From: a virus
Lineage: Duplodnaviria > Heunggongvirae > Uroviricota > Caudoviricetes
Length of the DNA stretch: 15,934 bases
Virus record (IMG/VR): IMGVR_UViG_2529292919_000020
Reading direction: 5' to 3' (one strand)
In this document: piece after piece, positions 1-15,934 of the stretch
How the letters are laid out: each line of letters begins with the position of its first letter
How positions within the stretch are numbered: the stretch's first letter is position 1
The notes under the pieces: generated by a model
What the model was told of the DNA's origin: nothing
Databases searched by the model: none
Seen by the model: the letters and a program-made list of their open reading frames with translations, nothing else
Made by a program: the position numbers and the translations under genes

Positions 1-1230
1 ATGAGCAGAGCACTTAACAAACTGAGCGATACACAGCTGAGGAAAATCAACGGCACACCCGCCCAAAAAACAGCCTTTCTTAATGACGGTGGAAACCTGA
101 GCGTCAGGCATTCAACCAGCGGCCTTTTAACCTGGTATTTCACTTACAGGGCCGGAACGGGAAGGGGGGCACCACCGGAACGCATTAAGCTGGGAAATTA
201 TCCTGATCTGAGCCTGAAATCAGCCAGGGAAAAAGCCGCCCAGTGTCGCGCATGGCTGGCTGAGGGGAAAAATCCACGTCATGAGATGAATTACACCGTA
301 CAGGAAGCGTTAAAGCCGGTAACGGTTGGCGATGCGCTCACCTACTGGCTTGAGTCGTACGCAAAGGAAAACCGTGTAGATTATGACCCACTGAAAAAGC
401 GGCTAAATAATCACGTAATACAGCACATTGGCTCTATGCCGCTGGATAAATGCGAGCTACGGCACTGGCTGGCCTGTTTTGATCGGGTGGCAAAGCAAGC
501 CCCTGTTTCCGCCGGGTTCCTGCTACAGACATGCAAACAGGCGCTTAAGTTCTGCCGGAAGCGGCGCTATGCAATCAGCAACGTTCTTGATGATATGAGT
601 GTGGCTGACGTTGGGAAAAAACCGGATATAAGCGAACGTGTCTTAAGCAATAAAGAACTGGGCGAATTATTGCAGACACTGGACAAAAAAATATTTTCCC
701 CTTACTACGTCGCACTAATCCGCCTCCTGATTGTTTTCGGATGCCGGACAGTAGAACTGAGATTATCGGAGATCGGCGAGTGGGATTTTACCGAAATGCT
801 CTGGACTGTTCCGAAGGAGCACAGCAAAACGAAGGTAGCCATATTCCGGCCCATACCGGAAGCGATACTGCCGTTCGTCACGCAGCTGGTGGAGCAGAAC
901 AGGCACACGGGCTTATTGCTGGGGGAAGTGAAACAGGAAACCAGCGTATCGCAGTACGGCAGATTGGTGCACAGGAGGCTTAAACACCCTCACTGGTCAT
1001 TGCATGACATCCGGCGCACCTTTACAACGATGCTGAACGATTTAGGCGTGGATCCTCACGTCGTGGAGCAGCTTACAGGACACCAGATGCCAGGGATGCA
1101 ACGAGTCTATAATCACTCCCGTTATCTGGATGCGAAACGCAATGCGCTGGATATGTGGACGGAGCGGTTAGGGATACTGGCGGGAGCACATGAAAACGTA
1201 ACCACGCTATCAGTAGCCAGAAGAAAATAA
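1..1230 (+). CDS. int: Tyrosine recombinase / integrase, P4-type (N-terminal arm-binding-like domain plus C-terminal catalytic domain)
   Basis: 409-aa ORF starting at ATG at position 1. The N-terminus (LSDTQLRKI...NDGGNLSVRHS...TWYFTYR...LGNYPDLSLKSAREKA) resembles the arm-DNA-binding domain of P4-like integrases. The C-terminus carries the tyrosine-recombinase signature (HDIRRTF...LTGHQ...RVYNHSRY). The ORF begins exactly at the window edge, so an upstream extension and attL cannot be assessed. Confidence 0.9.
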   Translation: MSRALNKLSDTQLRKINGTPAQKTAFLNDGGNLSVRHSTSGLLTWYFTYRAGTGRGAPPERIKLGNYPDLSLKSAREKAAQCRAWLAEGKNPRHEMNYTVQEALKPVTVGDALTYWLESYAKENRVDYDPLKKRLNNHVIQHIGSMPLDKCELRHWLACFDRVAKQAPVSAGFLLQTCKQALKFCRKRRYAISNVLDDMSVADVGKKPDISERVLSNKELGELLQTLDKKIFSPYYVALIRLLIVFGCRTVELRLSEIGEWDFTEMLWTVPKEHSKTKVAIFRPIPEAILPFVTQLVEQNRHTGLLLGEVKQETSVSQYGRLVHRRLKHPHWSLHDIRRTFTTMLNDLGVDPHVVEQLTGHQMPGMQRVYNHSRYLDAKRNALDMWTERLGILAGAHENVTTLSVARRK

Positions 1231-1286
1231 TTTTTTTCGTGTTTTTTCAGTATGCGCATACTGGATAAGCACACAGATACAACGGC

Positions 1287-1322
1287 GAACAATGTGAAAC
1301 AACGTGGAACAACCACGAACAA
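1287..1322. promoter_or_regulatory. Four GAACAA units phased at exactly 10 bp (starts 1287, 1297, 1307, 1317): candidate binding array for an AlpA/Xis-type or integrase arm-binding protein
   Basis: Direct reading: cGAACAAtgtGAAACAAcgtgGAACAAccacGAACAAg. The reverse complement shares 18 identical nt with 7335..7352 and with 14335..14352. Position is between the int stop and the alpA start. Confidence 0.5.
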
Positions 1323-1605
1323 GAGGCGAAAAAGCACACAGGTTTATAAGTGACTGATTTTATTTGTATGACTGGTTTTTTATACATTAGCGAATAACGC
1401 TTTAACGCGTGAGAAAAAAGGCGTAAAACGAGATTTTATGCCTTTGTATTAATATGAATTTAAATGATTTTATCCTGATTGTTCCTCTTTCTGTAAACCA
1501 TACGGACTCAACATTTGCCAACGCTGAATCATCCTGACACAATCAGACACAACCCAACCCAATAACCCACCCAATGACTCTTTAAGAAACAACAAAGGGG
1601 GAATT

Positions 1606-1794
1606 GTGTTAAGCACAGATCGCTTTATACGTGAAAAAGAATGTCAGCAACTTACAGGCCTGAGCCGCTCATGTCGGTATCGCCTGGAGAAGACTGGACA
1701 ATTCCCATCACGGCGTAAACTCGGCGGTCGTTCCGTTGGCTGGTCTTTATCCGAAGTTCTGGCATGGAAGGACAGCCGCGAGGCAGTTCACTAA
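1606..1794 (+). CDS. alpA: AlpA-family (Xis/Vis-like winged-helix) transcriptional regulator
   Basis: 62-aa ORF with GTG start preceded by a strong Shine-Dalgarno (AAGGGGGAA). The motif ...CQQLTGLSRSCRYRLEKTGQFPSRRKLGGRSVGWSLSEVLAW... matches the AlpA pattern (L-TGLSRST-YRL---G-FP-P-KLG-R-V-W---EV--W). Confidence 0.85.
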   Translation: MLSTDRFIREKECQQLTGLSRSCRYRLEKTGQFPSRRKLGGRSVGWSLSEVLAWKDSREAVH

Positions 1795-2057
1795 TCAGGC
1801 TGGCGGCGCACCGCCGCCACCCATCCACTAACACAGAGATCTAACCATGAATACTGGATATACGCCCGAACAGGGGCGGGGCTTCGTTCGTCCTGGTGAA
1901 ACTAAAAAGCCATGTTATCGGGTATTTTCAGGCATAAAAAAAGCGGCCCCGATAAGGAACCGCCTTTCGGAACAATTAACCTGCTGCGAAAAAAATGGAT
2001 CAGTGCAGGGGAATTATATCAACCGTGTGGCGAAGCGCCACAATTGCCGGATAACAG

Positions 2058-2088
2058 GCAAAACAAAGGCGACCGCAAAAGGGTCGCC
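2058..2088 (-). terminator. Rho-independent terminator for the leftward small-gene pair
   Basis: Perfect 7-bp stem GGCGACC/GGTCGCC (2068..2074 and 2082..2088) with a 7-nt loop. On the minus strand it is followed by TTTGTTTTG. It lies about 67 bp downstream of the minus-strand ORF ending at 2155. Confidence 0.5.
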
Positions 2089-2154
2089 AGTGGGAACAAG
2101 GGAAAACAAAAGCATCACCAACAATGCCACATTTGCGGCTGGTGGGCAATGCAA

Positions 2155-2343
2155 TCAGTCTGGTTCAGTTCGTTGCCATACCTGCAATGAGCGCTTTTCC
2201 CTGTACTCTTTAAGGAATTGCTCAAGGGCAAAAGCACATGGCGCGAATCTTTCTGATTCATGCTCTATCTTTCTGCGTCGTCTTTTCCGTGTCGGTGATA
2301 ATGTTTTGGTCAATTCTTTATCGGTCATTGTGTTGTCCTGCAT
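2155..2343 (-). CDS. Hypothetical small basic protein (57-62 aa), second gene of the leftward pair
   Basis: ORF-track ORF (MQDNTMTDKELTKTLSPTRKRRRRKIEHESERF...). An AGGA lies 8 nt upstream of the second in-frame ATG, so the true start may be at 2328. It sits 42 bp downstream of the RHH-like ORF on the same strand. No recognisable family. Confidence 0.4.
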   Translation of the reverse strand: MQDNTMTDKELTKTLSPTRKRRRRKIEHESERFAPCAFALEQFLKEYREKRSLQVWQRTEPD

Positions 2344-2385
2344 AGCAATGCGCCGTAATACCTTACACCACGGCGCTGGTGATGG

Positions 2386-2565
2386 TTATTCCTGCTCTTT
2401 GGCCTTGCGACGCTGGCGGTATTCAACTTCTCGCTTTAATGCTGCTGTTACAAACTGCCCTGTACTTTCACCAGGCATTTTTACCGCCTCAACATTGTTC
2501 ATAACTTCATGCGGAACCCTTGCCGCAACTGTTTGTGATTTTGCGTTTACTGCTTTTGTTGCCAT
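2386..2565 (-). CDS. Ribbon-helix-helix-like DNA-binding protein (59 aa), candidate repressor of the divergent promoter region; not in the supplied ORF track
   Basis: Hand-translated minus-strand ORF: MATKAVNAKSQTVAARVPHEVMNNVEAVKMPGESTGQFVTAALKREVEYRQRRKAKEQE. An SD-like GGGG lies about 10 nt upstream of the ATG. The layout (N-terminal beta strand TVAARVP, helix, G-x-S/T turn, second helix) is typical of Arc/MetJ/CopG RHH proteins. It is 59 aa, so it falls below the apparent 60-aa cutoff of the track. Confidence 0.5.
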   Translation of the reverse strand: MATKAVNAKSQTVAARVPHEVMNNVEAVKMPGESTGQFVTAALKREVEYRQRRKAKEQE

Positions 2566-2613
2566 GTTGTGTACCCCTTACAAAAAACAAATGCAGTATG
2601 CAGGAAAAAAATA

Positions 2614-2667
2614 AGTGTTCAACACTTGACGTGTTTAATACCAGGGCTTAAATTGGTGTTCAACACC
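2614..2667. promoter_or_regulatory. Divergent promoter/operator region: two identical 11-bp near-palindromic operators GTGTTCAACAC (2615..2625 and 2656..2666) overlapping back-to-back sigma70-like promoters
   Basis: Rightward promoter: TTGACG (2626..2631), 17 bp, TAAATT (2649..2654). Leftward promoter on the minus strand: TTGAAC (complement of 2658..2663), 17 bp, TATTAA (complement of 2635..2640). The operators are 41 bp apart centre to centre and overlap the -35 elements. The region sits between the minus-strand RHH-like gene and the plus-strand small-ORF/replication operon. Confidence 0.45.
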
Positions 2668-2763
2668 TTACTAATGCAAGGTGCAGAAACGACGAAACCC
2701 GGCAGTGCGCTAACACTAACCGGGCTTCTAACCACCAACGATAGAAAGCGTATCGAGGTAGCT

Positions 2764-2970
2764 ATGAGAAATTATACCAGACACCCGCAAGGGCGGGACT
2801 CGTACAACCTGAATAAATACATCTGGCGTTTTATCGCCCTGAGCACGGCACAACCGCGCGTGATTACCATTGAGGCCACCAGCGAACAGGAAGCGCGTCA
2901 GCAATCTCCTGATGGCTGCGTGATGGTATTCGCTGCCCGTATTCGCCAGGGGGAAACCTATGCACAATAA
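2764..2970 (+). CDS. Small protein (68 aa), possibly of the Icd-like (P4 host cell-division inhibitor) family; family assignment is from memory only
   Basis: In-frame ATG at 2764 with GAGG 6 nt upstream. The track ORF 2569..2970 has earlier ATGs without an RBS. Sequence MRNYTRHPQGRDSYNLNKYIWRFIALSTAQPRVITIEATSEQEARQQ...VFAARIRQGETYAQ. First gene of the rightward operon downstream of the operator region. Confidence 0.5.
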   Translation: MRNYTRHPQGRDSYNLNKYIWRFIALSTAQPRVITIEATSEQEARQQSPDGCVMVFAARIRQGETYAQ

Positions 2971-3196
2971 AACCACACCGGACGCAGCCGCCGAAGCCAT
3001 CAAAACGCTGATGCACGCGCTGATTGATATTTCTGTTATCGCAGACAAGGCGCATAAGCACGCCACCAGCGAAACAGAATATGCCGGGGCTTTCGTTCCT
3101 CACTCACTGGCTCTTATGCAATTTAGTGCTGATATGGCGCTGAATGAGGCAGGCAAAATTCTTACCGCAGATATTCAGGGGGTGCACCATGCATGA
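2960..3196 (+). CDS. Hypothetical protein (78 aa)
   Basis: ATG at 2960 overlaps the upstream gene by 11 nt, with AGGGGGAA as SD. Part of a chain of overlapping small ORFs. No recognisable motif. Confidence 0.5.
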   Translation: MHNKTTPDAAAEAIKTLMHALIDISVIADKAHKHATSETEYAGAFVPHSLALMQFSADMALNEAGKILTADIQGVHHA

Positions 3197-3416
3197 TGAC
3201 CGTTATCTTAAATCAATGAGCCATGCAGAAAACGCACTGACTAACAGTGAATGTTTGAGGCAAATATTTCTTATCTGGCTTGATGGTTTAAGTGATGAGC
3301 CGGAAGATGAGCGTGAGTCTAATCTTGCTGGTGCGTTTATTTCATTACTCGATACGGTAATCGTCGAATTAAATAAAGCGATCGAAATTCACGATAAAAA
3401 AATAAACGCGGAATAA
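3189..3416 (+). CDS. Hypothetical acidic protein (75 aa)
   Basis: ATG at 3189 with AGGGGG SD. Preferred over the track start at 3144, which lacks an RBS. Overlaps the stop of the preceding ORF (3194..3196). Confidence 0.5.
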   Translation: MHDDRYLKSMSHAENALTNSECLRQIFLIWLDGLSDEPEDERESNLAGAFISLLDTVIVELNKAIEIHDKKINAE

Positions 3417-3421
3417 AAACC

Positions 3422-3709
3422 ATGAAAAATAAAAATTCTGGCTTTACTGCCAGCGGCCCCGCTCGGCCTGAAATCCGCCCCGGCGATATTTTCCGGGATA
3501 ACTATGGCGGCACGGTAACGATAAAAGGCGTGGCAGAACGGCGCATCACTTACCGCCGTGATGGCTACGAATATGACTGCGTGATGCCTGTTTATCAGTT
3601 CCGGCGTGATTTCACGCTGGTGGGCCATCGTAAAGCCGTAAATCAGAAACGTGCAGCAAGTCATATCCGCAAAATTCGTGAAATGCTGGTCGCAGGGGGT
3701 AAAAAATGA
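3422..3709 (+). CDS. Hypothetical basic protein (95 aa), translationally coupled to the replication initiator
   Basis: ORF-track ORF. Its stop overlaps the start of the downstream gene in an ATGA arrangement (3706..3709). Confidence 0.55.
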   Translation: MKNKNSGFTASGPARPEIRPGDIFRDNYGGTVTIKGVAERRITYRRDGYEYDCVMPVYQFRRDFTLVGHRKAVNQKRAASHIRKIREMLVAGGKK

Positions 3710-5520
3710 AACTGGCACCGAACGTAAAACAGCAGTTACGCGGCATAAAACACAAAGAAACAGAAGTCATTATTTTTGCGGGTAGTGATGCCTGGTCACA
3801 CGCAAAACAATGGCAGGAACATGACGCGCGTATGGCCGGAGATAATGAGCCTCCTGTGTGGCTTGGGGAGCAGCAGTTATCCGAACTGGATAAGCTGCAA
3901 ATTGTGCCGGAAGGCAGAAAATCCGTGCGCATATTCAGGGCCGGATATCTTGCGCCAGTAATGATAAAGGCGATTGGTCAGAAGCTGGCGGCGGCAGGCG
4001 TACAGGATGCAAATTTTTATCCTGAGGGTATGCACGGCCAGGAGGTGCAGAACTGGCGCGAATATCTGGCCCGTGAGCGCCAGAATCTTTCTGATGGTCT
4101 GGTGATTCAGCTTCCTGTTAAGAAAAAAACAGAAGACAGCGCCGCACCACTGGCGCTTAACCAGATGGGAGCAAGCCAGCGCGGCGAAGTTCTCCTGGCA
4201 CATTATGGCGGTGAACTGGCGATTCATGCCGACTCTGACACTGTTCACCATTACAACGGCGTTGTATGGGAGCCGATTCAGGATAAAGAGTTACAGCGTG
4301 CTATGGCGCAGATTTTCATTGATGCGGAGATCAGCTATTCGCAGAACGCCATTAAATCGGCGGTCGATACCATGAAGTTAAGTTTGCCTGTAATGGGGAA
4401 TACAGCCCGTAACCTGATTGGATTCAGTAACGGGGTATTTGATACCAGAACAGGTAATTTTCGGGAGCATAACAAAAACGACTGGTTGTTAATTGCCAGT
4501 GAATTACCTTTCAGCCCACCAGCAGAGGGGGAAACGCTGGCAACACATGCGCCGAATTTCTGGAAGTGGTTACGCCGCTCGGTGGCAGAGAATGACCGCA
4601 AGACGGATCGCGTGCTGGCTGCATTATTCATGGTGCTGGCGAACCGGTACGACTGGCAGTTATTCATTGAGGTAACAGGTCCAGGGGGAAGTGGTAAAAG
4701 CGTGATGGCGGAGATTTGCACCATGCTGGCGGGTAAGGCCAACACAGTATCGGCAAGCATGAAGGCGCTGGAAGATGCAAGGGAACGCGCGTTAGTGGTT
4801 GGCTTTTCGCTGATTATCATGCCGGATATGACCCGCTACGCTGGTGATGGCGCAGGAATTAAGGCCATTACAGGCGGTGACAAGGTGGCAATCGACCCGA
4901 AGCATAAAGCCCCCTACTCAACACGCATTCAGGCGGTCGTGCTGGCGGTGAACAATAACGCCATGTCATTCAGTGACCGCAGCGGGGGGATCTCACGTCG
5001 TCGGGTGATATTCAATTTTTCGGAGGTTGTACCGGAGAACGAGCGCGACCCCATGCTGGCAGAAAAAATAGAAGGAGAGCTGGCGGTTGTGATTCGCCAT
5101 CTGCTTACTCGTTTTTCTGACCAGGACGAAGCTAAACGCCTGCTGTATGAGCAGCAGAAATCAGAAGAAGCTCTGGTGATAAAACGCGAGGGCGATTCGC
5201 TGGTGGACTTCTGTGGCTATCTCATGTCGTCGGTAATGTGTGATGGTCTGTTAGTGGGTAATGCCGAAATTATTCCGTTCAGTCCGCGCAGGTATCTTTA
5301 TCACGCCTATCTGGCATATATGAGGGCACACGGATTCGGTAAACCTGTAACACTGACGCGCTTCGGTAAAGATATGCCGGGGGCAATGGCGGAATATGGC
5401 AGGGAGTATATAAAACGGAAAACGAAGCACGGTTTGCGTTCAAATGTGACACTGACAGAGGATTCAGAAGACTGGATGCCATCATGTGCATCGGTCACAA
5501 ATGACGACAGCAAAAATTAA
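3706..5520 (+). CDS. Replication initiator (pri-rep) with P4-alpha-like C-terminal SF3 helicase / origin-binding region; N-terminal ~200 aa of unassigned family
   Basis: 604-aa ORF with strong SD (CAGGGGG). Walker A GPGGSGKS, followed by a region resembling the phage/plasmid primase P4-family C-terminal (D5-like) helicase domain. Sits immediately upstream of an iteron array. Confidence 0.85.
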   Translation: MKLAPNVKQQLRGIKHKETEVIIFAGSDAWSHAKQWQEHDARMAGDNEPPVWLGEQQLSELDKLQIVPEGRKSVRIFRAGYLAPVMIKAIGQKLAAAGVQDANFYPEGMHGQEVQNWREYLARERQNLSDGLVIQLPVKKKTEDSAAPLALNQMGASQRGEVLLAHYGGELAIHADSDTVHHYNGVVWEPIQDKELQRAMAQIFIDAEISYSQNAIKSAVDTMKLSLPVMGNTARNLIGFSNGVFDTRTGNFREHNKNDWLLIASELPFSPPAEGETLATHAPNFWKWLRRSVAENDRKTDRVLAALFMVLANRYDWQLFIEVTGPGGSGKSVMAEICTMLAGKANTVSASMKALEDARERALVVGFSLIIMPDMTRYAGDGAGIKAITGGDKVAIDPKHKAPYSTRIQAVVLAVNNNAMSFSDRSGGISRRRVIFNFSEVVPENERDPMLAEKIEGELAVVIRHLLTRFSDQDEAKRLLYEQQKSEEALVIKREGDSLVDFCGYLMSSVMCDGLLVGNAEIIPFSPRRYLYHAYLAYMRAHGFGKPVTLTRFGKDMPGAMAEYGREYIKRKTKHGLRSNVTLTEDSEDWMPSCASVTNDDSKN

Positions 5521-5530
5521 ACTTATGGAA

Positions 5531-5760
5531 TAACTGTTCACCACTGTTCACCCTGTGATAAATATCTTTTATATCAGTACATTATAGGGTGAACAGTTAT
5601 TTGTGAACTGTTCACCAAACTATTCACTGTTCACCTTTTTGATTATTTATTGAGCTTTAAGGGTGAACAGTGGTGAACAGTTGGTGAATAGTTTTTGTGA
5701 AACTGTTCACCCCTTAACATTATGAATAAAAAGGGAAAATCTCAAAAGGTGAACAGGTGA
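5531..5760. repeat. Replication origin iterons: about ten copies of CTGTTCACC / GGTGAACAG in both orientations, with an adjacent AT-rich tract
   Basis: Forward copies start at 5534, 5545, 5608, 5627, 5703. Inverted copies start at 5588, 5662, 5672, 5748, plus a degenerate GGTGAATAG at 5683. Neighbouring copies are 10-11 bp apart. AT-rich AAAAATTTTATTTTATT at about 5774..5790. The core TGTTCACC is the octamer I recall as the alpha-binding iteron of P4 ori1/crr. Confidence 0.8.
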
Positions 5761-5853
5761 AGGGTTAAAATGCAAAAATTTTATTTTATTGCTGTGAGGT
5801 AAAGCCTGTGACAACGAAGCACGCAAAAAAAACCACAATCTCACGCCCTTGAT

Positions 5854-6054
5854 TTGACAGAACACTGGCTGAGGGTGGCGATAAAAATCATCGACCGCAA
5901 CGCGGGAGAAGGGTACGCAAAAGCACATCCCGAACTGATAAGCGCATTCATGACCACGGCGGCGGCAAACTTTGCCACGCTGACAGAACGGGAGATTGCC
6001 GAAGCGGAACAGGTGACAACCATCAACGTTAAAACCGGAGAGCAGACAGCATGA
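5854..6054 (+). CDS. Hypothetical small protein (start uncertain: TTG at 5854 or GTG at 5875)
   Basis: ORF-track ORF. Its stop overlaps the SSB start (ATGA at 6051..6054), suggesting coupling. No convincing RBS and no recognisable motif. Confidence 0.35.
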   Translation: MTEHWLRVAIKIIDRNAGEGYAKAHPELISAFMTTAAANFATLTEREIAEAEQVTTINVKTGEQTA

Positions 6055-6476
6055 CAGCACAGATAGCGGCTTACGGGCGGCTGGTGGCTGACCCGCAGTT
6101 AAAGACCACCAGCAAAGGGACACAAATGGCGATGGCGAGTATGGCGGTTCCCCTGCCGTGCAGCCAGGCAGATGACGGAACGGCGACGATGTGGTTATCT
6201 GTCCTGGCGTTTGGCAGACAGGCCGACGCACTGGCAAAACACCACAAAGGCGAACTGGTGAGCGTGGCGGGTAACATGCAGGTGGGCCAGTGGACAGGCC
6301 AGAACGGGGAAACGCAGCGGGGCTGGCAGGTTATTGCAGACAGCGTAATCAGTGCGCGAACGGCGCGACCGGGCGGCAAAAAAGGTCAACAGGGCCAGGC
6401 CACTGACGCACTGAACAGGGCAAAACAACAGACAAGCCAGCACGATGACCCGTACGGGGATAACATACCGTTTTAA
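6051..6476 (+). CDS. ssb: Single-stranded DNA-binding protein (SSB)
   Basis: 141 aa. The N-terminal OB-fold region aligns by eye with E. coli SSB (WLSVLAFGRQADALAKHHKGELVSVAGNMQVGQWTGQNGETQ versus [42 protein letters not shown]). Gln/Gly-rich linker and C-terminal tip ...DDPYGDNIPF resembling the SSB ...DDDIPF tail. GGAGAG SD upstream. Confidence 0.85.
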   Translation: MTAQIAAYGRLVADPQLKTTSKGTQMAMASMAVPLPCSQADDGTATMWLSVLAFGRQADALAKHHKGELVSVAGNMQVGQWTGQNGETQRGWQVIADSVISARTARPGGKKGQQGQATDALNRAKQQTSQHDDPYGDNIPF

Positions 6477-6512
6477 TTCACAACAGCGAACAGAGTAATT
6501 ACAGGGGAAGGC

Positions 6513-7043
6513 ATGACAACGCTGACCATTAACCGGAAGCCGAAAGGCATTTACGGCACGCCGCAGAAAACGACGCAGGCGGCGCAAGAGCAGGATAAAA
6601 CCACATCGGCGCATAAAGTGATACCCGGCAATCAGAACGCACAGCAGAAGCCCACAGGGGCGACACCGTGGCAGCATATGACCAAAAGGCAGCGCAAAAA
6701 CCGCCGACGCGTTAACCGCCTCACTGAGATGTGGCCTGACTTATTCAGCCATAAAGCACCGAAGCCGCTTAAGGTGGGGATATTCGACGACCTGATGCAG
6801 GATATCGCCGTCAGGGGGCTGGCATTCGGGCCGGGGGTATTACGTGCGACGCTGGCATCCTATGCGCAGTCTCCGCGCTATTACCGCGCCCTGATAGCTG
6901 GTGGCGCACGTTACGACCTGAAAGGCCAGCCATGTGGGGAAGTGACACCACAGGAACAGCAGGAGGCAGAAACACGGCTGATGGTGCTGAATGAGAAGCA
7001 CAAGCGCCAGCGCCGGGCAGCAAAGGGGGATACATGCCAGTGA
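6513..7043 (+). CDS. ProQ/FinO-domain RNA-binding protein
   Basis: 176 aa with strong SD (GGGGAAGG). ...WPDLFSHKAPKPLKVGIFDDLMQDIA...LRATLASYAQSPRYYRALIAGGARYDLKGQPCGEVTPQEQQEA matches the ProQ N-terminal / FinO fold signature (PLKIGIF-DL ... LR-AL--Y--S-RY ... R-DL-G-PCGE). Confidence 0.8.
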   Translation: MTTLTINRKPKGIYGTPQKTTQAAQEQDKTTSAHKVIPGNQNAQQKPTGATPWQHMTKRQRKNRRRVNRLTEMWPDLFSHKAPKPLKVGIFDDLMQDIAVRGLAFGPGVLRATLASYAQSPRYYRALIAGGARYDLKGQPCGEVTPQEQQEAETRLMVLNEKHKRQRRAAKGDTCQ

Positions 7044-7282
7044 CATTTGAAGAAGTTCAGCAACATAAAAAGCTTCATTGTTTTGATGATCTGGAAACCA
7101 CGACAGCAAAAAAATATCGTCGGTTGCTTTCTTCCGATGCGTTATTTTTTGTGGATCATCATGATTTTCTGCGTAGCTCACTGACCGGGGAAATTTTCGC
7201 AACCAACCGTGAGCAGGTGGAAGCGATGATCGAATATTTGTGGAAAATAAGACGCAGAATGCGGGAGCCAGTGAAACAATAA
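7034..7282 (+). CDS. Hypothetical protein (82 aa)
   Basis: ATG at 7034 with GGGGGA SD, overlapping the stop of the ProQ/FinO-like gene. Followed directly by an intrinsic terminator. Confidence 0.5.
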   Translation: MPVTFEEVQQHKKLHCFDDLETTTAKKYRRLLSSDALFFVDHHDFLRSSLTGEIFATNREQVEAMIEYLWKIRRRMREPVKQ

Positions 7283-7290
7283 AGCGATAA

Positions 7291-7319
7291 AGGCCCGGAT
7301 TTTTTCCGGGCCTTTTTTC
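7291..7319 (+). terminator. Rho-independent terminator closing the replication/accessory operon
   Basis: Stem GGCCCGGA (7292..7299) pairing with TCCGGGCC (7305..7312), followed by TTTTTT (7313..7318). Confidence 0.7.
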
Positions 7320-7336
7320 AGGTTTTGTAAATTATT

Positions 7337-7362
7337 TGTTCGTGGTTGTTCCAGGTTGTTCG
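7337..7362. promoter_or_regulatory. Three TTGTTC units phased at exactly 10 bp (starts 7337, 7347, 7357) upstream of the capsid operon: candidate activator-binding site for late/packaging gene expression
   Basis: Direct reading: tTTGTTCgtggTTGTTCcaggTTGTTCgg. An 18-nt exact match to the reverse complement of 1304..1321. Lies just after the terminator and about 195 bp upstream of the major capsid gene start. Confidence 0.5.
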
Positions 7363-7555
7363 GTGATTCTGGTTGATGTTTACATACTGATTTTTATGTA
7401 TATGTTGGCGTGTGGCACTCAGACGTGAGCCGCCACAATGCCGCCTGACCCCCTGCGCGATGCCGGGTTGATCTGCGAGATGCCGAGAGTGTCGGGCGGC
7501 GCTCCCCCCGTGTTGGTTTCACGTCCTGAATCTTAACCAATGCGAGAAAACCTTC

Positions 7556-8701
7556 ATGAAGAAATTAATCGAACTCCGCCAGCAAAAAACCGCCCTGAAA
7601 AACCAGATGCGATCCCTGCTGGAAAAAGCCGACAGTGAAAACCGCAGTCTAACCGATGACGAGGGCAAACAGTTTGATGAACTGCGTGCAAAAGCCGATT
7701 CCCTCGACACAGAAATTTCCCGACTCGAGTCTGTGGCTGATGAAGAACGTAACCAGCCTGGTGTTCCCGTCGAAGATAAAATCACCAAAGACGAGCTACG
7801 CTCTTACATTCTGACCGGGGAAACCCGCAACCTGTCCGGCAGTGTTCCGGCTGATGGTGGTTATACGGTTATCCCGGAACTGAACAGAGAAATTATGCGT
7901 CAGCTTTCTGATGAGTCGGTGATGCGTAAAATCTGTACTGTTAAAACCATTCACAGTAATGAATTTAAGCAACTGGTTTCTGCCGGGGGTGCGGTCGTGG
8001 GACACGGCGAAGAAGGTGCGGCACGTAACCAGACGGCAACCCCAAAACTGAATGAAGTCAGTATCCGCCTGTATCCGATCTACGCTTACCCGAAAACCAC
8101 TCAGGAAATTATCGATTTTTCCGAAGTCGATATTATGGGCTGGTTATCTTCTGAAATTGGCGACACTTTCGTTGATACCGAAGAAACGGATCTGGTTTCC
8201 GGTGATGGCGAGAAAAAAGCCAAAGGTTTCCTGACTTTCCCGCGCACTACGGATAATGACAAAACCCGTCCTTTCGGTACGCTCCAGACGAAAAAAGTGA
8301 CTGGCAGTCTCAGCGCCGATATGCTGATTGACCTGAAATTTACGCTGCGCAATAAGTACCGCAAAAAAGCTGTATGGGTGATGAACTCAAATACAGCCGC
8401 CTCCGCACAAAAACTGAAAAATGCCACTGGTGATTACATCTGGCGCGATCGTTTACAGGCTGGTGATCCTGATTCTCTGCTGGGGCTTCCGGTTGAATAT
8501 CTGGAATTTATGCCGGACGGTGTGATTGCAGTCGGTGACTTTAAGCGCGGTTATTTCATCGTTGACCATAAAACCGGTACGCGTACCCGTCCGGATTTCA
8601 GCGAGCCTGGATTCATTAACATCTATACCCAGAAATATCTGGGCGGTGGTGTGGTGGATTCGAACGCCATCAAGATTCTGGAAATTCAGGCTGGCAAGTA
8701 A
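7556..8701 (+). CDS. Major capsid protein, HK97 family (with N-terminal coiled-coil delta/scaffold-like domain)
   Basis: 381 aa. The N-terminal ~100 aa are highly charged and coiled-coil-like (ELRQQKTALKNQMRSLLEKAD...LRAKADSLDTEISRLES), as in HK97-type capsid delta domains. Gene context with protease and portal. Confidence 0.85.
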   Translation: MKKLIELRQQKTALKNQMRSLLEKADSENRSLTDDEGKQFDELRAKADSLDTEISRLESVADEERNQPGVPVEDKITKDELRSYILTGETRNLSGSVPADGGYTVIPELNREIMRQLSDESVMRKICTVKTIHSNEFKQLVSAGGAVVGHGEEGAARNQTATPKLNEVSIRLYPIYAYPKTTQEIIDFSEVDIMGWLSSEIGDTFVDTEETDLVSGDGEKKAKGFLTFPRTTDNDKTRPFGTLQTKKVTGSLSADMLIDLKFTLRNKYRKKAVWVMNSNTAASAQKLKNATGDYIWRDRLQAGDPDSLLGLPVEYLEFMPDGVIAVGDFKRGYFIVDHKTGTRTRPDFSEPGFINIYTQKYLGGGVVDSNAIKILEIQAGK

Positions 8702-8709
8702 TGAGCAAA

Positions 8710-8730
8710 GGGGGCTTCGGCCTCCTTTTT
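8710..8730 (+). terminator. Intrinsic terminator/attenuator immediately after the major capsid gene (UUCG tetraloop hairpin plus T-run)
   Basis: GGGGGC (8710..8715), TTCG loop, GCCTCC (8720..8725, one G-U pair), TTTTT (8726..8730). Located between the capsid stop (8701) and the protease start (8751). Confidence 0.6.
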
Positions 8731-8750
8731 CAGCTTTATGGAGTACACCG

Positions 8751-9311
8751 ATGAAAAACACCGATTTTGAAATCCGTACATCTGAACTGACCGCCAGCGA
8801 TAAAAAACTGGTGGGTTATGCCGTTCGCTGGAACAGCCTTTCAGAAATTATCTGGGACGAGTTTCGCGAACAGTTCACGCCGGGGGCTTTTGCTGACTAT
8901 CTGGCGGCGGGTAATGATGTGCGCTGTCTGTATGAGCATGACTATACCCGACTGCTGGGGCGTACCAAATCCGGCTCACTGGTACTGACTGAGGATAACA
9001 CCGGGCTACGTTTTGAACTGACACCGCCAAATACCCAGCTTGGAAAAGATGTGCTTACGCTGGTGGAACGTGGCGATATTACAGGAATGAGCTTTGGCTT
9101 TCGCGCATTATGCGAGGAGTGGAATATCGCGCAAAAACCGTATCTGCGTACTGTAACCGCCGCAGAACTCCGTGAAATCACGATAACATCGATGCCTGCT
9201 TATCCCGAATCCGGCGTGGAGATTGCCCACCGTTCGTTGTTTGCACAGTACCCTGAATTACGCCCGGCAGGAAATAATCGTCATCGCTGGGCTGAACTGG
9301 CGGGGTTGTGA
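8751..9311 (+). CDS. Prohead maturation protease, HK97 family (S78/U35-like)
   Basis: 186 aa from ATG 8751 with GGAG SD. The track ORF 8526..9311 extends upstream into the capsid gene in another frame. Motifs typical of HK97 proteases: LVGYAVRWN...LYEHDYTRLLGRT...GLRFELTPPNT..GKDVL..VERGDITGMSFGF. Confidence 0.85.
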   Translation: MKNTDFEIRTSELTASDKKLVGYAVRWNSLSEIIWDEFREQFTPGAFADYLAAGNDVRCLYEHDYTRLLGRTKSGSLVLTEDNTGLRFELTPPNTQLGKDVLTLVERGDITGMSFGFRALCEEWNIAQKPYLRTVTAAELREITITSMPAYPESGVEIAHRSLFAQYPELRPAGNNRHRWAELAGL

Positions 9312-9312
9312 T

Positions 9313-10527
9313 ATGTGGTGGCCTTTTAGTCGTAAAAAAAGCGATCTGCGTAACCTGTCCATTGATGATTTTCTGGCGTTGTCTGGTGTACCAAATACCG
9401 GATCCGGAGAATATGTTTCTGCCGGGACGGCTGAATCATTGCCTGCTGTGATGAACGCGGTTTCTGTCATCGCTGAGGCGGTGGCCACGATGCCGTGTTA
9501 CCTGTATCTGGTACGCAATGATAAGGGCAGAGAGGCGCGGGAATGGCTGGACAGTCACCCGGTAGATATTCTGCTGAATGAGCAGCCTAATTCGTGCCTG
9601 ACACCTTACCAGTTTAAACGCACAATGATGCGTCACTGCCTGCTGAACGGTAACGCCTATGCGGTTATTGAGTGGGGGCGGGACGGGCAGCCAAAATCAC
9701 TTCATCCTTATGCGCCGGGGTGTGTTGTACCGGAACGCACAGGCACACACAAATACCGCTATACCATCACCGAACCCTGTACAGGAACGGTGCGCACGTA
9801 TTTACAGGAAGAAGTTCTGCATCTCCGCTATGCCTCGGATGATGGCTTTCTGGGGCGTTCCCCCGTCACGATTTGCCGTGAGGCGCTGGGGCTTGGCCTT
9901 GCTCAACAGCGTCACGGAGCCAGCATTATGAAAGATGGCATGATGGCGGCAGGGATTATCACGTCAGGTGAATGGCTGGACGGCGTGAAAGGTAAACAGG
10001 CATTAGACGCACTGGAACGCTACAAGGGGGCGAAAAATGCCGGAAAAACGCCAATCCTTGAAGGGGGCATGGATTACAGGCAGCTGGGGATGAGTAACCA
10101 GGATGCGGAATGGCTGGCCTCCCGTCGCTTCTCCATTGAAGACATCGCCAGGATGTTCAACGTGTCGCCGATTTTTCTTCAGGAATACAGCAACAGCACC
10201 TACAGCAATTTCAGTGAGGCGAGCCGCGCATTTCTGACCATGACAATGCGCCCGTGGCTGGCGAACTTCGAACAGCAAATCAAGGCCGCTTTGCTGGTGA
10301 CTTCTCCCGTACCAGGTACCCGTTATCTGGTTGAGTTTGATTCAGCCGATTTACTGCGCGCCACACCCACCGAACGTTATGCCACGTATGAGAAAGGGAT
10401 TAAGAGCGGGATCATGAATCCGAACGAAGCTCGCGAACGCGAGGGGATGCCGCCGCGTGAAGGTGGTGATGAGTTCAGCCAGGCATGGAAACAGACTGTG
10501 GAAATTAAAGGGAGAAAAGATGAGTGA
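9313..10527 (+). CDS. Portal protein, HK97 family
   Basis: 404 aa from ATG 9313, 2 nt after the protease stop. The track ORF starts at 9223 inside the protease gene. Size and order are consistent with a portal; overall similarity to HK97-type portals by eye. Confidence 0.8.
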   Translation: MWWPFSRKKSDLRNLSIDDFLALSGVPNTGSGEYVSAGTAESLPAVMNAVSVIAEAVATMPCYLYLVRNDKGREAREWLDSHPVDILLNEQPNSCLTPYQFKRTMMRHCLLNGNAYAVIEWGRDGQPKSLHPYAPGCVVPERTGTHKYRYTITEPCTGTVRTYLQEEVLHLRYASDDGFLGRSPVTICREALGLGLAQQRHGASIMKDGMMAAGIITSGEWLDGVKGKQALDALERYKGAKNAGKTPILEGGMDYRQLGMSNQDAEWLASRRFSIEDIARMFNVSPIFLQEYSNSTYSNFSEASRAFLTMTMRPWLANFEQQIKAALLVTSPVPGTRYLVEFDSADLLRATPTERYATYEKGIKSGIMNPNEAREREGMPPREGGDEFSQAWKQTVEIKGRKDE

Positions 10528-10822
10528 AGCCAGAATTACACCTGATGAAGTCAGGGCACATCTTCGACTTGATGATGATTTATCCGGTGAAGGCGAACTT
10601 CTGAAAATGTATACCGATGCGGCGCTGGAAGCCTGCCAGAAGCATATCGGGAAACGTTTTGAAGACGGGCTGGAATTTACCCCGGCAATGCGTGTTGGTT
10701 GCCTGATGTACATCGCTTTCCTGTACGAGAACAGGGAAGCAGTTTCACCAGTGGAGCAGTCTGAACTGCCTATGGCTATTTCTGCGCTCTGGTCGGTTTA
10801 TCGTGATGTGGGGGTGTACTGA
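10520..10822 (+). CDS. Head-tail connector (gp6-like) protein
   Basis: 100 aa from ATG 10520 with GGGAG SD, overlapping the portal stop. N-terminal ...EVRAHLRLDDDLSGEGELLKMYTDAALEACQ... resembles the gp6-like head-tail connector family signature. Confidence 0.7.
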   Translation: MSEARITPDEVRAHLRLDDDLSGEGELLKMYTDAALEACQKHIGKRFEDGLEFTPAMRVGCLMYIAFLYENREAVSPVEQSELPMAISALWSVYRDVGVY

Positions 10823-11262
10823 TGCCGTGGCAACCATTAAGGCGATGCACTGAGCCGGGCTGTAATAAGCGCGTGAAGTCCGGCAAGTGTGAAGAGCACA
10901 GGCGGGCTGTATGGCGTGCAGAGGATGCCAGACGGGGACACCGCCGCGCGCGCGGGTATTCCCGACAGTGGGACAAATACCGCGCCCTGTACCTGAGCAA
11001 AAACCCGTTATGCGTGCATTGTCTGGTTAAGGGGATTTATACGCCAGCTCTTGTGGTGGATCACATCATTCCCATCAATGGCGGCGGTGATGTTCTCTTC
11101 TGGCCTGAGTGGAACCACCAGGCATTGTGCCAGACGTGCCACAACCGTAAGACGACACGGGAAGATCCCGCCACGAAAGCGAACCGTAAGGCGGGCATGT
11201 ATCGCGAGCAGGAAGAACGGGCGGCACACCGTAACGACTGGATGTATGGCGATGATGACTGA
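10822..11262 (+). CDS. HNH endonuclease (terminase-associated)
   Basis: 146 aa. The start overlaps the connector stop (TGATG). Cys-rich N-terminus (C..C......C..H) and HNH core VVDHIIPINGGGD...NHQALCQTCHNRKT. Confidence 0.85.
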   Translation: MPWQPLRRCTEPGCNKRVKSGKCEEHRRAVWRAEDARRGHRRARGYSRQWDKYRALYLSKNPLCVHCLVKGIYTPALVVDHIIPINGGGDVLFWPEWNHQALCQTCHNRKTTREDPATKANRKAGMYREQEERAAHRNDWMYGDDD

Positions 11263-11550
11263 ACAGGAGCAAAACAGGCTGATACGTGGGTTGATAAGGC
11301 AGCGTGACACATGGAAGACACAGGAGACAGGGCACAAAGCCAACAGGACAGGGCGCACAAAACGCACCACAGCGAAGTGATTAACCGACCGTGACCGCGA
11401 GGTCATGGAATGTTTTCGCAATCGCTGGTGAGGCCGTCAGAGGGGGTGGGGGTGGTTTTCAGGACGAAACCGCCCCTGCCGGACACCGACCGCCTCCTCA
11501 AATTTTTGTGCACGGGAATTTTTTTGAAAATAATTGGGCGAAAAAAGAAC

Positions 11551-11907
11551 ATGGCAAGACCACCAAAAGCCCCCGCTTACCTGGATGAAATCGCGGTCAG
11601 GCAGTGGAAGGAAAAATCGCGCCAGCTTTCCGGACGGGAAGACCTTACCCCCGCCGACTGGAGCAATCTGGAGCTGTATTGTGTTAACTACTCCATATAC
11701 CGCAAAGCCGTCGAAGACCTTGCCACGCGCGGGTTCAGCATTGTTAACAGTCAGGGCAGCGAGAGCAGAAACCCCGCCCTGAGCGCAAAGGCTGACGCTG
11801 AAAGAATAATGATCAAAATGGCTTCTTTGCTGGGTTTTGACCCGGTAAGTCGCCGCAGAAATCCACCGGAAACAGAGGAAGAGGACGAGCTTGACCGCCT
11901 GGCATGA
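11551..11907 (+). CDS. terS: Terminase small subunit (P27-like family)
   Basis: 118 aa from ATG 11551 (MARPPKAPAYLDEIAVRQWKE...LELYCVNYSIYRKAVEDL...NPALSAKADAERIMIKMASLLGFDPVSRRR), a pattern typical of P27-family small terminases. The track start at 11410 adds a low-complexity leader lying in the putative packaging-site region. Confidence 0.75.
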   Translation: MARPPKAPAYLDEIAVRQWKEKSRQLSGREDLTPADWSNLELYCVNYSIYRKAVEDLATRGFSIVNSQGSESRNPALSAKADAERIMIKMASLLGFDPVSRRRNPPETEEEDELDRLA

Positions 11908-13552
11908 GTACGCAGAAGGCGTAAAAAACGGCAAAATTACGGCCTGTAAACGACTGAAACAGGCCGTTAAACGGTATTTTTCTGACCTTGAAAACCCCCT
12001 TTACACGTTCGATCCGGAGGTCGTGGAGCGGTTTATTGCCTTTTCCAGGGTGTGTCCGCACGTAAAAGGCGCAATGCGCGGTAGCCCCATTGAGCTGGAG
12101 CCGTGGCAGCAGTTCGCCTTTGCGTGCATCCTGGGCTTTAAGGTTAAGGCCACCGGACGGCGCAAATACACCAGCGCATTCATTGAAGTGCCGCGAAAAA
12201 ATGCCAAATCCACGGTCGCCGCTATCCTGGCTAACTGGTTTCTGGTTATGGAAAACGGGCAGCAGGATATTTACACCGCCGTCGTGAGTCGTGATCAGGC
12301 GCGGATCGTGTTTGATGATGCGCGTCAGATGTGCCTTTTATCCCGACCGTTACGAAAGCGGGTAAATATTCAGGCACACAAGGTGATACACCCGAAAACC
12401 AACAGCCTGTTAAAGCCACTGGCAGCAAAAGCGGCAACCATTGAAGGTACAAACCCGAGTCTTGCCATTGTGGATGAATATCACCTGCACCCTGACAACG
12501 GGGTTTATTCCGCGCTTGAACTGGGAATGGGGGCGCGTCCGGAGGGGCTGTTATTTGCCATCACCACATCGGGGAGCAACGTTGTTTCAGCCTGTAAACA
12601 ACACTACGACTATTGCTGCCAGATACTGGATGGTGAAGAGGTGAACGAATCCATGTTCGTGCTGATTTACGAGCTGGATGATGAAAGCGAGGTTGACGAT
12701 CCGGCGATGTGGATAAAGGCGAATCCCAATATCGATGTTTCCGTCGATCGTGAAAAACTGGCCTCAACCATCCAGAAAGCGCGGGGTATTCCGTCGCAGT
12801 GGGTGGAAATGCTCACCAAGCGATTCAATATCTGGTGTCAGGGGGCCACGCCGTGGATGGGTAACGGTGCATGGGCGGAGTGCGCCGGAACGTTCGCGGA
12901 GGCGGATTTATACGGTCAGGAGTGCTACGCGGGGCTGGACTTATCATCAACCAGCGATATTTCCAGCGTGTGCTATGCCTTTCCGGTCGGTAAAAAGATT
13001 ATGCTGGTTTCCCGTCACTATCTGCCGGAATTTCAGCTACAGAACCCCGCCAATAAAAACCGCGCCATCTATCGCCAGTGGGTAAAGGCGGGCTGGATAC
13101 GCACAACACCGGGTGACTGCATTGATTATGACCGTATCCGTGATGACATCATGGCGGATGCAGAGAATTTCAATATCAGGCTGGTGGGCTTCGATACATG
13201 GAACGCCACGCACCTGAGGACGCAGCTACAGGGGGCAGGATTTGAGGTGGAGCCGTTCCCGCAAACATACCTTCGTTTCAGTCCGGCGGCGAAATCGTTC
13301 GAAGTTTTTGTTAACCGGAAGGTGATTGTGCATCGTGGTGATCCGGTGCTGGCCTGGTCAATGAGTAATGTTGTGATGCAGAGTGACGCGAACGCCAATA
13401 TCAAGCCGAACAAGAAAAAATCATCCAACAAGATAGACCCGAGCGTTGCGGCGCTGATGGCGTTTGGCACATTCCAGGCAGAGCATGAAGATTTTGCCTT
13501 TGATATAAGCGACAGCCACAAAGAGCGGCTTGCGGCGTTTGATGGTGTATAA
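11891..13552 (+). CDS. terL: Terminase large subunit (ATPase/nuclease)
   Basis: 553 aa. The start is probably TTG at 11891, overlapping the terS 3' end by 17 nt; the next in-frame ATG is about 60 codons downstream and would remove the conserved N-terminus (WHEYAEGVKNGKITACKRLKQAVKRY). Walker A-like VPRKNAKST. Length and position typical of terL. Confidence 0.9.
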   Translation: MTAWHEYAEGVKNGKITACKRLKQAVKRYFSDLENPLYTFDPEVVERFIAFSRVCPHVKGAMRGSPIELEPWQQFAFACILGFKVKATGRRKYTSAFIEVPRKNAKSTVAAILANWFLVMENGQQDIYTAVVSRDQARIVFDDARQMCLLSRPLRKRVNIQAHKVIHPKTNSLLKPLAAKAATIEGTNPSLAIVDEYHLHPDNGVYSALELGMGARPEGLLFAITTSGSNVVSACKQHYDYCCQILDGEEVNESMFVLIYELDDESEVDDPAMWIKANPNIDVSVDREKLASTIQKARGIPSQWVEMLTKRFNIWCQGATPWMGNGAWAECAGTFAEADLYGQECYAGLDLSSTSDISSVCYAFPVGKKIMLVSRHYLPEFQLQNPANKNRAIYRQWVKAGWIRTTPGDCIDYDRIRDDIMADAENFNIRLVGFDTWNATHLRTQLQGAGFEVEPFPQTYLRFSPAAKSFEVFVNRKVIVHRGDPVLAWSMSNVVMQSDANANIKPNKKKSSNKIDPSVAALMAFGTFQAEHEDFAFDISDSHKERLAAFDGV

Positions 13553-13557
13553 CGAGA

Positions 13558-13842
13558 GTGAGCGAAACCGAACTACTAAAAATAATCCGCCGCATTACCG
13601 GAATCAGCCAGGAAGCAGGCAAACAGGAGGCCACGCAGCCGGACAGCGTGATAGCCGAAAATTACGCGCGTGTGGTGGCTGAGGTGATGCGCCGTGATGG
13701 TATTGAGCTTAACGGCGTGGATATGCGCTACATACGGATCAGAGTTCTGGAGTTGTTGTCATATCGTCGCCGCGTGGAGATGTACCAGGAGAAAGAAAAA
13801 ATTACTTACCACTGGAAGAAGCCGGAGCGGTTGCGGCGGTAA
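13558..13842 (+). CDS. Hypothetical protein (94 aa) downstream of terL; last ORF of the element
   Basis: ORF-track ORF with GTG start and weak RBS. Charged, helical-looking sequence with no recognisable motif. Its stop codon lies inside the first copy of a 23-nt direct repeat. Confidence 0.4.
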   Translation: MSETELLKIIRRITGISQEAGKQEATQPDSVIAENYARVVAEVMRRDGIELNGVDMRYIRIRVLELLSYRRRVEMYQEKEKITYHWKKPERLRR

Positions 13843-14003
13843 CTGGTTGATATTCCCGACGGTCCAAAAATGGGTTGGCTACACCCCTCACAACTACGAC
13901 ATTTTCGCAGTTTAATTAATGGTCAGCTTAATCGCTAACCCGCTGATATTTTCGGAAACCTCAATTTGAGGAAGTCGGCGCGGTAACTGTTTGATATTCC
14001 CGA
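13837..14003. repeat. 23-nt direct repeat CGGTAACTG(G/T)TTGATATTCCCGA (13837..13859 and 13981..14003, 1 mismatch), part of a diverged ~140-bp tandem duplication
   Basis: Direct reading. A second shared block CTAACCCG(C/T)TGAT occurs at about 13936 and 14069. Confidence 0.5.
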
Positions 14004-14334
14004 TAACGCAAAATTGCGCTGGATGAATGAACATTATGTTACTTATGATTACGCAGATGATTAAGGCCTAACCCGTTGATTCTTCCACAATCCCCCATTG
14101 GGGGAGGCTGGGCGGCCTGCTGTGGGCTTTTCCACCATTGGTGGAAAGGTGCAGATCTGAATCATCATTACGGTGATCAAGGGTATGTAAAACCCACCAG
14201 CCTGATTGACATTTAACCGGAAAAAAAGCCAGGTAGCCCCGTTATGGGGATCCCCATATCGACATTAACGCCCCTCATGAATTGGCGTGCTTTCCCCTGG
14301 AAAGATGACCCGCCTGTATATTTCTTGTGTCTAT

Positions 14335-14391
14335 TTGTTCCACGTTGTTTCATACAGTGCACCGAACGGTGTAGTTAATGGTGTAGTTAAT
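14335..14391. repeat. Third copy of the phased TTGTTC motif (14335..14351, 2 units 10 bp apart) followed by a perfect tandem GGTGTAGTTAAT x2 (14368..14391)
   Basis: 14335..14352 (TTGTTCCACGTTGTTTCA) is an 18-nt exact match to the reverse complement of 1295..1312. The 12-bp tandem duplication was read directly. Confidence 0.45.
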
Positions 14392-14473
14392 TTGCGATTT
14401 TTGGTACTTTTTGTAGTGCAAATTATTTAATTAAATCAATGCCTTATCTTAATTTAGTGATAAAAGGACATAT

Positions 14474-15934
14474 TTATTCATCTTTCGGCGCAGAATGCTG
14501 GCGACCAAAAATCACCTCCATCCGCGCACCGCCCAGCATGCTCTCTCCGGCGACGATTTTACCCTCATATTGCTCGGTGATTTCGCGGGCTACGGCCAGC
14601 CCCACACCTTGCCCAGGGCGTAAAGTATCAACCCGTTGACCACGGTCGAAAATGACCTCTCGCTTGCTTAATGGAATACCGGGGCCATCATCCTCGACCA
14701 CAATATAGAGATGCTCGTCGGTTTGCCTTGCAGAAATTTCGACAAACTCGAGGCAATATTTACAGGCGTTATCCAGCACGTTGCCCATCACTTCGACAAA
14801 ATCATTCTGCTCACCAACAAAGCTGATTTCTGGCGAGATATCGAGATAGATATTGACCCCTTTGCGTTGATACACTTTGTTCAGCGCCGAGGTGAGATTG
14901 TCCAACAGTGGGGCGACCGGATGCAGCTCGCGGCTAAGCAATGTCCCGCCGCGCATACTGGCACGATGCAGGTAGTAGCCAATTTGCTGTGAAATGCGGC
15001 TGATTTGCTCCAGCATTACCGGCTCAGCATCACTGACGCTCATCTTCTCACTACGCAGAGAACGCAGCGTACTTTGCAGCACCGCCAGTGGTGTTTTCAG
15101 ACTATGGGTCAGGTCGGTGAGCGTCGTACGATATTTGTCGTAACGTTCGCGTTCACTTTTTAACAGTCGGTTCAGGTTTCGTACCAGACTGGTCAGTTCT
15201 CGCGTTGTGGCTGGATTGAGCAATTCACGGTTATGTTCTTCCAGTTCGCGGACTTCTTTTGCCAGGGCTTCGATGGGGCGTAAACTCCACCAGGCGGCGA
15301 CCCACAGCAGCGGGATCACTAACAGCAGATTGGCTGAGAGCACATAGATAAACCAGCTCCAGACCATATAGGAACTTTTTAGCTCCACCGGAATGGTATC
15401 CACCACCACAATGGTTAACTTTGGCATCCGCGATGTTGCCGGGTAGACGTTTACCGCCACCGAGTGGGTCATCTCCGCGTCGTCATCATCTTCCCGCACT
15501 TCCTGCAACTGTTGCTGTATCGAATGATCTCCACTCAGCAAGAGGCTGGTATCGTTAACATCCGCTTCAATTTCATGAAAACCATTCGATTTCAGCCAGT
15601 CAGGCTGGATCATCTTCATCAGCCAGGGCACGTCACGTTGCGCCCATAAAAGCTGCCCGTTCTCATCATAAATTAGTGTCATCGTGGGGCTTTGCTTGTC
15701 GATATTTTCGGGTAACTCGACATGCAACTTATTGTTTTCCCACTTCGCAAGGGTATAGAACAGATTGCTCTCGCCACGTAACAGCCGAAACGTGGTTTTA
15801 TCGAAACTGACGCTATAACCGATCAGCGCAACCATTCCGTAGGCAAGCGAAAGCACCAATACTACTGCTGCCGTTGCTAACAGAAAACGTACCCGCAGCG
15901 AGAGCGGGAAAAAAAGATGCAGTAATTTTTTCAT
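14474..15934 (-). CDS. phoQ: Sensor histidine kinase PhoQ (PhoP/PhoQ two-component system)
   Basis: 486-aa ORF. From memory the sequence is near-identical to E. coli PhoQ ([76 protein letters not shown]... ending ...[10 protein letters not shown]). Periplasmic acidic patch EDDDDAE, HAMP, phosphoacceptor His in [12 protein letters not shown], and ATPase G-boxes. The start codon is at the window edge. Confidence 0.95.

Follow-up and report, generated by a model that had tools for sequence, protein, structure and literature searches.

A probable capsid-forming phage-inducible chromosomal island of the EcCIEDL933 type, without a head-closure gene, next to phoQ

Phage-inducible chromosomal islands of the capsid-forming kind (cf-PICIs) are an already described family, with an architecture published since 2022. 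In the prototype EcCIEDL933, induction depends on a helper phage and needs alpA, small capsids are made by the island, the packaging genes cannot be dispensed with, and tails are required (preprint 10.1101/2022.09.08.507074). The capsid of this type is T=4, and adaptor and connector act in the choice of tail (preprint 10.1101/2025.02.11.637232). The PICI model of SatelliteFinder lists portal, connector and TerL as 'forbidden' (PMC10085698).

The 15,934-nucleotide stretch of DNA analysed here (the window) very probably carries an E. coli cf-PICI closely related to EcCIEDL933 and integrated just past the phoQ stop codon. With high confidence, the element is predicted by analogy to make and fill its own small HK97-type heads and to take tails and lysis functions from a helper phage. 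An earlier note had proposed a capsid-forming PICI; indeed, EcCIEDL933 is also inserted between roxA and phoQ, and its junctions and gene order agree with those of the element.

Attachment site and boundaries

As the earlier note had suggested, the att sites were defined by comparing both junctions with the empty K-12 site, which gave a 10-bp core, GGACATATTT, and an element of 14,646 bp. The right end of the element contains:

13558–13842, +: 94-aa conserved ORF, the last gene of the element (phrog_1561, 3e-49)
13843–14465, no strand: right att arm, non-coding (sequence reading and repeat searches)
14466–14475, no strand: attR core GGACATATTT (empty K-12 site against left and right junctions)

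The attR core overlaps the phoQ stop codon (14474–14476), placing the right end at about 14475 and not at 13842, where it had been set previously. The left end lies about 180 nt ahead of window position 1. Outside the window, 21–180 nt upstream of int, come the attL core and two paired arm-type sites, as read at the junction of the 99.4% identical copy in E. coli NZ_AP043637.1. Two tandem arm-type sites, GGTGTAGTTAAT, are present in the right arm at 14369–14392, and this 12-mer pair recurs 22–45 nt ahead of int in the NZ_AP043637.1 copy (L001). The right arm also contains a phased GAACAA repeat (14335–14350), and a 43-nt repeat pair with no assigned role lies in or near it (13836–13878 and 13980–14022).

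No tail, holin or lysin gene was detected inside the element by Pfam, NCBIfam, PHROGs and a hydrophobic-segment check, and the annotation of NZ_AP043637.1 contained no tail or lysis genes in the flanks. The terL–phoQ interval, correctly described before as free of such genes, consists of the 94-aa ORF and the att arm, which is non-coding over about 620 nt. In NZ_AP043637.1 the core genes roxA, pepT and potABCD stand directly to the left of int; because roxA adjoins int there, no tail genes are hidden on that side, as the earlier note had thought likely.

The 94-aa ORF is 76% identical to the EDL933 ORF at the matching position and has 960 homologues, every one labelled 'hypothetical'. Its product was predicted to be all-helical, with an AlphaFold2 model of three helices (pLDDT 68). 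A role as tail, holin or closure protein was rejected on the basis of its assignment to phrog_1561, the lack of a hydrophobic segment, and the lack of a fold match to the model.

Head module and the absent head-closure gene

The genes listed in the earlier note (integrase, AlpA, replication initiator with origin, SSB, and head and packaging proteins) were all found in place by Pfam and NCBIfam/TIGRFAM profile searches. The head and packaging region reads:

7556–8701, +: major capsid protein (MCP), HK97 fold, with N-terminal coiled-coil delta (scaffolding) domain (Phage_capsid, 8e-61; major_cap_HK97, 300 bits)
8751–9311, +: prohead serine protease, HK97 family S78 (Pfam Peptidase_S78, 2e-44; proheadase_HK97)
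9313–10527, +: portal protein, HK97 family (Pfam Phage_portal, 2e-91; portal_HK97, 249 bits)
10520–10822, +: gp6-like head-tail connector, Ad1 (Phage_connect_1, 4e-5; TIGR01560, 2e-20; phrog_40 'head-tail adaptor Ad1', 1.8e-28)
10822–11262, +: HNH endonuclease (Pfam HNH, 8.5e-9)
11246–11431, +: small conserved ORF, 61 aa in relatives (phrog_3173)
11432–11550, no strand: putative cos region with conserved GGGGGTGGGGGTGGTTTTCAGGAC block (comparison with EDL933 and LR881103.1)
11551–11907, +: small terminase subunit TerS, P27 family (Terminase_4, 4e-23; sm_term_P27)
11891–13552, +: large terminase subunit TerL, ATPase and nuclease domains (TerL_ATPase, 4e-25; TerL_nuclease, 2e-52)

The Phage_capsid match covers MCP residues 101–376. 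The MCP matched PDB 9gyi, which carries the EcCIEDL933 MCP sequence, at E = 3.7e-184 and was 74% identical to the EcCIEDL933 protein by blastp; the portal also matched solved portal structures. By analogy, the HNH endonuclease is the terminase partner in HK97-type cos cutting. The intergenic region 11432–11550 is about 90% conserved with EDL933, and in LR881103.1, a linear record of a related element, the sequence stops precisely at the homologous GGTTTTCAGGAC and resumes 22 nt ahead of terS. From this we infer a putative cos of the element's own between HNH and terS. Of 5426 complete E. coli genomes, 534 carried the head module, and dN/dS values since divergence, 0.05–0.19 for every head and packaging gene, indicate purifying selection.

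The module had been called a full head and packaging set, and the named proteins hold up; the head-closure ('adaptor') gene of the prototype, one of 11 core components of the family, is nevertheless missing. A head-closure profile search of the window found none, and the connector directly follows the portal. Given this absence, we infer that the neck protein is supplied by the helper or is dispensable with the helper of this element. Closure-less head modules occur in about 143 of the 5426 genomes, at at least three att sites and with differing int and replication modules, and Erwinia psidii and one Gilliamella strain show the same arrangement, although sister elements there retain the gene. 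A module so widespread, present at several sites and under purifying selection, suggests that closure-less elements borrow the closure protein of the helper as well.

The missing gene could instead mark a cf-PICI-derived remnant that is unable to make infective particles and is inherited only vertically. Mutating the packaging-module genes of EcCIEDL933 abolished transfer for every gene but one (preprint 10.1101/2022.09.08.507074), and adaptor and connector jointly decide which tails are compatible (preprint 10.1101/2025.02.11.637232), both of which would favor a remnant. The window copy, moreover, is damaged: a C-to-T change at 11378 creates a nonsense codon that leaves just 44 aa of the phrog_3173 ORF, and the 81-aa ORF upstream of ssb is frameshifted by an extra A within the A-run 5825–5833, relative to the NZ_AP043637.1 copy. 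With a nonsense codon before terS and a homopolymer frameshift before ssb, the window copy may transfer poorly. Both lesions are private to it, however, being absent from the 99.4% identical copy, and a remnant would not be expected to form a lineage of the distribution described above or to keep all its head and packaging genes under purifying selection. The remnant reading is thus unlikely.

Far less probable still is a decayed HK97-like temperate prophage with deleted tail and lysis modules. Head and packaging genes do come from phages, and the nearest non-satellite capsid structures are of HK97-family capsid proteins (Rcc01687; PDB 6tb9/6tba) from the gene transfer agent of Rhodobacter capsulatus, but the element is a compact 14.6 kb between clean att junctions, its front half (int, alpA, replication) is of PICI type and common to EcCIEDL933, an active satellite, and the 534 E. 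coli genomes, like other genera, keep the tail-less architecture. Nor were remnants of tail or lysis genes found in the element by PHROGs search or in the RefSeq annotation of the NZ_AP043637.1 copy. The interpretation as a cf-PICI is therefore preferred.

Replication, regulation and accessory genes

The front half of this cf-PICI contains:

1–1230, +: tyrosine integrase with arm-type DNA-binding domain (Pfam Arm-DNA-bind_3, 4e-18; Phage_integrase, 6e-17)
1277–1322, +: (G/A)AACAA(C) repeats with 10-bp phasing in the int–alpA gap (pattern search)
1606–1794, +: AlpA-family regulator (Pfam Phage_AlpA, 2.7e-18)
1847–2384, +: truncated homologue of the 247-aa post-alpA gene of EcCIEDL933, function not assigned (blastp, 55% over 230 aa)
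2386–2565, −: YlcI/YnfO-family small protein, accessory (RefSeq annotation in NZ_AP043637.1; phrog_949, 4.7e-22)
2764–2970, +: Icd-like small protein (RefSeq 'host cell division inhibitor Icd-like'; phrog_6196, 2.4e-41)
2960–3416, +: two small conserved ORFs, 2960–3196 and 3189–3416 (phrog_5146 and phrog_2196)
3422–3709, +: DUF4222 protein (Pfam DUF4222, 1e-25)
3706–5520, +: replication protein (Pfam D5_N, DUF5906, Pox_D5)
5535–5755, no strand: replication origin, nine TGTTCACC iterons in both orientations with AT-rich centre (iteron count)
5808–6054, +: 81-aa conserved ORF upstream of ssb (phrog_1231, 1e-49 for the intact NZ_AP043637.1 copy)
6051–6476, +: single-strand DNA-binding protein, SSB (Pfam SSB, 1.6e-15)
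6513–7043, +: ProQ/FinO-family RNA-binding protein, accessory (Pfam ProQ, 1.2e-23)
7034–7282, +: 82-aa conserved ORF (phrog_1957)
7289–7361, no strand: terminator-like hairpin (7289–7319), then inverted phased GAACAA repeats (7336–7361) (sequence reading)

The integrase is 96% identical to that of EcCIEDL933. AlpA, of the family that is the inducer and excision factor of Gram-negative PICIs, is 90% identical to the EcCIEDL933 protein and 46% to P4 Vis/ORF88. The phased (G/A)AACAA(C) pattern occurs six times in the window (0.04 expected). The copies at 1277–1322, conserved in EDL933, form inverted-repeat pairs with 7336–7360 and 14323–14364, and the repeats are candidate binding sites for the AlpA/Vis-type regulator. 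Region 7289–7361, upstream of the head operon and 91% identical to its EDL933 counterpart, is a putative regulated promoter region.

The N-terminal ~140 aa of the replication protein are common to that of EcCIEDL933 (bases 3407–4128 are 83% identical to EDL933 DNA). The remainder is predicted from its sequence to be a P4-alpha-like SF3 helicase and origin-binding domain, residues 137–594 being 49.7% identical to P4 alpha; against TIGR01613 ('primase, P4 family') the protein scored 98 bits, under the 108.7 cutoff. Eleven copies of TGTTCACC were present in the window (0.57 expected by chance), nine of them just past the replication gene, and the octamer is identical to the annotated type-1 ori/crr repeats of P4. 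The DUF4222 gene is always just upstream of the replication gene, as in EDL933 and loci L004 and L022, and the SSB is 67% identical to the EDL933 copy.

The P4-like replication core proposed in the earlier note thus has partial support, from the helicase and iterons, while the P4 hallmark genes are missing. A P4-family satellite that gained a head module is the least probable reading of all: the helicase part and iterons, the Vis/AlpA homologue, the arm-type integrase, and paired 12-nt arm repeats as in attP of P4 would agree with it, but in protein comparison with P4 none of sid, psu, delta and epsilon had a homologue, the two integrases are just 24% identical, the primase region at the N-terminus of P4 alpha is unmatched, the element is otherwise collinear with EcCIEDL933, and primase-replicase types are known to be exchanged among satellites and satellite families (PMC10085698).

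Among the accessory genes, the ORF starting at 1847 reaches 2614 solely by antisense reading through the next gene; DNA similarity to EDL933 ends at 2378, and the NZ_AP043637.1 copy is annotated by RefSeq as a pseudogene without its C-terminus. The ProQ/FinO gene fills the slot held by PerC in EcCIEDL933, and the 82-aa ORF after it is 40% identical to the EDL933 ORF at the matching position. PADLOC gave no match for the ProQ/FinO gene or the ORFs at 2960–3416.

Proposed life cycle and comparison with known systems

The steps of the life cycle are experimental in EcCIEDL933 and are extended to the window element by homology. A helper phage would switch on alpA, and AlpA and integrase would excise the 14.6-kb element, with AlpA probably acting also at the phased GAACAA repeats in the att arm, in the int–alpA gap and ahead of the head operon. 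Replication would be carried out, with the island SSB, by the P4-alpha-like helicase, bound to the TGTTCACC iterons that directly follow its gene. The capsid protein, with its delta domain as scaffold, would assemble on the island portal into a small shell, probably T=4, to be matured by the S78 protease. Island TerS, TerL and HNH would cut at the island's own cos, probably between HNH and terS, and package only island DNA; the gp6-like connector would cap the portal, and the helper would supply tails and lysis functions. In a new cell, the P4-type integrase would recombine at GGACATATTT beside phoQ via the paired GGTGTAGTTAAT arm sites.

Satellite phage P4 shares with the element the homologous helicase/origin-binding part (50% identity), the iterons, a Vis/AlpA-type regulator, and the layout of arm-binding integrase and paired attP repeats. 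In contrast, P4 makes neither a capsid nor a portal nor a terminase for itself; it remodels P2 capsids by Sid/Psu and depends on P2 for terminase and cos. The int–alpA–replication front half and AlpA induction are also features of classical Gram-negative PICIs (EcCICFT073 type), which rely on helper capsids and have no portal, connector or TerL. With HK97 and HK97-like lambdoid phages (e.g. helper HK106), the element shares an HK97-fold capsid with delta domain, S78 protease, HK97-type portal, gp6-like connector and HNH-assisted terminase; it lacks their tail, lysis, immunity and head-closure genes, and its genome is one third the size.

EcCIGN02175 and KpCIDSM30104 fall under the same family definition: 10–18 kb, with int, regulation and replication modules and an exclusive packaging module, without lysis or complete tail genes (preprint 10.1101/2025.02.11.637232). 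Compared by description, these islands have adaptor and connector, which set the accepted tails, whereas the window element has the connector only (preprint 10.1101/2025.02.11.637232).

The prototype EcCIEDL933, from E. coli O157:H7 EDL933, is 15,461 bp against 14,646 bp. The main difference is its 112-aa head-closure gene between portal and connector; it also has DUF927 in place of the P4-alpha-like C-terminal part together with a different origin, and PerC instead of ProQ/FinO; the window element has in addition a truncated post-alpA gene and an added ylcI-family gene. Neither carries tail or lysis genes. Their proteins are 56–96% identical overall (connector just 56%, protease 61%, portal 80%, HNH 83%, TerS 88%, TerL 94%), and the two islands share the integration site, the 10-bp core, the arm-type sites, and the gene order from int through the last 94-aa ORF.

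Gene content and identity of the element

The window is E. coli DNA, 99.4% identical over its entire length to NZ_AP043637.1 (L001), and profile searches with Pfam and NCBIfam/TIGRFAM confirmed every gene that an earlier note had named on it. An integrase, AlpA and a primase/replicase module (Pfam) lie on the left side, and the element encodes its own major capsid protein (MCP), protease and portal, all of which exceeded the cutoffs of the TIGRFAM HK97 equivalogs, its own connector, and its own HNH, TerS and TerL. This is the gene content expected of a capsid-forming PICI (cf-PICI), and the order int-alpA-...-rep-ori matches that of EcCIEDL933, the 15.4-kb cf-PICI prototype (preprint 10.1101/2022.09.08.507074).

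Genes of the window assigned by profile searches. Identity is to EcCIEDL933; dN/dS is between the window and the element at cspD-clpS.
1-1230: integrase (int); 96% identity
1606-1794: AlpA; 90% identity
3706-5520: replication protein (D5_N/DUF5906/Pox_D5)
6051-6476: SSB; 67% identity
7556-8701: HK97-type MCP (Phage_capsid, 8e-61); 74% identity; dN/dS 0.19
8751-9311: prohead protease, S78 (Peptidase_S78, 2e-44); 61% identity; dN/dS 0.12
9313-10527: HK97 portal (Phage_portal, 2e-91); 80% identity; dN/dS 0.07
10520-10822: gp6-like connector, Ad1 (PF05135, TIGR01560, phrog_40); 56% identity; dN/dS 0.05
10822-11262: HNH; 83% identity
11551-11907: P27-family TerS; 88% identity; dN/dS 0.05
11891-13552: TerL; 94% identity; dN/dS 0.08
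between terL and phoQ: final 94-aa ORF; 76% identity
14474-15934, minus strand: PhoQ

EcCIEDL933 shares the gene order from int through the final small ORF and also occupies the roxA-phoQ interval; its junctions have the same sequence as those of the window. The core spacing was 15,461 bp in EDL933, in agreement with the published size, and 14,646 bp here. (A position first guessed in NZ_CP008957.1 was an unrelated lambdoid prophage at potC; the island was then placed by similarity search.) The MCP matched PDB 9gyi with E = 3.7e-184, and the 9gyi chain is the EDL933 MCP sequence. In published experiments EcCIEDL933 was induced by helpers HK106 and HK446 in an alpA-dependent manner, its packaging-module mutants all lost transfer, bar one hypothetical gene (severely reduced), and transfer depended on helper tail genes (preprint 10.1101/2022.09.08.507074). 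Its small T=4 capsids are island-encoded (10.1101/2022.09.08.507074; T=4: 10.1101/2025.02.11.637232). Helper induction, island-made small capsids and helper-tail-dependent transfer have been shown for EcCIEDL933 and a few others only (10.1101/2022.09.08.507074; 10.1101/2025.02.11.637232). The shared site, junctions, gene order and protein identities, together with these experiments, support the cf-PICI interpretation put forward in the earlier note, yet place the element in a family already known. Sequence comparison thus supports a cf-PICI occupying the attB of the prototype, with a P4-alpha-type replication module and without a head-closure gene.

The tail module, holin and endolysin are absent, and the flanks are roxA and phoQ. 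As the earlier note had stated, no tail or lysis genes lie between terL and phoQ, where only the 94-aa ORF and non-coding DNA were found; its caveat that tail genes might lie to the left of int was settled by L001, in which the core genes roxA, pepT and potABCD directly precede int. Pfam or PHROGs searches covered all window ORFs: no small ORF matched a tail, holin or lysin family, and none of the small ORFs had a transmembrane-type segment. The 94-aa protein, predicted to be helical and free of hydrophobic segments, belongs to a PHROG family of unassigned function. Its predicted structure (three helices, pLDDT 68) had no Foldseek match in the PDB at E < 2, and the model shows only that the predicted fold is not that of a beta-rich closure protein or tail protein. 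An HK97-like temperate prophage was rejected, as no tail, lysis and immunity modules are contiguous with the head module, and a gene-transfer agent, to which the next-best solved capsid match (RcGTA) pointed, was rejected in view of int, the replication module, the origin and the element's own cos-type terminase set.

Two further searches bore on accessory content. PADLOC found no defence-system match among the accessory ORFs, and an Rfam scan of the whole window returned sub-threshold matches only (origin palindromes against miRNA models, and a SymR-like match), so no RNA gene is claimed. The SymR-antitoxin-like match (2691-2763, minus strand), just upstream of an icd-like gene, scored 33 bits (E = 0.006; gathering score, 61) and is probably due to chance.

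Some records filed as phages resemble such islands. LR881103.1 (L007, 'Escherichia phage vB_KppS-Ant') is a 16.5-kb 'phage' record with the cf-PICI gene set; its 766-aa gene after terL (L007 2036-4333) carries a tape-measure annotation, probably a wrong label on an accessory gene. Two Pasteurella 'phages', Pmp7 (10.7 kb) and Pmp8 (15.3 kb), likewise look like satellites.

Absence of the head-closure gene

The earlier note had called the head and packaging set full. The capsid, protease, portal, connector, HNH, terS and terL were all present, but the head-closure gene was not: EcCIEDL933 carries a 112-aa 'phage head closure protein' (the adaptor) between portal and connector, whereas the window has none. 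The portal and connector genes overlap in the window and so leave no space for a gene between them. The EDL933 closure protein had no match in the window by tblastn, and a profile built from the closure proteins of relatives, with one connector sequence included in the build, matched none of the six-frame window ORFs of at least 30 aa (positive controls, 1e-38 and 1e-52). This head-tail adaptor (Hc1) is the sole element of cf-PICI gene content that was lacking. For SatelliteFinder, 10 of the 11 components suffice (Type B, which is the commonest class; PMC10085698). The adaptor gene is regarded in published work as essential and as one determinant of tail acceptance (10.1101/2022.09.08.507074; 10.1101/2025.02.11.637232).

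With the capsid-to-connector region as query, the head module was found in 534 of 5426 complete E. coli genomes, EDL933 included (~10%). These 534 genomes were sorted by a second query, the portal-connector-HNH junction. About 143 were at least 90% identical at the junction, and the 11 matches listed were all contiguous without the closure gene; about 390 were less than 90% identical, and among the matches listed an annotated head-closure gene interrupted the alignment. At least three chromosomal sites carried the closure-less module, with differing front halves.

Sites of the closure-less module.
roxA-phoQ: this window
allE-allC: integrase 90% identical, core-proximal sequence different
cspD-clpS: different integrase, DUF927 replication protein

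Between the window and the cspD-clpS element (L022), dN/dS was low throughout the module; the element shows that, even where the adaptor gene is lacking, the head module can be retained under selection. The proteases, portals, connectors, HNH and terminase proteins of these two closure-less islands are 95-99% identical and their capsids (window 7556-8701, L022 9501-10670) only 71%; judged by these identities, an exchange of the capsid allele appears to have taken place inside an otherwise conserved module.

In one-genome-per-species data, portal, connector and HNH were also directly adjacent in Erwinia psidii and Gilliamella sp. App6-5, and the closure gene was kept in sister elements of Gilliamella and Frischella and in Pasteurellaceae elements. 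The connectors from closure-less elements formed no joint cluster, which suggests that the closure gene has been lost repeatedly. No discussion of the closure-less variant turned up in the papers searched.

The module is single-copy in most carriers, and a second cf-PICI is therefore not the source of a closure protein. The simplest reading would be that the helper phage supplies it. We tentatively consider it possible that a recurrent cf-PICI sub-lineage, comprising the window element, about one quarter of E. coli module carriers and the separate Erwinia and Gilliamella cases, dropped the head-closure gene and takes both the closure protein and the tail from the helper to complete the capsids that it makes itself. 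If so, tail compatibility would be automatic, the specificity checkpoint would shift to the contact between island connector and helper closure protein, and the sub-lineage would represent a graded step between stealing only tails and classical capsid piracy. Transmissibility of the closure-less lineage would change what satellites need from a helper and how host range should be predicted. In a phage collection the closest connectors (61-68% identical) were in a short unannotated O157:H7 fragment, in the cf-PICI-like vB_KppS-Ant and in an unannotated part of a Klebsiella phage record of 106 kb; all other phage matches were at most 47% identical, and thus revealed no candidate helper.

Boundaries, repeats and state of this copy

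The comparison with an insertion-free strain proposed in the earlier note yielded both junctions. Alignment of the empty K-12 site, where roxA and phoQ are 75 bp apart, with the left and right junctions located a 10-bp att core, GGACATATTT. The left copy lies 180-171 nt ahead of window position 1, at L001 7820-7829; the right copy (window 14466-14475) overlaps the phoQ stop codon. The end at 13842 given in the earlier note was wrong, as it omitted ~630 nt of the element. Between the cores the element measures 14,646 bp, with defined att sites, inside the cf-PICI size range of about 10-18 kb (preprint 10.1101/2025.02.11.637232). The insertion puts 14.6 kb, in place of the 75 bp in K-12 (L003 4241-4317), between roxA and phoPQ. 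A tRNA scan of the window found none, and the att site is thus not a tRNA.

A 75-nt direct repeat near both ends was first taken for att, but the K-12 comparison placed it inside the element. It is the two attP arms with arm-type sites, and the 12-mer GGTGTAGTTAAT stands twice in tandem on either side of the core. The annotated attP of P4 shows the same layout, which fits an integrase bearing an Arm-DNA-bind_3 domain. The non-coding right arm also contains a 43-nt direct repeat (13836-13878 and 13980-14022, 144 nt apart) followed by several short hairpins (14090-14260), and EDL933 carries extra matching sequence in this arm; folded as RNA, the arm was not significant (z = -1.6).

The allE-allC island of NZ_AP043617.1 (L004) is 98% identical to the window element at another site, with an integrase 90% identical. 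Similarity ends at window 14447, ~20 nt before the att core; around the core the two sequences differ. The two islands are a natural pair in which to study integrase core specificity.

Repeats of (G/A)AACAA phased at 10 bp lie at three places that look regulatory; they gave 6 matches against 0.04 expected in the window and are conserved in EDL933.

Phased (G/A)AACAA repeats and adjoining hairpin.
1277-1322: repeats between int and alpA
7289-7361: terminator-like hairpin preceding the inverted repeats
7336-7361: repeats in inverted orientation, just upstream of the head operon
14335-14350: repeats in the att arm

They are possibly AlpA binding sites, through which a Vis/AlpA-type protein would act at att and also at operon promoters. 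The 120-nt gap before terS is ~90% conserved with EDL933, and the linear record of a related element, LR881103.1, stops precisely at the homologous GGTTTTCAGGAC block; cos probably lies within 11432-11550.

Compared with L001, this copy carries two lesions. A C-to-T change at 11378 creates R45* in a conserved 61-aa ORF between HNH and terS (phrog_3173; 11246-11431), leaving 44 aa; the ORF is intact in L001, AST20 and EDL933. An A-run (5825-5833) is A9 here and A8 in L001, which frameshifts a conserved 81-aa ORF upstream of ssb (phrog_1231, from 5808); the extra base may be a sequencing error in the homopolymer or mark a slippage site. Either lesion could be a sequencing error or could lower function.

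Relation to P4 and to the prototype

The P4-like replication core proposed in the earlier note was supported in part. The TGTTCACC octamer occurred 11 times in the window against 0.57 expected by chance, nine copies being clustered at 5535-5755, and these iterons are the same as the annotated type-1 repeats of P4. The replication protein is a mosaic: residues 137-594 were 49.7% identical to residues 313-776 of P4 alpha, the helicase and origin-binding part, but the N-terminal primase part of P4 alpha had no match in it. When all P4 proteins were compared with the window by tblastn, only int (24%), alpha residues 313-776 (49%) and Vis (46%) matched. The SatelliteFinder P4-like model consists of int, alpA, alpha, epsilon, psu, delta and sid; the alpha-type replication protein with TGTTCACC iterons was found here, but the psu-delta-sid operon and epsilon had no counterpart, and membership of the P4 family is therefore excluded.

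The cf-PICI assignment leaves several differences from EcCIEDL933. DUF4222 and the replication gene up to codon ~140 (window 3407-4128, L005 [EDL933 island] 5594-6327) are 83% identical in DNA, after which the protein is P4-alpha-like here and DUF927-type in the prototype, placing a recombination joint inside the gene. The prototype carries PerC where the window has a ProQ/FinO-family gene, and a 247-aa gene after alpA whose window homologue is shortened and directly borders a ylcI-family gene of the opposite strand. In the window ORF at 1847-2614 (plus strand), homology to the 247-aa protein ends at ~2378, and the frame then runs antisense through the YlcI/YnfO-family gene (2386-2565, minus strand). 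This break and read-through indicate that the slot, listed as variable in the cf-PICI preprint, has been rearranged. Integrase, replication (P4-alpha or DUF927 type), capsid-allele and accessory modules recombine freely around a conserved terminase core.

The general architecture was already known, cf-PICIs having been described in 2022-23 with the prototype at this very locus, and would not surprise a specialist. The value of the element is that of a natural variant of EcCIEDL933, in which the closure-less lineage is the only point raising a new testable question.

Follow-up and report, generated by a model that had tools for sequence, protein, structure and literature searches.

Introduction

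Recombination directionality factors that also regulate transcription from phased repeats are an established class of mechanism. The Apl protein of coliphage 186 recognises direct repeats spaced by one helical turn, both at att and at promoters (PMC7498355). The sites of 186 Apl and P2 Cox resemble the arrays described below, named T1, in that short helical-turn repeats of variable copy number, placed at att and at promoters, are served by one small DNA-binding protein. Apl and Cox are the closest functional analogues of the present system, with three differences: they belong to another protein family, they repress early promoters whereas AlpA of the PICIs is an activator, and their binding has been demonstrated whereas that of AlpA to T1 is what we infer here. 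The att sites of Apl and Cox lie in one arm, unlike those of the island studied here, both arms of which carry arrays.

Lambda Xis (with its X1-X1.5-X2 microfilament) and TorI of KplE1 are winged-helix factors that oligomerise on close repeats beside Int arm sites. The Xis sites of lambda occupy one arm only, against both arms here, and we know of no array at a structural-gene promoter in the lambda Xis, TorI or RdfS systems. RdfS, encoded by ICEMlSym, is itself a winged-helix directionality factor, described as oligomerising on close direct repeats by the Int arm sites (PMC11963761). The AlpA antiterminator of Pseudomonas aeruginosa shares the name and exerts positive control on a lysis/late operon through a promoter-linked element, the ABE, with terminators downstream; the ABE is a single element within the promoter, not a phased array.

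The AlpA proteins of CP4-57 and CP4So and the Vis protein of P4 belong to PF05930, as does AlpA of the present island, and genetic evidence ties members of this AlpA/Vis family to excision and to the regulation of int or of late functions. CP4-57, when examined, contained no phased TTGT arrays, only 12-bp doublets of another word. EcCICFT073 and EcCIEDL933 are of the same island family as ours and use the same roxA-phoQ att site; their induction requires AlpA, which also activates a fragment with its own promoter. The papers on these islands (Fillol-Salom 2018; cf-PICI preprint 2022) describe no operator, and our literature searches brought up no account of an operator for AlpA in any PICI. 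With EcCICFT073, a PalpA-lacZ fusion was activated by AlpA and a Pint-lacZ fusion was not, in reporter tests that the strain table assigns to DH5alpha, a strain free of PICIs and phages; overexpression of AlpA alone led to excision and replication, for which int and pri were needed, and alpA is induced by a helper-phage factor (Fillol-Salom 2018).

Results

A capsid-forming PICI between roxA and phoQ

The window, that is the whole stretch of 15,934 nucleotides analysed (IMG/VR record IMGVR_UViG_2529292919_000020), is a capsid-forming PICI (cf-PICI) satellite inserted between roxA and phoQ, and a close relative of the studied EcCICFT073. All cf-PICI hallmarks are present, namely int, alpA and pri together with its own capsid, protease, portal, connector, HNH, TerS and TerL genes, tail genes being absent; this gene set agrees with the description of EcCIEDL933 (cf-PICI preprint 2022). 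The capsid is of the HK97 type and the protease a prohead protease. Further genes encode a DUF4222 protein, a D5-type primase-helicase, an SSB and a ProQ/FinO protein. The features first needed are as follows.

1..1230, plus strand: int, tyrosine integrase with an Arm-DNA-bind_3 N-terminal domain
1606..1794, plus strand: alpA, 62 aa, winged-helix regulator of PF05930 (E=2.7e-18), candidate binder of T1
14466..14475: att core GGACATATTT, which overlaps the stop codon of phoQ and forms the right boundary of the island

In a near-identical E. coli locus (L001) the island is found between roxA and phoQ, and the window itself ends in phoQ. The empty site of K-12 reads GTGAAGTAT-GGGCATATTT-ATTCATC, from which the att core was deduced to be GG(G/A)CATATTT. 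As the window begins at the ATG of int, the attL arm is not part of it. An Rfam search of the window gave no match.

Phased arrays in the window

We use T1 for the phased TTGTTC units and T2 for a 12-bp tandem doublet described further below. Three T1 arrays were found in the window.

1273..1322, minus strand: site A, five phased units TTGTTCGTGG TTGTTCCACG TTGTTTCACA TTGTTCGCCG TTGTATCTGT, 43-92 bp past the int stop
7325..7365, plus strand: site B, TTGTTCGTGG TTGTTCCAGG TTGTTCGGTG at 7336-7365, preceded 11 bp upstream by TTGTAA
14325..14354, plus strand: site C, attR-arm array TTGTGTCTAT TTGTTCCACG TTGTTTCATA

Site A consists of five TTGT-core units with a period of exactly 10 bp, which on the plus strand read ATACAA (1277), GAACAA (1287), AAACAA (1297), GAACAA (1307) and GAACAA (1317). 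A sequence-only reading of the window had reported four GAACAA units at 10-bp phasing. The exact period holds, but only three units are GAACAA: the one at 1297 reads AAACAA (with a G at 1296, so GAAACAA), and the fifth unit, ATACAA at 1277, had been missed. Both further places named in that reading do carry the motif, with corrected limits: at site B, given as 7337..7362 and thus one base off, TTGTTC starts at 7336, 7346 and 7356, and the right-end copy, given as 14335-14351, extends over 14325-14354. The 18-nt identities between copies were correct, TTGTTCGTGGTTGTTCCA being common to site A (reverse complement) and site B, and TTGTTCCACGTTGTTTCA to site A (reverse complement) and site C. Sites B and C are on the plus strand and are therefore inverted relative to site A.

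Taken alone, the hexamer occurs in the window at chance level (14 observed, 11.3 expected). The phased pair TTGTTY-N4-TTGTTY has 10 matches where 0.69 are expected, a number reached in none of 200 shuffles, and three phased TTGT units have 5 matches against 0.00 expected. One isolated phased pair, GAACAAGGGAAAACAA at 2094-2109, lies inside the 1847-2614 ORF; it is probably due to chance, as it was not seen there in the islands checked.

Conservation across related islands

The comparison covered about 75 related loci from E. coli genomes and IMG/VR contigs, with AlpA 87-100% identical, Int 83-100% identical and widely different replication proteins. Every locus was scanned for at least three phased TTGT units. 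Apart from one stray match in L017, such arrays were found almost only at four homologous places.

50-90 bp before int, outside the window: attL-arm array
minus strand, 30-90 bp past the int stop: site A, with 3-6 units
plus strand, 190-215 bp upstream of the capsid start: site B
attR arm, plus strand in the window: attR-arm array (site C)

About 75 related islands thus keep the motif at equivalent positions; absence of such conservation had been named beforehand as a ground for abandoning the proposed reading, and it is not what we observed. A single recognition word is common to all sites, in line with the earlier proposal of one protein for all of them. The 53 distinct units collected give the consensus TTGT-T-C-(C/G)-NNN, in which only positions 5-10 are informative because the TTGT core was imposed by the search.

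Site A was present, with 3-6 units, in all related islands having an AlpA of the window type. When its variants are aligned, the ACAA cores are nearly invariant and the spacers variable, two sequences having one broken unit each. In L057 (1261-1320) one 10-bp unit of site A is exactly duplicated (TTGTTGCTCA), which indicates that the array grows by whole helical turns. Site B was found in 59 of the 59 capsid-bearing loci with enough upstream sequence; together with the preceding TTGTAAATTAT it forms the sole block that two capsid lineages have in common in this intergenic region, the rest of which has diverged between them. No site B was seen in the classical PICIs with an identical AlpA (L007, CFT073), and no clear site A in islands with AlpA type 2.

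Other searches were of limited yield. A search of genome contigs with AlpA returned 3 loci only. An alignment of eight AlpA sequences proved too diverse for locus search, and a narrower one mostly found the same contigs again, adding a clade whose Int is 66% identical. When the whole collection was searched for three phased TTGTTC units, most matches were unrelated tandem repeats of other viruses; PICI recombinants were also among them.

T1 and T2 in the att arms

The fourth T1 array was read in L001, where the 90 bp preceding int contain it as TTGTTCCAGC TTGTTTCACG TTGTAGCCCT TTGTGCAACG, followed by GGTGTAGTTAAT GGTGTAGTTAAT (array and doublet 15912-15979, doublet 15956-15979). Being outside the window, it was invisible to the sequence-only reading. 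The same doublet trails site C.

14368..14391, plus strand: T2, 12-bp tandem doublet GGTGTAGTTAAT x2, probable integrase arm-type sites, adjoining site C

Both arms therefore have T1 then T2, co-oriented. The doublet centres are ~91 bp before the core and ~137 bp after it, and the distance from array to doublet is 12-22 bp in the arms, site C standing 13 bp before its doublet. A site C-type array precedes the doublet in every attR examined, and no T2 was found outside the two arms. Site C and its attL twin thus each place a T1 array in an att arm, next to probable integrase arm-type sites, which fits the earlier suggestion that the right-end site acts in recombination directionality. The word of the doublet varies with the N-terminal domain of Int, as listed here by identity of that domain to the window.

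Int N-domain 80-100% (window, L007, L003, CFT073): T2 is GGTGTAGTTAAT
Int N-domain 61% (L269, doublet 664-687; also L137, where the N-domain is cut off): T2 is TGTGTGGTCAGT
Int N-domain 52% (L097, a helper-embedded PICI): T2 is TGTGTATTGCA
Int N-domain 31% (CP4-57; L200 ~790-815 and ~22590-22615): TAGGCCCA-type doublets

T1 stays TTGTTC across Int N-domains that are 61-100% identical, while the adjacent doublet changes. Since only T2 tracks the Int N-domain and is confined to the arms, the doublet is probably the arm-type site of Int, and T1 would belong to another protein.

A doubled motif, tgTGTATTGCantgTGTATTGCa, has been described in both arms of the attP of HE-PICIs, 81 bp and 132 bp from the core; it was reported absent from other PICIs, and its binder was left between the Int arm domains, AlpA and another protein (Mageeney 2023, PMC10111431). 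That motif has the same co-oriented two-arm layout as T2 of the island, and it corresponds to T2, not to T1. Beyond the HE-PICIs, layout-equivalent doublets with other sequences occur in three further Int clades.

Several observations concern the neighbourhood of the att sites. L097 (reverse-complemented) has two PF05930 genes, at 3530-3750 and 3815-4092, one of which runs over the int stop and has the look of a dedicated excisionase gene; the attL arm of L097 carries TTCTGG-N4-TTCTGG in place of phased TTGTTC, and T1 is still found at site B. L002 (15001-16360) holds a remnant at the same att site, in which a truncated int is fused directly to the attR arm and both T1/T2 modules are retained. 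In the window, the segment from the last ORF to attR holds a 43-nt direct repeat (79% identity; 13836-13878 and 13980-14022) that includes GGTAACTGNTTGATATTCCCGA, and related TAACCCGYTGAT words occur nearby and in CFT073. This repeat may be a packaging element (cos or TerS recognition).

Site B and the capsid operon

Site B lies between a terminator and a predicted promoter.

7289..7321, plus strand: intrinsic terminator, hairpin and U-run (-21.7 kcal/mol, z=-3.55), ending the upstream gene block
7379..7406, plus strand: promoter-like site TTTACA-16-TATGTT of the capsid-protease-portal operon (1 found against 0.3 expected; consensus match only)

The hairpin was missed by the terminator scan and confirmed by folding; the other capsid lineage has a different hairpin at the same place. 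As the last unit ends 18 bp before the -35, the units of site B would be at about -88 to -52, which is a class I activator position relative to the predicted promoter. The proposal that this site serves late gene activation is well served by such a location, just past a terminator and 18 bp before a promoter-like -35. A gene for a ProQ/FinO-family RNA-binding protein (6513-7043) is directly upstream of this control region; the protein is 89-100% conserved in some related islands and missing from others.

Site A and the alpA promoter

Two features were noted upstream of alpA.

1515..1543, plus strand: promoter-like site TTGCCA-17-CACAAT, TG-extended (consensus match only)
1537..1562, minus strand: weak units ACACAA, ACACAA and ACCCAA, of the TTGTGT type, with a 10-bp period, overlapping the predicted alpA -10 and start

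TTGCCA is invariant across the aligned variants, and this is the sole conserved promoter-like site for alpA. A second promoter variant (L052, L014) keeps a pair at the same position, GAACAA-N4-ACACAA, a two-unit site that by itself is not statistically significant. Site A is ~200 bp upstream of the predicted alpA promoter, in the orientation opposite to site B, and communication between site A and the promoter by looping, or by way of a second promoter, is possible. It had been suggested that site A controls int expression. Autoactivation of alpA is more probable, because site A is 3' of int and inside the AlpA-activated fragment of EcCICFT073, and Pint is not activated.

Two other elements were seen in the segment between int and alpA. 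A perfect 16-bp palindrome, CAGTATGCGCATACTG (1249-1264), stands between the int stop and site A and is conserved in one of two segment architectures, being absent in the other; a block at 1372-1400, ACTGGTTTTTTATACAYTRGCGAATMAC, is strongly conserved in all variants.

Replication iterons

Just 3' of pri, at 5532-5757, are eight copies of CTGTTCACC/GGTGAACAG, four per orientation. This cluster is likely the replication origin; PICI origins have been reported downstream of pri. The 8-mer core of the iteron matches the type I iteron of P4. The iteron word differs between islands with different replication proteins.

Primases 91-100% identical to that of the window (window, L007): iteron CTGTTCACC
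Primases 48-55% identical (L004, CFT073): iteron CTGTCTACC
RepA-type helicase (L003): iteron AAAGTGGG

T1 is identical while the iterons change with the Rep allele, therefore T1 is not the Rep iteron, despite its likeness to TGTTCACC.

AlpA as the candidate binder of T1

AlpA of the window is 97% identical to that of EcCICFT073, an island with the same att site, the same T1/T2 architecture and a six-unit site A; among solved structures the closest chain to it is 8c3t, an 'AlpA family phage regulatory protein', on which a literature search gave nothing relevant. The published primers were mapped on the EcCICFT073 sequence: the PalpA insert corresponds to L079 13128-13583 (456 bp) and spans site A at 13182-13241. 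The published Pint primers had no exact CFT073 match, so that the Pint fragment is placed only imprecisely. From the DH5alpha tests and the primer mapping taken together, AlpA needs no further protein of island or phage to act on a T1-bearing fragment of 456 bp. Excision that depends on Int and occurs without raised int transcription is moreover as expected of an arm-binding directionality factor. With its 3-6 direct repeats at an exact period of 10 bp, T1 shows the repeat structure of Apl/Cox/Xis-type operator arrays, and its extra copies are found 18 bp before a promoter-like -35 (site B) and in the AlpA-responsive fragment (site A), the promoters being consensus matches only.

Variation within the family says less. 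At position 7 the arm units have C in islands with AlpA of type 1 (helix LSRSCRYRLEKTG) and G in those with type 2 (V[CS]RTTRYELEKKG), whatever the T2/Int type, a signal that is small and not phylogenetically independent; there is no clean co-variation of AlpA and T1, because types 1 and 2 (~61% identical) share the TTGTTC core. In favour of AlpA, L097, with its second PF05930 gene beside int, has a T1-free arm and T1 at site B. Several points stand against it. Directionality factors such as lambda Xis do not typically have arrays on both att arms. In addition, the array of the attL arm is upstream of int, yet Pint is not activated by AlpA in EcCICFT073. Site B is absent in classical PICIs with an identical AlpA, and site A is unclear in type 2 islands. 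Finally, a site A ~200 bp from the predicted promoter and inverted relative to site B is unusual for simple class I activation.

Other readings of the arrays

A functionless repeat, arisen by chance or slippage, could be imagined from the count of the GAACAA hexamer, which by itself is at chance level; phased arrays as in the window were nevertheless reached in 0 of 200 shuffles, and four homologous positions are conserved, one as an isolated conserved block amid diverged DNA, so that this explanation counts as already refuted and deserves practically no credence. The arrays might instead serve replication, as iterons or a crr-like cis element to which the island primase-helicase binds in the way that the alpha protein of P4 binds TGTTCACC. 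The resemblance of TTGTTCCAC to the same-island iteron CTGTTCACC speaks for this, as does the precedent of P4, which has a second iteron cluster, crr, far from ori. Such a role is nonetheless highly improbable: the true cluster, 3' of pri (5532-5757), follows the Rep allele, T1 is constant in all three Rep-allele groups, the island with a RepA-type helicase included, and the iterons are mixed in orientation and without 10-bp phasing.

Binding by the integrase N-terminal domain, which the sequence-only reading had put forward beside AlpA, would make the TTGTTC arrays arm-type sites; they are indeed in both att arms, co-oriented and within ~80-140 bp of the core, Int does have an Arm-DNA-bind_3 domain, and L003 (Int 77% identical) keeps the arm arrays with a degenerate site A. 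That one domain should read two unrelated words is implausible, however, when a separate 12-bp doublet co-varies with the Int N-domain and TTGTTC does not. Sites A and B are moreover not confined to att, being 1.4 kb and 7.5 kb from the attL core at promoter-type positions; L097 keeps site B although its Int is only 43% identical, and CP4-57, with an Int of the same family, has the doublets and lacks phased TTGT arrays. We hold the integrase to be an improbable reader of T1. Some other protein could also be involved, whether a small conserved island protein, the helper-phage inducer, or a host response regulator of the OmpR/PhoB type. The case for AlpA binding is after all indirect, most of these islands have a 66-aa ORF (5854-6054) with 88-100% conservation, induction of alpA involves a helper-phage factor, and phased direct repeats are typical of response regulators: those of the OmpR/PhoB type bind tandem direct repeats, such as the TorR boxes CTGTTCATAT. 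Against this, AlpA alone activates the site A fragment in a strain free of PICIs and phages; the 66-aa ORF has no Pfam match and is missing from L097, which has site B; the known helpers are diverse phages; and arrays that flank the Int arm sites in both arms are what marks a directionality factor encoded by the element. Another reader of this sort thus seems to us unlikely.

Discussion

The best reading of T1 is that it is the operator of AlpA, which would be both excision factor and activator; we regard this as probable, and infer the binding partly by elimination. AlpA would bind T1 head-to-tail, once per helical turn. At the att arms, that is at site C and its twin upstream of int, it would act as recombination directionality factor and let Int excise the island. 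From site A, possibly with the weak units at 1537-1562, it would exert positive feedback on its own promoter, and from site B, just past the terminator, it would activate the weak promoter of the capsid and packaging operon.

A bolder version makes AlpA a single-protein master switch that polymerises on the arrays of both arms, of the alpA promoter and of the capsid operon, thereby coupling excision, feedback and late expression, possibly with antiterminator loading on RNA polymerase in place of classical activation at site B and at the units of the alpA -10. This extension is speculative, and we would give it a small chance of being right.

As an operator of AlpA, the arrays are a candidate four-site regulon for the AlpA-dependent induction of Gram-negative PICIs and cf-PICIs, one that adds the capsid operon and both att arms and by which induction becomes testable. 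The three cis elements separate cleanly, T1 going with AlpA, the doublet with Int and the iterons with Rep, and this separation gives a grammar for annotating and engineering satellites, for example as PICI-based delivery vehicles.

Follow-up and report, generated by a model that had tools for sequence, protein, structure and literature searches.

The stretch of DNA analysed here (the window; 15,934 nucleotides) is a capsid-forming PICI (cf-PICI), with Pfam matches to int, alpA, primase-replicase, capsid, protease, portal, connector, TerS and TerL, and with no tail or lysis gene among its ORFs of at least 70 aa. The cf-PICIs of Enterobacterales carry their own capsid genes, have no tail or lysis genes and are about 15 kb long (10.1101/2022.09.08.507074). 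In an E. coli locus that is nearly identical, the left junction adjoins roxA; the window itself ends in a gene resembling phoQ.

The gene for AlpA, the published activator of Gram-negative PICIs (1606..1794, plus strand; PF05930, E 2.7e-18), is convergent with a gene encoding a 59-aa protein of the YlcI/YnfO family, a predicted ribbon-helix-helix (RHH) repressor (2386..2565, minus strand). The latter has an ATG start and a GGGG Shine-Dalgarno sequence 8 nt upstream. Downstream of it, and probably co-transcribed with it, lies a 62-aa ORF (2155..2343, minus strand; phrog_21027, E 1.5e-15), a homologue of which is annotated in CFT073 as a 57-aa CDS. In the opposite direction, the early operon begins with an icd-like gene (host cell division inhibitor-like; 2764..2970, plus strand), identified by NCBIfam NF033153 (70.3 bits) and by RefSeq annotation. 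The original prediction described the 59-aa gene as unlisted. It is missing from the ORF list solely through the size cutoff; the gene is genuine and conserved, and public records already contain it, the RefSeq entry for the identical protein being WP_000201462.1, ‘YlcI/YnfO family protein’, with no function given. A full-text search of the literature likewise returned no function assigned to the YlcI/YnfO family.

Predicted promoters and candidate operators of the control region

The rightward, early promoter is TTGACG (2626-2631)-17-TAAATT (2649-2654), spanning 2626..2654 on the plus strand with a predicted start near 2661; an independent consensus scan picked the same hexamers as the original prediction. 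Behind it lie the icd-like gene, small ORFs, a DUF4222 gene and the primase-replicase gene (pri-rep). The promoter was recovered in 20 of the 23 scanned loci, with TTGACG or a TTGAAN variant as the -35 element, a spacer of 17-18 nt and a TAnnnT -10 element; two of the remaining three have no -35 match, and in the third (L037) the wrong hexamer was picked.

The leftward promoter of the repressor gene calls for revision. The hexamers proposed originally, TTGAAC (2663..2658)-17-TATTAA (2640..2635), are present on the minus strand (2635..2663), but they match the consensus at 8 of 12 positions, their -10 element has no T as its sixth base, and their TTGAAC is owed to the sequence of this particular operator type, being unavailable in the other specificity types described below. 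These hexamers would also lie face-to-face with the rightward promoter and overlap it, rather than back-to-back as described, and they are probably not the main promoter. A proximal candidate read from the sequence, TTGAAC (2622..2617)-16-CATACT (2600..2595), spanning 2595..2622 on the minus strand, is truly back-to-back with the rightward promoter. It too matches the consensus at 8 of 12 positions and is hence missing from the scan list, but its -10 element, (C/T)ATACT, keeps its spacing to the ATG in relatives, whatever their specificity type. The proximal promoter, with its -10 element at 2595-2600, is the better supported of the two. A leftward transcript would start near 2588 or 2628.

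The near-palindrome GTGTTCAACAC, of 5-1-5 layout, has only two exact copies in the 15,934 bases, at 2615-2625 and 2656-2666, 41 bp apart from centre to centre, as first described; a given 11-mer is expected about 0.008 times by chance (both strands, simple arithmetic). With up to two mismatches allowed, the window has 13 matches where 4.8 are expected, and 1 of 200 shuffles reached as many. The number of operators rises from two to three with a degenerate palindrome, GTGTTTAATAC, which has two mismatches and lies between the exact copies at 2631-2641.

Each site has a defined place relative to the promoters. Copy 1 (2615..2625) abuts the rightward -35 element and contains TTGAAC, the -35 element of the proximal leftward promoter, and is likely the autoregulatory site for the 59-aa gene. 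Copy 2 (2631..2641) runs from the last base of the rightward -35 element through the spacer. Copy 3 (2656..2666) begins 2 nt past the rightward -10 element and lies over the predicted transcription start. The proposed overlap of the exact copies with -35 hexamers thus holds on the leftward side only: on the rightward side copy 1 merely abuts the hexamer, and it is the degenerate copy that starts on its last base. A two-mismatch copy over the alpA start codon (GTGTTAAGCAC, 1606-1616) was considered as a fourth operator and rejected, because cognate sites in the relatives are confined to the intergenic region.

The same arrangement is found in the relatives, about 30 loci from at least 13 named genera of Enterobacterales, in which palindromes occupy conserved positions at -102, -77 and -32 from the ATG, with an additional site at -61 in the type to which the window belongs. 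Viewed rightward, one site in the relatives begins on the last -35 base and fills the spacer, and another lies 0-2 nt past the -10 element. Copy 3 is the counterpart of the conserved -102 site; copy 2 stands in the place of the -77 site, which most relatives have in perfect or nearly perfect form; copy 1 corresponds to the extra -61 site, which is also present in the L002 and L004 loci. A conserved site just after the repressor gene's own -10 element has been lost in the window. Since the middle site is degenerate and this last site is lost, regulation in the window may differ in detail from that in its relatives.

Predicted fold of the 59-aa protein and co-variation with the candidate operators

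The window protein scores 59.7 bits against the N-terminal YlcI/YnfO model of NCBIfam (NF041551; cutoff 30). It consists of a putative DNA-reading strand (residues 10-17), helix A (19-28), a G32-E-S-T35 turn and helix B (35-58), followed at the C-terminus by a basic tail and no extra domain. An N-terminal strand with two helices (beta-alpha-alpha) in about 45 residues is the layout of the RHH superfamily, and the turn has its Gly-x-Ser/Thr signature: G32, E33 and S34 are invariant among 32 homologues, and T35 is nearly so. The protein model matches Arc, Omega and CopG-type RHH proteins, with Arc among the two best structural matches; others include the RHH antitoxins TacA, VapB12, Rv0298 and HicB, and Omega- and TraM-type proteins.

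The sequence searches gave less. No Pfam RHH family matches the window protein at E <= 1, and a Pfam scan of this protein and the 32 homologues returned no RHH family and noise such as Med10; some family members have faint, sub-threshold matches to PSK_trans_fac, CB_ParB_C and HicB. A sequence-profile search of the PDB found nothing relevant. An hhalign comparison with ten classical RHH sequences gave the right register with a weak score (P = 0.026) and serves as a lead only: G32 and S34 align with G30 and S32 of Arc, positions 12 and 14 with Q9 and N11, and R16 with R13. The original proposal of an RHH-like layout finds no echo in Pfam families, while the model matches to Arc, Omega and CopG do predict a DNA-binding fold of this class. 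On the protein model, the 59-aa protein is an RHH protein; within the YlcI/YnfO family it belongs to an uncharacterised branch that is specific to satellites. Pfam DUF3950 (PF13132), which describes a C-terminal ‘NFSAWV’ helix, does not match the window protein, whereas the L029 variant from Klebsiella does (29.9 bits; cutoff 25).

Across the relatives, the operator sequence and residues 11-15 of the protein change together, and nine specificity types can be distinguished. Taking residues 10-16, SQT(V/L/I)AAR is found with GTGTTGAACAC, SQ(S/A)LK(S/A)R with GTGTGGCCCAC, S(K/R)KLEAR with GTGTCAGCCAC, SQK(L/V)Q(A/T)R with GTGGA(C/G)TCCAC, SKRFDVR with GTGTCGGACAC, SQSVTAR with GTGTAAGACAC, SQKMSAR with CTGGCACCCAG, SQKIQAR with CTGGATTCCAG and SAQKKIR with GTGTACCCCCA-like sites. 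At two alternate strand positions, 12 and 14, the residue is hypervariable and changes together with the inner 5 bp of the palindromes; R16 and the outer GTG/CAC hardly vary. Two predictions made from this relation held: the strand of the E. coli protein P0044 matches that of the Xenorhabdus proteins, and the three sites at its locus are likewise those of the Xenorhabdus loci; P0027 shares the C-terminal half of the window protein, but its strand and the sites at its locus are different. The 115 homologues contain 44 distinct strand heptads, and genomes with several islands occur, with up to 6 places per genome.

Between loci of the same type in different genera, identity at the site positions is 97-100% for four of the five pairs, compared with 59-73% for the rest of the region; in the fifth pair, the window and L003 of Pectobacterium, it is 85%. 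When different types are compared, identity at the site positions falls to 57-67%. Cognate sites (at most one mismatch) are restricted to the control region and occur nowhere else in 24 loci of 5-7 kb. As judged from these alignments, purifying selection acts on the operator sites. Co-variation between adjacent stretches of DNA can partly reflect linkage; linkage is unlikely to be the sole cause, since two to four copies change in concert and conservation extends across genera.

A predicted SymR-like RNA and the proposed control of the early operon

The same control region holds a second conserved element, which is absent from the original prediction: a predicted SymR-like antisense RNA (2683..2766, minus strand), about 80 nt long and folding into two helices. 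The loop of helix 1 carries an anti-Shine-Dalgarno sequence, and helix 2 with a U-rich tail resembles a terminator. In the icd-like gene, its predicted target, the RNA is antisense to the leader, the ribosome-binding site and the start codon. Rfam symR (RF01809) matches the window with 32.8 bits (E 0.001), short of the gathering score of 61, and this sub-threshold match was the only one at E <= 10 over positions 1200-3800. At gathering thresholds no Rfam family matches the whole window, including the C4/IsrK-type RNAs that would be expected upstream of an icd-like gene.

Structure and strand are established by comparison. An alignment of 25 loci supports 25 base pairs, 17 of them with compensatory changes, and 94.5% of cells are paired, compared with 36-48% when the partners are slid by 1-3 columns. 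The minus strand is favoured over the other (94.5% versus 80.1% paired), the assignment coming from G-U pairs (93 cells). A model built from the satellite RNAs finds the annotated symR of K-12 (33 bits, E 6e-6). The promoter, read from the sequence, has an extended -10 element, TGGTATAAT (2771..2779, minus strand), which falls within codons 3-6 of the icd-like gene; transcription is predicted to begin at 2765-2763, opposite the ATG at 2764. In relatives a TGG(G/T)TAnnnT element is kept at this place even where the overlapping coding sequence differs.

An RNA of this type beside a small RHH gene could suggest an addiction module, in which the 59-aa protein is an antitoxin, the toxin is the 62-aa ORF or the Icd-like protein, and the palindromes autoregulate the module alone and not replication. 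TacA, VapB12, Rv0298 and HicB are among the best structural matches, a small ORF is next on the same strand, and the neighbour carries the annotation of a cell-division inhibitor and is accompanied by a SymR-like RNA, SymR itself being annotated in K-12 as an RNA antitoxin. However, the gene at the position of the 62-aa ORF is not conserved, varying from 57 to 108 aa or being absent in relatives with the same repressor and operators, so this ORF is not an obligate partner. The 59-aa protein also has a basic tail in place of a C-terminal toxin-binding domain, and every relative has two sites within the core of the promoter from which the whole early operon, primase-replicase included, is transcribed. 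We consider an antitoxin role unlikely.

The structural matches to Omega and TraM-type RHH proteins, the weak sub-threshold matches to the C-terminal RHH family of ParB and the site spacings of 16, 25 and 41 bp could also fit a ParG/Omega-type protein that binds a centromere or origin, with the repeats as partition or replication iterons. There are, however, just two to four sites, always locked to the -35 element, spacer and +1 of a promoter; a ParA-type gene is absent from the window ORFs, with no Pfam match among the scanned predicted genes, and PICI origins are placed downstream of the replication genes (PMC6092414). Such a function seems highly unlikely.

AlpA could instead be the protein that binds the palindromes at the early promoter, and the 59-aa protein would then have no connection with them. 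AlpA is both necessary and sufficient to induce the prototype island and switches on island genes (PMC6092414), and the two-mismatch copy noted above overlaps the start codon of alpA itself. That copy has no counterpart in relatives, and sites in the spacer and over the start point have the geometry of a repressor. Operator type is, moreover, uncoupled from AlpA. The AlpA proteins of the window and CFT073 are 95% identical and their operators differ; the window and L033 are 90% identical in AlpA, and the window, CFT073 and L033 have three different operators. Conversely, operators and repressor in L002 are identical to those of the window, with an AlpA only 31% identical, and identical operators are found with AlpA identity down to 27%. 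On these comparisons the palindromes do not track AlpA, and AlpA is not their binder; a role as AlpA sites is scarcely credible. As for a chance or relic duplication beside an ORF of unrelated role, short two-copy repeats are common and promoter consensus matches in the region show no overall enrichment in the consensus scan, but the expectation of about 0.008 for an exact 11-mer per window, the conservation of position, symmetry and multiplicity across genera of Enterobacterales, and the joint switching of site sequence and protein effectively refute it at the comparative level.

The core of the original prediction, an RHH repressor with operators over divergent promoters, is thus supported by site placement, by co-variation and by the decoupling from AlpA. 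We put at roughly three in four the probability that the RHH protein binds the palindromes and silences the early operon in the integrated island, with the SymR-like RNA as a second lock. A dimer of the 59-aa protein would place a two-stranded sheet, formed by about residues 10-17, in the major groove of each palindrome (11 bp, 5-1-5). The outer GTG/CAC would be read by the invariant Arg16 together with the N-terminal arm, and the inner five base pairs by the hypervariable residues 11-15. As the three sites lie just upstream of the -35 element, in the spacer and over the start point, their occupancy should shut out RNA polymerase and so silence the early operon with its icd-like gene, small ORFs, DUF4222 gene and primase-replicase. 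Occupancy of 2615-2625, which covers the -35 element of the repressor promoter, would give negative autoregulation. The second, post-transcriptional lock would be the antisense RNA; made from a constitutive-looking extended -10 promoter, it would pair with the icd-like gene at its ribosome-binding site and start codon.

The repressor could in this way set quiescence versus induction of the island, as first proposed. Induction might override it through AlpA-driven upstream transcription that runs antisense through the repressor gene into the operon, or through a phage anti-repressor. The prototype island EcCICFT073 carries the same repressor-operator module; the tag of its repressor gene, C_RS30120, is high-numbered and out of series with its neighbours, which suggests that the gene was added after the original CFT073 annotation. 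Deletions of c1499 and c1500 in a 2018 paper were considered as a prior test of this gene and set aside, both being capsid-like genes. Over-expression of AlpA alone induces EcCICFT073 (PMC6092414), so the 59-aa protein is no insurmountable master lock. Protein and distant-DNA searches of 50,697 phage records found no homologue of the 59-aa protein or the module, which argues that the module was not borrowed from a sequenced phage.

More tentatively, and with something short of an even chance, the satellite branch of YlcI/YnfO may be the missing global repressor of Gram-negative PICIs and cf-PICIs, EcCICFT073 included, with immunity groups, override or bypass by AlpA and a second RNA lock. If so, strand and palindromes would define dozens of immunity groups, and several satellites could coexist in one cell without cross-repression; induction by helper phage would be AlpA-driven transcription overriding or bypassing the repressed promoter; and the SymR-like RNA, possibly helped by the island's ProQ/FinO protein (6513-7043), would be a second lock on a toxic first gene. 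The gene was already annotated as YlcI/YnfO family; the present analysis proposes a function for it and identifies its candidate operators and RNA, making the module a credible and testable candidate for the Gram-negative island repressor that published work failed to find. The at least nine matched strand-operator pairs are unusually good raw material for an RHH recognition code and for orthogonal repressors. The finding is also relevant to immunity and incompatibility among satellites, and to engineering PICI-based ‘antibacterial drones’ safely. A possible source of the orphan symER locus of K-12 is suggested by the SymR-like RNA.

Relation to known control systems

The members of the family in K-12, YlcI (in DLP12) and YnfO (in Qin), share with the window protein the NCBIfam N-terminal model and the strand-helix-turn-helix pattern. 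They differ from it in the DUF3950 match, which the window protein lacks; the L029 satellite variant from Klebsiella has the DUF3950 C-terminal half and the same architecture as the window. The K-12 ylcI gene adjoins nohD in a lambdoid prophage. It was considered as a further locus of this architecture and rejected, no SymR-like RNA being found there and no repeated palindromes being evident upstream on inspection.

Stl is a much larger helix-turn-helix protein, inactivated by binding a helper-phage protein; we know of no helper-phage partner for the 59-aa protein. The Stl/Rpr repressors of Gram-positive PICIs (SaPIs) are divergent from the excision/replication operon, near int, and hold the island quiescent (PMC6092414). 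The 59-aa gene is likewise divergent from the replication operon and beside int, and would keep its island quiescent, whereas published induction of Gram-negative islands runs through AlpA.

The antisense RNA is closest to SymR of the SymR/SymE locus of K-12. The two share their length, two-helix architecture and an apical GUGUU(A/G)GCGCAC; in both, the start adjoins the start codon of the target on the opposite strand, with a predicted cis-antisense action and a terminator-like 3′ hairpin, and the Rfam symR model matches the window as the satellite model matches K-12 symR. In contrast to SymR proper, the satellite RNA scores far under the gathering threshold (32.8 bits against 61), its target is Icd-like and not SymE, and it is embedded in a control region beside RHH operators. 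In the immI region of P1 and P7, the C4 antisense RNA controls icd and ant; as in the window, the first cistron is an icd-type gene with a small regulatory RNA over its translation start. C4 arises by processing of the transcript that also contains its target and acts at distant complementary sites, unlike the satellite RNA, which is a predicted cis-antisense transcript, and to our knowledge P1 immI has no RHH repressor.

The closest parallel for the whole arrangement is immI of P22, which has the RHH repressors Mnt and Arc, the divergent promoters Pant and Pmnt and the sar antisense RNA. In both, a small RHH gene is divergent from the operon that it represses (in the window, by prediction), symmetric operators lie inside closely apposed promoters, and an antisense RNA of about 70-80 nt covers a ribosome-binding site in the repressed operon. 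Sequence comparison detects no homology of the window protein to Arc or Mnt (P only 0.026), and the window has one repressor instead of two. P22 operators are of 21 bp or 17 bp, compared with 11-bp sites in two to four separated copies here. The P22 operon encodes an antirepressor and belongs to a phage, while that of the window encodes replication functions and belongs to a satellite.

The 59-residue protein and its place in the island

The window is a capsid-forming phage-inducible chromosomal island (cf-PICI) of the Escherichia coli type. An integrase gene (1-1230) is followed by alpA (1606-1794) and two small minus-strand genes, and then by a plus-strand operon running from an icd-like gene through two small ORFs, DUF4222, a D5-type primase-replicase (3706-5520), SSB and a ProQ/FinO protein to the major capsid, prohead protease, portal, connector, HNH, TerS and TerL genes. 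A phoQ-like gene lies at the window end, and roxA adjoins the 99.7% identical locus in E. coli WP8-S18-ESBL-07. The 701-bp region 2100-2800 has partial matches in 1528 of 5426 complete E. coli genomes, at no more than six places per genome. A 255-aa plus-strand ORF (1847-2614) spans both minus-strand genes and occupies part of the stretch that read-through from alpA would traverse; it is probably spurious, and in the RefSeq annotation of the near-identical locus (L001, 2748-3285) a portion of it appears as an incomplete pseudogene.

The 59-aa ORF on the minus strand (2386-2565), originally predicted to be a ribbon-helix-helix (RHH)-like gene, is real and conserved. An identical protein is present in RefSeq as ‘YlcI/YnfO family protein’; it matches NCBIfam NF041551 with 59.7 bits (cutoff 30) and phrog_949, a family of unknown function. 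The family is small: a word-indexed search of 5.8 billion sequences returned 74 homologues at E <= 0.001, and only 81 were found when 1.84 billion cluster representatives were searched with a full profile. Escherichia, Salmonella, Klebsiella, Pectobacterium, Serratia, Proteus and Xenorhabdus are among the sources, and every named source belongs to the Enterobacterales. On the function of YlcI, YnfO and DUF3950, full-text searches yielded gene lists only.

The AlphaFold2 monomer (pLDDT 81) consists of an extended N-terminus, a helix (19-28), a short turn and a second helix (35-58). Neither Foldseek nor a sequence-profile search identified relatives in the PDB. A profile-profile alignment with classical RHH sequences is weak (P = 0.026), yet it places R16-V-P18 over R13-W-P15 of Arc and G32-x-S34 over G30-x-S32. 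Across homologues the G-E-S-T turn is fully or almost fully conserved, and remote family members appear canonical. The RHH assignment is well supported by the predicted structure, while unproven by sequence statistics.

In K-12 DLP12 (L041, 6252-6446), the namesake YlcI, which has a canonical RHH-like sequence, is found beside nohD in a lambdoid prophage; a SymR-like RNA was not detected at this locus and operator repeats were not evident on inspection, so the YlcI/YnfO name covers at least two genomic contexts. One E. coli island (L033, 3354-3864) has an additional small RHH-like gene in tandem (VSTHKNERRGNPPFQFRLDPDL...), unrelated to the first, preceded by a hairpin of its own and associated with another palindrome (TGTGTATATACACA).

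Candidate operators and promoters

Two identical operators had been predicted, and both are present: GTGTTCAACAC occurs at 2615-2625 (site 1) and 2656-2666 (site 3), with no other exact copy in the window. They are accompanied by a third copy, GTGTTTAATAC (site 2, 2631-2641), which has two mismatches; the centre-to-centre spacings are 16, 25 and 41 bp. The predicted rightward promoter, TTGACG(2626)-17-TAAATT(2654), was found independently by a consensus scan. Site 1 therefore abuts its -35 element, site 2 starts on the last -35 base and fills the spacer, and site 3 starts two bases past the -10 and covers the expected start. The leftward promoter requires correction: the hexamers first proposed exist, but they score only 8/12, have no T as the sixth base of the -10, and would be face-to-face with the rightward promoter rather than back-to-back. 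A proximal candidate, TTGAAC(2622..2617)-16-CATACT(2600..2595), does have the back-to-back arrangement, and its -10 sits where all relatives have (C/T)ATACT.

Some 30 related loci were compared (31 from one-genome-per-species contigs, six by exact-protein look-up, and the CFT073 prototype), the contigs carrying at least 13 genus names. The upstream plan is fixed across loci. With the gene oriented forward, a hairpin whose tail is U-rich comes first, then sites at -102 and -77, the latter followed by GTCAA, which is complementary to the -35 TTGAC. Between this and the ATG lie, in order, an AT-rich stretch, the -10 (TATACT), another site at -32 and a Shine-Dalgarno sequence. Compared with most relatives, the window has lost the autoregulatory -32 site and has a weakened -77 site and an extra site at -61. 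In the opposite direction, 20 of the 23 loci scanned have TTGACG or a TTGAAN variant as -35, separated by a 17-18-nt spacer from a TAnnnT -10, and the rightward promoters of the relatives have one palindrome from the last -35 base and another 0-2 nt past the -10. This placement is repressor geometry.

Within types, site positions are 97-100% identical across genera in four of five pairs and 85% identical in the fifth (the window and Pectobacterium L003), compared with 59-73% for the rest of the 106-nt region; between types, identity at site positions falls to 57-67%. No cognate site with one mismatch or fewer was found elsewhere in 24 loci of 5-7 kb. In the window, GTGTTAAGCAC (1606-1616) overlaps the alpA GTG start and differs from the operator at two positions; since the relatives have cognate sites in the intergenic region only, this copy is probably due to chance.

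Co-variation of protein and operator

The palindrome sequence is not conserved between loci, and varies with protein residues 10-16, the strand heptad. SQT(V/L/I)AAR is paired with GTGTTGAACAC, SQ(S/A)LK(S/A)R with GTGTGGCCCAC, S(K/R)KLEAR with GTGTCAGCCAC, SQK(L/V)Q(A/T)R with GTGGA(C/G)TCCAC, SKRFDVR with GTGTCGGACAC, SQSVTAR with GTGTAAGACAC, SQKMSAR with CTGGCACCCAG, SQKIQAR with CTGGATTCCAG, and SAQKKIR with a GTGTACCCCCA-like site. The copies in one locus all switch in concert, retaining the 5-1-5 symmetry. Two predictions were checked after the rule had been formulated. The E. coli homologue P0044, 71% identical overall, has a Xenorhabdus-type strand; GTGTCAGCCAC was predicted, and three copies are present at its locus. 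The homologue P0027 combines the C-terminal half of the window's protein with another strand, and its locus has different sites, as predicted.

By analogy with Arc, positions 12, 14 and 16 would face the DNA. Of these, 12 and 14 are hypervariable, with 44 distinct heptads among 115 homologues, and R16 does not vary. The sites have a nearly constant outer GTG/CAC, with CTG/CAG in its place in the two types that have another N-terminal arm (MTRD...). Such a combination of variable and constant positions would be expected from direct read-out by the paired strand. The CFT073 locus (L039, 3501-3809) matches window 2111-2419 with 96% identity across the 62-aa ORF and the 3' end of the repressor gene, and diverges in the operators and the 5' portion of that gene, indicating that a recombination breakpoint inside the gene swaps a strand-plus-operator ‘specificity cassette’. 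P0027 has the same mosaic. Edwardsiella hoshinae (L002, 2501-2674) shares the window's repressor at 100% identity over 58 residues while its AlpA is only 31% identical, which fits the reported cross-genus spread and modular shuffling of cf-PICIs.

The possibility that the repressor and its neighbour form a toxin-antitoxin module is weakened by the variability of the downstream ORF (57-108 aa, or absent), which the sites do not track. Nor do they track the first early gene, Icd-like and Ash-family genes both occurring with the same operators, or the replicase type (D5-like, DUF927, AAA_25). A partition or origin role is unlikely, as the sites are locked to promoter elements and a ParA-type gene was not seen. 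AlpA is excluded as the palindrome binder because operator type is uncoupled from it: AlpA identity to the window is 95% in CFT073 and 90% in L033, yet the three elements have three different operators, and the divergent AlpA of L002 occurs with the window's operators.

An antisense RNA and the proposed switch

The original prediction missed a conserved structured RNA in the control region (2683-2766, minus strand), which has no RefSeq annotation. Rfam SymR matches 2691-2763 of this strand weakly (32.8 bits, E 0.001), below the Rfam membership threshold. The alignment of 25 loci (~83 nt) features two helices, with compensatory changes in 17 of 25 pairs; the paired fraction of cells is 94.5%, compared with 83% for shuffles and 36-48% after sliding the partners. 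On the strand opposite to the repressor's, pairing drops to 80.1%, a difference due to 93 G-U cells, indicating that the RNA is antisense to the early operon. From the perfect extended -10 element TGGTATAAT (2779..2771, minus strand), transcription would begin at 2765-2763, facing the ATG (2764) with which the icd-like gene starts. The RNA lies over the ribosome-binding site and start codon of this gene, with an anti-Shine-Dalgarno sequence in the loop of helix 1. A satellite-derived covariance model recovers the annotated symR of K-12 (33 bits, E 6e-6), with no other significant match in that 4-kb locus. Reciprocal search and architecture together indicate a SymR-like RNA, albeit one below Rfam's threshold.

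FinO is the partner of FinP; by analogy, the ProQ/FinO-family RNA chaperone of the island (6513-7043, plus strand; PF04352, E 1.2e-23) could be the partner of the antisense RNA. A ProQ/FinO-like protein has been described in a classical PICI of Enterobacter, strain AVS0889 (PMC13612085).

The control region combines an RHH-fold protein, palindromes inside the early promoter that co-vary with it, and a structured cis-antisense RNA gene over the initiation region of the first cistron. The original observation is confirmed overall and its interpretation as a repressor/operator module supported, with the corrections described. In the proposed mechanism, repressor dimers on sites 1-3 would exclude RNA polymerase from the rightward promoter, keeping the replication genes off; site 1 would also limit the repressor's own promoter, and the antisense RNA would block icd-like translation from any escaped transcript. 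According to published work, both EcCICFT073 and EcCIEDL933 need AlpA for their induction, and in the case of EcCICFT073 over-expressing AlpA is sufficient (PMC6092414, 10.1101/2022.09.08.507074). Since EcCICFT073 has the same module (C_RS30120 with GTGTGGCCCAC sites), the repressor cannot be an absolute lock. Speculatively, AlpA-driven upstream transcription may converge on the repressor gene and run through into the operon.

The module offers a concrete candidate answer to a stated open question on Gram-negative PICIs; the protein-operator types constitute a natural specificity series, and the analysis exposes a SymR-like RNA layer. No homologue of the module was found in 50,697 phage records. 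In P22, the immI region combines RHH repressors with apposed divergent promoters and the antisense RNA sar; in P1, immI has icd as an RNA-controlled first cistron. Belonging by sequence to neither, the module would work like a blend of the two.

Follow-up and report, generated by a model that had tools for sequence, protein, structure and literature searches.

A predicted antisense RNA opposite the Icd-like leader cistron of a conserved replication-proximal operon in a capsid-forming PICI

The island and its chain of small genes

The window, as we call the whole stretch of 15,934 nucleotides that was analysed (IMG/VR record IMGVR_UViG_2529292919_000020), belongs to the EcCIEDL933 family of capsid-forming PICIs. 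A RefSeq locus that is 99.2% identical to it lies between roxA and phoQ, and the annotation of that locus lists the island's own major capsid, protease, portal, connector, HNH, TerS and TerL together with int, alpA and rep within about 15 kb. The window thus has the gene content by which capsid-forming PICIs of the EcCIEDL933 type are defined (bioRxiv 10.1101/2022.09.08.507074), and the assignment to PICI-type satellites made in an initial annotation is borne out. The alpA gene is the helper-activated inducer in Gram-negative PICIs, with a role in EcCIEDL933 induction; capsid-forming PICIs are induced by helper phage in an alpA-dependent manner and are transferred with helper tails (bioRxiv 10.1101/2022.09.08.507074). 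The region is matched in 1,776 of 5,426 complete E. coli genomes. The features of the locus are as follows.

1606–1794, plus strand: alpA, encoding an AlpA-family regulator (Pfam Phage_AlpA, E=2.7e-18)
2386–2565, minus strand: divergent gene of the YlcI/YnfO family (NF041551, E=2e-16)
2615–2625, unstranded: operator-like palindrome O1, GTGTTCAACAC, adjoining the -35 hexamer (read from sequence)
2626–2654, plus strand: predicted sigma-70 operon promoter, TTGACG-17-TAAATT (promoter scan)
2656–2666, unstranded: operator-like palindrome O2, GTGTTCAACAC, over the predicted transcription start
2684–2763, minus strand: predicted cis-antisense RNA of about 80 nt with its 5' end at 2763 (fold, covariation, covariance model)
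2771–2779, minus strand: putative extended -10 promoter of the antisense RNA, TGGTATAAT, in ORF1 codons 3–6 (read from sequence)
2764–2970, plus strand: ORF1, first cistron, 68 aa (ATG 2764 to TAA 2970)
2960–3196, plus strand: ORF2, 78 aa (ATG 2960 to TGA 3196)
3189–3416, plus strand: ORF3, 75 aa (ATG 3189 to TAA 3416)
3422–3709, plus strand: ORF4, 95 aa (ATG 3422 to TGA 3709)
3706–5520, plus strand: rep, replication initiator, 604 aa, with D5_N, DUF5906 SF3 helicase and Pox_D5 (Pfam, TIGR01613)

ORF1 and ORF2 overlap by 11 nt (2960–2970), ORF2 and ORF3 by 8 nt (3189–3196), and ORF4 and rep by a 4-nt ATGA (3706–3709); ORF3 and ORF4 are separated by a 5-nt gap and do not overlap. An SD-like G-run lies ahead of every start in the chain. 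The same four coding sequences are annotated by RefSeq at the 99.2% identical locus, all four ORFs match PHROG families, and the pooled pN/pS values are 0.28 for ORF1, 0.28 for ORF2, 0.13 for ORF3 and 0.44 for ORF4. The overlapping four-ORF chain leading into rep that had been described initially is therefore real. Poor conservation of the reading frames across related islands had been named as a possible ground for dismissing it; the frames of ORF2 and ORF3 are intact in every same-geometry locus, and the chain recurs in 94 related loci. The four ORFs are conserved coding genes and make up the early operon next to the replication gene of this capsid-forming PICI.

Of the three long minus-strand ORFs that overlap the chain, two are interrupted by a stop codon in the most divergent locus with this geometry. 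Several other readings of the region were set aside. A longer version of ORF3 from ATG 3144 is used neither by RefSeq nor by relatives. The 133-aa version of ORF1 from GTG 2569, found in some annotations, was rejected because its start lies upstream of the promoter and overlaps ylcI, and the 255-aa plus-strand ORF at 1847–2614, a pseudogene in RefSeq, is considered spurious because it runs antisense to two family-supported minus-strand genes.

The -35 sequence TTGAC of the operon promoter is conserved among otherwise divergent leaders, and the promoter scan found no internal plus-strand promoter from 2654 to 5520. Two operator copies occur in 13 loci, all 13 with a YlcI of the window type; the operator sequence co-occurs with this type of YlcI and not with the AlpA type. 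The YlcI/YnfO-family protein is a candidate for the operator-binding regulator of the operon promoter.

The comparative loci are mostly E. coli-like contigs from IMG/VR (a contig scan with the Icd alignment gave 5 loci, its patterns being too strict). The 94 loci have a fixed order: an Icd-like gene, zero to five shuffled cassettes, a variable “B slot”, a DUF4222 gene, the ATGA overlap and an initiator. The frame of Icd, B slot, DUF4222, ATGA and Rep is kept in nearly all of them. The initiators downstream of DUF4222 are of three unrelated types, each joined through the ATGA overlap, and the N-terminal ~130 aa of Rep are shared, at 41–62% identity, with the initiators found in its place in other islands (RepA-helicase and DUF927). 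Cassettes A, C, E and F in the middle of the chain come and go, fuse and change order freely, and they have a junction consensus, tcaGGgGGtgaaccATG, in common. Among 413 junctions in the 94 loci, 270 are overlaps of -4, -8 or -11 and 80 are gaps of +5 or +6, and an SD-like motif is present at 124 of the 144 distinct junctions. Because the same geometry recurs in 94 loci, the chain is more than a chance arrangement. Translational coupling along it is plausible from the arrangement of starts and stops and from the example of P1 icd–ant; since every cistron has an SD-like sequence of its own, such coupling need not be obligatory.

Proteins encoded by the chain

ORF1 scores 70.3 bits against NCBIfam NF033153 (cut-off 25; E=1e-19) over residues 19–62 and is 37% identical to P1 Icd over 43 aa (BLASTP, E=1e-7). 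By these alignments it is a true Icd homologue, which confirms the cautious initial suggestion that the first ORF may be Icd-like. Inhibition of cell division is known for P1 Icd only, from an annotation note, and a division-inhibitor function of ORF1 is extrapolated from that protein. The PHROG label of ORF1, “transcriptional repressor”, does not appear to stem from P4, as neither P4 ORF137 nor its DNA shows similarity.

ORF2 is an optional “A” cassette that is missing from minimal chains. It matches phrog_5146 (E=3e-35), has no Pfam domain and looks helical in its sequence; its relatives form 231 clusters, and those named among the 120 listed are from E. coli, with one from E. albertii; a Pfam domain is absent from all of them. 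ORF3, an acidic protein of family phrog_2196, occupies the B slot, which lies directly upstream of the DUF4222 gene in nearly all 94 loci and diverges fast. Its relatives form 8 clusters only, with 14 representatives among 1.84 billion proteins. The AF2 model of ORF3 has three helices (pLDDT 80), and neither Foldseek with this model nor profile searches gave a match. A shared AGAF motif does not make ORF2 and ORF3 paralogues (hhalign probability 1%). Both are orphans of narrow distribution, predicted to be helical.

We considered whether ORF2, ORF3 or both might be non-genes, a spacer between Icd and DUF4222 that happens to be open. Their very narrow distribution and their lack of Pfam domains and structural relatives would agree with such a spacer, but the pN/pS values noted above (0.28 and 0.13), frames that are intact in every same-geometry locus, and PHROG families for both argue strongly against it. 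In addition, B-slot homologues of 26–47% identity keep their length and position, and the helices predicted for ORF3 are confident for a small protein, which together make the spacer explanation highly improbable.

ORF4 scores 89.4 bits against Pfam PF13973 (DUF4222; gathering score 27, E=1e-25) and is 61% identical to RgdR (ECs1581) of EcCIEDL933, by which it is an RgdR-family DUF4222 protein. The initial statement that no family could be assigned with confidence thus holds for ORF2 and ORF3, true orphans, and not for ORF4. Sequence and profile searches with ORF1 to ORF4 against the PDB yielded no significant match.

RgdR is encoded on O-island 51 (CP-933C), which is the capsid-forming PICI EcCIEDL933, and shares with ORF4 the DUF4222 domain, the ATGA overlap with rep and the roxA–phoQ site. 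In EHEC it activates LEE1 and represses motility; its RGD motif is a determinant of this activity that depends on residue 20, and the ED1a variant, which differs at residue 20, is inactive (PMC3378721). Lys-35, important for RgdR activity, is conserved in ORF4. Unlike RgdR, which has Arg-20, Gly-21 and Asp-22, ORF4 carries Pro at residue 20 (R19-P20-G21-D22) and so lacks the RGD tripeptide at residues 20–22, and its C-terminal helix is of the 95-aa type, that of RgdR being of the 99-aa type. Any LEE-related role of ORF4 is extrapolated from the EHEC phenotypes. This virulence regulator is now seen in its native context, as a gene welded to the replication initiator of a satellite.

In the model of ORF4, a basic C-terminal helix comes after an SH3/Tudor/KOW-like barrel, and by way of ORF4 RgdR gains a predicted SH3/Tudor-like fold. 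Folds of this kind contact RNA polymerase in UvrD, CarD and KOW domains.

A separate observation concerns ymfM, the division-inhibitor gene of e14, which hides an overlapping, out-of-frame DUF4222 ORF. Matches in lambdoid phages (tblastn) had suggested that ORF4 is YmfM-like, but they lie in a different frame from ymfM, and YmfM as annotated is unrelated to DUF4222. The annotation of this K-12 division inhibitor is probably wrong.

A predicted antisense RNA opposite the ORF1 leader

On the strand opposite the ORF1 leader we predict a structured RNA of about 80 nt with its own start site and terminator, which appears to be previously undescribed. The loop of its 5' stem-loop is complementary to 2744–2750 and the stem-loop to the ORF1 SD (GAGG, 2755–2758). 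The 3' part forms a GC-rich terminator hairpin (about 2695–2728) followed by a U-rich tail; the terminator scan did not call it, the U-tract being interrupted. The consensus fold is specific for the minus strand because of G-U pairs (RNAalifold, -27.0 kcal/mol versus -5.3 kcal/mol for the plus strand). In the alignment 98.8% of cells are paired, and the window RNA has a minimum free energy of -35.1 kcal/mol (z=-4.0). The covariation score is 0.225 versus 0.113 in shuffles (0 of 500), a significance inflated by a locus sample dominated by close E. coli relatives and backed by slid controls (at most 0.094) and by matches in Pectobacterium. The stem of the 5' hairpin is invariant and its 7-nt loop hypervariable, with 10–17 loop variants. 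Covariance-model matches were obtained in four genera, including matches in E. coli O157, E. ruysiae, Shigella and Pectobacterium, and in each case an icd-like ORF follows directly.

The antisense -10 element reads TGnTATGAT, TGnTATAAT or TGnTATAGT in 87 of 88 loci and TGGTATGAT or TGGTATAAT in 109 of 118 further contigs; as it lies within coding sequence, protein constraint could explain part of this conservation. The two-hexamer promoter scan did not call this promoter because it has no -35. Under a strict test, an Icd-like ORF begins no more than 8 nt after the motif in 92 of the 118 further matches, and the rest are mostly Icd variants. With a predicted antisense start at about 2763–2766 and the ORF1 ATG at 2764, the putative RNA would take the position of a SymR-type cis-antisense RNA. 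Three relatives that lack the RNA or carry a second icd copy (L012, L043 and L091) have instead an Rfam-significant C4 RNA directly upstream of icd (72–78 bits), and Icd-like genes of this group are for this reason regarded as paired with one type of RNA control or the other.

It might also be that the minus-strand structure is the 5' leader or attenuator of ylcI/ynfO, or a bidirectional or protective hairpin of the sense mRNA, and not a free small RNA. It does separate the operon from the divergent minus-strand gene at 2386–2565, its terminator is the interrupted, uncalled one described above, and the sense leader folds in part (-28 kcal/mol). That sense fold is not unusual, however (z=-1.8), and the G-U pairs confine the favourable structure to the minus strand. 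The structure is moreover kept beside unrelated upstream genes, or where none is annotated on the minus strand, as in EcCIEDL933, and homology between islands (megablast) begins at about 2686–2698, adjoining the 3' end of the RNA. Weighing these points, we consider a leader or sense-hairpin origin unlikely.

Likeness to known systems and a proposed mode of control

The closest parallel to the predicted arrangement is the immI region of P1 (c4 RNA, icd, ant1/2), which has a homologous Icd as its first cistron, a stop codon of icd that overlaps the next start and an antisense RNA directed against the ribosome-binding region of icd, the last being predicted for the window. The P1 annotation records an icd/ant1 ATGA overlap, C4 target sites on the icd ribosome-binding site and icd as “required for expression of ant”. 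In P1 the C4 RNA blocks translation of icd and thereby of ant, and we propose the same logic here. The two differ in that C4 is processed from a transcript of the same strand, whereas the window RNA would be cis-encoded on the opposite strand with its own promoter, and in their cargo, an antirepressor in P1 and a cassette array, DUF4222 and the replication initiator in the window. No C4 RNA (Rfam RF01695) was matched in the window at the gathering threshold or at E<=1.

In geometry the predicted RNA resembles SymR, the antitoxin RNA of the type I toxin-antitoxin locus symE/symR in E. coli K-12: both are cis-antisense RNAs of about 77–80 nt with a promoter within the 5' end of the target ORF, both cover SD and AUG, and symR starts 6 nt inside symE, a position that the window matches. 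The two RNAs also share a two-hairpin fold and the terminator loop GTGTT(A/G)GCGCAC. The targets, in contrast, are an Icd-like protein in the window and an AbrB-fold protein in SymE (hhalign of the Icd profile versus SymE, probability 0.1%), and the window target, unlike symE, is the first gene of a long operon. The SymR family (RF01809) scores 32.8 bits in the window and 36.6 bits in Pectobacterium, below its gathering score of 61, and the covariance model of the window RNA gave no match to the K-12 symR locus at E<=10. With a sub-threshold score, no reciprocal match and an unrelated target, membership in SymR is not supported.

In the left operon of P4 (CI RNA, epsilon, orf151, cnr and alpha), too, small ORFs that overlap by 8 nt form a chain downstream of an AlpA/Vis-type gene, a small gene directly precedes the primase-helicase initiator, and the 5' end of the operon has an RNA-based immunity, the window counterpart of the last being predicted. 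There is no sequence similarity between the window and the P4 ORF137 region, P4 cnr belongs to DUF5375 and ORF4 to DUF4222, the window-RNA covariance model has no match in P4, and the window island, unlike P4, makes its own capsid.

The antisense RNA and the operators, neither of which figures in the initial description, are probably central to the control of the chain. The explanation we lean towards, with some reserve, is that the antisense RNA gates a coupled early replication operon through ORF1 in a manner like that of P1 c4–icd–ant. In the quiescent island, the RNA would pair loop-first with the ORF1 leader and hide its SD and AUG. Each downstream cistron begins within or beside the stop codon before it, and so the loss of ORF1 translation would spread down the chain through translational coupling, probably also through Rho polarity; the RgdR-like protein and the initiator would thereby stay silent. 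Upon induction by a helper phage, AlpA, release of the YlcI/YnfO-type regulator or both would set off a burst of sense transcription from the operator-flanked promoter at 2626–2654 that out-titrates the antisense RNA. Translation would then proceed through Icd, which would arrest division, to the accessory cassettes, the B protein, DUF4222 and Rep, with their order and ratio fixed. Lineage-specific recognition for each island may come from the hypervariable loop, and co-resident islands would therefore not cross-repress.

If correct, the antisense RNA and its Icd leader cistron constitute a directly testable replication switch, and the hypervariable loop explains how several related islands coexist in one cell. 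A literature search returned no account of the silencing of Gram-negative PICI replication beyond alpA.

A broader reading joins several further claims, and as a whole we hold it to be rather doubtful. In it, the antisense RNA would be the immunity or incompatibility determinant of enterobacterial PICIs, with the invariant stem and kissing loop acting as a cis-RNA switch that silences the replication operon via the Icd leader. DUF4222 would be a Tudor-like class obligatorily co-translated with initiators, and ORF4, RgdR and the hidden ymfM ORF might be real SfiC-type division inhibitors or RNA-polymerase-binding modulators. If this is true, a published E. coli division-inhibitor gene would have to be re-assigned, and the pleiotropy of RgdR would have an explanation.

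Could the chain instead be a compact array of accessory genes, in which coupling is not obligatory and each protein, made from its own SD, has an independent role in helper interference, anti-defence or host takeover, and in which the minus-strand RNA merely fine-tunes a toxic Icd in the way of a type I toxin-antitoxin system? The SD-like motifs at most distinct junctions point in this direction, as does the free reshuffling of cassettes A, C, E and F, typical of accessory or arms-race genes. So do the ECOR61 and ECOR15 growth-arrest loci, which are triggered by phage accessory proteins and contain Icd-like genes (Silas et al., bioRxiv 10.1101/2023.04.06.535777). Compared by description, these loci resemble the window in that a DNA primase and small overlapping ORFs accompany the Icd-like gene in an integrated element. 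Pure compaction, however, does not explain why nearly all 94 loci keep the frame whichever of three unrelated initiators they carry, and in P1 the downstream gene depends functionally on the overlap with icd. PADLOC, whose library covers defence and not anti-defence proteins, also gave no match at E<=1 for the seven proteins tested. We regard the accessory array, with its fine-tuning RNA, as a possible though lesser explanation, which overlaps with RNA gating of a coupled operon rather than excluding it; combinatorial turnover of the middle cassettes and the growth-arrest loci are compatible with a helper-interference or anti-defence role.

Growth arrest by the ECOR61 and ECOR15 loci requires their Icd-like gene (Silas et al., bioRxiv 10.1101/2023.04.06.535777). 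The Icd-like gene comes third in ECOR61, after two small ORFs, whereas in the window it comes first. The “long N-terminal extension” reported for the growth-arrest Icd-like gene probably corresponds to an RNA gene.

The small-ORF chain and its families

The window is an E. coli chromosomal island whose gene set and insertion site are those of the capsid-forming PICI EcCIEDL933 (CP-933C, O-island 51; bioRxiv 10.1101/2022.09.08.507074; PMC3378721), which agrees with the satellite setting proposed in the initial annotation. The AST262 locus between roxA and phoQ is 99.2% identical to the window over the region of the finding. It is annotated with integrase, an AlpA-type regulator, YlcI/YnfO, Icd-like, two hypothetical proteins and DUF4222, and then with a DNA primase family protein, SSB, ProQ/FinO, major capsid, prohead protease, portal, connector, HNH, TerS and TerL. 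Reading the sequence gave the four ORFs, with their start/stop overlaps running into rep, exactly as first described:

2764-2970, +, ORF1
2960-3196, +, ORF2
3189-3416, +, ORF3
3422-3709, +, ORF4
3706-5520, +, rep

The overlaps are 11 nt (ORF1/ORF2), 8 nt (ORF2/ORF3) and 4 nt (ORF4/rep), a 5-nt gap lies between ORF3 and ORF4, and a G-rich SD stands 5′ of each start. The reading frames are conserved: the geometry recurs in 94 related loci (8 complete E. coli genomes, 5 other species, 80 IMG/VR records and the window), and pooled pN/pS, from pairwise Nei-Gojobori comparison with orthologues at 89-99% nucleotide identity, is 0.28, 0.28, 0.13 and 0.44 for ORF1 to ORF4.

The view of these genes as a group lacking confident families held only in part, as two of the four fall into known families, and for one of these an orthologue has been characterised. 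ORF1, earlier considered perhaps Icd-like, scores 70 bits against NCBIfam Icd-like (cut-off 25) and is 37% identical to P1 Icd across the conserved core (E=1e-7). ORF4 belongs to DUF4222 (Pfam, E=1e-25) and shares 61% identity with the equally placed DUF4222 gene of the O157:H7 island, RgdR/ECs1581. RgdR, a basic protein of 99 aa, is a non-specific DNA binder that activates LEE1 and represses motility; for its activity it depends on residue 20, within an RGD motif (PMC3378721). ORF4 has PGD at the corresponding position, whereas K35 of RgdR is retained.

ORF2 and ORF3 are orphans, as had been supposed. Profile searches of both against the PDB gave no match, nor did a fold search with the predicted three-helix model of ORF3. 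ORF2 has 231 clusters; the 120 listed with a name are from E. coli, plus one from E. albertii, and none of these carries a Pfam domain. ORF3 has 8 clusters, and a set of 1.84 billion proteins yields 14 representatives, of which several are spurious repeats. Kinship between the two was rejected by profile comparison. One ORF2 homologue of 102 aa (P0001) contains an internal tandem duplication of 24 aa.

Upstream, a sigma-70 promoter found by promoter scan is flanked by two copies of a palindrome:

2626-2654, +, sigma-70 promoter
2615-2625, GTGTTCAACAC copy 1, abutting the -35, centre near -41
2656-2666, GTGTTCAACAC copy 2, over the predicted start site, centre near +1

Paired copies occur in 13 loci, all 13 with the window-type divergent YlcI/YnfO gene regardless of AlpA type, while none of 24 loci with window-type AlpA but another YlcI has both. 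Because the pair tracks the type of YlcI/YnfO and not that of AlpA, these sequence patterns suggest that the YlcI/YnfO protein is an operator-binding regulator of the operon promoter. A 255-aa Cys-rich ORF (1847-2614, +), flagged in RefSeq as an incomplete hypothetical or "icd-like" pseudogene, looks spurious, being antisense to two family-supported genes:

2155-2343, -, phrog_21027 gene
2386-2565, -, YlcI/YnfO

A predicted antisense RNA opposite the ORF1 leader

An Rfam E-value search returned a sub-threshold SymR match at 2691-2763, which lies on the minus strand directly opposite the ORF1 leader. Megablast homology to islands with other upstream regions starts at about 2686-2698, adjoining the 3′ end of the predicted RNA. 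In an alignment of 44 distinct leaders the consensus fold of the minus strand reaches -27.0 kcal/mol with 22 pairs, against -5.3 kcal/mol for the plus strand, which folds weakly because many minus-strand G-U pairs become C-A there. Pairing is kept in 98.8% of cells, with double changes at 6 pairs (45 cells); covariation scores 0.225, versus 0.113 for shuffled (0/500) and at most 0.094 for slid controls. The window RNA itself folds at -35.1 kcal/mol (z=-4.0), and the lineage of locus L043 has unrelated sequence in place of the terminator hairpin and still forms a hairpin. An extended -10 (TGnTATAAT/TGnTATGAT/TGnTATAGT) lies within ORF1 codons 3-6, 7 nt 5′ of the predicted RNA start; it is kept in 87/88 loci, and a motif scan brought in 118 further IMG/VR contigs, 109 of which have it as TGGTATGAT or TGGTATAAT. 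The stem of the 5′ hairpin is invariant and its 7-nt loop comes in 10-17 variants.

A covariance model built on the leader alignment matched 5′ of icd-like ORFs in EcCIEDL933, E. ruysiae, Shigella and two Pectobacterium genomes, and gave no match at K-12 symR, P4 or P1. We found no description of this RNA in the literature searched, and the predicted cis-antisense RNA appears to be new. Aligning the window (2684-2790, -) with locus L096 (5810-5925, +) shows a terminator-hairpin loop, GTGTT(A/G)GCGCAC, common to the antisense RNA, K-12 SymR and the Pectobacterium copy, a likeness that may reflect common descent or convergence.

Three loci have icd copies without the antisense RNA and with an Rfam-significant C4 RNA in its place:

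L043 2931-3135, C4 with a1b1/isrK
L091 4235-4439, C4 with a1b1/isrK
L012 3735-3923, C4 with isrK

In some islands the "long N-terminal extension" of Icd-like proteins of ~154 aa coincides with Rfam-significant C4 and c4-a1b1/isrK; such a long ORF therefore probably consists of an RNA gene with a short icd 3′ of it. Rfam also places an int-alpA RNA motif in a Pectobacterium island (L013 863-928, 54.7 bits), with no match in the window.

How might such an RNA act? The genes, the invariant frame, the minus-strand RNA structure and its promoter motif are shown here by sequence comparison; for the rest we infer a mechanism from P1 immI and, as a second analogue of antisense control, symE/symR. In P1 immI the icd RBS is blocked by C4 RNA, and ant needs icd translation (P1 annotation). 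By analogy, the antisense RNA would cover the SD and AUG of ORF1, and without ORF1 translation the coupled downstream cistrons, rep included, would be silenced. Induced sense transcription would override the block, and specificity would be set by the loop sequence of the antisense RNA. With an SD 5′ of every cistron, coupling in this RNA-gating model may not be obligatory. The operon is best seen as a P1-type RNA-icd-coupled module in new form, adapted to gating satellite replication. In ECOR61 a growth arrest set off by a phage accessory protein requires an Icd-like gene, linked small genes and a primase (Silas et al., bioRxiv 10.1101/2023.04.06.535777). For a P4-type satellite of ECOR15 the same study mapped the suppressor insertions to int, AlpA, the primase, an Icd-like gene and a small gene. 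These results lend support to the Icd cistron acting in growth arrest in operons of this kind.

A modular cassette array and a hidden DUF4222 ORF

One feature of the operon is its modular cassette array. Every small ORF in the 94 chains was assigned to a class, and of the 413 junctions, which share the consensus tcaGGgGGtgaaccATG, 270 are overlaps of -4/-8/-11 and 80 are gaps of +5/+6. The frame runs from Icd-like through 0-5 optional cassettes (families A, which is ORF2, C, E and F, and additional icd copies) to a penultimate "B slot", a 5-6-nt gap, DUF4222 and, overlapping it by ATGA, the initiator. The B slot is filled by ORF3, its relatives B2/B3 (26-47% identical) or a protein of 106 aa, and occasionally by a C cassette. 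Some chains are minimal, with nothing but Icd, B, DUF4222 and Rep, so ORF2 is dispensable. The conserved junctions are also where cassettes fuse or duplicate; a 154-aa protein of EcCIEDL933 (locus L002, 5002-5466) joins an ORF2-like A cassette to an E-family one.

Three kinds of initiator occur (RepA-type helicase, ~468 aa; D5-type primase-helicase, ~582-605 aa; DUF927 protein, ~707 aa), and they have only the first ~130 residues in common. Over Rep residues 1-130 (window 3706-4100), identity to the RepA-helicase and DUF927 initiators from other islands is 41-62%. This N-terminal module (phrog_2850) always lies 3′ of DUF4222, and DUF4222 also stands directly 5′ of lambda-O-type initiators.

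Weak phage matches of ORF4 fall inside the annotated ymfM of e14/SfII-type phages, in a different frame:

NC_000913.3 1204001-1204180 (K-12 e14; L099 3502-3681), unannotated ORF, AAGGAGA SD, TTG start
L098 2489-2710 (PhiR29_2), out-of-frame DUF4222 ORF
L097 about 2501-2659, out-of-frame DUF4222 ORF

The PhiR29_2 orthologue of the K-12 ORF (DNA 98% identical) matches Pfam DUF4222 at E=9.5e-19 and the ORF4 profile at 97% (hhalign); Pfam matches nothing in the YmfM frame as annotated. Where the two frames overlap, six of seven variable sites are synonymous for DUF4222 and non-synonymous for ymfM. The hidden ORF of K-12 e14 shares 11 nt with the beginning of the O-like replication gene. Since the published ymfM expression clone would hold 53 of the 59 codons of this hidden ORF together with its SD, it may be the DUF4222 protein that causes the SfiC division-inhibitor phenotype ascribed to YmfM.

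Follow-up and report, generated by a model that had tools for sequence, protein, structure and literature searches.

The segment 5521-5800 of the window (the whole 15,934-bp stretch of DNA that was analysed) is very likely the vegetative replication origin of a capsid-forming phage-inducible chromosomal island (cf-PICI), a phage satellite of E. coli. The repeat cluster in this segment is very probably a PICI-type origin of P4 ancestry, served by a primase-less chimeric initiator. Binding of the initiator to the repeats and firing at 5521-5800 are suggested by homology, as described below.

Repeat cluster downstream of the initiator gene

The 15,934 bp contain 11 copies of the octamer TGTTCACC, as compared with 0.57 copies expected from dinucleotide-preserving shuffles, and none of 200 shuffles reached 11. 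Two of the copies, at 4242 and 4947, are isolated and lie within the initiator gene. The other nine lie within 5534-5756, with the two strands mixed, and all nine share the extension to the 9-mer CTGTTCACC. Three degenerate copies bring the number of iterons in the cluster to 12:

5534, 5544, 5608, 5627 and 5703, + strand: exact copies of CTGTTCACC
5588, 5662, 5672 and 5748, - strand: exact copies of CTGTTCACC
5683-5691, - strand: iteron with one mismatch, CTATTCACC
5620-5628, + strand, and 5756-5764, - strand: iterons with two mismatches

The initial annotation had described nine clear copies and one degenerate copy, in both orientations, directly after the initiator gene; this was confirmed, and two further degenerate sites were added. 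Related islands have better copies, for instance GTATTCACC and GTGTTCACC, at the positions of the 5620 and 5756 sites. This means that these two are real but decayed sites. A distance of 10-11 bp between neighbours, as originally described, is found only in tandem pairs (5534/5544 and 5662/5672/5683; 5748/5756 are 8 bp apart), and the remaining neighbouring iterons are spaced by 19-45 bp.

The repeat stretch starts 13 bp beyond the stop codon of the initiator gene (5518-5520). It contains no ORF resembling a gene, and no second iteron cluster was found in the window. The GC content is 0.28-0.37 over 5480-5840 and about 0.5-0.6 on both flanks. Three of the 12 least stable 25-mers of the window (5562-5586, 5765-5789, and 5636-5660) are in the repeat region, in agreement with the AT-rich tract that had been noticed beside the repeats. 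No DnaA box was found in the repeat region at one mismatch or fewer except one weak TTATTCATA, and the region has no GATC and no convincing IHF sites. Rfam and tRNA scans of the window gave no matches. It should be mentioned that strong folding was obtained for the repeat region when taken as single-stranded DNA (z -7.6); since this is an automatic outcome of inverted iterons, it is not counted as independent evidence.

Two head-to-head six-site units

The cluster noticed in the initial annotation as about ten sites is real, but its sites follow an ordered plan. The 12 sites fall into two groups of six, and in either group they are placed as in P4 ori1; the two units face each other head-to-head around approximately 5648. 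In other words, the cluster consists of two inverted copies of the P4 ori1 module. The features are as follows:

5534-5635, + strand: left unit, with sites 5534+, 5544+, 5588-, 5608+, 5620+ (degenerate), and 5627+
5553-5587: AT-rich spacer of the left unit, 35 bp
5636-5661: central AT-rich spacer, 26 bp, the symmetry centre; 9th least stable 25-mer of the window
5662-5764, - strand: right unit, with sites 5662-, 5672-, 5683- (one mismatch), 5703+, 5748-, and 5756- (degenerate)
5712-5747: AT-rich spacer of the right unit
5765-5800: AT-rich right flank, candidate unwinding element; 5765-5789 is the 3rd least stable 25-mer

Read rightwards, the sites of the left unit are at offsets 0, 10, 54(-), 74, 86, and 93, and those of P4 ori1 in the alpha-sense direction are at 0, 10, 54(-), 75, 86, and 96. 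Read leftwards, the right unit has offsets 0, 10, 21, 41, 86, and 94, as compared with 0, 10, 21, 42, 86, and 96 in P4 ori1. The arms on either side of 5648 are mirror images to within 1-3 bp. P4 replicon I and the window thus have in common the (C)TGTTCACC iteron and a six-site ori1 with offsets 0, 10, 21, 41-42, 86, and 94-96. In addition, P4 ori1 has an A/T-rich tract at the position matching 5765-5800.

The homology with P4 is also observed at the DNA level. When the intergenic region was compared by blastn with 50,697 phage records, window 5661-5718 matched P4 9309-9367 (81%, E 4e-5), a segment annotated as "origin of DNA replication"; this 81% over 58 bp means that some spacer homology with P4 ori1 is retained. 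A P4-like satellite of E. coli L1_E925 has an ori that matched the left unit (77%). A joint alignment was then built from the two units of the window (the right one as its reverse complement) together with P4 ori1 and this satellite ori; the pairwise identities are 59-71%. The common plan is two tandem sites, an AT-rich spacer of approximately 35 bp, one inverted site, 11-13 bp, and three tandem sites. In the P4 record (NC_001609), TGTTCACC is annotated as "ori type 1 repeat" in both ori (9310-9413) and crr (4291-4590), which agrees with the initial annotation, where the octamer was assigned to P4 ori1 and crr. P4 has type 2 repeats as well, whereas the window has none. On the basis of the annotation of the P4 record, the type 1 repeat is presumably bound by P4 alpha.

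An assignment in which the left unit resembles crr and the right unit resembles ori1 was considered and dropped, because the ori of the P4-like satellite matched the left unit and the joint alignment gave ori1 geometry for both units, in opposite orientations. The P4 crr consists of two direct 120-bp repeats located 4.7 kb from ori, whereas the two ori1-type units of the window are adjacent and inverted. The orientation pattern of crr, three inverted sites followed by one direct site, also differs from that of the window units, the deviation being in the second half of the repeat.

The whole cluster might nevertheless be only a crr-like cis enhancer, with synthesis starting from a different origin of the island that is poor in iterons, as has been reported for P4, where ori2 is located within the alpha gene. 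In P4, alpha is directly followed by crr and not by ori1, and the first two-thirds of the left unit can also be aligned with the crr repeat. The window has the in-gene copies of TGTTCACC at 4242 and 4947, the former of which recurs in the related islands L001, L003, and L008. These in-gene copies are, however, single, coding, and missing from L004-L006. The ori1 geometry fits both units better than the crr geometry does, the blastn match is to P4 ori rather than to crr, and the window holds no other cluster. Furthermore, deletion of the equivalent region from the replicon of the PICI EcCICFT073 reduced replication (PMC6092414). An enhancer without origin function is accordingly improbable.

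Initiator and its neighbours

The initiator gene, its domains, and the neighbouring genes are as follows:

3422-3709, + strand: DUF4222 gene (Pfam E 1e-25), whose stop overlaps the initiator start (ATGA)
3706-5520, + strand: initiator gene, 604 aa, chimeric primase-less homologue of P4 alpha
3706-4110, + strand: N-terminal module of the initiator (aa 1-135), which replaces the zinc-ribbon/Toprim primase of P4
5191-5481, + strand: C-terminal winged-helix origin-binding domain of the initiator (aa 496-592)
6051-6476, + strand: SSB gene (Pfam SSB E 1.6e-15), just downstream of the origin

Pfam assigns D5_N to aa 161-290 of the initiator, DUF5906/SF3 NTPase to 324-432, and the Pox_D5 C-terminal domain to 495-590 (E 3.7e-13). 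The Walker A motif GPGGSGKS is intact. Residues 137-600 align with residues 313-776 of P4 alpha with 49% identity over 464 aa (E 3e-162), and both proteins have D5_N, the SF3 helicase, and the winged-helix origin-binding domain. The score against TIGR01613 ("primase, P4 family") is 98 bits, under the cut-off of 108.7. In a phmmer search against the PDB, residues 496-592 matched 1ka8_A, the solved structure of the P4 alpha origin-binding domain, with an E value of 3.4e-24. The initial annotation had made its P4-like proposal depend on such a similarity of the initiator C-terminus, and the similarity is present. The nature of this winged-helix domain of P4 (1KA8) has been described (PMC2777425). 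The Pri-Rep proteins of PICIs are said to differ in sequence from P4 alpha (PMC6092414); this is not true of the window variant.

The pairing of the DUF4222 gene with the initiator gene is also observed in the related islands L001 and L008 and in EcCICFT073: the DUF4222 gene is a conserved companion of the window-type initiator. In P4, the gene upstream of the initiator gene is Cnr (ORF106, DUF5375). DUF4222 was considered as an analogue of Cnr and rejected, since it has no similarity to P4 Cnr. An SSB gene occupies the equivalent position in the O157:H7 PICI, EcCICFT073, and others, and the SSB encoded by the island probably belongs to the replication module.

N-terminal module of the initiator

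P4 alpha has Zn_Ribbon_Prim at aa 30-66 and Toprim_3 at aa 210-299. Neither a zinc ribbon nor a Toprim domain was detected in the initiator with Pfam and NCBIfam, permissive thresholds included. BLAST against P4 alpha found no similarity before residue 137 of the initiator, and hhalign gave no match between the profile of the N-terminal domain and residues 190-320 of P4 alpha. Whereas P4 alpha carries a zinc-ribbon/Toprim primase in this part, the initiator has a domain of approximately 135 residues that can be modelled as a small Toprim-like fold, lacking the zinc ribbon and the catalytic acidic residues. The link to Toprim comes from weak fold matches and one PHROG match. The invariant features of the domain are E20, IIFAG, AW, R75, and G80, and the positions of the Toprim glutamate and DxD are occupied by A25-G26 and A79-G80-Y81. 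The domain might be a degenerate, non-catalytic Toprim remnant or a look-alike. Since there is no zinc ribbon and there are no catalytic Toprim residues, the initiator probably cannot prime. The initial annotation, in which the N-terminal half was said not to look like the P4 primase, was right about the absence of the primase region and overestimated its extent: only the first quarter (approximately 135 aa) is concerned.

The initiator is a mosaic. Its N-terminal domain (135 aa) and that of the EcCICFT073 initiator share 96% identity at the protein level and 98% at the DNA level, whereas the rest of the protein is 42% identical; the identity breaks at residues 135-145, approximately. The same N-terminal domain is joined in other E. 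coli proteins to helicases of the RepA-like (AAA_25) and DUF927 types. Conversely, the D5_N-SF3-winged-helix body is found in other genomes with three different N-terminal modules:

Full P4-type primase: 47 loci, approximately 813 aa
Window type: 11 loci
Third, helical type: approximately 18 loci

The break with EcCICFT073, the joining of the domain to other helicases, and the swapped modules bear out the domain shuffling that had been suspected from the window alone.

Conservation of the repeat region and covariation of iteron and wing

In an alignment of six diverged E. coli islands, 70% of the iteron columns are invariant, as compared with 43% of the spacer columns (Fisher p 3e-5). The AT-rich tracts of low stability are conserved in relatives together with the iterons. 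One relative has one additional 10-bp iteron, which is a typical mode of evolution of iteron arrays. Of 5426 complete E. coli genomes, 675 (about 12%) carry the repeat region, which is found in capsid-forming islands and in classical PICIs with PerC regulators.

No + strand promoter and no terminator were detected in and around the repeat region, and unlike in P4, no terminator separates the initiator gene from the repeats. The region is therefore probably transcribed through, and the bound initiator could double as a regulator. The iterons might then act mainly as an operator or roadblock within a rightward transcript, where the bound initiator controls read-through into the SSB, ProQ, and capsid genes, or copy number by handcuffing, and the origin role is secondary or absent. 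Iterons of many plasmids have both replication and control roles. However, the layout of the region is homologous to that of P4 ori1, which is a proven origin, and the AT-rich tracts are kept alongside the sites. Moreover, an origin is required for an SF3 helicase that carries an origin-binding domain, and the repeats are the sole cluster here. A mainly regulatory cluster is thus highly improbable; as an additional function, the operator or roadblock role is compatible with the origin.

The C-terminal 300 residues of the initiator were compared with one genome per bacterial species, which gave 368 relatives; the loci of the best 80 were compared, and 78 loci entered the comparison of the wing. 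The hosts of the best 80 include Klebsiella, Citrobacter, Raoultella, Pectobacterium, Serratia, Yersinia, Xenorhabdus, Photorhabdus, and others. Nearly all of these 80 loci have about 12 sites in the inverted two-unit pattern in the 450 bp 3' of the initiator stop. Four iteron classes are present among them, all from Enterobacterales. The winged-helix domain is nearly invariant over the 78 loci, except for the hairpin after the recognition helix, which has one form per iteron class:

Iteron class CTGTTCACC: wing hairpin KRKTKHG-----IRSN
Iteron class CTGTCTACC: wing hairpin KRKQCTRGPDKGRTISN
Iteron class AGTCTCCACC: wing hairpin IRKKSTKG-NMRSN
Iteron class CTGTCCGCC: wing hairpin KKAESKKKATRGRIQSN

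The wing hairpin of the window initiator is KRKTKHG-LRSN. This covariation, which comprises only about three independent class switches, is strong indirect evidence that the repeats 3' of the gene are recognized by the winged-helix domain and that specificity depends in part on the wing. EcCICFT073, whose scaffold is more distant, also has CTGTCTACC iterons, but its wing does not resemble the one found in the closer CTGTCTACC group. Because of this different pairing, the wing is not the sole possible determinant of specificity.

Island context and comparison with other PICIs

The window is an almost complete cf-PICI of E. coli. The gene order is tyrosine integrase (1-1230), small regulators, DUF4222, initiator, repeats, SSB, and ProQ/FinO, followed by HK97-type capsid, prohead protease, portal, connector, HNH, TerS, TerL, and the chromosomal phoQ. 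The window has its own set of genes from capsid to TerL and no tail or lysis genes, as described for cf-PICIs (PMC10085698). It has no sid, psu, delta, or epsilon, and in this it differs from P4-like satellites. E. coli ATCC 43886 carries an annotated island that is nearly identical.

Gram-negative PICIs are transcribed unidirectionally, and their origin directly follows the 3' end of pri-rep and consists of an AT-rich region between two sets of iterons (PMC6092414). In the window, the first iteron is 13 bp 3' of the initiator stop, a location shared with EcCICFT073 and the best 80 of the 368 loci, and the units 5534-5635 and 5662-5764 flank the AT-rich 5636-5661. A pri-rep-ori fragment of EcCICFT073, the only island for which this was demonstrated, supported plasmid maintenance that depended on both rep and ori (Fillol-Salom et al. 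2018, PMC6092414). EcCICFT073, which was located in CFT073, resembles the window in that the origin is 3' of pri-rep and has two iteron sets and AT-rich DNA. The two islands also have the order DUF4222, pri-rep, ori, small ORF, and SSB in common; both have the attachment site by phoQ, and their integrases are 95% identical. They differ in the iteron (CTGTCTACC in EcCICFT073, CTGTTCACC in the window) and in the helicase/winged-helix body (42% identical). In addition, EcCICFT073 belongs to the classical cos-type PICIs and does not encode a portal and terminase of its own, whereas the window has both.

Terminase recognition sites are often repeated, and the repeats might be a packaging site (cos/pac or a TerS-binding site) for the terminase of the island, since cf-PICIs package their own DNA via their own TerS, TerL, and HNH (bioRxiv 10.1101/2022.09.08.507074). 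However, the region is also present in classical PICIs that do not have these terminase genes (L003, L005, and L006). The repeat sequence follows the wing of the initiator and not the packaging module, and the iteron is identical to the presumed alpha-binding site of P4. A packaging function is extremely unlikely.

Proposed mechanism

Upon induction and excision of the island, the 604-aa initiator would bind the twelve (C)TGTTCACC iterons via its C-terminal winged helix. Each six-site module might position one SF3 helicase hexamer, and the inverted pair would load two hexamers head-to-head. The two hexamers would melt the AT-rich tracts at 5553-5587, 5636-5661, 5712-5747, and 5765-5800, where melting is considered to start, and then separate. 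The outcome would be theta replication in both directions, with no need for DnaA. The P4 replicon is characterized by initiator-dependent replication that is independent of DnaA, DnaB, and DnaG. The function of P4 crr, which is required in cis at a distance, is probably provided here by the second, inverted module right beside the first. Because the initiator probably cannot prime in the P4 manner, it is proposed that the primers would be supplied by host DnaG or by a function of the helper phage; the SSB of the island would coat the opened DNA. The P4-like mechanism put forward in the initial annotation thus seems to hold for origin recognition and unwinding, but probably not for priming.

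Cross-talk between satellites is conceivable, because this widespread PICI/cf-PICI replicon uses the exact P4 iteron with a primase-less initiator. P4 alpha might fire the PICI origin, or the primase-less homologue might bind P4 ori and crr yet fail to prime there, in a dominant-negative manner, which would be an iteron-based satellite incompatibility; this is rather unlikely. Co-occurrence of P4-like elements and (cf-)PICIs in E. coli is reported to be under-represented (PMC10085698). If the incompatibility were true, it could contribute to this deficit. It is only tentatively suggested, as part of the same reading, that the wing hairpin is a simple switch that creates orthogonal replicons, four iteron sequences having been seen. 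Similarly doubtful is the idea that the swappable N-terminal modules (P4 primase, Toprim-like, and helical) represent alternative ways of primer sourcing or of helper sensing.

Comparison with other replication systems

SV40 large T antigen and papillomavirus E1 are SF3 initiators, for which inverted sites around AT-rich DNA load a head-to-head double hexamer. The window resembles them in the combination of an SF3 helicase with an origin-binding domain, inverted sites, and AT-rich DNA. This likeness is mechanistic only: the fold class of the origin-binding domain is unrelated, the sites are different, and the double hexamer is only proposed here. Iteron plasmids with RepA/pi/TrfA initiators (pSC101, R6K, RK2, P1, and F) resemble the window in the direct repeats at helical-turn spacing, the AT-rich unwinding element, and the winged-helix initiator. 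Their initiators are, however, not helicases, and need DnaA boxes and loading of DnaB/DnaC. The window lacks both marks of a DnaA-dependent iteron plasmid, DnaA boxes and a non-helicase Rep; it has its own SF3 helicase, and its sites are in both orientations.

The origins of PICIs, and P4 alpha with its iterons, are already known. In the literature searched, no description was found of a PICI Pri-Rep variant that is a close homologue of alpha with the P4 iteron, of the origin as an inverted duplication of the ori1 module with a compact form common across Enterobacterales, of primase loss in the initiator, or of a wing that changes with the iteron class. P4-like elements and PICIs or cf-PICIs, which have been treated as separate, are tied by these results to one replication module. 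This shared satellite module comprises the iteron, the six-site origin geometry, and the helicase with its origin-binding domain. In Enterobacterales, the origin commonly has the compact form with two inverted units, and the split ori/crr of P4 is the unusual layout. A natural primase-less alpha raises the question of how a bacterial SF3 helicase initiator obtains primers. The short hairpin may set iteron specificity, and this could be useful for orthogonal replicons and for predicting cross-talk or incompatibility of satellites. The frequency of the origin in complete E. coli genomes given above, about 12%, makes it relevant to amplification of islands before transfer.

Reassortment of modules

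The ends of the window are occupied by the following features:
1-1230, plus strand: integrase gene, 95% identical to that of EcCICFT073, a classical PICI and the prototype of the Gram-negative PICI replicon
14474-15934, minus strand: phoQ, the chromosomal gene that the island adjoins

EcCICFT073 likewise adjoins phoQ in CFT073. The annotated island of E. coli ATCC 43886 has an origin region identical to that of the window, whereas its integrase is just 47% identical and its site lies between gcd and hpt. The integration, replication, and packaging modules are thus reassorted independently of one another.

N-terminal modules and full-length alpha genes

In related initiator loci (L015, L018, L020, L022, L028, L030-L034, and L053), the initiator ORF begins with ~120 codons for a third N-terminal module, apparently all-helical, with the motif ALFSCVYxWVNGH. 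The helicase body and the junction to it, LNQMGxSQRGEVL, are the same as in the other initiators; the module was missed both by the profile of the window-type N-domain and by phmmer with the P4 primase region. Many full-length (~813 aa) P4-type alpha genes are found in Xenorhabdus and Photorhabdus genomes (loci L033 and L038-L088), with Xenorhabdus ehlersii carrying as many as five. Downstream of every one of these genes lies the inverted two-unit iteron pattern, in contrast to the two direct crr repeats of P4.

Gene upstream of the initiator

3422-3709, plus strand: DUF4222 gene, whose ATGA end overlaps the initiator start

This overlap of stop and start suggests translational coupling of the two genes. 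Several islands, including EcCICFT073, pair DUF4222 with the window-type initiator. In P4, the corresponding position is held by cnr (ORF106/DUF5375); no sequence similarity was found between DUF4222 and cnr.

Folding of the origin and iteron copies in the initiator gene

As single-stranded DNA, the origin (5525-5775) folds at -48.3 kcal/mol (z -7.6), far more stably than shuffled controls, because its iterons are inverted. Hairpins on the unwound strands might have a role, such as that of priming signals for a primase-less initiator.

The coding sequence of the initiator itself contains isolated copies of the iteron:
4241-4249, plus strand: copy at 4242, in codons T-V-H-H
4947-4954, minus strand: copy
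4210-4218, minus strand: copy with one mismatch

The copy at 4242 occurs at the same place in three related islands (L001, L003, and L008) and is missing in L004-L006. Chance could account for it, or it could have an autoregulatory function or be a relic like the intragenic ori2 of P4.

Genes downstream of the origin

5808-6054, plus strand: small ORF after the origin, phrog_1231
6513-7043, plus strand: ProQ/FinO-family RNA chaperone gene, next after the SSB gene

The phrog_1231 ORF is annotated in ATCC 43886 as 81 aa with a GTG start; a 1-nt difference leaves just a 66-aa ORF in the window, with a putative TTG start at 5854. A ProQ/FinO gene behind the SSB gene occurs in cf-PICI as well as classical PICI relatives.

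Follow-up and report, generated by a model that had tools for sequence, protein, structure and literature searches.

What does a FinO-domain gene do inside a phage satellite? FinO-domain proteins form the third major class of bacterial RNA chaperones. An open reading frame at positions 6513..7043 (+ strand) of IMG/VR record IMGVR_UViG_2529292919_000020, whose whole 15,934-nucleotide stretch we call the window, had been ascribed to the ProQ/FinO family in an earlier note, which named a Pfam search for that domain as one check and raised control of island or helper transcripts, or interference with host ProQ, as possible functions. According to the open reading frame list and its translation, the CDS starts with ATG, encodes 176 aa and stops with TGA at 7041-7043. 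Searched against Pfam-A, this protein gave PF04352 (ProQ/FINO) as its single match, at E=1.2e-23 and a clear 83.5 bits against a gathering score of 27 bits, with residues 64-168 aligned to profile positions 5-108 of 109 (104/109 positions). All significant phmmer matches among PDB sequences were FinO-domain proteins, the best being the ProQ NTD (5nb9, 1e-11) and FinO (1dvo, 9e-11), alongside NMB1681, Lpp1663 and RocC. RefSeq labels the gene 'ProQ/FINO family protein' on near-identical E. coli DNA.

An AlphaFold model, for which 29 homologues served as input, was then compared with the PDB by Foldseek, and the FinO/ProQ domain was mapped to 6684..7028 (+ strand). Model confidence is high across residues 60-170 (pLDDT 88-96) and drops below 50 for residues 1-48. 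The predicted helices span residues 58-73, 90-101, 107-118 and 121-129, the latter three forming the core, and a basic C-terminal helix spans 146-172; together with a predicted β-hairpin (132-134/140-143), the model thus displays the helical bowl and two-stranded β-hairpin of the FinO fold. Foldseek ranks 1-27 were all FinO-domain structures, and nothing credible was found below rank 27. RNA binding by ProQ depends on K35, G37, D41, R58, Y70, R80, D82 and G85 (PMC7192607). When 11 RNA-binding residues of ProQ were checked in the phmmer alignment to 5nb9, nine were kept in the satellite protein (K35>K87, G37>G89, D41>D93, R58>R111, R69>R122, Y70>Y123, R80>R133, D82>D135 and G85>G138), whilst K54 and L71 are replaced by P107 and Y124. 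The kept residues are at least 90% conserved within the clade described below, R111 excepted. Taken together, the Pfam match, the predicted fold and the conserved RNA-binding residues uphold the family assignment and leave us in little doubt that the product of 6513-7043 is a FinO-domain RNA binder.

Ahead of the domain lies an N-terminal extension (residues 1-57; 6513..6683, + strand) that is basic, Gln/Thr-rich and predicted to be disordered. Direct counting gave 14 K/R, 2 D/E, 9 Q and 11 T in residues 1-66 and 6 K/R in the last 17 residues, in agreement with the long basic, Gln-rich N-terminus and basic C-terminus described previously. Two motifs are conserved in the extension, M-x-x-LTINRKPKGIY and TPW-x-HMTKRQRKNRRR; within the clade, T5, I6 and R8 are conserved at 90% or more, and K62, N63 and R66 are nearly or fully invariant. 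Residues 1-14 (6513-6554), which hold the first of these motifs, are almost invariant across the clade despite their predicted disorder, and may act as a short linear motif that binds RNA or a partner. MAFFT aligned this motif with 'VLTLKRKTEG' of FinO and loosely with 'PVIVVKKRR' of FopA, a resemblance that does not imply functional homology.

Among 53 distinct alleles, dN/dS was 0.30 for the whole gene; by region it rose from 0.24 (core) through 0.34 (N-terminal extension) to 0.52 (C-tail). Indels among homologues of the gene are in frame, and the open reading frame is under purifying selection. This bears on the notion that the gene is a non-functional passenger or encodes a protein that does not bind RNA, being what is left of a plasmid finO-like gene that is decaying and does nothing for the satellite. 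Such a remnant would fit the many truncated copies among the database homologues, the dispensability of the gene for this type of satellite and its absence from the prototype cf-PICI. However, dN/dS values of 0.24-0.34, the near-invariance of most of the RNA-binding residues checked, the conservation of the full-length clade across Escherichia, Salmonella and Citrobacter with the same gene order in the latter two, and the preserved overlaps with the downstream start all argue against decay, and we consider this explanation very improbable.

To what kind of element does the gene belong? A tyrosine integrase gene occupies 1-1230 and is separated by a small HTH gene (alpA-type) from an icd-like gene (2764..2970, + strand; NCBIfam NF033153, E=1e-19, and RefSeq annotation), the first gene of a rightward operon for which a promoter scan proposed a sigma-70-like promoter at 2626-2654. 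Then come a DUF4222 gene (3422-3709, + strand) directly upstream of the primase, a D5-type primase gene (3706-5520) and, between the primase and the next open reading frame, an AT-rich block (5518-5780) in which GTGAACAG/CTGTTCAC iterons recur in direct and inverted orientation and which is presumably the satellite replication origin; Rfam matches of this block to plant and animal miRNAs are spurious. Further on lie ssb (6051..6476, + strand; PF00436), the FinO gene, orf82 (7034..7282, + strand) and the capsid gene (7556-8701; PF05065), so that the position between SSB and the capsid operon given in the earlier note is borne out. Genes for a protease, portal, connector, HNH, TerS and TerL follow the capsid, with phoQ thereafter on the opposite strand, and the window holds no tail or lysis genes.

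By gene content and site, the carrier, which sits between roxA and phoQ, is a cf-PICI of the O-island 51/EcCIEDL933 type: int, an alpA-type HTH gene, a primase and its own packaging/capsid set are present within ~14-15 kb. The roxA/phoQ site and the gene order are the same in Sakai Sp7/OI-51. O-island 51 corresponds to CP-933C of EDL933 and to Sp7 (PMC3378721), and has been studied as EcCIEDL933 in a cf-PICI preprint (10.1101/2022.09.08.507074). At least 80% of the window was found in one place in 21 complete E. coli genomes, with 98-99.4% identity among the eight matches listed.

Within this element the rightward early/replication operon runs icd ... DUF4222/RgdR - primase - ssb - [FinO gene and/or perC] - orf82 - terminator. 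A 36-nt gap separates ssb from the FinO gene, the start of orf82 overlaps the FinO-gene stop by 10 nt, and a scan of 5520-7289 found no promoter-like or + strand terminator-like site. With so short a gap, no promoter or terminator in between and a downstream start that overlaps the stop, the FinO gene is likely expressed from the early operon; ssb and the FinO gene probably share one transcript, and the protein would be made when this operon switches on. Minus-strand terminator-like matches inside the open reading frame (6705-6688 and others) were treated as chance, as 31 were found against 18 +/- 4.5 expected and nothing else supported them.

The neighbours were also considered in their own right. 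The FinO-domain protein could have been taken for RgdR, a regulator described as common to all E. coli PICIs, but that name belongs to the DUF4222 gene that precedes the primase (ECs1581, 99 aa). In the window, the DUF4222 gene at 3422-3709 occupies the site that RgdR (ECs1581), a LEE/motility regulator, holds in O-island 51 (PMC3378721), and has the motif R-P-G-D rather than RGD. The product of orf82 belongs to phrog_1957 (E=2e-35), a family of small proteins conserved directly before the capsid operon in cf-PICIs, and has no Pfam family; we rejected the idea that it is a divergent PerC, as no Pfam PerC signal was seen at E<=10 and it is instead a homologue of Sakai ECs_1589 (40% identity). 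PADLOC returned no defence-system match for the FinO-domain protein or its neighbours. A 255-codon open reading frame at 1847-2614 (+ strand), a truncated pseudogene in RefSeq, overlaps a YlcI/YnfO-family gene at 2386-2565 (- strand).

We then asked how widely the gene is shared. An exhaustive HMMER search returned 2,148 50%-identity clusters at E<=1e-3 and only nine at E<=1e-30, indicating a compact clade, whose named members listed come from Escherichia, Shigella, Salmonella and Citrobacter. DNA matches to the FinO gene were found in 1,095 of 5,426 complete E. coli genomes (~20%), all chromosomal and in up to nine places per genome; at least 80% of the gene was covered in 385 of the 5,426 (~7%). 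We recovered 81 loci via the protein (80 from IMG/VR and one from E. ruysiae), and in all 81 the gene lies downstream of the primase in a PICI backbone, whether or not ssb is present. Copies whose DNA has diverged further (73-78% nucleotide identity) encode proteins of the same clade; they are found in PAI-type islands, with Rpn, AlpA and inovirus-Gp2-like genes as neighbours. From these loci, the proteins form a distinct enterobacterial clade confined to PICI satellites and P4-type islands. Solitary clade genes with the same N-terminal motifs occur at 7881-8357 of L002, 7996-8520 of L003 and 7001-7500 of L007; such copies lie in PAI-type islands, except for one on an IncI-gamma/K1 plasmid, with Rpn, AlpA, inovirus-Gp2-like and Hha-like neighbours, and one adjoins an afa/dra adhesin operon.

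Is the gene part of the satellite core? Islands were recovered independently via a backbone RNA motif, which yielded 77 distinct islands with at least 6 kb downstream. The FinO gene was present in 15 of these 77 related islands (19%), which makes it accessory, optional cargo rather than a core satellite function. In the prototype, Sakai Sp7, the same slot holds pchE (PerC family) and an orf82 homologue, with no FinO gene. The slot between ssb and the packaging genes (6477-7555 in the window, 7773-8394 in L091; also seen in L004, L005 and L208-L210) is variable: the FinO gene and a PerC-family gene occur there singly, together or not at all.

The company that the gene keeps is less variable. 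Directly 3' of it are orf82 and the capsid operon in 19/81 loci and a PerC-family gene in 58/81, the gap to perC being 42 nt or less in 54 of these 58; in the remaining four loci perC lies just upstream, so that perC flanks the gene in 62/81 loci. The two genes usually abut or overlap, and from their arrangement in these 62 loci they look like a two-gene cassette. In Salmonella and Citrobacter the order is ssb - FinO gene - perC, with overlapping stop and start codons, while in cf-PICIs either the FinO gene or perC precedes orf82, the window carrying the FinO gene without perC. Among non-capsid islands, perC was present in 11/11 with the FinO gene vs 10/50 without (Fisher p=8e-7, a value that overstates independence because the sampled islands are related). 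We also considered a FinO gene plus small regulator cassette common to F plasmids and PICIs, and rejected it: the IncF ANR gene beside finO has no detectable similarity to the PICI PerC.

This tight linkage hints at a host-directed role, in which the protein would act in trans as a cargo regulator of the host or helper, together with the PerC cassette, on ProQ-dependent sRNAs, mRNA 3' ends or lambdoid antisense RNAs, the outcome being a host reprogrammed in virulence or motility or a more favourable spread of the satellite. The optional presence of the gene (19% of islands), its perC flank at usually near-zero or overlapping spacing (62/81 loci), the 11/11 vs 10/50 distribution of perC and the persistence of clade members in PAI-type islands that lack the antisense RNA candidate as-icd (see below) are all consistent with such a role. 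In addition, PICI PerC-like and RgdR proteins alter LEE expression and motility (PMC3378721, PMC11773190), and ProQ-type domains can be promiscuous (PMC9977716). On the other hand, those mobile-element FinO-domain proteins with an N-terminal extension that have been characterised show high specificity for RNA of their own element, in cf-PICIs, the window included, the FinO gene occurs without perC, the linkage statistics come from related, non-independent islands, and no candidate host target emerged. We therefore regard a host-directed regulator as possible but doubtful.

The protein was also compared with characterised FinO-domain proteins. As far as sequence comparison goes, the satellite protein is neither FinO, ProQ nor FopA, though its architecture appears to be that of the mobile-element type (FinO, FopA), with a disordered basic N-terminus, a FinO domain, a basic C-terminal helix and no Tudor domain. 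FinO (1dvo) is likened to it by a modelled domain rmsd of 2.0 Å over 102 columns, by ~35% identity in the domain only, by the disordered basic N-terminus, the basic C-terminal helix and carriage on a mobile element, and by a similar N-terminal start (LTINRKPKG in the satellite protein vs LTLKRKTEG in FinO). However, the satellite protein scores 65.5 bits against a cut-off of 136 for NCBIfam NF010317, its N-terminal helix measures ~21 residues (W53-W74) vs ~48 (W36-W84) in FinO, and its gene lies in a chromosomal phage satellite whereas finO lies at the end of the IncF tra region. FinP, searched for in the window, gave no Rfam match at E<=1.

ProQ (5nb9) is the best PDB sequence match, with ~35% identity over the NTD and nine RNA-binding residues in common, but the satellite protein has no linker or Tudor domain and ends at residue 176 after one helix, its domain is preceded by a 57-residue extension, it is carried horizontally whereas ProQ belongs to the core genome, and it scores 58.4 bits vs the NCBIfam NF003434 cut-off of 127. 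NMB1681 of N. meningitidis and RocC/Lpp1663 of Legionella are the top structural matches to the model (rmsd 2.2-2.6 Å), RocC and NMB1681 reaching a Foldseek TM of up to 0.84 when normalised to the target; they differ in being chromosomal genes with other extensions and 24-30% identity. FopA (YafB; sequence taken from NC_017718) of the IncI plasmid pCol1B9 is likewise a mobile-element FinO-domain protein with a basic N-terminal extension, but identity is 35% over 83 aa, the N-terminus gave no BLASTP alignment, with only a short basic motif alike, and FopA resides on an IncI plasmid with Inc/repZ whereas the satellite is a different type of replicon without Inc/repZ and all E. coli DNA matches to its gene are chromosomal. 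PcnR of IncI2, compared by description only, is again a mobile-element FinO-domain protein with a basic N-terminal extension.

FopA represses its own replicon via the Inc/repZ antisense pair and PcnR via a leader stem-loop, and repression of the element that carries it is common to every mobile-element member characterised (FinO, FopA, PcnR), in each case through a leader or antisense RNA at a gene for replication or transfer (PMC9977716). Earlier mentions of ProQ/FinO-like genes in satellites concern one Enterobacter cloacae PICI (PMC13612085) and capsid-forming Vibrio satellite-plasmids that are episomal (PMC13230959); both stay at the annotation level and come without clade definition, distribution, linkage or RNA partner. 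In the literature searched, nothing beyond these mentions connects a FinO domain with the biology of satellites, and the key PICI papers are silent on it. What was already known is the RefSeq family assignment and the occurrence of FinO-like genes in Enterobacter PICI and Vibrio satellite-plasmids; the PICI/PAI-restricted clade, its accessory status, its tight perC/orf82 coupling and a candidate antisense RNA are new.

The overall explanation that we favour, with moderate confidence, is that of a functional FinO-domain RNA binder of a satellite/island clade, carried as optional cargo of the early operon and likely to have an RNA of its own element as ligand. Most probably the ligand would belong to the structured RNAs, antisense or terminator, that the mobile element encodes. 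FinO domains recognise a hairpin plus a single-stranded 3' tail (PMC9977716), and this type of ligand prompted a search for RNA partners in the island.

The search revealed a candidate antisense RNA of ~80 nt, as-icd, on the minus strand at 2680..2766 (about 2765 to 2685), which spans both the SD of the icd-like gene and its AUG. The sequence at 2771..2779 (- strand) reads as an extended -10 promoter, TGGTATAAT, and TGGTATAAT or TGGTATGAT occurs in 28/30 distinct variants. The RNA would fold into two stem-loops (SL1, SL2) with a U-rich tail, at -36.5 kcal/mol and z=-5.3 for the minus strand vs z=-2.0 for the plus strand opposite. Of its 26 pairs, eight show compensatory changes (SL2), and invariant G.U pairs in SL1 are possible on the minus strand only. 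SL1, which overlaps the icd translation start, is invariant across 82 distinct variants, while SL2 varies among them and the tail is a true U-run in many. SL1 and SL2 abut with no clear single-stranded spacer, and the 3' tail in the window, UUUCGUCGUUUCU, is not a clean U-run. A covariance model of as-icd found 75 related loci, including Sakai Sp7, all on the same strand.

Rfam returned only a sub-threshold SymR match for as-icd (32.8 bits, E=0.006), and no C4, FinP or other family above threshold in the window. We take as-icd to be real; with no such family and no paper found, it appears to be undescribed. Both SymR and FinP are like it in size and architecture, and as-icd resembles a regulator of the cell-division inhibitor Icd in the manner of a type I antitoxin or of FinP. 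Its promoter may also feed a leftward transcript on the YlcI/YnfO side, where a strong minus-strand terminator (2068-2088; GGCGACC...GGTCGCC TTTGTTTT) lies ~300 nt beyond the YlcI/YnfO-family gene.

We hypothesise that as-icd is the best cis-encoded ligand candidate for the FinO-domain protein. By analogy with its relatives, the protein would clamp the hairpin base and single-stranded 3' tail with K87, G89, D93, R111, R122, Y123, R133 and D135 on its concave face, and such clamping may shield the RNA from RNases and speed sense-antisense pairing. The result would be negative feedback on icd and the replication genes, of the FinOP or FopA-Inc kind, both in cis and on co-resident satellites; the logic proposed for as-icd and the icd-primase operon would be that of FopA and PcnR. 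Action on a structured RNA encoded by the island, with as-icd as best candidate and damping of icd and the replication operon as outcome, is accordingly put forward only tentatively.

A stricter version would make the PICI-clade chaperone the dedicated partner of as-icd, a FinOP-like module setting the threshold for Icd and the replication operon. We looked for co-inheritance of as-icd and the FinO gene and did not find it: as-icd occurs without the gene in 62/77 distinct islands, including the prototype Sakai Sp7/OI-51, so that co-occurrence reaches 19% in one direction, and the covariance model had no match within 8 kb of the PAI-type clade loci. As as-icd is present in islands that lack the FinO gene, it must work without that protein, and co-inheritance lends no support to a dedicated pair, which we consider a rather weak possibility. 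Host ProQ may serve as-icd generally. The invariance of SL1 in every PICI variant sampled means that one chaperone could act on all co-resident satellites, and a dedicated pairing, if true, would bear on satellite dormancy and on cross-satellite immunity or competition.

More broadly, the clade is satellite-borne and matched in ~7-20% of complete E. coli genomes, and it could bring to light how satellite dormancy or induction is controlled post-transcriptionally, or cross-talk among co-resident satellites. Another possibility is interference with the ProQ networks of the host in pathogenic E. coli; there, the PerC and RgdR genes nearby already affect virulence expression. For the FinO-domain protein, as-icd provides a concrete RNA candidate.

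A second structured RNA of the island lies at the end of the early operon, where an intrinsic terminator was found at 7289..7319 (+ strand; AAAGGCCCGGA-TTTTT-TCCGGGCCTTT, then a T-run) with an A-rich 5' flank, a GC stem and a U6 tail (-25.3 kcal/mol, z=-4.6). The terminator after orf82 is conserved in cf-PICI loci, and a similar hairpin follows perC in many classical PICIs. Modelled on ProQ at the cspE 3' UTR, the protein might bind this terminator and guard its own early transcript from 3' exonucleases, providing positive feedback during induction. The terminator does have the features that FinO domains recognise, and many of the gene-carrying loci sampled have an equivalent hairpin 3' of orf82 or perC; yet such terminators are generic, the sample comprises gene-carrying loci only, and no specific co-variation with the gene was found, making stabilisation of its own mRNA unlikely. 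In 17 of the 81 FinO-gene loci, all classical PICIs, two tandem terminator-like hairpins lie 3' of perC, GGAGGCCGGGATTTTTCCCGGCTTTTTT then AAAAAGCCCGCAGCCAGAAGTGTTGCGGGCTTTGTTTTT, the second of which might end a convergent transcript or be a small RNA in its own right.

Follow-up and report, generated by a model that had tools for sequence, protein, structure and literature searches.

What controls the capsid operon of a phage-inducible island that carries its own capsid genes? The question is raised by three short repeats that lie between a terminator and the major capsid gene in the 15,934-nucleotide stretch of viral DNA that we analysed (the window). The window is a capsid-forming PICI (cf-PICI) that is related to EcCIEDL933 and is inserted next to phoQ. 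In Gram-negative phage-inducible islands AlpA is accepted as the master switch, and in the literature that we searched its DNA target and direct regulon are undefined. Our analysis predicts a concrete, testable operator for it: phased TTGTTC units that resemble TorI sites and occur at four positions.

The repeats in front of the capsid operon (array 3; 7336..7361, plus strand) read TTGTTC gtgg TTGTTC cagg TTGTTC. They are three exact hexamers in direct orientation (7336-7341, 7346-7351 and 7356-7361), spaced by exactly 10 bp. A first-pass annotation of this DNA had described three TTGTTC units 10 bp apart, which is correct, and had put them at 7337..7362, one base too far to the right. It had also placed the array directly after a terminator and about 195 bp before the capsid start, and both statements hold. 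The intrinsic terminator (7290..7319, plus strand) consists of a hairpin, AAAGGCCCGG...CCGGGCCTTTTTT, and a T-run; its folding energy is -21.7 kcal/mol (z = -4.1), and it ends an operon of ssb, ProQ/FinO and a gene for an 82-aa product (7034..7282). The capsid ATG at 7556 lies 194 bp past the array. The major capsid gene (7556..8701, plus strand; Pfam Phage_capsid, 8e-61) is the first gene of the capsid/packaging operon. According to protein-family matches, this operon continues with protease, portal, connector, HNH, TerS and TerL and reaches 13552.

An array of this kind could be a chance or hitch-hiking repeat without a function of its own, or it could belong to a packaging (cos) site or a replication site. 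Lone TTGTTC hexamers are indeed not enriched in the window (14 versus 11 expected). Phased units are: with up to two mismatches, the two-unit pattern has 15 matches versus 1.9 expected, a number reached in 0 of 200 shuffles, and the three-unit pattern has 3 matches versus 0.00 expected from shuffles. What speaks for a repeat without function is that TGTTC-containing iterons are present at the replication origin (5532..5757). However, the origin iterons (ACTGTTCACC, TAACCCGCA, CTGTCTACC) follow the Rep type and differ among the window and the relatives L002 and L006, whereas the TTGTTC arrays are the same in all three. Since the iterons change with Rep type and the arrays do not, we rejected the arrays as Rep iterons. 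A cos site is expected between HNH and TerS, by analogy with HK97-type genomes. Given also that the units are conserved above spacers and flanks, and that the array keeps a fixed spacing to a promoter (both below), an array without function is hardly credible.

To assess conservation, raw pattern-scan counts on viral contigs are uninformative for these islands, as many unrelated arrays are among the matches. We re-collected loci via the capsid protein, which avoids the selection bias of an array-pattern scan. Across 12 diverged lineages the three units carry 1.45, 0.87 and 0.87 bits, compared to 0.52 and 0.63 bits for the spacers, and they out-score the spacers, the gap and the background in information. 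The most conserved upstream element is the TTGTAAATTA box (7325..7334, plus strand), with a mean of 1.59 bits versus a background of 0.29 bits in the same comparison. It is kept even in lineages whose downstream units have diverged. Its first six bases are TTGTAA, 11 bp upstream of the first unit of array 3, and may form a fourth, nucleating unit of the array.

Lineages with capsid proteins of only 68-74% identity can be aligned gap-free over the TTGTAAATTA box, the array, the -35 and -10 hexamers and a 5' hairpin. When the window is compared with EDL933-type islands, the sole surviving block is TTTTGTAAATTATTTGTTCGTGGTTGTTCCASGTTGTTC; the flanks have diverged. One cf-PICI lineage (L152/L170) has palindromes in place of array 3. 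Of the 5426 complete E. coli genomes, 407 carry the module, which is unannotated there. O157:H7 strains are among its carriers: Sakai is among the matches, and strain 86-24 was examined as L002. Array 3 is a genuine, widely conserved cis-element upstream of the capsid-operon promoter.

A consensus scan places this promoter at 7379..7406 (plus strand), with a -35 hexamer TTTACA (7379..7384), a 16-bp spacer and a -10 hexamer TATGTT (7401..7406). The first-pass annotation had seen no obvious strong sigma70-like promoter here, a claim that the conserved TTTACA-16-TATGTT refutes. The predicted -35 is near-consensus and sits 17 bp downstream of array 3. In the gap-free alignment of diverged cf-PICIs both hexamers are conserved, and so is how far they lie from the array and from the downstream hairpin. 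Given a predicted transcription start near 7413, the units are centred at about -54.5, -64.5 and -74.5. The units are at least 17 bp upstream of the -35 and overlap neither hexamer; hence array 3 occupies a position typical of an activator site rather than a repressor site. A recognisable -35/-10 pair downstream of the sites at a conserved distance is the arrangement of a class I sigma70 promoter. We propose that the terminator (7290..7319) serves to keep the upstream operon separate from this promoter.

Which protein would read the array? The phased motif recurs at four conserved positions in six related islands, including EcCIEDL933-type islands and EcCICFT073. Array 2 (1277..1322) lies on the minus strand and has five units, TTGTTC gtgg TTGTTC cacg TTGTTT caca TTGTTC gccg TTGTAT. 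It follows directly on the stop codon of int and precedes alpA by about 285 bp; the first-pass annotation had likewise reported the same motif near int in opposite orientation. Aligned copies of array 2 differ in their spacers but never in their ACAA cores. Array 4 (14325..14350, plus strand; TTGTGT ctat TTGTTC cacg TTGTTT) lies in the attR arm and is identical in L001, L002 and L006. The fourth position, outside the window, is the attL arm upstream of int, where the motif recurs in relatives. As in an excisionase operator, at least three repeats stand one helical turn apart, and the sites other than array 3 carry three to six units.

Phased direct repeats in both att arms are also what the lambda P'1-3 sites look like, and the repeats might be arm-type binding sites of the island integrase. 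This integrase (int, 1..1230, plus strand) is a tyrosine recombinase with an arm-binding domain (Pfam Arm-DNA-bind_3 and Phage_integrase). Its probable arm-type sites are, however, a different sequence, a tandem 12-mer (GGTGTAGTTAAT x2; 14368..14391, plus strand), which relatives have beside the TTGTTC arrays in each att arm. Array 4 adjoins the doublet in attR, and attL of L001, L002, L006 and L008 has the same layout, which is that of an excisionase operator. A 'doubled motif' has been described for the attP sites of HE-PICIs (PMC10111431), and the doublet is its counterpart here.

The 12-mer doublet changes with the Int type, to GGTGCAGTCAGT in L010 (Int 54% identical) and to TGTGTATTGCAC in L011 (Int 43% identical), whereas L010 retains TGTTC arrays in both arms. 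The att arms of L008, too, have TGTTC arrays, but an AATATC x3 array takes their place after int. Because it is the neighbouring 12-mer that co-varies with the integrase and its arm-binding domain, and not the hexamer arrays, we rejected the arrays as Int arm-type sites. Nor are the arrays confined to the att arms: those at 1277..1322 and 7336..7361 are island-internal, about 1.3 kb and at least 7 kb from the att cores. Finally, helper-embedded islands (Int 43% identical) keep array 3 without comparable arrays in their att arms. That the integrase binds the repeats is very improbable, and its probable arm sites, the 12-mer doublet, can now be told apart from the putative excision-factor sites in these att regions. 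The att core itself (GGACATATTT; 14466..14475, plus strand) marks the right end of the island and overlaps the phoQ stop codon. In L002 this 10-mer stands at either end of the island; the repeat that flanks an island at the abgR/smrA site is a different one, AATATCGTGA.

AlpA is most likely the protein that binds the arrays. Four lines of evidence make it the best candidate: its PF05930 membership together with an excisionase-type winged-helix model, the match between the arrays and published TorI sites (GTTCG-type cores at 10-bp phase), the inverted array within an AlpA-activated fragment of EcCICFT073, and the exclusion of Int and Rep by co-variation.

The alpA gene (1606..1794, plus strand) encodes 62 aa (PF05930, 2.7e-18), and its PHROG annotation is 'excisionase and transcriptional regulator'. 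Folded as a single sequence with AlphaFold2, the protein reaches a pLDDT of 88 and models as an excisionase-type (recombination directionality factor) winged helix. The best Foldseek matches of the model are the GIsul2 excisionase 8c3t (TM 0.80), RdfS, TorI, BldC and MerR-type winged helices; by entry, the excisionases matched are 8c3t, 8dgl and 1z4h. Hence alpA is the kind of small winged-helix, excisionase-like gene that goes with an excisionase operator. Excisionase-fold proteins bind head-to-tail on direct repeats one helical turn apart. The AlpA alleles that we found all share an R-x-x-R-Y/W core in the recognition helix, and the array motif keeps a GTTC/GTTT core. An AlpA search of genome contigs returned three loci only, and there were no TTGT-type arrays at L004 (Geobacter) or L005 (alphaproteobacterial).

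TorI, which acts on attL of the E. coli element KplE1/CPS-53, is a small excisionase-type winged-helix binder like AlpA (Panis et al. 2010, PMC2951348). It binds five sites with GTTCG, GATCG or GTCCG cores on KplE1 attL, and three sites at 10-bp phase abut the -35 of PintS (PMC2951348). TorI sites in the K-12 sequence read AGTTCG tcat GGTTCG cttc AGATCG. Like the arrays in the window they have GTTCG-type cores, stand as direct repeats at 10-bp phase and form blocks in an att arm beside Int arm-type sites, and they double as transcriptional control sites for a promoter. In contrast to TorI sites, which repress from a position next to the -35, array 3 leaves a gap to the -35, precedes a capsid operon and is far from att. 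Between AlpA and TorI there is no detectable sequence similarity; the fold alone is similar (TM 0.64).

Published genetics fit AlpA as the binder. In EcCICFT073, whose AlpA is 97% identical to that of the window, AlpA switches on a PalpA-lacZ fragment (Fillol-Salom et al. 2018, PMC6092414). We mapped this fragment to 9968..10423 of L006, where it contains a six-unit inverted array (10026..10081) homologous to array 2. Over-expression of AlpA leads to excision and replication (PMC6092414), and AlpA activates the promoter of its own gene and is required for induction (PMC6092414; bioRxiv 10.1101/2022.09.08.507074). Among relatives, an EcCIEDL933 alpA mutant is reported not to be induced. No operator was defined in EcCICFT073 (PMC6092414), and its packaging operon has no such array; classical PICIs with the same AlpA (L006, L007) lack one before their packaging genes. 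The first-pass annotation had taken AlpA activation to be reported for PICI packaging operons. This cannot be upheld: the papers we searched show activation of its own promoter and the need for AlpA in induction only, and contain no published AlpA operator and no AlpA-dependent packaging promoter.

The array could also be a real operator that a different protein binds. Candidates are the 82-aa product of 7034..7282, PerC-like proteins in relatives, an excisionase or inducer of the helper phage, and a host regulator of the OmpR/PhoB type. Winged-helix response regulators of this last type bind direct repeats one helical turn apart as well. The array persists next to AlpA alleles of 52-60% identity and in helper-embedded islands with other AlpA-like proteins, and excisionase cross-talk between mobile elements is documented (PMC11773190). 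However, the genes for the 82-aa protein, PerC and ProQ are not common to all array-carrying islands, the motif stands in the att arms, the place to expect an excision factor, and it matches TorI sites in both core sequence and phase. Furthermore, over-expression of AlpA alone causes excision in a helper-free strain (PMC6092414); thus, a binder encoded by the island or the host is sufficient. We consider a binder other than AlpA unlikely.

We therefore return to AlpA and to what it may do at the capsid operon. Our main reading is that array 3, probably together with the TTGTAA unit, is an AlpA operator that raises expression of the capsid/packaging operon. We infer both binding and activation from sequence, and we put the probability of this reading at roughly 55%. 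In the proposed mechanism, a helper phage switches alpA on, and AlpA would then occupy all four arrays: in the attL arm, after int and upstream of alpA, at the capsid operon, and in the attR arm. Together with Int it would direct excision at the att arms. Near its own gene it would provide positive feedback. At 7336..7361 an AlpA filament would cover about -54, -64 and -74 (and -85) on one helix face upstream of TTTACA-16-TATGTT and raise capsid/packaging transcription, most simply by class I recruitment of RNA polymerase or by bending of the DNA. The terminator would meanwhile shield the promoter from the upstream operon. If so, AlpA would directly reach the operon that makes the tail-less particles with which these islands cross species boundaries.

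Array 2 is inverted, and about 190 bp separate it from the site that looks most like a promoter for alpA (1515..1543); how it would activate is therefore not obvious. We found no minus-strand promoter downstream of this inverted array. The Pint fragment of EcCICFT073 carries the attL arrays and did not respond to AlpA (PMC6092414). Thus, array occupancy, if present at Pint, does not always activate.

AlpA might also bind array 3 without activating the capsid promoter. Its role could be repression or insulation, for instance as a roadblock to read-through from the upstream operon or to antisense transcription, or an architectural one, as a bridge to other arrays in excision or packaging. TorI represses PintS from similar sites (PMC2951348), the unresponsive Pint fragment carries the same motif, and the capsid promoter looks fairly strong on its own. 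Tail-less cf-PICI capsids are also reported to form without helper phage (bioRxiv 10.1101/2025.02.11.637232). But the units of array 3 are clear of both hexamers, alpA over-expression is used to boost EcCIEDL933 particle production (bioRxiv 10.1101/2025.02.11.637232), and alpA mutants are not induced. Such a role without activation seems quite improbable to us.

As the -35 is near-consensus and capsids are reported without helper phage, the operon may have substantial AlpA-independent expression, and helper-independent capsid production argues against a strict activator dependence of the promoter. The first-pass annotation had suggested an activator-dependent late promoter, for example one activated by AlpA. 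Of this suggestion the conserved cis-element stands, with AlpA as the best candidate to act on it, while strict dependence on an activator is uncertain.

Bifunctional excisionase/regulators, small proteins that bind arrays of direct repeats about one helical turn apart at both att sites and promoters, include Cox (P2), Apl (186) and Vis (P4). They couple excision to a transcriptional switch, and Cox activates the P4 late promoter PLL. Their repeats differ in sequence from the TTGTTC arrays, and none of these proteins is known to control a capsid-operon promoter carried by the satellite itself. Vis is a satellite-encoded member of the AlpA family (PMC2951348). RdfS of ICEMlSymR7A is a winged-helix excision factor that oligomerises on DNA and binds attP and promoters (PMC11963761); its structure, 8dgl, is among the Foldseek matches of the AlpA model. 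RdfS sites have no consensus motif and are read indirectly, whereas the motif in the window is sharp and phased.

The AlpA antiterminator of P. aeruginosa (PMC9371919) shares only its name with PICI AlpA. As its helix-turn-helix lies at residues 128-142 (PMC9371919), the protein must be over twice as long as PICI AlpA with its 62 aa. It recognises a single GGGACG element between -35 and -10 and acts via a sigma-dependent pause in a Q-like mechanism (PMC9371919). None of these traits recurs in the window, where the repeats are upstream of the -35 and the protein is a 62-aa member of PF05930. Hence, we rejected Q-type antitermination for this locus.

A more far-reaching version of our reading is that AlpA alone runs the whole cf-PICI induction through one operator code at four loci, with a two-layer control of the capsid. 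We offer it as a tentative idea that may well prove wrong. If it is true, excision, autoinduction and capsid morphogenesis are hard-wired to one switch. The predicted operator would be a convenient tool, both in annotation and in the engineering of PICI-based delivery systems. One layer of capsid control would be the AlpA array, with the invariant TTGTAAATTA box as its nucleation point. The other would be a conserved, structured 5' leader of the capsid mRNA (7412..7555, plus strand), which would mask the capsid ribosome-binding site and on which the island's ProQ/FinO could act. The leader has three predicted elements, P1 (7412..7436), P2 (~7440..7500) and P3 (~7514..7552). P1 begins 6 nt after the -10 hexamer, the expected position of the transcription start, and the 3' arm of P3 ends 3 nt short of the capsid ATG. 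An Rfam search of 7250..7620 returned no known RNA family. RNAalifold on nine lineages predicts 27 pairs in the leader, 8 of them with compensatory changes.

Three exact TTGTTC hexamers occupy positions 7336-41, 7346-51 and 7356-61, with a spacing of exactly 10 bp. The first-pass annotation had recognised these units and their spacing, but its coordinates were off: the true site lies one base to the left. The terminator, the distance to the capsid gene and the inverted copy near int that it described were confirmed. A terminator precedes the array (7290..7319, -21.7 kcal/mol, z = -4.1), the capsid ATG lies 194 bp downstream of the array (about 195 bp had been proposed), and the same motif recurs inverted near int, as five units directly after the gene (1277..1322, minus strand). 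A further array of three units is found at 14325..14350 on the plus strand. Single TTGTTC hexamers are not enriched in the window (14 versus 11 expected). Phased pairs are (15 versus 1.9 expected, a number reached by none of 200 shuffles), and so are phased triples (3 versus 0.00 expected).

The arrays belong to a capsid-forming phage-inducible chromosomal island (cf-PICI), whose gene order we took from Pfam scans. All genes are on the plus strand unless stated otherwise. First comes int (1..1230), which encodes a tyrosine recombinase that has an arm-binding domain, followed by alpA (1606..1794, PF05930), a DUF4222 gene, a D5-type primase/helicase gene (3706..5520), ssb, a gene of the ProQ/FinO family of RNA-binding proteins (6513..7043) and an 82-aa ORF (7034..7282). 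An HK97-like morphogenesis and packaging operon (capsid, protease, portal, connector, HNH, TerS, TerL) extends to 13552, with the capsid gene (7556..8701) in first place. The island is followed by phoQ (14474..15934, minus strand). The prototype island, EcCIEDL933, occupies the same roxA/phoQ site in O157:H7 (locus L002; bioRxiv 10.1101/2022.09.08.507074), and a near-identical island is present at abgR/smrA in strain JP538 (L001). We placed island ends by the flanking 10-bp direct repeats, GGACATATTT at the phoQ site and AATATCGTGA at abgR/smrA. In the window the att core GGACATATTT (14466..14475) forms the right island end and overlaps the phoQ stop codon. The left copy lies upstream of int, beyond the window, as seen in L002.

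We surveyed six islands with the same 62-aa AlpA (90-100% identical), including the experimentally studied EcCICFT073 (L006). In this island family TTGTTC arrays form a four-site set. In the attL arm, upstream of int, four plus-strand units come after about five degenerate TGTTT units that reach the core; this array, which lies beyond the window, is present in all five islands with fetched sequence upstream of int (L001, L002, L003, L006, L007). An inverted, minus-strand array of three to six units stands just after the int stop codon in six of six islands. Three plus-strand units precede the capsid operon, within this set in the cf-PICIs only, and three more lie in the attR arm of five of the six islands (not found in L003).

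To avoid selection on the motif, we gathered cf-PICI loci via the capsid protein and built a gap-free alignment of the 115 bp that precede an invariant hairpin. Lineages with capsids only 68-74% identical have a fixed layout in common. Over 12 lineages, with an upstream background of 0.29 mean bits, the layout starts with a TTGTAAATTA box (7325..7334, 1.59 mean bits). It continues with unit 1 (7336-41, 1.45), a spacer (0.52), unit 2 (7346-51, 0.87), a second spacer (0.63), unit 3 (7356-61, 0.87) and an unconserved gap of about 17 bp (0.38). Then follow a -35 hexamer TTTAC(A/T) (7379..7384, 1.41), a spacer of 16-17 bp across lineages, a -10 hexamer TA(T/A)NTT (7401..7406, 1.29), a 5-bp stretch (7407..7411) and finally the hairpin GTGGCACTCAGACGTGAGCCGCCAC (7412..7436). 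Across cf-PICI lineages nothing upstream of the capsid promoter is conserved as strongly as the TTGTAAATTA box, which exceeds units 2 and 3. The box could serve as the nucleating AlpA unit, its TTGTAA lying 11 bp from unit 1, or as the site of a second factor.

In distant lineages the units diverge, yet the GTTC/GTTT core stays in phase: the units read TTGTTC / TCGTTC / CTGTTT in L164 and TTGTGT / ACATTC / CTGTTC in islands of the L010 type (a cf-PICI at yhdJ/fis). The L152/L170 lineage has palindromes in place of the array. When the window is compared with EDL933-type islands, the box-plus-array block alone is conserved; its flanks cannot be aligned. Of 5426 complete E. coli genomes, 407 carry the module, always on the chromosome. 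Beneath the eight module matches listed, no gene or regulatory feature is annotated; the sole annotation at the Sakai match is the enclosing 'prophage Sp7' region.

The earlier view that no strong sigma70-like promoter lies here was wrong. A consensus scan gives a promoter at 7379..7406, and its support comes from the conservation of both hexamers across lineages. With a transcription start assumed near 7413, the three units are centred at roughly -54.5, -64.5 and -74.5, and TTGTAA at roughly -85.5; all four share one face of the helix. Such positions would be typical of an upstream activator. The -35 is near consensus. Tail-less cf-PICI capsids have been reported without helper phage (bioRxiv 10.1101/2025.02.11.637232); hence AlpA may modulate the capsid promoter without being strictly required for it.

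A conserved RNA structure of three helices makes up the capsid-operon leader (7412..7555), which matches no Rfam family. P1 (7412..7436) is unchanged in 13 of 14 lineages, and EDL933-type islands show three compensatory pairs in it. P2 (about 7440..7500) varies in sequence and keeps its helix. In P3 (about 7514..7552) GGTTTC pairs with GAAAACC; 3 nt separate the end of its 3' arm from the capsid ATG, so P3 may mask the ribosome-binding site. The ProQ/FinO-family gene lies just upstream of this leader.

Which protein binds the arrays? Two lie in att arms, where integrase arm-type sites would be. In both arms, however, the arrays adjoin a tandem 12-mer, GGTGTAGTTAAT x2 (14368..14391 in the window), whose doublet is also found upstream of int in L001, L002, L006 and L008. 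In L010 (Int 54% identical) the 12-mer becomes GGTGCAGTCAGT, and the predicted DNA-contacting strands of the Int arm domain are altered as well; in the helper-embedded island L011 (Int 43% identical) it becomes TGTGTATTGCAC. The att arms of L010 retain TGTTC arrays despite these changes. The 12-mer thus follows Int type. It is the better candidate, and probably the true one, for the arm-type site of Int, which leaves the hexamer array as an element of another kind. Moreover, the arrays after int and before the capsid gene are far from att, and we consider it very improbable that the arrays are Int arm-type sites. The 12-mer doublet matches a 'doubled motif' noted at attP sites and described as unique to helper-embedded PICIs (PMC10111431); evidently, other integrase clades among PICIs have it as well.

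Rep is rejected on similar grounds. The ori iterons are ACTGTTCACC in the window, TAACCCGCA in L002 and CTGTCTACC in L006, and the Rep proteins differ accordingly, whereas all three have the same TTGTTC arrays. That the array is a cos or ori element, or has no function of its own, is the least probable reading of all. Downstream of the primase/helicase gene, 5532..5757 holds at least nine copies of ACTGTTCACC in both orientations and is likely the replication origin.

We predict that AlpA binds the array at 7336..7361. AlpA matches PF05930 and the PHROG family 'excisionase and transcriptional regulator'. Its AlphaFold2 model (pLDDT 88) superposes best on the GIsul2 excisionase (8c3t, TM 0.80), and also on MerR/CarH-type winged helices, two further excisionases, RdfS (8dgl) and TorI (1z4h, TM 0.64), and BldC. 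Small winged-helix proteins of the excisionase, MerR and BldC kind are known to bind direct repeats head-to-tail. RdfS is reported to bind attP as well as promoters (PMC11963761). TorI, the excisionase of the E. coli prophage KplE1, has five attL sites with GTTCG, GATCG and GTCCG cores; one block of three, separated by 2 nt within 28 bp, abuts the PintS -35 (PMC2951348). In K-12 this block reads AGTTCG tcat GGTTCG cttc AGATCG TTGACA, and the window's TTGTTCG tgg TTGTTCC agg TTGTTCG shares both its core and its 10-bp direct phasing. It is unlikely, though not negligibly so, that another island, helper or host protein is the binder. We rejected the Pseudomonas aeruginosa 'AlpA' antiterminator as a counterpart, as it has only the name in common: its helix-turn-helix is at residues 128-142, which makes the protein over twice the length of PICI AlpA, and its GGGACG element sits between -35 and -10 (PMC9371919).

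Genetic data also involve AlpA. In EcCICFT073, AlpA activates a PalpA-lacZ fusion and not a Pint fusion, and its over-expression alone leads to excision and replication (PMC6092414). Mapping the published primers onto L006 places the PalpA fragment at 9968..10423, with a six-unit inverted array inside (10026..10081); the Pint fragment spans the attL arrays. An EcCIEDL933 alpA mutant is not induced (bioRxiv 10.1101/2022.09.08.507074), and alpA over-expression is used to boost the yield of EcCIEDL933 particles (bioRxiv 10.1101/2025.02.11.637232). That AlpA binds the array but represses or acts architecturally seems rather improbable.

We propose activation by AlpA as a working scheme. Helper phage would induce alpA, as shown in EcCICFT073 (PMC6092414), and AlpA would bind the phased units cooperatively. 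At the att arms it would act with Int as a directionality factor, and upstream of alpA it could provide positive feedback, with the caveat that this array is inverted and that about 190 bp separate it from the best promoter-like candidate for alpA (1515..1543). At 7336..7361 AlpA would stimulate the capsid/packaging promoter, which the terminator at 7290..7319 would shield from the early operon.

Excision factors that also regulate transcription through phased repeats are already known, TorI and RdfS among them. Cox, Apl and Vis are others. New here are the prediction of a concrete operator for AlpA, the master regulator of PICIs, the spread of that operator over four sites in the island, its place before the island's own capsid operon and its distinction from Int arm sites. 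Our literature search found no paper that defines an operator for AlpA or a packaging promoter dependent on it, contrary to the first-pass statement that such activation had been reported for PICI packaging operons.

Several neighbouring elements deserve mention. A conserved hairpin, GGCGTAAAA...TTTTATGCC (1400..1445), lies between the inverted array and alpA; because TTTTTTCT follows it on the minus strand, it has the look of a terminator, leftward or bidirectional, within the int-alpA spacer. A 59-aa ORF (2386..2565, minus strand), divergent from the icd-like operon, is kept in all PICIs examined. Annotation in relatives assigns it to the YlcI/YnfO family; it has no Pfam match and its PHROG family is without assigned function. 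By its sequence it resembles a ribbon-helix-helix protein and is thus a candidate repressor.

In two PICIs with a 69-aa AlpA allele (L008 and L009, both at 11616..11641), GAATATCGGAAAATATCTGCAAATATC, that is AATATC x3 at 10-bp phase, replaces the GAACAA array after int; TGTTC arrays are kept in both att arms. L010 has no GAACAA array before alpA. It carries a perfect palindrome there, ATATCACATAT AAAA TATGTGATTT (within 4230..4330), and an extra ORF between int and alpA, which suggests different control of alpA in the yhdJ/fis-site lineage. Finally, TTGTTCC x4 at 10-bp phase followed by inverted GGAACAA (TCTAGTTGTTCCCGTTGTTCCCAGTTGTTCCGAGTTGTTCCGGGAACAACTGG) occurs in L012, L014, L016, L023 and about 20 other IMG/VR loci; on these unrelated viral contigs it is a different element that shares the hexamer by chance.

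Follow-up and report, generated by a model that had tools for sequence, protein, structure and literature searches.

A conserved GC-rich hairpin follows the capsid gene at the front of the packaging operon in an Escherichia coli capsid-forming phage satellite

The DNA analysed here (IMG/VR record IMGVR_UViG_2529292919_000020) is a stretch of 15,934 nt (15.9 kb), referred to as the window. Its 5' edge is the start of a tyrosine integrase gene, and its 3' edge lies within phoQ on the minus strand. The gene series opens with int, AlpA, several small ORFs, the primase gene, a block of iterons, genes for SSB and a ProQ/FinO-family protein and an 82-aa ORF, and it continues with capsid, S78 protease, portal, gp6-like connector, HNH, terS, terL and one small ORF (Table 1). 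All genes of the island point in the same direction, with the exception of one small gene on the minus strand. The island is inserted between roxA and phoQ, and a 99.4% identical copy is found at roxA/phoQ of E. coli AST262. The stretch 7000-11000 was matched in 534 of 5426 complete E. coli genomes, in every case on the chromosome. The RefSeq annotation of the 99.4% identical copy is free of tail and lysis genes from roxA to phoQ, and the island's small ORFs gave no hit to a tail or holin family in Pfam or PHROG. The combination of int, AlpA, a D5-type primase and an iteron origin with a complete set of head and packaging genes, without tail or lysis genes, identifies the source element as an E. 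coli capsid-forming phage-inducible chromosomal island (cf-PICI), a known type of satellite. A terminal integrase, a regulator of the AlpA/MerR type and a primase-replicase are all present, as are the element's own capsid, protease, portal, HNH, terS and terL genes in the published proteobacterial order, and the ~13.8 kb that separate int from the last ORF of the island fall within the cf-PICI size range of ~10-18 kb. Both a head-tail adaptor and a head-tail connector gene belong to the cf-PICI set; here portal and HNH are ~300 nt apart, enough for a single gp6-like/Ad1 gene, as against ~650 nt and room for two in many relatives. The SatelliteFinder cfPICI model accepts elements with 10 of 11 core components as 'Type B' (PMC10085698). 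Helper-phage-dependent induction, small T=4 capsids and transfer by helper tails have been established experimentally only for EcCIEDL933 and a few others (10.1101/2022.09.08.507074).

Table 1. Coordinates of genes and RNA or DNA features in the window.
Feature	Position	Strand	Evidence or remark
Integrase (tyrosine)	1-1230		Integrase domains
AlpA	1606-1794		PF05930, 66 bits
D5-type primase	3706-5520		D5_N/DUF5906/Pox_D5
Iteron block, ~ten copies of ACTGTTCACC	5530-5760		Directly 3' of primase
ProQ/FinO-family gene	6513-7043
Intrinsic-terminator-like hairpin, GGCCCGGA-TTTTT-TCCGGGCC + T6	7292-7318	+	Strict scan: -16.9 kcal/mol, tail score 4.4
Sigma-70-like promoter candidate, TTTACA-16-TATGTT	7379-7406	+	Promoter scan
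Structured 5' leader of capsid gene, ~145 nt	7412-7555	+	P1, P2, linker, 3' box
Major capsid gene, HK97 fold; opens the operon	7556-8701	+	Phage_capsid PF05065, 206 bits
Hairpin, 5' arm GGGGGC	8710-8715	+
Hairpin, loop TTCG	8716-8719	+
Hairpin, 3' arm GCCTCC	8720-8725	+
Hairpin, TTTTT	8726-8730	+
Shine-Dalgarno GGAG of protease gene	8740-8743	+	7 nt 5' of ATG, outside hairpin
Prohead serine protease gene (S78)	8751-9311	+	Peptidase_S78 PF04586, 153 bits; 9311 is the protease stop
Portal gene	9313-10527	+	Phage_portal PF04860, 307 bits
Head-tail connector/adaptor gene (gp6-like, Ad1)	10520-10822	+	PF05135; phrog_40 'head-tail adaptor Ad1'
HNH endonuclease gene	10822-11262	+	PF01844
Small terminase gene (P27 family)	11551-11907	+	Terminase_4 PF05119; RefSeq annotation of 99.4% identical copy
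Large terminase gene, ATPase + nuclease	11891-13552	+	PF03354 and PF20441

Pfam hits and coordinates bear out the order that the initial annotation had given for the head and packaging genes, namely capsid, protease, portal, connector, HNH, terS and terL. Within the head block, the 49-nt spacer between capsid and protease is the one non-coding gap of any size; protease and portal are 1 nt apart, and the portal-connector and connector-HNH junctions overlap. Most related capsid-protease spacers keep the GGAG(T) block that here provides the Shine-Dalgarno sequence of the protease gene. In a search of PDB chains, the capsid protein aligned with 9gyi ('Major head protein') at E = 3.7e-184 and ~70% identity as judged by eye. 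This entry contains four chains of the capsid sequence, fitting the published T=4 asymmetric unit of EcCIEDL933, and it probably represents the EcCIEDL933 capsid. The T=4 capsid itself is established for EcCIEDL933 (Alqurainy et al., 10.1101/2022.09.08.507074). By geometry, a T=4 shell with one portal vertex holds 235 capsid subunits versus 12 portal subunits.

The order of the head genes had been described as inverted relative to HK97-like phages, and this is the case for all seven phage relatives compared. SfI, phiP27, Pseudomonas phage D14E, HK97, ST64B, YeP1 and Klebsiella phage ST101-KPC2phi6.3 share the arrangement (HNH-)terS-terL-portal-protease-capsid-connectors. The true contrast with the phages is that capsid and portal have exchanged positions around the protease, the strand being unchanged. 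The portal gene lies downstream of the capsid gene in all 136 fetched loci with at least 50% capsid identity, and upstream of it in all 13 distant fetched loci (<50% capsid identity). For proteobacterial cf-PICIs the order 'capsid-protease-portal-head connectors' followed by 'hnh-terS-terL' has been reported (Alqurainy et al., 10.1101/2022.09.08.507074). The gene order is thus already published as a conserved layout and is nothing new: it is typical for a known satellite group, and no phage group with this order was found. That the packaging genes come last, as initially stated, holds for the integrated orientation but not for the packaged linear DNA, which by analogy with phiP27 would have terS-terL first. 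In the phiP27 record cos is annotated between HNH and terS, and one satellite record that was deposited as a phage starts 23 nt 5' of terS. The view that the module is not simply a recent phage capture agrees with the capsid comparison. Full-length identity to the best true-phage capsids is 37%, and a partial match gives ~42%, values which mark the head module as old and distinct. Within the phage records of GenBank, capsids with more than 45% identity occur only in a 3.8-kb fragment, in two 15-16.5-kb records with satellite layout and at the end of one 106-kb record.

The spacer between capsid and protease contains the hairpin that had been proposed as a partial terminator, and its GGGGGC-UUCG-GCCUCC fold with five U at 8710-8730 can be read directly from the DNA. 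The sequence across it is TAA-TGAGCAAA-GGGGGC-TTCG-GCCTCC-TTTTT-CAGC. The hairpin begins 9 nt after the TAA and has a stem of 6 bp, made up of five G-C pairs and one G.U pair (8712/8723), which is closed by a C(UUCG)G tetraloop. The energy of the 6-bp core is -9.9 kcal/mol. AAA at 8707-8709 is able to lengthen the stem, and the 34-nt hairpin context with this A/U extension folds with -16.7 kcal/mol, a value that none of 200 shuffles reached. Hence, the sequence features of an intrinsic terminator are all found here: a GC-rich stem, a loop of 3-8 nt, an immediate U-rich tract and a location 3' of a stop codon. The U-tail score of 3.9 belongs to the upper third among the relatives. A strict scan of the plus strand of the whole window, in which A-U and G-U pairs were trimmed from the stem end before the U tail was scored, returned two terminator-like motifs (7292-7318 and 8710-8730), while shuffles predict 0.25 per strand. 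A generic terminator scan returned 31 sites, with neither 7292 nor 8710 among them; it was blind to both motifs, probably because it extended the stems into A/T tracts and thereby lost the U tail.

Loci for comparison came from IMG/VR scans; a scan of genome contigs with a single capsid protein gave only seven loci. The 139 related loci contain 67 distinct capsid-protease spacers, of which 66 were compared. The remaining one (L152) was set apart, as it is 581 nt long and carries an inserted gene, and it too has kept the hairpin. A GC-rich hairpin that starts 1-13 nt past the capsid stop codon is present in 61 of the 66 distinct spacers. In 57 of these 61, no more than 7 of 100 dinucleotide-shuffled versions of the spacer attain the stem energy, and three further ones have bulged stems with RNAfold energies of -21 to -24 kcal/mol. 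The five remaining spacers of the 66, 11-24 nt long, lack a hairpin altogether; some lineages can thus do without it. The stems fall into four mutually unrelated designs. The type GGGGC/GCCCC occurs with the loops UUCG, UACG, UGUG, GAAA or a 5-nt loop, and a second type is GGAGGC/GCCTCC (as RNA GGAGGC/GCCUCC). Besides these, there are stems of 11-15 bp with the arms GGGCGTTCCTG/CAGGAGCGCTC (as RNA GGGCGUUCCUG/CAGGAGCGCUC) and a Pasteurella type, GGGGGCTA/TAGCCC (as RNA GGGGGCUA/UAGCCC). The fourth pair from the loop is G.U in the source hairpin, A-U in a sister allele and G-C in most others. Less conserved than the stem is the U tract behind it, which ranges among the relatives from six U down to two or three. 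The source hairpin and its E. coli alleles carry an unbroken run of 5-6 U directly after the stem. Two RNAalifold runs each gave a single two-sided change, so that covariation inside any one stem class is weak; this is because MAFFT misplaced gaps and stems of the same class hardly vary. Selection on the hairpin is therefore indicated by unrelated stems recurring at one position and by the shuffle controls, not by covariation.

Two further ideas about the hairpin were given up. A mosaic junction of capsid alleles inside the hairpin was withdrawn, since a sliding identity plot places the divergent segment in the capsid ORF, at ~7714-8638. ProQ-family proteins bind terminator hairpins, and a link between the island's ProQ/FinO protein and the hairpin was considered; this gene is present in only 25 of 117 loci, however, while the hairpin is nearly universal.

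Hairpins at this position are not restricted to satellites. All seven related proteobacterial HK97-like phages have a GC-rich hairpin directly 3' of the capsid stop codon. In the HK97 record (NC_002167) it lies at 5192-5213 after the major head gene gp5, reads GGGGGCGGG-GAAA-CCCGCCC-TTTT and is annotated as 'terminator, putative'. The hairpin of phage ST101-KPC2phi6.3, GGGGC-TTCG-GCCCC, has a stem found in many satellites, and those of SfI, ST64B, phiP27 and D14E have no U tract. Clostridial relatives with 25-33% capsid identity showed no comparable hairpin after the capsid gene. The source hairpin resembles that of HK97 in its GC-rich stem, its stable tetraloop, its short U run and its onset less than 10 nt past the capsid stop, and as a stable GC hairpin within ~25 nt of the stop codon it belongs to the HK97-type capsid 3' hairpins. 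Its presence in all seven phages and in nearly all satellite spacers implies that HK97-like ancestors passed on the capsid gene with its 3' hairpin as a single unit. The hairpin is thus an inherited HK97-type feature, neither an invention of the satellites nor tied to the rearrangement. What differs is the neighbourhood: in HK97-like phages the hairpin lies where the head block ends, between the capsid gene and the head-tail adaptor genes, whereas in cf-PICIs it lies where the operon starts, between the capsid gene and those for protease and portal. When the ancestral order portal-protease-capsid was rearranged, the capsid gene and its hairpin stayed together as a conserved unit, which shifted from the last place in the head block to the first place in the operon.

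A second hairpin, at 7292-7318, precedes the packaging operon and folds with -21.9 kcal/mol (z -5.0). It is stronger than the one at 8710-8730 and would end the replication and accessory block 5' of the packaging operon. A conserved TTTGTAAATTATTTGT motif lies between this putative terminator and the promoter-like site. BLAST alignments to divergent relatives start at 7379-7391, where a conserved TTTTTCATGTATAT-type block is found, and the site at 7379-7406 is predicted to act as promoter and to set the transcription start, at ~7412. The leader that follows opens with hairpin P1 (7412-7436), whose sequence GUGGCACUCAGACGUGAGCCGCCAC is invariant. Hairpin P2 (7440-7500) is long, and its sequence differs wholly between lineages while its architecture is kept (37 distinct versions, median z -3.7). 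On its 3' side there is a pyrimidine-rich linker, and then an invariant box TGGTTTCACGTC at 7514-7525 (UGGUUUCACGUC). One base pair of P1 has undergone a compensatory change from GC to AU in four sequences. In addition, AGACGUGA of P1 is complementary to UCACGUCU at the 3' box (here UCACGUCC, seven pairs), and in most lineages GGUUUC pairs with GAAACC beside the start codon. The leader is present at 98 of 137 loci, in 46 distinct sequences, and absent from relatives with AT-rich upstream regions; it matched no Rfam family (E<=1) and nothing in true phage records. One tentative reading, which we consider possible but well short of probable, is that the cf-PICI capsid gene forms a self-contained RNA-regulated cassette with a dedicated promoter, an undescribed structured leader that includes a covarying long hairpin, and a closing 3' terminator hairpin. 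The leader might then sense a signal of the helper or the island, or modify the polymerase, and leader and 3' hairpin together might fix the timing and the amount of capsid; the invariant box lies near the ribosome-binding region and is complementary to part of the first hairpin. If true, this reading would also account for the move of the capsid gene to the operon front. The conserved structured leader before the capsid gene may merit a study of its own.

Most likely the hairpin acts as a leaky terminator and/or as a stabiliser of the 3' end, so that capsid mRNA would exceed that of the downstream genes. More specifically, we regard it as rather probable that it is a leaky Rho-independent terminator which leaves a hairpin-protected 3' end and thereby enriches capsid mRNA. 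The capsid gene, preceded by a putative promoter region of its own and by the structured leader, opens the packaging operon. Part of the polymerases would stop at the hairpin and leave a stable capsid mRNA with a protected 3' end, and the remaining ones would read through into protease, portal, connector, HNH, terS and terL. The promoter-proximal place of the capsid gene, combined with attenuation behind it, would yield an excess of capsid protein matching the 235 copies that face 12 portal subunits. A partial terminator that provides such an excess, as proposed initially, is plausible and consistent with the conservation of the hairpin. Termination, its efficiency and its effect on stoichiometry are what we infer from the observed anatomy, conservation, homology and synteny. 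The promoter scan of the plus strand found no site between 7406 and 9598. In the prototype, transfer needed every packaging gene 3' of the capsid gene, with the sole exception of the small ORF 1792, for which transfer was lowered but not lost (10.1101/2022.09.08.507074). Since these required downstream genes have no promoter-like site nearby, termination at the hairpin would have to be partial. T7 is a documented case of phage expression tuned by leaky terminators, and such terminators turn up often in phage transcriptomes (PMC9163698).

Conservation is much stronger in the stem than in the U tract, and since several phage hairpins have no U tract, termination is possibly not the conserved activity. 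A mechanism without any termination would agree with this: the hairpin would block 3'-to-5' exonucleases after cleavage of the polycistronic RNA, and the capsid segment would outlive the rest, as in retroregulation. The four phage hairpins devoid of any U tract (SfI, ST64B, phiP27 and D14E) fit such protection, and the invariant hairpin at the predicted 5' end of the leader fits a capsid message protected at both ends. However, the uninterrupted U run of the source hairpin and its E. coli alleles is a canonical terminator tail, and we judge protection without termination to be rather unlikely. Stabilisation of the mRNA and leaky termination are inseparable from sequence alone, and they are compatible with each other. 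That the hairpin has no function at all, being a neutral relic from the phage module it descends from, or a palindrome that arose by chance, would explain why five lineages lost it and retained the module, and why compensatory changes within a stem class are few. Yet the retention of unrelated stems at the same position in 61 of 66 spacers and seven of seven phages is hard to understand without selection, and this makes a functionless hairpin highly improbable.

The two terminator-like hairpins flank a unit of promoter, leader and capsid gene, and they could also serve together as an insulator that silences the head genes in the uninduced state. Antitermination, via the structured leader RNA (put-like) or via a factor of the helper or the island, would override them on induction, and the hairpin would then not set stoichiometry. 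In lambdoid HK97-like phages, Q antitermination lets transcription pass such hairpins, and the conserved two-hairpin leader begins at the predicted 5' end of the transcript. On the other hand, the leader has no Rfam match to known antitermination RNAs, and relatives with AT-rich sequence keep the hairpin without the leader. No Q-like gene is annotated in the RefSeq copy of the island, and the search for lambda Q/qut, HK022 put and P. aeruginosa AlpA systems detected no recognisable factor or RNA homologue in it. AlpA of P. aeruginosa is an antiterminator whose complexes have been described (PMC9371919), but no similarity of the island AlpA to it was detected. PDB 8c3t ('AlpA family phage regulatory protein') was the only match of the island AlpA at E<=1, among chains that may not include the P. 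aeruginosa AlpA complexes, and the idea that the island AlpA is an antiterminator thus found no support. We therefore consider an insulator overridden by antitermination quite improbable, and leaky termination, with or without stabilisation of the 3' end, remains the preferred function of the hairpin.

With the gene order published and the hairpin being a further instance of a feature of HK97-like phages, the novelty of these observations is low. The word 'terminator' does not occur in either of the cf-PICI papers searched, which mention neither hairpin nor leader and do not address the timing of capsid production relative to helper tails. A literature search on terminators after capsid genes found nothing specific. 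A capsid unit that stands first in the operon would offer a simple account of how a 14-kb element provides ~235 capsid subunits per 12 portal subunits.

In its overall design the source island corresponds to EcCIEDL933 and other proteobacterial cf-PICIs, with the same genes in the same order (int, alpA, primase, capsid to terL) and without tail or lysis genes. It differs from them in its roxA/phoQ site, its accessory SSB and ProQ/FinO genes and its one connector-type gene between portal and HNH. The shared features and the match to PDB 9gyi suggest the link to EcCIEDL933. For the hairpin itself, the closest functional parallel lies outside the satellites. In T7 the incomplete terminator T-phi is placed just after capsid gene 10 and enriches capsid mRNA over that of the downstream genes. 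T-phi is unrelated in sequence to the cf-PICI hairpin, and its target is T7 RNA polymerase. The likeness is one of functional analogy only, namely that of a leaky terminator, putative in the case of the cf-PICI, right after the major capsid gene.

The packaging operon of this island, a capsid-forming phage-inducible chromosomal island (cf-PICI) of E. coli, looks like a transcription unit of its own. We base this on the order of elements upstream of it, where a strong terminator is followed by a conserved motif and a promoter-like sequence (see table). Between this boundary and the capsid gene a structured 5' leader is conserved (7412-7555), which was found in 98 of 137 related loci. Two of its elements are invariant, and its long hairpin is kept as an architecture across lineages even though the sequences are unrelated. 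Searches with the leader matched no family in Rfam and no true phage among the phage records.

Features of the island in window coordinates
Feature	Position	Strand or orientation	Remark
Two terminator-like hairpins	1943-1963, 2068-2088	minus	inside the plus-strand ORF 1847-2614
About ten ACTGTTCACC iterons	5520-5760	both	directly 3' of the primase gene
Strong terminator GGCCCGGA-TTTTT-TCCGGGCC + T6	within 7292-7406		end of the replication/accessory block
Conserved motif TTTGTAAATTATTTGT	within 7292-7406		3' of the strong terminator
Promoter-like TTTACA-16-TATGTT	within 7292-7406		3' of the strong terminator
Leader hairpin GTGGCACTCAGACGTGAGCCGCCAC	within 7412-7555		invariant
Leader long hairpin	within 7412-7555		
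Leader box TGGTTTCACGTC	within 7412-7555		invariant
HNH-terS stretch	11263-11550		non-coding and small-ORF sequence
Hairpin CCGTGACC-GCGA-GGTCATGG	11389-11408		within the HNH-terS stretch

The capsid gene itself occurs as two alleles in modules that are near-identical elsewhere, as the comparison of the window with the related locus L039 and about 20 similar loci reveals. Within the body of the ORF (7714-8638) identity is only 45-83% in 60-nt windows, while the leader, the first ~50 codons and the last ~20 codons are conserved around it, and the protease and portal genes are 96% and 98% identical, respectively. The capsid body looks as if it had been replaced by recombination. Apart from PDB 9gyi, no solved capsid comes closer to the protein encoded at 7556-8701 than the capsids of the gene transfer agent from Rhodobacter capsulatus (6tb9 and 6tba, with E about 1e-47).

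The terminator-like hairpin 3' of the capsid gene (8710-8730 in the window) has no counterpart in five distinct capsid-protease spacers of relatives (L109, L110, L145, L127 and L144), each spacer measuring only 11-24 nt; some lineages of cf-PICIs can thus do without it. A further related locus, L152, carries a 177-aa ORF of the homing-endonuclease type (about 5201-5731 of that locus) with an HNH_3 and a weak AP2 match. This ORF is inserted 3' of the hairpin and 5' of the protease gene, and the capsid gene keeps its hairpin despite the insertion.

Upstream of the operon, the iteron block is probably the replication origin of the island; matches to Rfam microRNAs stem from the same region and were dismissed as spurious. 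The two minus-strand hairpins lie downstream of a small YlcI/YnfO-like gene on that strand (2386-2565), and the plus-strand ORF that contains them is a truncated pseudogene according to RefSeq. Just 5' of the packaging operon, a ProQ/FinO-family RNA-binding protein is encoded (6513-7043) by an accessory gene that 25 of 117 related loci carry. Members of the family are known to bind hairpins of terminators; a link between the island protein and the capsid 3' hairpin was considered and found to be without support.

Several GenBank records labeled as phages seem either to represent cf-PICIs or to include one (LR881103.1, OR544139.1, OR850982.1 and PQ569648.1). At 16.5 kb and 15.3 kb, respectively, vB_KppS-Ant and Pasteurella Pmp8 show the satellite layout, and the 106-kb record of Klebsiella phage P12620-1 holds capsid and protease homologs and a portal-sized ORF at its end, in satellite order.

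Between portal and HNH (10527-10822) the window encodes a single connector/adaptor gene in about 300 nt, whereas this interval spans about 650 nt in many relatives. The 2025 cf-PICI paper describes the region as variable and as deciding which phage tail is used. By analogy with the HK97-like phage phiP27, in which cos is annotated between HNH and terS, the cos site of the island should lie within the HNH-terS stretch.

Follow-up and report, generated by a model that had tools for sequence, protein, structure and literature searches.

The stretch of DNA analysed here, called the window below, is 15,934 nucleotides long and is a capsid-forming PICI (cf-PICI) of E. coli. Its Pfam and PGAP annotation comprises an integrase, a regulator and primase/replication functions together with the island's own capsid, protease, portal, connector, HNH, TerS and TerL proteins, and tail genes are absent from this annotation. 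The genes follow the order published for proteobacterial cf-PICIs, satellites that form small capsids themselves and whose own HNH, TerS and TerL proteins package satellite DNA only (bioRxiv 10.1101/2022.09.08.507074). The features that bear on packaging, numbered from the first nucleotide of the window, are listed here.

1-1230: tyrosine integrase (annotation).
Upstream of the packaging genes: D5-type primase/helicase, SSB, ProQ-family protein, HK97-fold major capsid protein, prohead protease, portal and head-tail connector.
10822-11262, + strand: hnh (Pfam HNH, E = 8.5e-9; phrog_144, E = 3e-44; annotated as HNH in the nearest genome).
11246-11431, + strand: small ORF of family phrog_3173 (E = 6e-27), which overlaps the hnh stop and is interrupted by a TGA.
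11320-11363, + strand: ACAGG-type direct repeats inside the small ORF, a lineage-specific insertion/duplication.
11551-11907, + strand: terS, P27 family, 118 aa (Pfam Terminase_4, E = 4e-23; phrog_83, E = 3e-38).
11891-13552, + strand: terL, with HK97-type ATPase and nuclease domains (Pfam TerL_ATPase and TerL_nuclease).

The island is followed by phoQ and thus lies by phoQ-phoP (window 13553-15934). The SSB and the ProQ/FinO-family RNA-binding protein are the island's own, encoded at 6051-7043 upstream of the capsid operon. An island in strain E700025 carries a packaging module that is almost the same, but there the insertion site is yifB and a DUF927 protein replaces the D5-type primase. This combination of another insertion site with another replication module indicates that cf-PICI modules are mosaic and that more than one att site is used. 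Among 5426 E. coli genomes searched with the 401 bases around the site of interest, 161 gave a match, and 151 of these are 95-99% identical to the window; the matches are always chromosomal.

The interval between hnh and terS

A preliminary description of this DNA treated the whole interval between hnh and terS as a 288-bp non-coding gap. This view has to be abandoned, since positions 11246-11431 are homologous to a small gene and the true non-coding DNA extends only from about 11432 to 11550. Homologues of the small ORF are 50-61 aa long, end in a conserved C-terminus of the form ...RDRExxECFRNR, and are present in most enterobacterial cf-PICIs, although they are missing from Pasteurellaceae islands. 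In the window, the reading frame is broken by an in-frame TGA at 11378-11380. At this codon, the 45 scorable nearest relatives carry CGA (31), CAA (10) or TGA (4), and the NCBI annotation (PGAP) calls the ORF a pseudogene in the nearest genome. The copy in the window is either truncated or a pseudogene. The product of this family is basic, and its gene lies between hnh and the proposed cos site (see below) in most enterobacterial cf-PICIs, a location that suggests a packaging-related role.

The same description drew attention to recurring ACAGG-type sequences. The copies at 11263 and 11274 are where it placed them, and its two long repeats are real, although they reside at 11320-11339 and 11343-11363 rather than at 11308-11327 and 11331-11351, a shift of 12 nt. 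A repeat search recovers them as two direct repeats of 19 nt that are 79% identical and spaced by 23 nt. They encode a basic middle segment, KTQETGHKANRTGRTKRT, of the small ORF.

Many gene callers begin terS at an ATG at 11410, which yields a 165-aa TerS protein. We considered whether the conserved blocks described below might represent an N-terminal extension of TerS, and rejected this idea. Measured against the terS ATG, the blocks are in phase 1 in 19 lineages, in phase 0 in 12 and in phase 2 in 9, and about half of the lineages carry an in-frame stop codon no more than 9 nt upstream of the ATG. Because the phase differs and upstream stops occur, the 165-aa call is an artefact and the true start is at 11551 (118 aa). 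This is the equivalent of the start chosen by PGAP, and the N-terminus MARPPK that follows from it is kept across genera.

A conserved bipartite element at 11443-11534

To examine conservation across the interval, hnh-terS regions were gathered from 80 IMG/VR loci and from 48 loci in species-representative genomes, which together cover Klebsiella, Citrobacter, Enterobacter, Serratia, Erwinia, Pantoea, Rahnella, Aeromonas and many Pasteurellaceae. Column identity was then computed on 43 non-redundant sequences to which the collection had been reduced. What stands out as conserved is a non-coding element in two parts, some 90 bp long in all (11443-11534), which is present from Enterobacterales to Pasteurellaceae and rises above the flanking coding DNA. 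Its parts, including two that are predicted from the comparisons made below, are as follows.

11443-11469, + strand: block 1, the G tract followed by TTTTCAGGAC(G/A)AA; putative subsite upstream of the cut, placed like cosQ.
11470-11484, + strand: spacer of variable sequence and fixed length (column identity 0.57-0.67, no indels).
11485-11534, + strand: block 2, conserved; a C-rich presumptive cut region and an invariant TCAAATTTTT, then GCACGG-GA-T7-GAAAATAA.
11487-11496, + strand: predicted cohesive end CGACCGCCTC, consensus C-A/G-CCCGCCCC (from SfI homology, the G-tract ruler and the assembly gaps).
11511-11525, + strand: predicted TerS-binding core (cosB-like) CACGGGAATTTTTTT, at +15 to +29 from the predicted cut (from positional agreement with HK97).

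Not a single gap occurs across 11445-11534 in the 43 relatives. Column identity is 0.83-0.88 in block 1 (11445-11464) and 0.89-0.95 in block 2, and the values for the flanking coding DNA, 0.70-0.88 in terS and 0.49-0.76 in hnh, are lower than those of block 2. Within block 1, GGTGGGGG is nearly invariant among 30 sequences from many genera of Enterobacterales, Aeromonas and Pasteurellaceae, and its distance to TCAAATTTTT in block 2 is 53 nt in 103 of the 111 loci. The gap-free alignment of 30 diverse sequences gives the consensus GGGGTGGGGGnnGTTTTCAnGACAAA, about 17 unspecified nucleotides, and then GGnACCnCCCGCCCCCTCAAATTTTTACGCACGGTGATTTTTTTGAAAATAA. Both blocks are unique in the window, and no match to block 2 was recovered in 200 shuffles.

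The G tract GGGGGTGGGGGTGG, which likewise occurs only once in the window, had already been singled out by the preliminary description; it is indeed present and belongs to the conserved element, although it occupies 11442-11455 and was thus recorded 1 nt out of place. What had been overlooked is the other half of the signal at 11485-11534, with its C-rich block, TCAAATTTTT and GA-T7-GAAAATAA.

Comparison with mapped cos sites and particle-derived genomes

The position of this element, between a terminal hnh gene and the terS-terL pair, is that of the site in HK97, SfV, Murphy, Bialota and AS1, and the TerL, TerS and HNH proteins of the window belong to families of phages with HNH-dependent (HK97/SfV-type) terminases. 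The most direct sequence comparison is with phage SfI, whose cohesive end, TGCCCGCCCC, is 10 nt long and has been established by run-off sequencing (PMC3636060). The core of TGCCCGCCCC is the cf-PICI consensus CCCGCCCC (consensus columns 55-62), which corresponds to window positions 11489-11496. The window itself reads ACCGCCTC in this core and matches CCCGCCCC at 6 of 8 positions, differing at the other 2. Phage SfV shares the order hnh, cos, terS, terL, with hnh as its last gene and a TerS protein 36% identical to that of the window. It carries TGCCCGCCCC followed by ATCG-T7, and the distance from the end of its G tract, GGGGAGGGGCGGG, to that of the cohesive sequence is 41 nt. The arrangement downstream differs in that the T7 run of SfV begins 4 nt past the cohesive end, whereas the cf-PICIs have TCAAATTTTT and then GCACGG-GA-T7-GAAAATAA. 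Moreover, SfI and SfV are phages, whereas the element in the window belongs to a 15-kb satellite.

We noted that the SfV record (NC_003444) starts 7 nt before TGCCCGCCCC and 17 nt before its end, which indicates that the first base of this record is probably not a physical end and that record ends must be used with caution as termini. The start of the SfV record would suggest a cut near 11479, but the mapped end of SfI favors about 11496.

HK97 offers the best characterized parallel. Its hnh gene is last and its terS gene first, its record ends are its cohesive ends, and the overhang is a 10-nt 3' extension, the last 10 nt being the C-rich CGCCGCCAAA. The cut lies 42 nt past the end of a G9 tract, the TerS site has been mapped at +15 to +29 (CTAACCCGATTTTTT) with an A/T tract that is needed, and the HNH protein gp74 stimulates cleavage. 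The T run of the HK97 GA-T7 motif lies at +24, compared to +23 predicted in the window, and the TerL protein of the window carries the same pair of Pfam domains as HK97 gp2. A direct alignment of the element to HK97 cos is only modestly significant, with 7 of 1000 shuffles reaching the score. The bases of the TerS site are nevertheless different (GCACGGGAA in the window versus CTAACCCGA in HK97), and the window TerS has no detectable sequence similarity to HK97 gp1 or to PDB chains, although a fold search that began from a model of moderate quality (pLDDT 71) returned HK97 TerS as the best structural match to the predicted protein. These differences in TerS-site bases and TerS sequence fit the published, mutually exclusive packaging of helpers and satellites.

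The mycobacteriophage Murphy (cluster E), in which hnh is again the last gene, has HNH, TerS and TerL proteins that are all homologous to those of the window: the HNH protein of the window is 32% identical to the terminal HNH of Murphy (E = 4e-8), the TerS proteins, both of phrog_83, are 20% identical (E = 2e-6), and TerL aligns with residues 1-272 of Murphy TerL at 29% identity (E = 2e-24). A stretch of 22 nt, CAGAGGGGGTGGGGGTGGTT (window 11436-11457), is identical in Murphy and ends 38 nt before the right end of its genome, and the T7 run is found at +23, as predicted for the window. The same 22-nt identity is found at the right ends of 152 cluster E mycobacteriophages, where its distance to the genome end equals the one predicted for the window, although on its own it has an E value of 0.3. 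Outside this stretch, the Murphy cos region shows no sequence relationship to that of the window, its terS gene is about 1 kb in from the left end, and the 9-nt sequence CGCTTGTCA, the presumed cohesive end according to PhagesDB, is not C-rich. In Bialota and AS1, G tracts end 42 and 38 nt before the genome ends, which brings the range over HK97, Murphy, SfV/SfI, Bialota and AS1 to 38-42 nt.

Two independent assemblies derived from particles break around this element. The GenBank entry 'Escherichia phage vB_KppS-Ant' (LR881103; 16,548 bp, linear) is in fact the cf-PICI KpCIDSM30104 of K. pneumoniae DSM 30104 / ATCC 13883. It was assembled from lysate DNA of K. pneumoniae DSM 30104 with a Nextera XT library, and its own paper describes it as a filamentous ssDNA prophage (PMC8006926). 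Relative to the chromosomal island its order is permuted: it begins 22 nt before terS, passes through int and the capsid genes, and closes with hnh and the small ORF. When compared with the island in the ATCC 13883 chromosome, 1000 nt on each side are identical and exactly 69 bp are missing at the junction, corresponding to window positions 11466-11535 with the centre of the gap at 11500. Tagmentation libraries lose the extreme ends of linear molecules, and a gap that holds the true termini is therefore expected.

The second case, 'Klebsiella phage P12620-1' (PQ569648, 106.5 kb), is a chimeric record in which an unrelated 90.6-kb phage sequence has been joined to a complete cf-PICI. The last 15.86 kb (90646-106503) belong to another cf-PICI, whose aligned blocks are about 85-89% identical to vB_KppS-Ant. 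Its order is permuted in the same manner, beginning at the second codon of terS and finishing at the final codons of the small ORF, and its gap of about 135 nt (window ~11424-11553) is centred about nine nt upstream of 11500. Both gaps contain the C-rich part of block 2 (~11485-11500), the two records being linear and derived from related islands. The breaks could instead reflect poor coverage of G/C and T homopolymers rather than physical ends. For KpCIDSM30104, particle DNA has been reported to have cohesive ends through which concatemers form (bioRxiv 10.1101/2025.02.11.637232).

A scan of IMG/VR gave more than 120 loci with the motif, essentially all internal to contigs, and no cluster of contig ends at the site, a result that is uninformative about termini. 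The BiPBO1 record starts at the terS ATG, which marks it as re-oriented and unusable as a terminus, and the IPK record is uninformative.

Three rulers that follow from these comparisons agree. The end of the G tract at 11455 plus 38-42 nt gives 11493-11497; homology to the SfI cohesive end places the 10 nt at 11487-11496; and, when +1 is set at 11497, the T7 run starts at +23 (HK97 +24, Murphy +23). By analogy, we infer that the top strand is cut between about 11496 and 11497, to within about 5 nt; the polarity and length of the overhang and the protein bound by each block are likewise predictions. A cut at this position would split the gap in vB_KppS-Ant into 31 and 39 missing nucleotides.

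The proposed cos site and its significance

The element is conserved and fixed in its spacing, its consensus core matches the SfI cohesive end, its geometry recurs in HK97, Murphy and SfV, and the assemblies from particles are linear and permuted. Taken together, these observations lead us to conclude that the gap between hnh and terS very probably holds the island's own packaging cut site, as the preliminary description had proposed. In its specific form, the hypothesis is that the interval is a cf-PICI cos site, namely the bipartite ~90-bp element at 11443-11534, which is read by the island's own HNH, TerS and TerL proteins; we assign to this interpretation a probability of about 0.8.

In this model, once the island has been excised and replicated, a TerS ring would bind the GA-T7 block (11511-11525), about 15-29 bp past the cut. 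TerL together with HNH would then nick the C-rich block in a staggered manner to generate a cohesive end of about 10 nt (~11487-11496), and packaging would run rightwards, such that terS and terL would be the first genes to enter the capsid. At the next cos site in the concatemer, the motor would meet TerS and the G-tract block, and this encounter would trigger the terminal cut. Located some 40 bp ahead of the cut, the G-tract block would represent an upstream subsite in a position like that of cosQ. Furthermore, TCAAATTTTT(G/A) fits the IHF consensus core and could serve as a site of bending.

This layout resembles the cosQ-cosN-cosB arrangement of lambda, with an upstream element, a nick site and a downstream TerS-binding region with or without an IHF-type site, by analogy rather than by homology; lambda has a 12-nt 5' overhang, lacks an HNH protein, and uses the unrelated TerS gpNu1 and three R sites. 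In P4, cos-SaPIs and EcCICFT073-type PICIs (Rpp), a cos site borne by the satellite likewise sets what is packaged. Those satellites copy or redirect the cos site and terminase of the helper, whereas the cos site proposed here matches the island's own TerS, TerL and HNH proteins.

Other functions for the sequences in this interval deserve consideration. On the view of the preliminary description, the ACAGG repeats (11263-11363) would be repeated TerS-binding elements of the cos site; such elements would be similar to the R sites of lambda cosB. The underlying enrichment is real, since six copies of ACAGG are present within these 101 nt, the densest such stretch of the window, compared to 0.12 expected from base composition; the 19-nt direct repeat adds to this, and a CAGGAC motif is present in block 1 as well. 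Yet four of the six copies derive from one local imperfect tandem duplication, all lie upstream of the predicted cut whereas the mapped TerS site of HK97 is downstream of the HK97 cut, and the repeats fall within an ORF of a recognized family. The repeat area (11315-11364) is also the least conserved of the region, with a column identity of 0.07-0.41 and a gap at 11325-11334 in 92% of the 43 diverse relatives, and the repeats are missing from cf-PICIs that carry blocks 1 and 2 and whose TerS proteins are 84-86% identical to that of the window. A role in TerS binding is thus very unlikely, and we conclude that the repeats are a lineage-specific duplication within the small gene and no part of the cos signal. 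Headful (pac) packaging, with the region acting only as a pac recognition site without defined ends, is conceivable in that related small-terminase folds are found in pac as well as cos systems, but we consider it extremely improbable. An HNH gene adjoining terS is the signature of HK97-type cos systems, the two particle-derived assemblies share the location of their ends instead of being circularly permuted, and the cohesive ends reported for KpCIDSM30104 (bioRxiv 10.1101/2025.02.11.637232) are at odds with a headful mechanism.

The blocks might also constitute a promoter, an operator or a leader that controls terS-terL, in which case the cos site would reside elsewhere in the island. The element immediately precedes terS, with a high A/T content close to the start codon, and by our own reading TCAAATTTTTG fits the IHF consensus core TCAAnnnnTTR. 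IHF sites occur in promoters and cos sites alike. Searches for the expected signals returned no sigma-70-like promoter on the + strand, no credible intrinsic terminator and no Rfam match to the element at E <= 1, and its predicted folding is unremarkable (z-score -1.6). A candidate hairpin, GGGGTGGTTT-N8-AAACCGCCCC (11449-11476), was rejected: 60% of its cells are paired, as in shuffled and slid controls, covariation is absent, and the stem is missing in Pasteurellaceae. With neither a covarying structure nor a match to an RNA family, the element does not resemble a structured RNA or regulatory leader. Furthermore, the hnh, terS and terL genes of cf-PICIs are part of one packaging operon (bioRxiv 10.1101/2022.09.08.507074), and a control region would leave unexplained the permuted assembly breaks, the identity to the SfI cohesive end and the end geometry common to five phages. 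For these reasons, we regard a purely regulatory function as very unlikely and favor the cos interpretation.

A cos site of this kind, that is, an HNH-dependent site of the HK97/SfV type within a known satellite class, is what a specialist would expect. One observation alone exceeds expectation: distant HNH-terminase systems have in common a G tract some 40 bp ahead of the cut. Perhaps a G-rich tract about 40 bp upstream of the top-strand nick is a general cos subsite of HNH-dependent terminases, although we offer this generalization tentatively and believe it has distinctly less than an even chance of being correct. Our search of papers yielded no description of such a subsite. If the rule holds, the G tract would be a docking or measuring site for HNH, for TerL or for a stalled motor at termination, and its position would have been kept from cf-PICIs, HK97, SfV/SfI and AS1 to the actinobacteriophages Murphy and Bialota. 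Moreover, the cut would be set by the distance from the G tract to the TerS site rather than by the sequence that is cut, and the cf-PICI spacer, with its fixed length and variable sequence, would be one sign of such a ruler.

Some existing annotations need to be corrected in light of these findings. The 165-aa TerS calls read through the proposed cos site, and of two GenBank 'phages', one proves to be a cf-PICI and the other a chimera of a phage and a cf-PICI.

Current interest in cf-PICIs stems from their having their own capsids, packaging only themselves and moving across species on borrowed tails. The cf-PICI papers state that packaging is of the cos type without mapping the site (bioRxiv 10.1101/2022.09.08.507074, 10.1101/2025.02.11.637232), and among the papers that could be read we found none that maps it. 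Having such an element defined to about 90 bp would provide a handle on packaging specificity relative to HK97-like helpers, a marker with which to find cf-PICIs and orient their genomes, and a minimal cassette that may make plasmids packageable into cf-PICI capsids.

Follow-up and report, generated by a model that had tools for sequence, protein, structure and literature searches.

Extragenic repeats that combine a palindrome with a site for IHF are familiar from E. coli, in which the BIME / RIP (RIB) elements consist of REP palindromes plus an IHF site, lie at the 3' ends of operons and vary in copy number. A composite of this kind also occurs inside a phage gene: HK022 Roi reportedly binds within its own gene beside an IHF site, and IHF is said to stabilise the binding; roi and rha genes are, moreover, harmful to phage growth in IHF mutants. 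Two further systems concern the ends of integrative elements. Lambda-type attP arms (H1, H2, H') carry matches to the IHF consensus YAANNNNTTGATW in the arm region, and a doubled TGTATTGC motif is described for helper-embedded PICIs, at the same right-end region of the same island family that we study here (Tommasini et al. 2023, PMC10111431).

The DNA considered here (the window, by which we mean the whole 15,934-nucleotide stretch that was analysed) is a capsid-forming PICI that resembles EcCIEDL933 and is integrated between roxA and phoQ. PICIs are major gene-transfer vehicles in Enterobacteria. EcCIEDL933 has known helpers, HK106 and HK446, which are not harmed by the island; for Gram-negative PICIs, the inducing phage signal was not identified as of a 2018 study (PMC6092414). 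At the right end of this island, from 13837 to 14149, lies an array of composite DNA modules, arranged in tandem and in one orientation, which their sequence marks as cis-acting; we found no earlier description of such an array in the literature searched. Some part of the right-end interval 13800-14300, within which the array lies, matches in 1,609 of 5,426 complete E. coli genomes (~30%), and a protein-based scan of GTDB genomes returned one locus only. The array directly follows terL, and this end of the island is laid out as follows:

13558-13842, plus strand: the last ORF, 94 aa, phrog_1561, which precedes the array
13837-13880, plus strand: module 1 (A subtype), in which 13840-13852 match the IHF consensus exactly (TAACTGGTTGATA) and 13861-13876 form a weak dyad (GGTCCAAAAATGGGTT)
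13933-13980, plus strand: module 2 (B subtype), in which an IHF-like sequence that departs from the consensus once (TAACCCGCTGATA, 13936-13948) is followed by a T-rich spacer and then by the perfect dyad CCTCAATTTGAGG (13959-13971)
13981-14025, plus strand: module 3 (A subtype), with an exact IHF consensus, TAACTGTTTGATA, at 13984-13996 and a dyad, CGCAAAATTGCG, at 14007-14018
14066-14112, plus strand: module 4 (B subtype), with an exact IHF consensus, TAACCCGTTGATT, at 14069-14081 and a dyad, TCCCCCATTGGGGGA, at 14091-14105
14125-14149, plus strand: module 5, of SSU5 ant / Rha type, which consists of the dyad GGCTTTTCCACCATTGGTGGAAAGG and lacks an IHF motif
14368-14391, plus strand: a doubled 12-mer, GGTGTAGTTAAT twice, outside the array
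14434-14446, minus strand: the att-proximal IHF site, an exact consensus between arm motif and core
14466-14475, plus strand: the att core, GGRCATATTT (GGACATATTT in the window; GGGCATATTT in attB, attL and attR of relatives)

A preliminary description of this DNA had placed here, at 13835-14110, a diverged tandem duplication of about 140 bp. The repeats on which that proposal rested are present: a pair identical in 22 of 23 nt (CGGTAACTGGTTGATATTCCCGA at 13837-13859 and CGGTAACTGTTTGATATTCCCGA at 13981-14003), a second pair (CTAACCCGCTGAT from 13935 and CTAACCCGTTGAT from 14068), and a fourfold submotif, TAACNNNNTGATWYT, found exactly at 13840, 13936, 13984 and 14069, always on the plus strand. 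With up to one mismatch, TAACNNNNTGATWYT has seven matches in the whole window against 0.81 expected, a number that none of 200 shuffles reached. The duplication itself does not hold, however: the two supposed units align over only 43 nt (79% identity), and Tandem Repeats Finder, run on the array region, returned neither an array nor a repeat of about 140 bp. Alternation of two module subtypes, with unrelated sequence in between, produces the 144- and 133-nt spacings. The array also runs on beyond the right end of the proposed interval, to about 14149. Because an island-free strain has only a 75-bp spacer between roxA and phoQ, the interval is not host intergenic sequence; it is part of the mobile element, as had been proposed.

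The true repeating unit is a module of 44-48 nt (with a period of about 48-54 nt in related arrays), built from the IHF consensus YAANNNNTTGATW, then a T-rich spacer, and then a perfect dyad of 11-15 bp at a fixed offset, 22-23 nt downstream from the first base of the IHF site. The window contains four full modules and one dyad-only module. Within the array, the consensus (equivalently WATCAANNNNTTR) is matched exactly three times and once with a single mismatch; the whole window has five exact matches, against 0.72 expected. On the side nearest to WATCAA, where an IHF site is expected to have an A/T-rich tract, the sequence reads ATTTTCGGAAA or TTTCGAAAA in the B subtype and ATTCCCGA in the A subtype. 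The claim that the repeats begin inside the stop codon of the last ORF also proved right: the first motif copy, in module 1, opens with the TAA of that ORF (13840-13842), the C-terminus of which (KKPERLRR, then stop) is invariant. This 94-aa protein belongs to a narrow family, with 37 clusters among 1.8 billion representatives and no member in the phage collection searched; its AF2 model is a three-helix protein (pLDDT 68), for which we obtained no Pfam match, an uninformative fold search and no similarity to the Rha domain.

The same module types recur in related islands at seven integration sites (phoQ, tqsA, clpS, yejO, caiT, tRNA-Ile and a phage portal gene) and together with three kinds of packaging module. 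Across these seven sites the array keeps its slot, from the stop codon of the last ORF, and its orientation. It is independent of both att site and packaging type. What varies is the content: by a strict count there are from 0 to 8 motif copies per island, and their order is shuffled. In about 13 of 61 related islands the slot is filled instead by a different repeat, GTGAC with a 10-bp period, from which it follows that the module array is dispensable for the island family.

We examined conservation of the module in 61 distinct downstream regions from related islands. These yielded 92 distinct units in which a dyad lies at +19 to +26 (+22/23 in most of them), although such units, coming from related islands, are not independent samples. 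They contain 40 distinct palindromes, with at least 12 unrelated stem sequences. The arms of the dyads covary: compensatory double changes are seen in five of six pairs, and 88% of cells are paired, compared to 31-53% when the partner is slid; none of 500 shuffles reached the observed pairing score. Among stem mismatches G-T is not in excess over A-C, which fits a dyad of double-stranded DNA. We also derived a motif-blind profile, anchored on the known dyad types only (47 distinct contexts), because anchoring on all palindromes was too noisy. Its information maxima fall at the IHF-specified positions 1-3 and 8-12, whereas the N4 gap is variable (its first position is weakly constrained, mostly C) and position 13 is divided evenly between A and T (23 each). 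The exact IHF consensus stands at the fixed offset in 26 of the 47 contexts, and with no more than one mismatch in 37. This profile supports recognition of the modules by IHF.

The modules have homologues in phage genes. Where the array matches phage genomes by BLAST, the match always lies within a gene annotated as roi, anti-repressor, Rha-family or DNA-binding protein, in antisense wherever the gene strand was checked, and the identity to roi, ant and Rha genes is 83-91% over 35-54 nt. In the seven Roi/Ant/Rha genes that were mapped, the module falls within about codons 23-59, in the variable wing segment; sb54 of ST64B, a member of another family, has it at codons 70-74. The genes of HK022, HK620, JLK-2012, VT2-Sakai, WGPS6 and EH2201 each contain one exact IHF consensus plus dyad in the wing segment, and the order of IHF site, spacer and dyad is common to the array and the Rha-domain genes. 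Individual modules can be assigned to particular relatives. Module 2 has a dyad of HK620/H-19B roi type and matches HK620 roi in 32 of 35 nt (its minus strand translates as RLPQIEVSENISGLA); module 4 is similar to the roi modules of JLK-2012 and VT2-Sakai, with minus-strand PPMGDCGRINGLGL corresponding to RHPQIEDCGRINGLGLN in JLK-2012 Roi; and the minus strand of module 5, TFPPMVEKPTAGRPA, is identical to residues 23-37 of SSU5 Ant. For the A-subtype modules, which have dyads of GCGCAAAATTGCGC type, no phage counterpart was found in the collection searched. Dyads with counterparts in HK620 or HK022 roi include CCTCAATTTGAGG and CTGCATTGCAG. The dyad reaches as far as Pseudomonas phage JBD68, which keeps it as CCTGCAATGCAGG; CCT and GCA being rare codons in Pseudomonas, the dyad is maintained against codon bias in distant genes. 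A scan of viral contigs for Roi relatives gave 80 near-identical loci, too uniform to inform on diversity. HK106 and HK446 are absent among the phage matches listed for the array of the Sakai island.

In HK022 roi the module spans codons 41-56 (coordinates about 34,775-34,825), a wing segment that we take to be the region of cooperative Roi and IHF binding. The island array has the same composite in the same order, with a spacer of about 9-10 nt in most modules as opposed to 13 nt in HK022. The arrangement differs further in that phage roi has a single copy inside coding sequence, whereas the window has four or five non-coding copies; the island copies bring many dyad types together (up to 8 motif copies, by the strict count, in relatives), and this island encodes no Rha-domain protein of its own. 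As extragenic repeats of IHF site and palindrome at the 3' end of an operon, variable in copy number, the modules also resemble BIME / RIP (RIB) elements, but they contain no REP, are absent from island-free E. coli, are co-oriented rather than alternating, and derive from phage genes.

Coding does not account for conservation of the modules, since the minus-strand frames of the array are broken (stops are present and neighbouring modules are out of frame) and the conserved Rha-domain flanks were never found in arrays. An ORF of at least 50 aa was not found on the minus strand of the array. Instead, array modules and their phage homologues differ mainly at N4 and W, and the IHF-specified bases are kept. 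Further readings were tried and dropped. Peptides made by stop-codon read-through (the plus frame being open between TAA codons) were rejected because the variation is not of synonymous type and a 52-nt spacing in relatives breaks the frame; a minus-strand gene of repeated wing peptides, because the ORFs are short and inconsistent, with stops and frame changes; and a CsrA sponge or type III antitoxin array, because there is no GGA in the loops and the units are too dissimilar.

We tentatively interpret the array as a platform that works at the DNA level and is bound by IHF and probably by phage proteins of Roi/Rha type, an interpretation to which we assign a little less than an even chance. 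Each module would be a copy of an element found once in phage Rha-domain genes (roi, ant, rha-like), in the wing-encoding segment. From the conserved consensus we infer that IHF binds the array and bends each module; more weakly, we infer that the dyads, of more than a dozen sequence types, are operators for Roi/Rha-family proteins of co-resident or helper phages. The island may then capture such Roi/Rha proteins, as a decoy or as a sensor; as with the binding of a Roi-type protein, any effect of this on the island is put forward with more reserve than IHF binding. A pure titration of IHF by the array is implausible, given that IHF is abundant in the cell. A broader version, which we consider doubtful, is that Enterobacterial PICIs keep, in a fixed slot, a shuffled library of operator-plus-IHF modules taken from the autoregulatory sites of many different phage Roi/Rha/Ant genes, and so capture the Bro-network DNA-binding proteins of any helper or competitor that happens to be active. 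If this were true, the captured proteins could be a sensor that feeds island induction, or the array could be a decoy drain that alters the lytic programme of the helper. By its link to antirepressor-family genes and to IHF, the array is a testable candidate for a cis element of satellite-phage interaction. The module of IHF site plus dyad in Rha-domain genes is a conserved nucleotide-level element in its own right, and it bears on the old observation of roi and rha harm in IHF mutants.

An alternative that we consider unlikely is a polar transcription barrier, in which modules in series stop transcription that runs into the island from the host gene next to it (phoPQ in this case). On the minus strand each module would present a short hairpin that contains GC, followed by UUUYCGAAA and by an IHF site as roadblock; the single module of phage roi/rha would be an IHF-dependent attenuator, which would explain the harm in IHF mutants. 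The modules are indeed all co-oriented, a layout of hairpin and T-tract can be made out, either strand folds a little better than its shuffles do (z about -2), and phoQ, promoter-proximal tqsA, yejO and tRNA-Ile point into the right ends of their islands. At clpS, caiT and the portal gene, however, the right-flanking gene is directed away from the island. A scan for intrinsic terminators found none on the minus strand of the array; its one hit, a weak stem on the plus strand at 13828-13845, does not exceed what shuffled sequences yield. U-tracts are short and are missing from several modules; stems lack G-U pairs; and a barrier leaves unexplained why so many dyad types are maintained. Neither the counts of G-T and A-C mismatches nor folding of both strands revealed a transcribed strand.

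It is improbable that the modules are non-functional debris, namely fragments of phage antirepressor genes acquired and duplicated by recombination or slippage between short flanking TAAC repeats. Their homology to coding sequence would be so explained, as would periods that are often multiples of three (48, 54, 96, 135), the TAAC at both module borders in phage genes, and the highly variable copy number and order, with some islands lacking an array. Yet the module of about 50 nt always occurs without the coding sequence that flanks it in phage genes and is strongly conserved there; although the reading frames decay, the IHF-specified bases and the symmetry of the dyads are retained; and position and orientation are constant at the seven integration sites.

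We give only a slim chance to an antisense RNA array, that is, a 3' UTR of the island late operon with segments complementary to helper roi/ant mRNAs, which it would silence. No terminator separates the last ORF from the array, all matches for which the gene strand was checked run antisense to the phage gene, and module 2 shares 25 consecutive identical bases with HK620 roi (counted by eye, inside the 32-of-35 match). On the other hand, identity drops exactly at the N4 and W of the IHF site, which fits recognition by a protein better than base pairing; the loops are of only 2-4 nt; and the helpers escape harm from EcCIEDL933. No part of the window matched Rfam 15 (C4/IsrK immunity RNAs included) at the gathering threshold, and nothing relevant appeared at E up to 10 in the array region or the Sakai array; no tRNA or tmRNA was found.

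The P4-alpha-type primase encoded by the island, and the position of the array directly after terL, could be taken to suggest a cis replication region of P4 crr type or a terminase binding site of cosB type, both of which we regard as highly improbable. P4 crr itself consists of two direct repeats of 120 bp. The P4 type I iteron, TGTTCACC, to which the alpha protein binds, is absent from 13800-14480, while 11 copies occur in the window, nine at 5535-5755 and two within the primase gene. Arrays are common to islands with quite different packaging modules. Lambda cosN, GGGCGGCGACCT, is absent from the array, and L001, a cf-PICI nearly identical to this one, does not figure among the loci that match it; in classical PICIs rpp/terS lies between the two cosN copies, upstream of the last ORF.

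Integrase arm-type sites, or att remnants stacked by serial integration, both of which the preliminary description had favoured, fit the element-end position and the direct repeats but have a barely appreciable probability, for there is a single att core (no second copy of GGGCATATTT, even with one mismatch, besides 14466-14475), the array lies 360-640 bp from it, the attL arm (L001 2006-2254) has no copy of the array motif, even with one mismatch, and the doubled 12-mer differs from one integration site to another, whereas no such difference is seen among the modules at seven att sites. Of the suggested protein-binding array, the protein-binding character is thus retained, on sequence grounds, and the arm-type assignment is not. 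The island differs from a lambda-type attP in that the array is further out, variable in copy number and independent of integrase specificity, and in that a separate att-proximal IHF site (14434-14446) and arm motif (14368-14391) are present. The doubled GGTGTAGTTAAT is likely to be the true integrase arm-type site: it is on both arms, being found also upstream of int in attL. In the searched parts of PMC10111431 the doubled motif matches this 12-mer in its geometry, and not the module array, which those parts do not describe. For annotation, module array, true arm-type motif and att core can thus be distinguished at the island right end. The island ends on the right at the core, which overlaps the stop codon of phoQ, and at the att-proximal IHF site a conserved TTAATTAAATCAAT adjoins different att cores.

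The window carries a phage satellite inserted between E. coli roxA and phoQ. A near-identical island in FDAARGOS_1249 has, by annotation and Pfam, the gene order integrase, AlpA and Icd-like genes; P4-type primase, SSB and ProQ/FinO protein; HK97-type capsid, protease, portal and connector; and HNH, P27-type TerS, TerL and a 94-aa last ORF. The gene set of the window island is that of capsid-forming PICIs. The same roxA–phoQ site is occupied by Sakai prophage Sp7, which lies at the position of EDL933 O-island 51 and is taken to be the EcCIEDL933 prototype. Host sequence resumes at ~14466 in all 5,426 complete genomes, 90 of which carry most of the queried interval 13500–14600, the island's right end. 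Because the roxA–phoQ spacer of an island-free strain is 75 bp, and because comparison of attB, attL and attR gives the att core as GGGCATATTT (window version GGACATATTT, 14466–14475), the whole of 13843–14465 is island DNA; the preliminary description was right to treat this interval as part of the element and not as host intergenic sequence. The ProQ/FinO-domain protein is encoded at 6513–7043 (Pfam E = 1e-23); related islands have a PerC-family regulator in its place.

Four exact copies of the motif TAACNNNNTGATWYT, all in one orientation, begin at 13840, 13936, 13984 and 14069, and the window holds seven matches with ≤1 mismatch, compared with 0.81 expected. The repeats that had been quoted are where they were said to be, and the last ORF (13558–13842, + strand) has its stop codon in the opening bases of the first motif copy. 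The ~140-bp tandem duplication built on them is the wrong description of repeats that are themselves real: its two ‘units’ are alike over a 43-nt stretch only, at 79% identity, and Tandem Repeats Finder detects no ~140-bp array. The right end instead contains an array (13837–14149) of four modules, each an IHF-consensus site, exact in three of them, with a dyad, and one dyad-only module:

13837–13880: module 1, A subtype
13933–13980: module 2, B subtype
13981–14025: module 3, A subtype
14066–14112: module 4, B subtype

From 13 annotated E. coli/Shigella loci and 80 viral-contig loci we gathered the region 3' of the last ORF, obtaining 61 distinct sequences. Each island has 0–8 motif copies (TAAC....TGAT, ≤1 mismatch, first 700 nt), with eight in Sakai; a looser and noisy count, allowing two mismatches and requiring a hairpin, reaches 11. 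The copies are all co-oriented, in an order shuffled from island to island, and successive copies repeatedly start 48 or 54 nt apart, longer distances reflecting inserted sequence. At 19–26 nt (mostly 22–23 nt) from the first base of each copy there is a short perfect palindrome, followed 3' by a short conserved RRNYCGG. The 61 sequences yield 92 distinct units, 40 distinct palindromes and at least 12 unrelated stems (e.g., CCTCA/TGAGG, CCCCC/GGGGG, CGCAA/TTGCG, TTCGCC/GGCGAA, CTGCA/TGCAG, CAGCC/GGCTG and TTCCACAG/CTGTGGAA). In an alignment of 21 array units and four phage-gene units, compensatory double changes are seen at five of the six dyad pairs. Dyad cells are paired in 88% of cases versus 31–53% with the partner shifted by one to three columns, and the covariation score is reached by 0/500 shuffles. 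These figures overstate independence, the units being drawn from related elements; stem sequences are plainly varied despite this kinship. The inner five pairs of 79 units comprise 377 Watson–Crick pairs, one G-T and one A-C, which, as a weak test, favours a double-stranded dyad over an RNA hairpin.

Between modules 3 and 4, 14026–14061 is a short stretch with a TTATGATTAC-like repeat, exactly duplicated in Sakai and in L001 (the locus of a near-identical capsid-forming PICI), and potentially encodes a 13-aa peptide, MNEHYVTYDYADD. Chi (GCTGGTGG) occurs 13 times in the 15.9-kb window versus 0.63 expected from shuffles, for example at 885, 2138, 3616, 5199, 6080, 6897, 9059 and 13180 (+ strand) and at 2876, 3063, 4516, 6106 and 14194 (− strand). 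This density is several-fold above the usual E. coli level, and arrays of related islands also contain Chi or near-Chi.

The motif reads TAAC-NNN-TTGAT-W, that is YAANNNNTTGATW, the usual notation of the IHF core site. The window has five exact matches to this consensus versus 0.72 expected: three in the array, one at 14434–14446 (− strand) beside the att core, and one in phoQ. To avoid circularity, we anchored units on eleven known dyad sequences only and inspected what lies upstream. In the resulting 47 distinct contexts, information is highest at positions 1–3 and 8–12, the specified IHF bases, low at positions 5–7 and in between at position 4, where C predominates; at position 13, A and T occur in 23 contexts each. 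The consensus stands at a fixed offset, exactly in 26 of the 47 and with ≤1 mismatch in 37.

When phage genomes and plasmids were searched by BLAST, the array returned short matches of 27–54 nt, mostly at 81–91% identity (one 27-nt match at 96%). The annotated genes beneath them are named roi, anti-repressor Ant, Rha-family regulator or DNA-binding protein; wherever the strand was checked, gene and match run antisense to each other. Eight genes were mapped: the seven that are Roi/Ant/Rha genes have the match in a single position, around codons 23–59, in a variable stretch between a conserved helix-turn-helix (KRHDNVKRTIE...GVI) and a conserved YVFEGEQGKRDS. The exception, ST64B sb54 (a ‘transcriptional regulator’ in RefSeq, its UPF_BP1 homologue being called KilA-N), lacks such a domain and matches at codons 70–74.

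IHF consensus (antisense strand) and dyad in phage genes
HK620 roi: consensus exact; dyad CCTCAATTTGAGG
JLK-2012 roi: consensus exact; dyad TCCTCAATTTGAGGA
VT2-Sakai roi: consensus exact; dyad CCACCATTGGGGG
WGPS6 anti-repressor: consensus exact; dyad CCTGCAATGCAGG
Stx2a-EH2201 DNA-binding protein: consensus exact; dyad TTCGCCATTGGCGCA
ST64B sb54: consensus with one mismatch; dyad CAAAGCTCTTTTTTGAGCTTTG
SSU5 ant: no consensus; dyad TTCCACCATTGGTGGAA

HK022 roi is unannotated in RefSeq NC_002166.1, where an intact 241-aa ORF lies at 34655–35380 (5656–6381 of our comparison locus L186); within 8 kb that include O, P and Q, the one exact IHF consensus is in this ORF at codons 41–56, together with the dyad CTGCATTGCAG, 13 nt away. 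Distant family members also have a dyad at this place: TCCTCAAATTGAGGA in a Klebsiella phage, CTCAATCTGAG in APSE-2 and CCTGCAATGCAGG in Pseudomonas phage JBD68, the codons that form the last being rare in Pseudomonas. The module is therefore a conserved nucleotide-level element of Rha-domain genes. Clerget and Boccard reportedly found that Roi has a binding site in its own gene beside an IHF site, and that IHF stabilises this binding. Their study (Clerget & Boccard, 1996) is cited for Roi and IHF in two later papers.

Judged by sequence comparison, the array is a set of co-oriented IHF-consensus and dyad modules homologous to the element that phage Rha-domain genes have in single copy; the satellite family keeps the array in one slot, irrespective of att site or packaging type. 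We hypothesize that IHF binds each module and, more tentatively, that Roi/Rha-type proteins use the dyads as operators. On that view the array would offer many operator types to helper or competing phage proteins, as decoy or sensor. Genes with the same dyad share a recognition-helix motif, VKRTIE in HK620 and JLK-2012 and VK(V/I)SI(D/E) in HK022 and WGPS6, and genes with other dyads differ, a small hint of putative operators from few, non-independent cases. The single-copy Roi/IHF site was already known; its multiplication into a non-coding satellite array appears to be new: no description of the array came up in full-text literature searches on PICIs, or in keyword searches of the main PICI papers and the helper-embedded PICI paper. 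What makes it of interest is a cis connection, open to experiment, from these satellites to IHF and to phage antirepressor-family proteins.

Three observations count against an essential role: ~13 of the 61 islands have GTGAC repeated at a 10-bp period instead, the phage matches listed do not include the known helpers HK106 and HK446, and A-subtype modules lack a phage counterpart in the collection searched. The replacing repeat, GTGAC(A) ×5, takes up the ~70 nt that follow the last ORF in, for example, loci L021, L022, L031, L035 and L041. The array may alternatively be a polar barrier to read-in transcription, the minus strand of a module offering a hairpin, a U-rich tract and an IHF roadblock, or it may be plain debris. 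It may also bear an antisense RNA in the 3' UTR of the late operon; the differences between modules and their phage homologues lie chiefly at N4 and W (e.g., module 2 CGCTAACCCGCTGATA versus HK620 CCCTAAGTTATTGATT), a pattern more in keeping with IHF recognition than with pairing to a phage transcript.

We rejected the array as coding sequence. Read on the minus strand, the modules give wing-like peptides, HPAQFCVIGNIKQLPR and RLPQIEVSENISGLA (mutually in frame) and PPMGDCGRINGLGL, and TFPPMVEKPTAGRPA is identical to SSU5 Ant residues 23–37. However, adjacent pieces switch frame with stop codons between them, the array has no minus-strand ORF of ≥50 aa, its minus-strand ORFs are dissimilar between islands, and the strongly conserved flanks of the Rha domain are never found in arrays. 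Because frames are broken and flanks missing, conservation of the IHF-specified bases and dyad symmetry is not coding-driven.

Nor is the array a stack of att remnants from serial integration, as had been suggested, the att core being single-copy in the window. The other suggestion was an arm-type protein-binding array; as integrase arm sites this fails, since the attL arm lacks the motif and module types are constant across att sites: the same types occur at phoQ, tqsA, cspD-clpS, yejO, caiT, tRNA-Ile and inside a phage portal gene, and accompany HNH/TerS/TerL, lambda-cos TerS-type and DUF1441-type packaging modules alike. The candidate arm site is a doubled 12-mer:

14368–14391: GGTGTAGTTAAT ×2; on the second arm at L001 2208–2231 (attL), upstream of int

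This 12-mer varies with integration site (GGTGTAGTCACT at tqsA, GTGTATTGCAGT in the portal-embedded island, AGGTATCCTAT at tRNA-Ile). The portal type, GTGTATTGCAGT, is the motif published for helper-embedded PICIs, with copies ~81 and 132 bp away from the centre of attP (PMC10111431); the doubled GGTGTAGTTAAT is the counterpart of a doubled TGTATTGC that had been reported only for helper-embedded PICIs.

A P4 crr is excluded, as the array holds none of the P4-type iterons TGTTCACC, which mark a likely replication origin elsewhere:

5535–5755: nine P4-type alpha iterons TGTTCACC, both orientations, directly after the primase gene (3706–5520), within which lie two more

Lambda cos was likewise discarded: the two cosN copies of classical PICIs flank terS/rpp, upstream of the last ORF, and no lambda cosN match is reported in L001. 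A near-perfect 22-bp palindrome, CGTTATGGGGATCCCCATATCG, lies at 14240–14261, and islands at other sites (L016, L017) have related sequences (GATATGGGGATCC...) at their right end.
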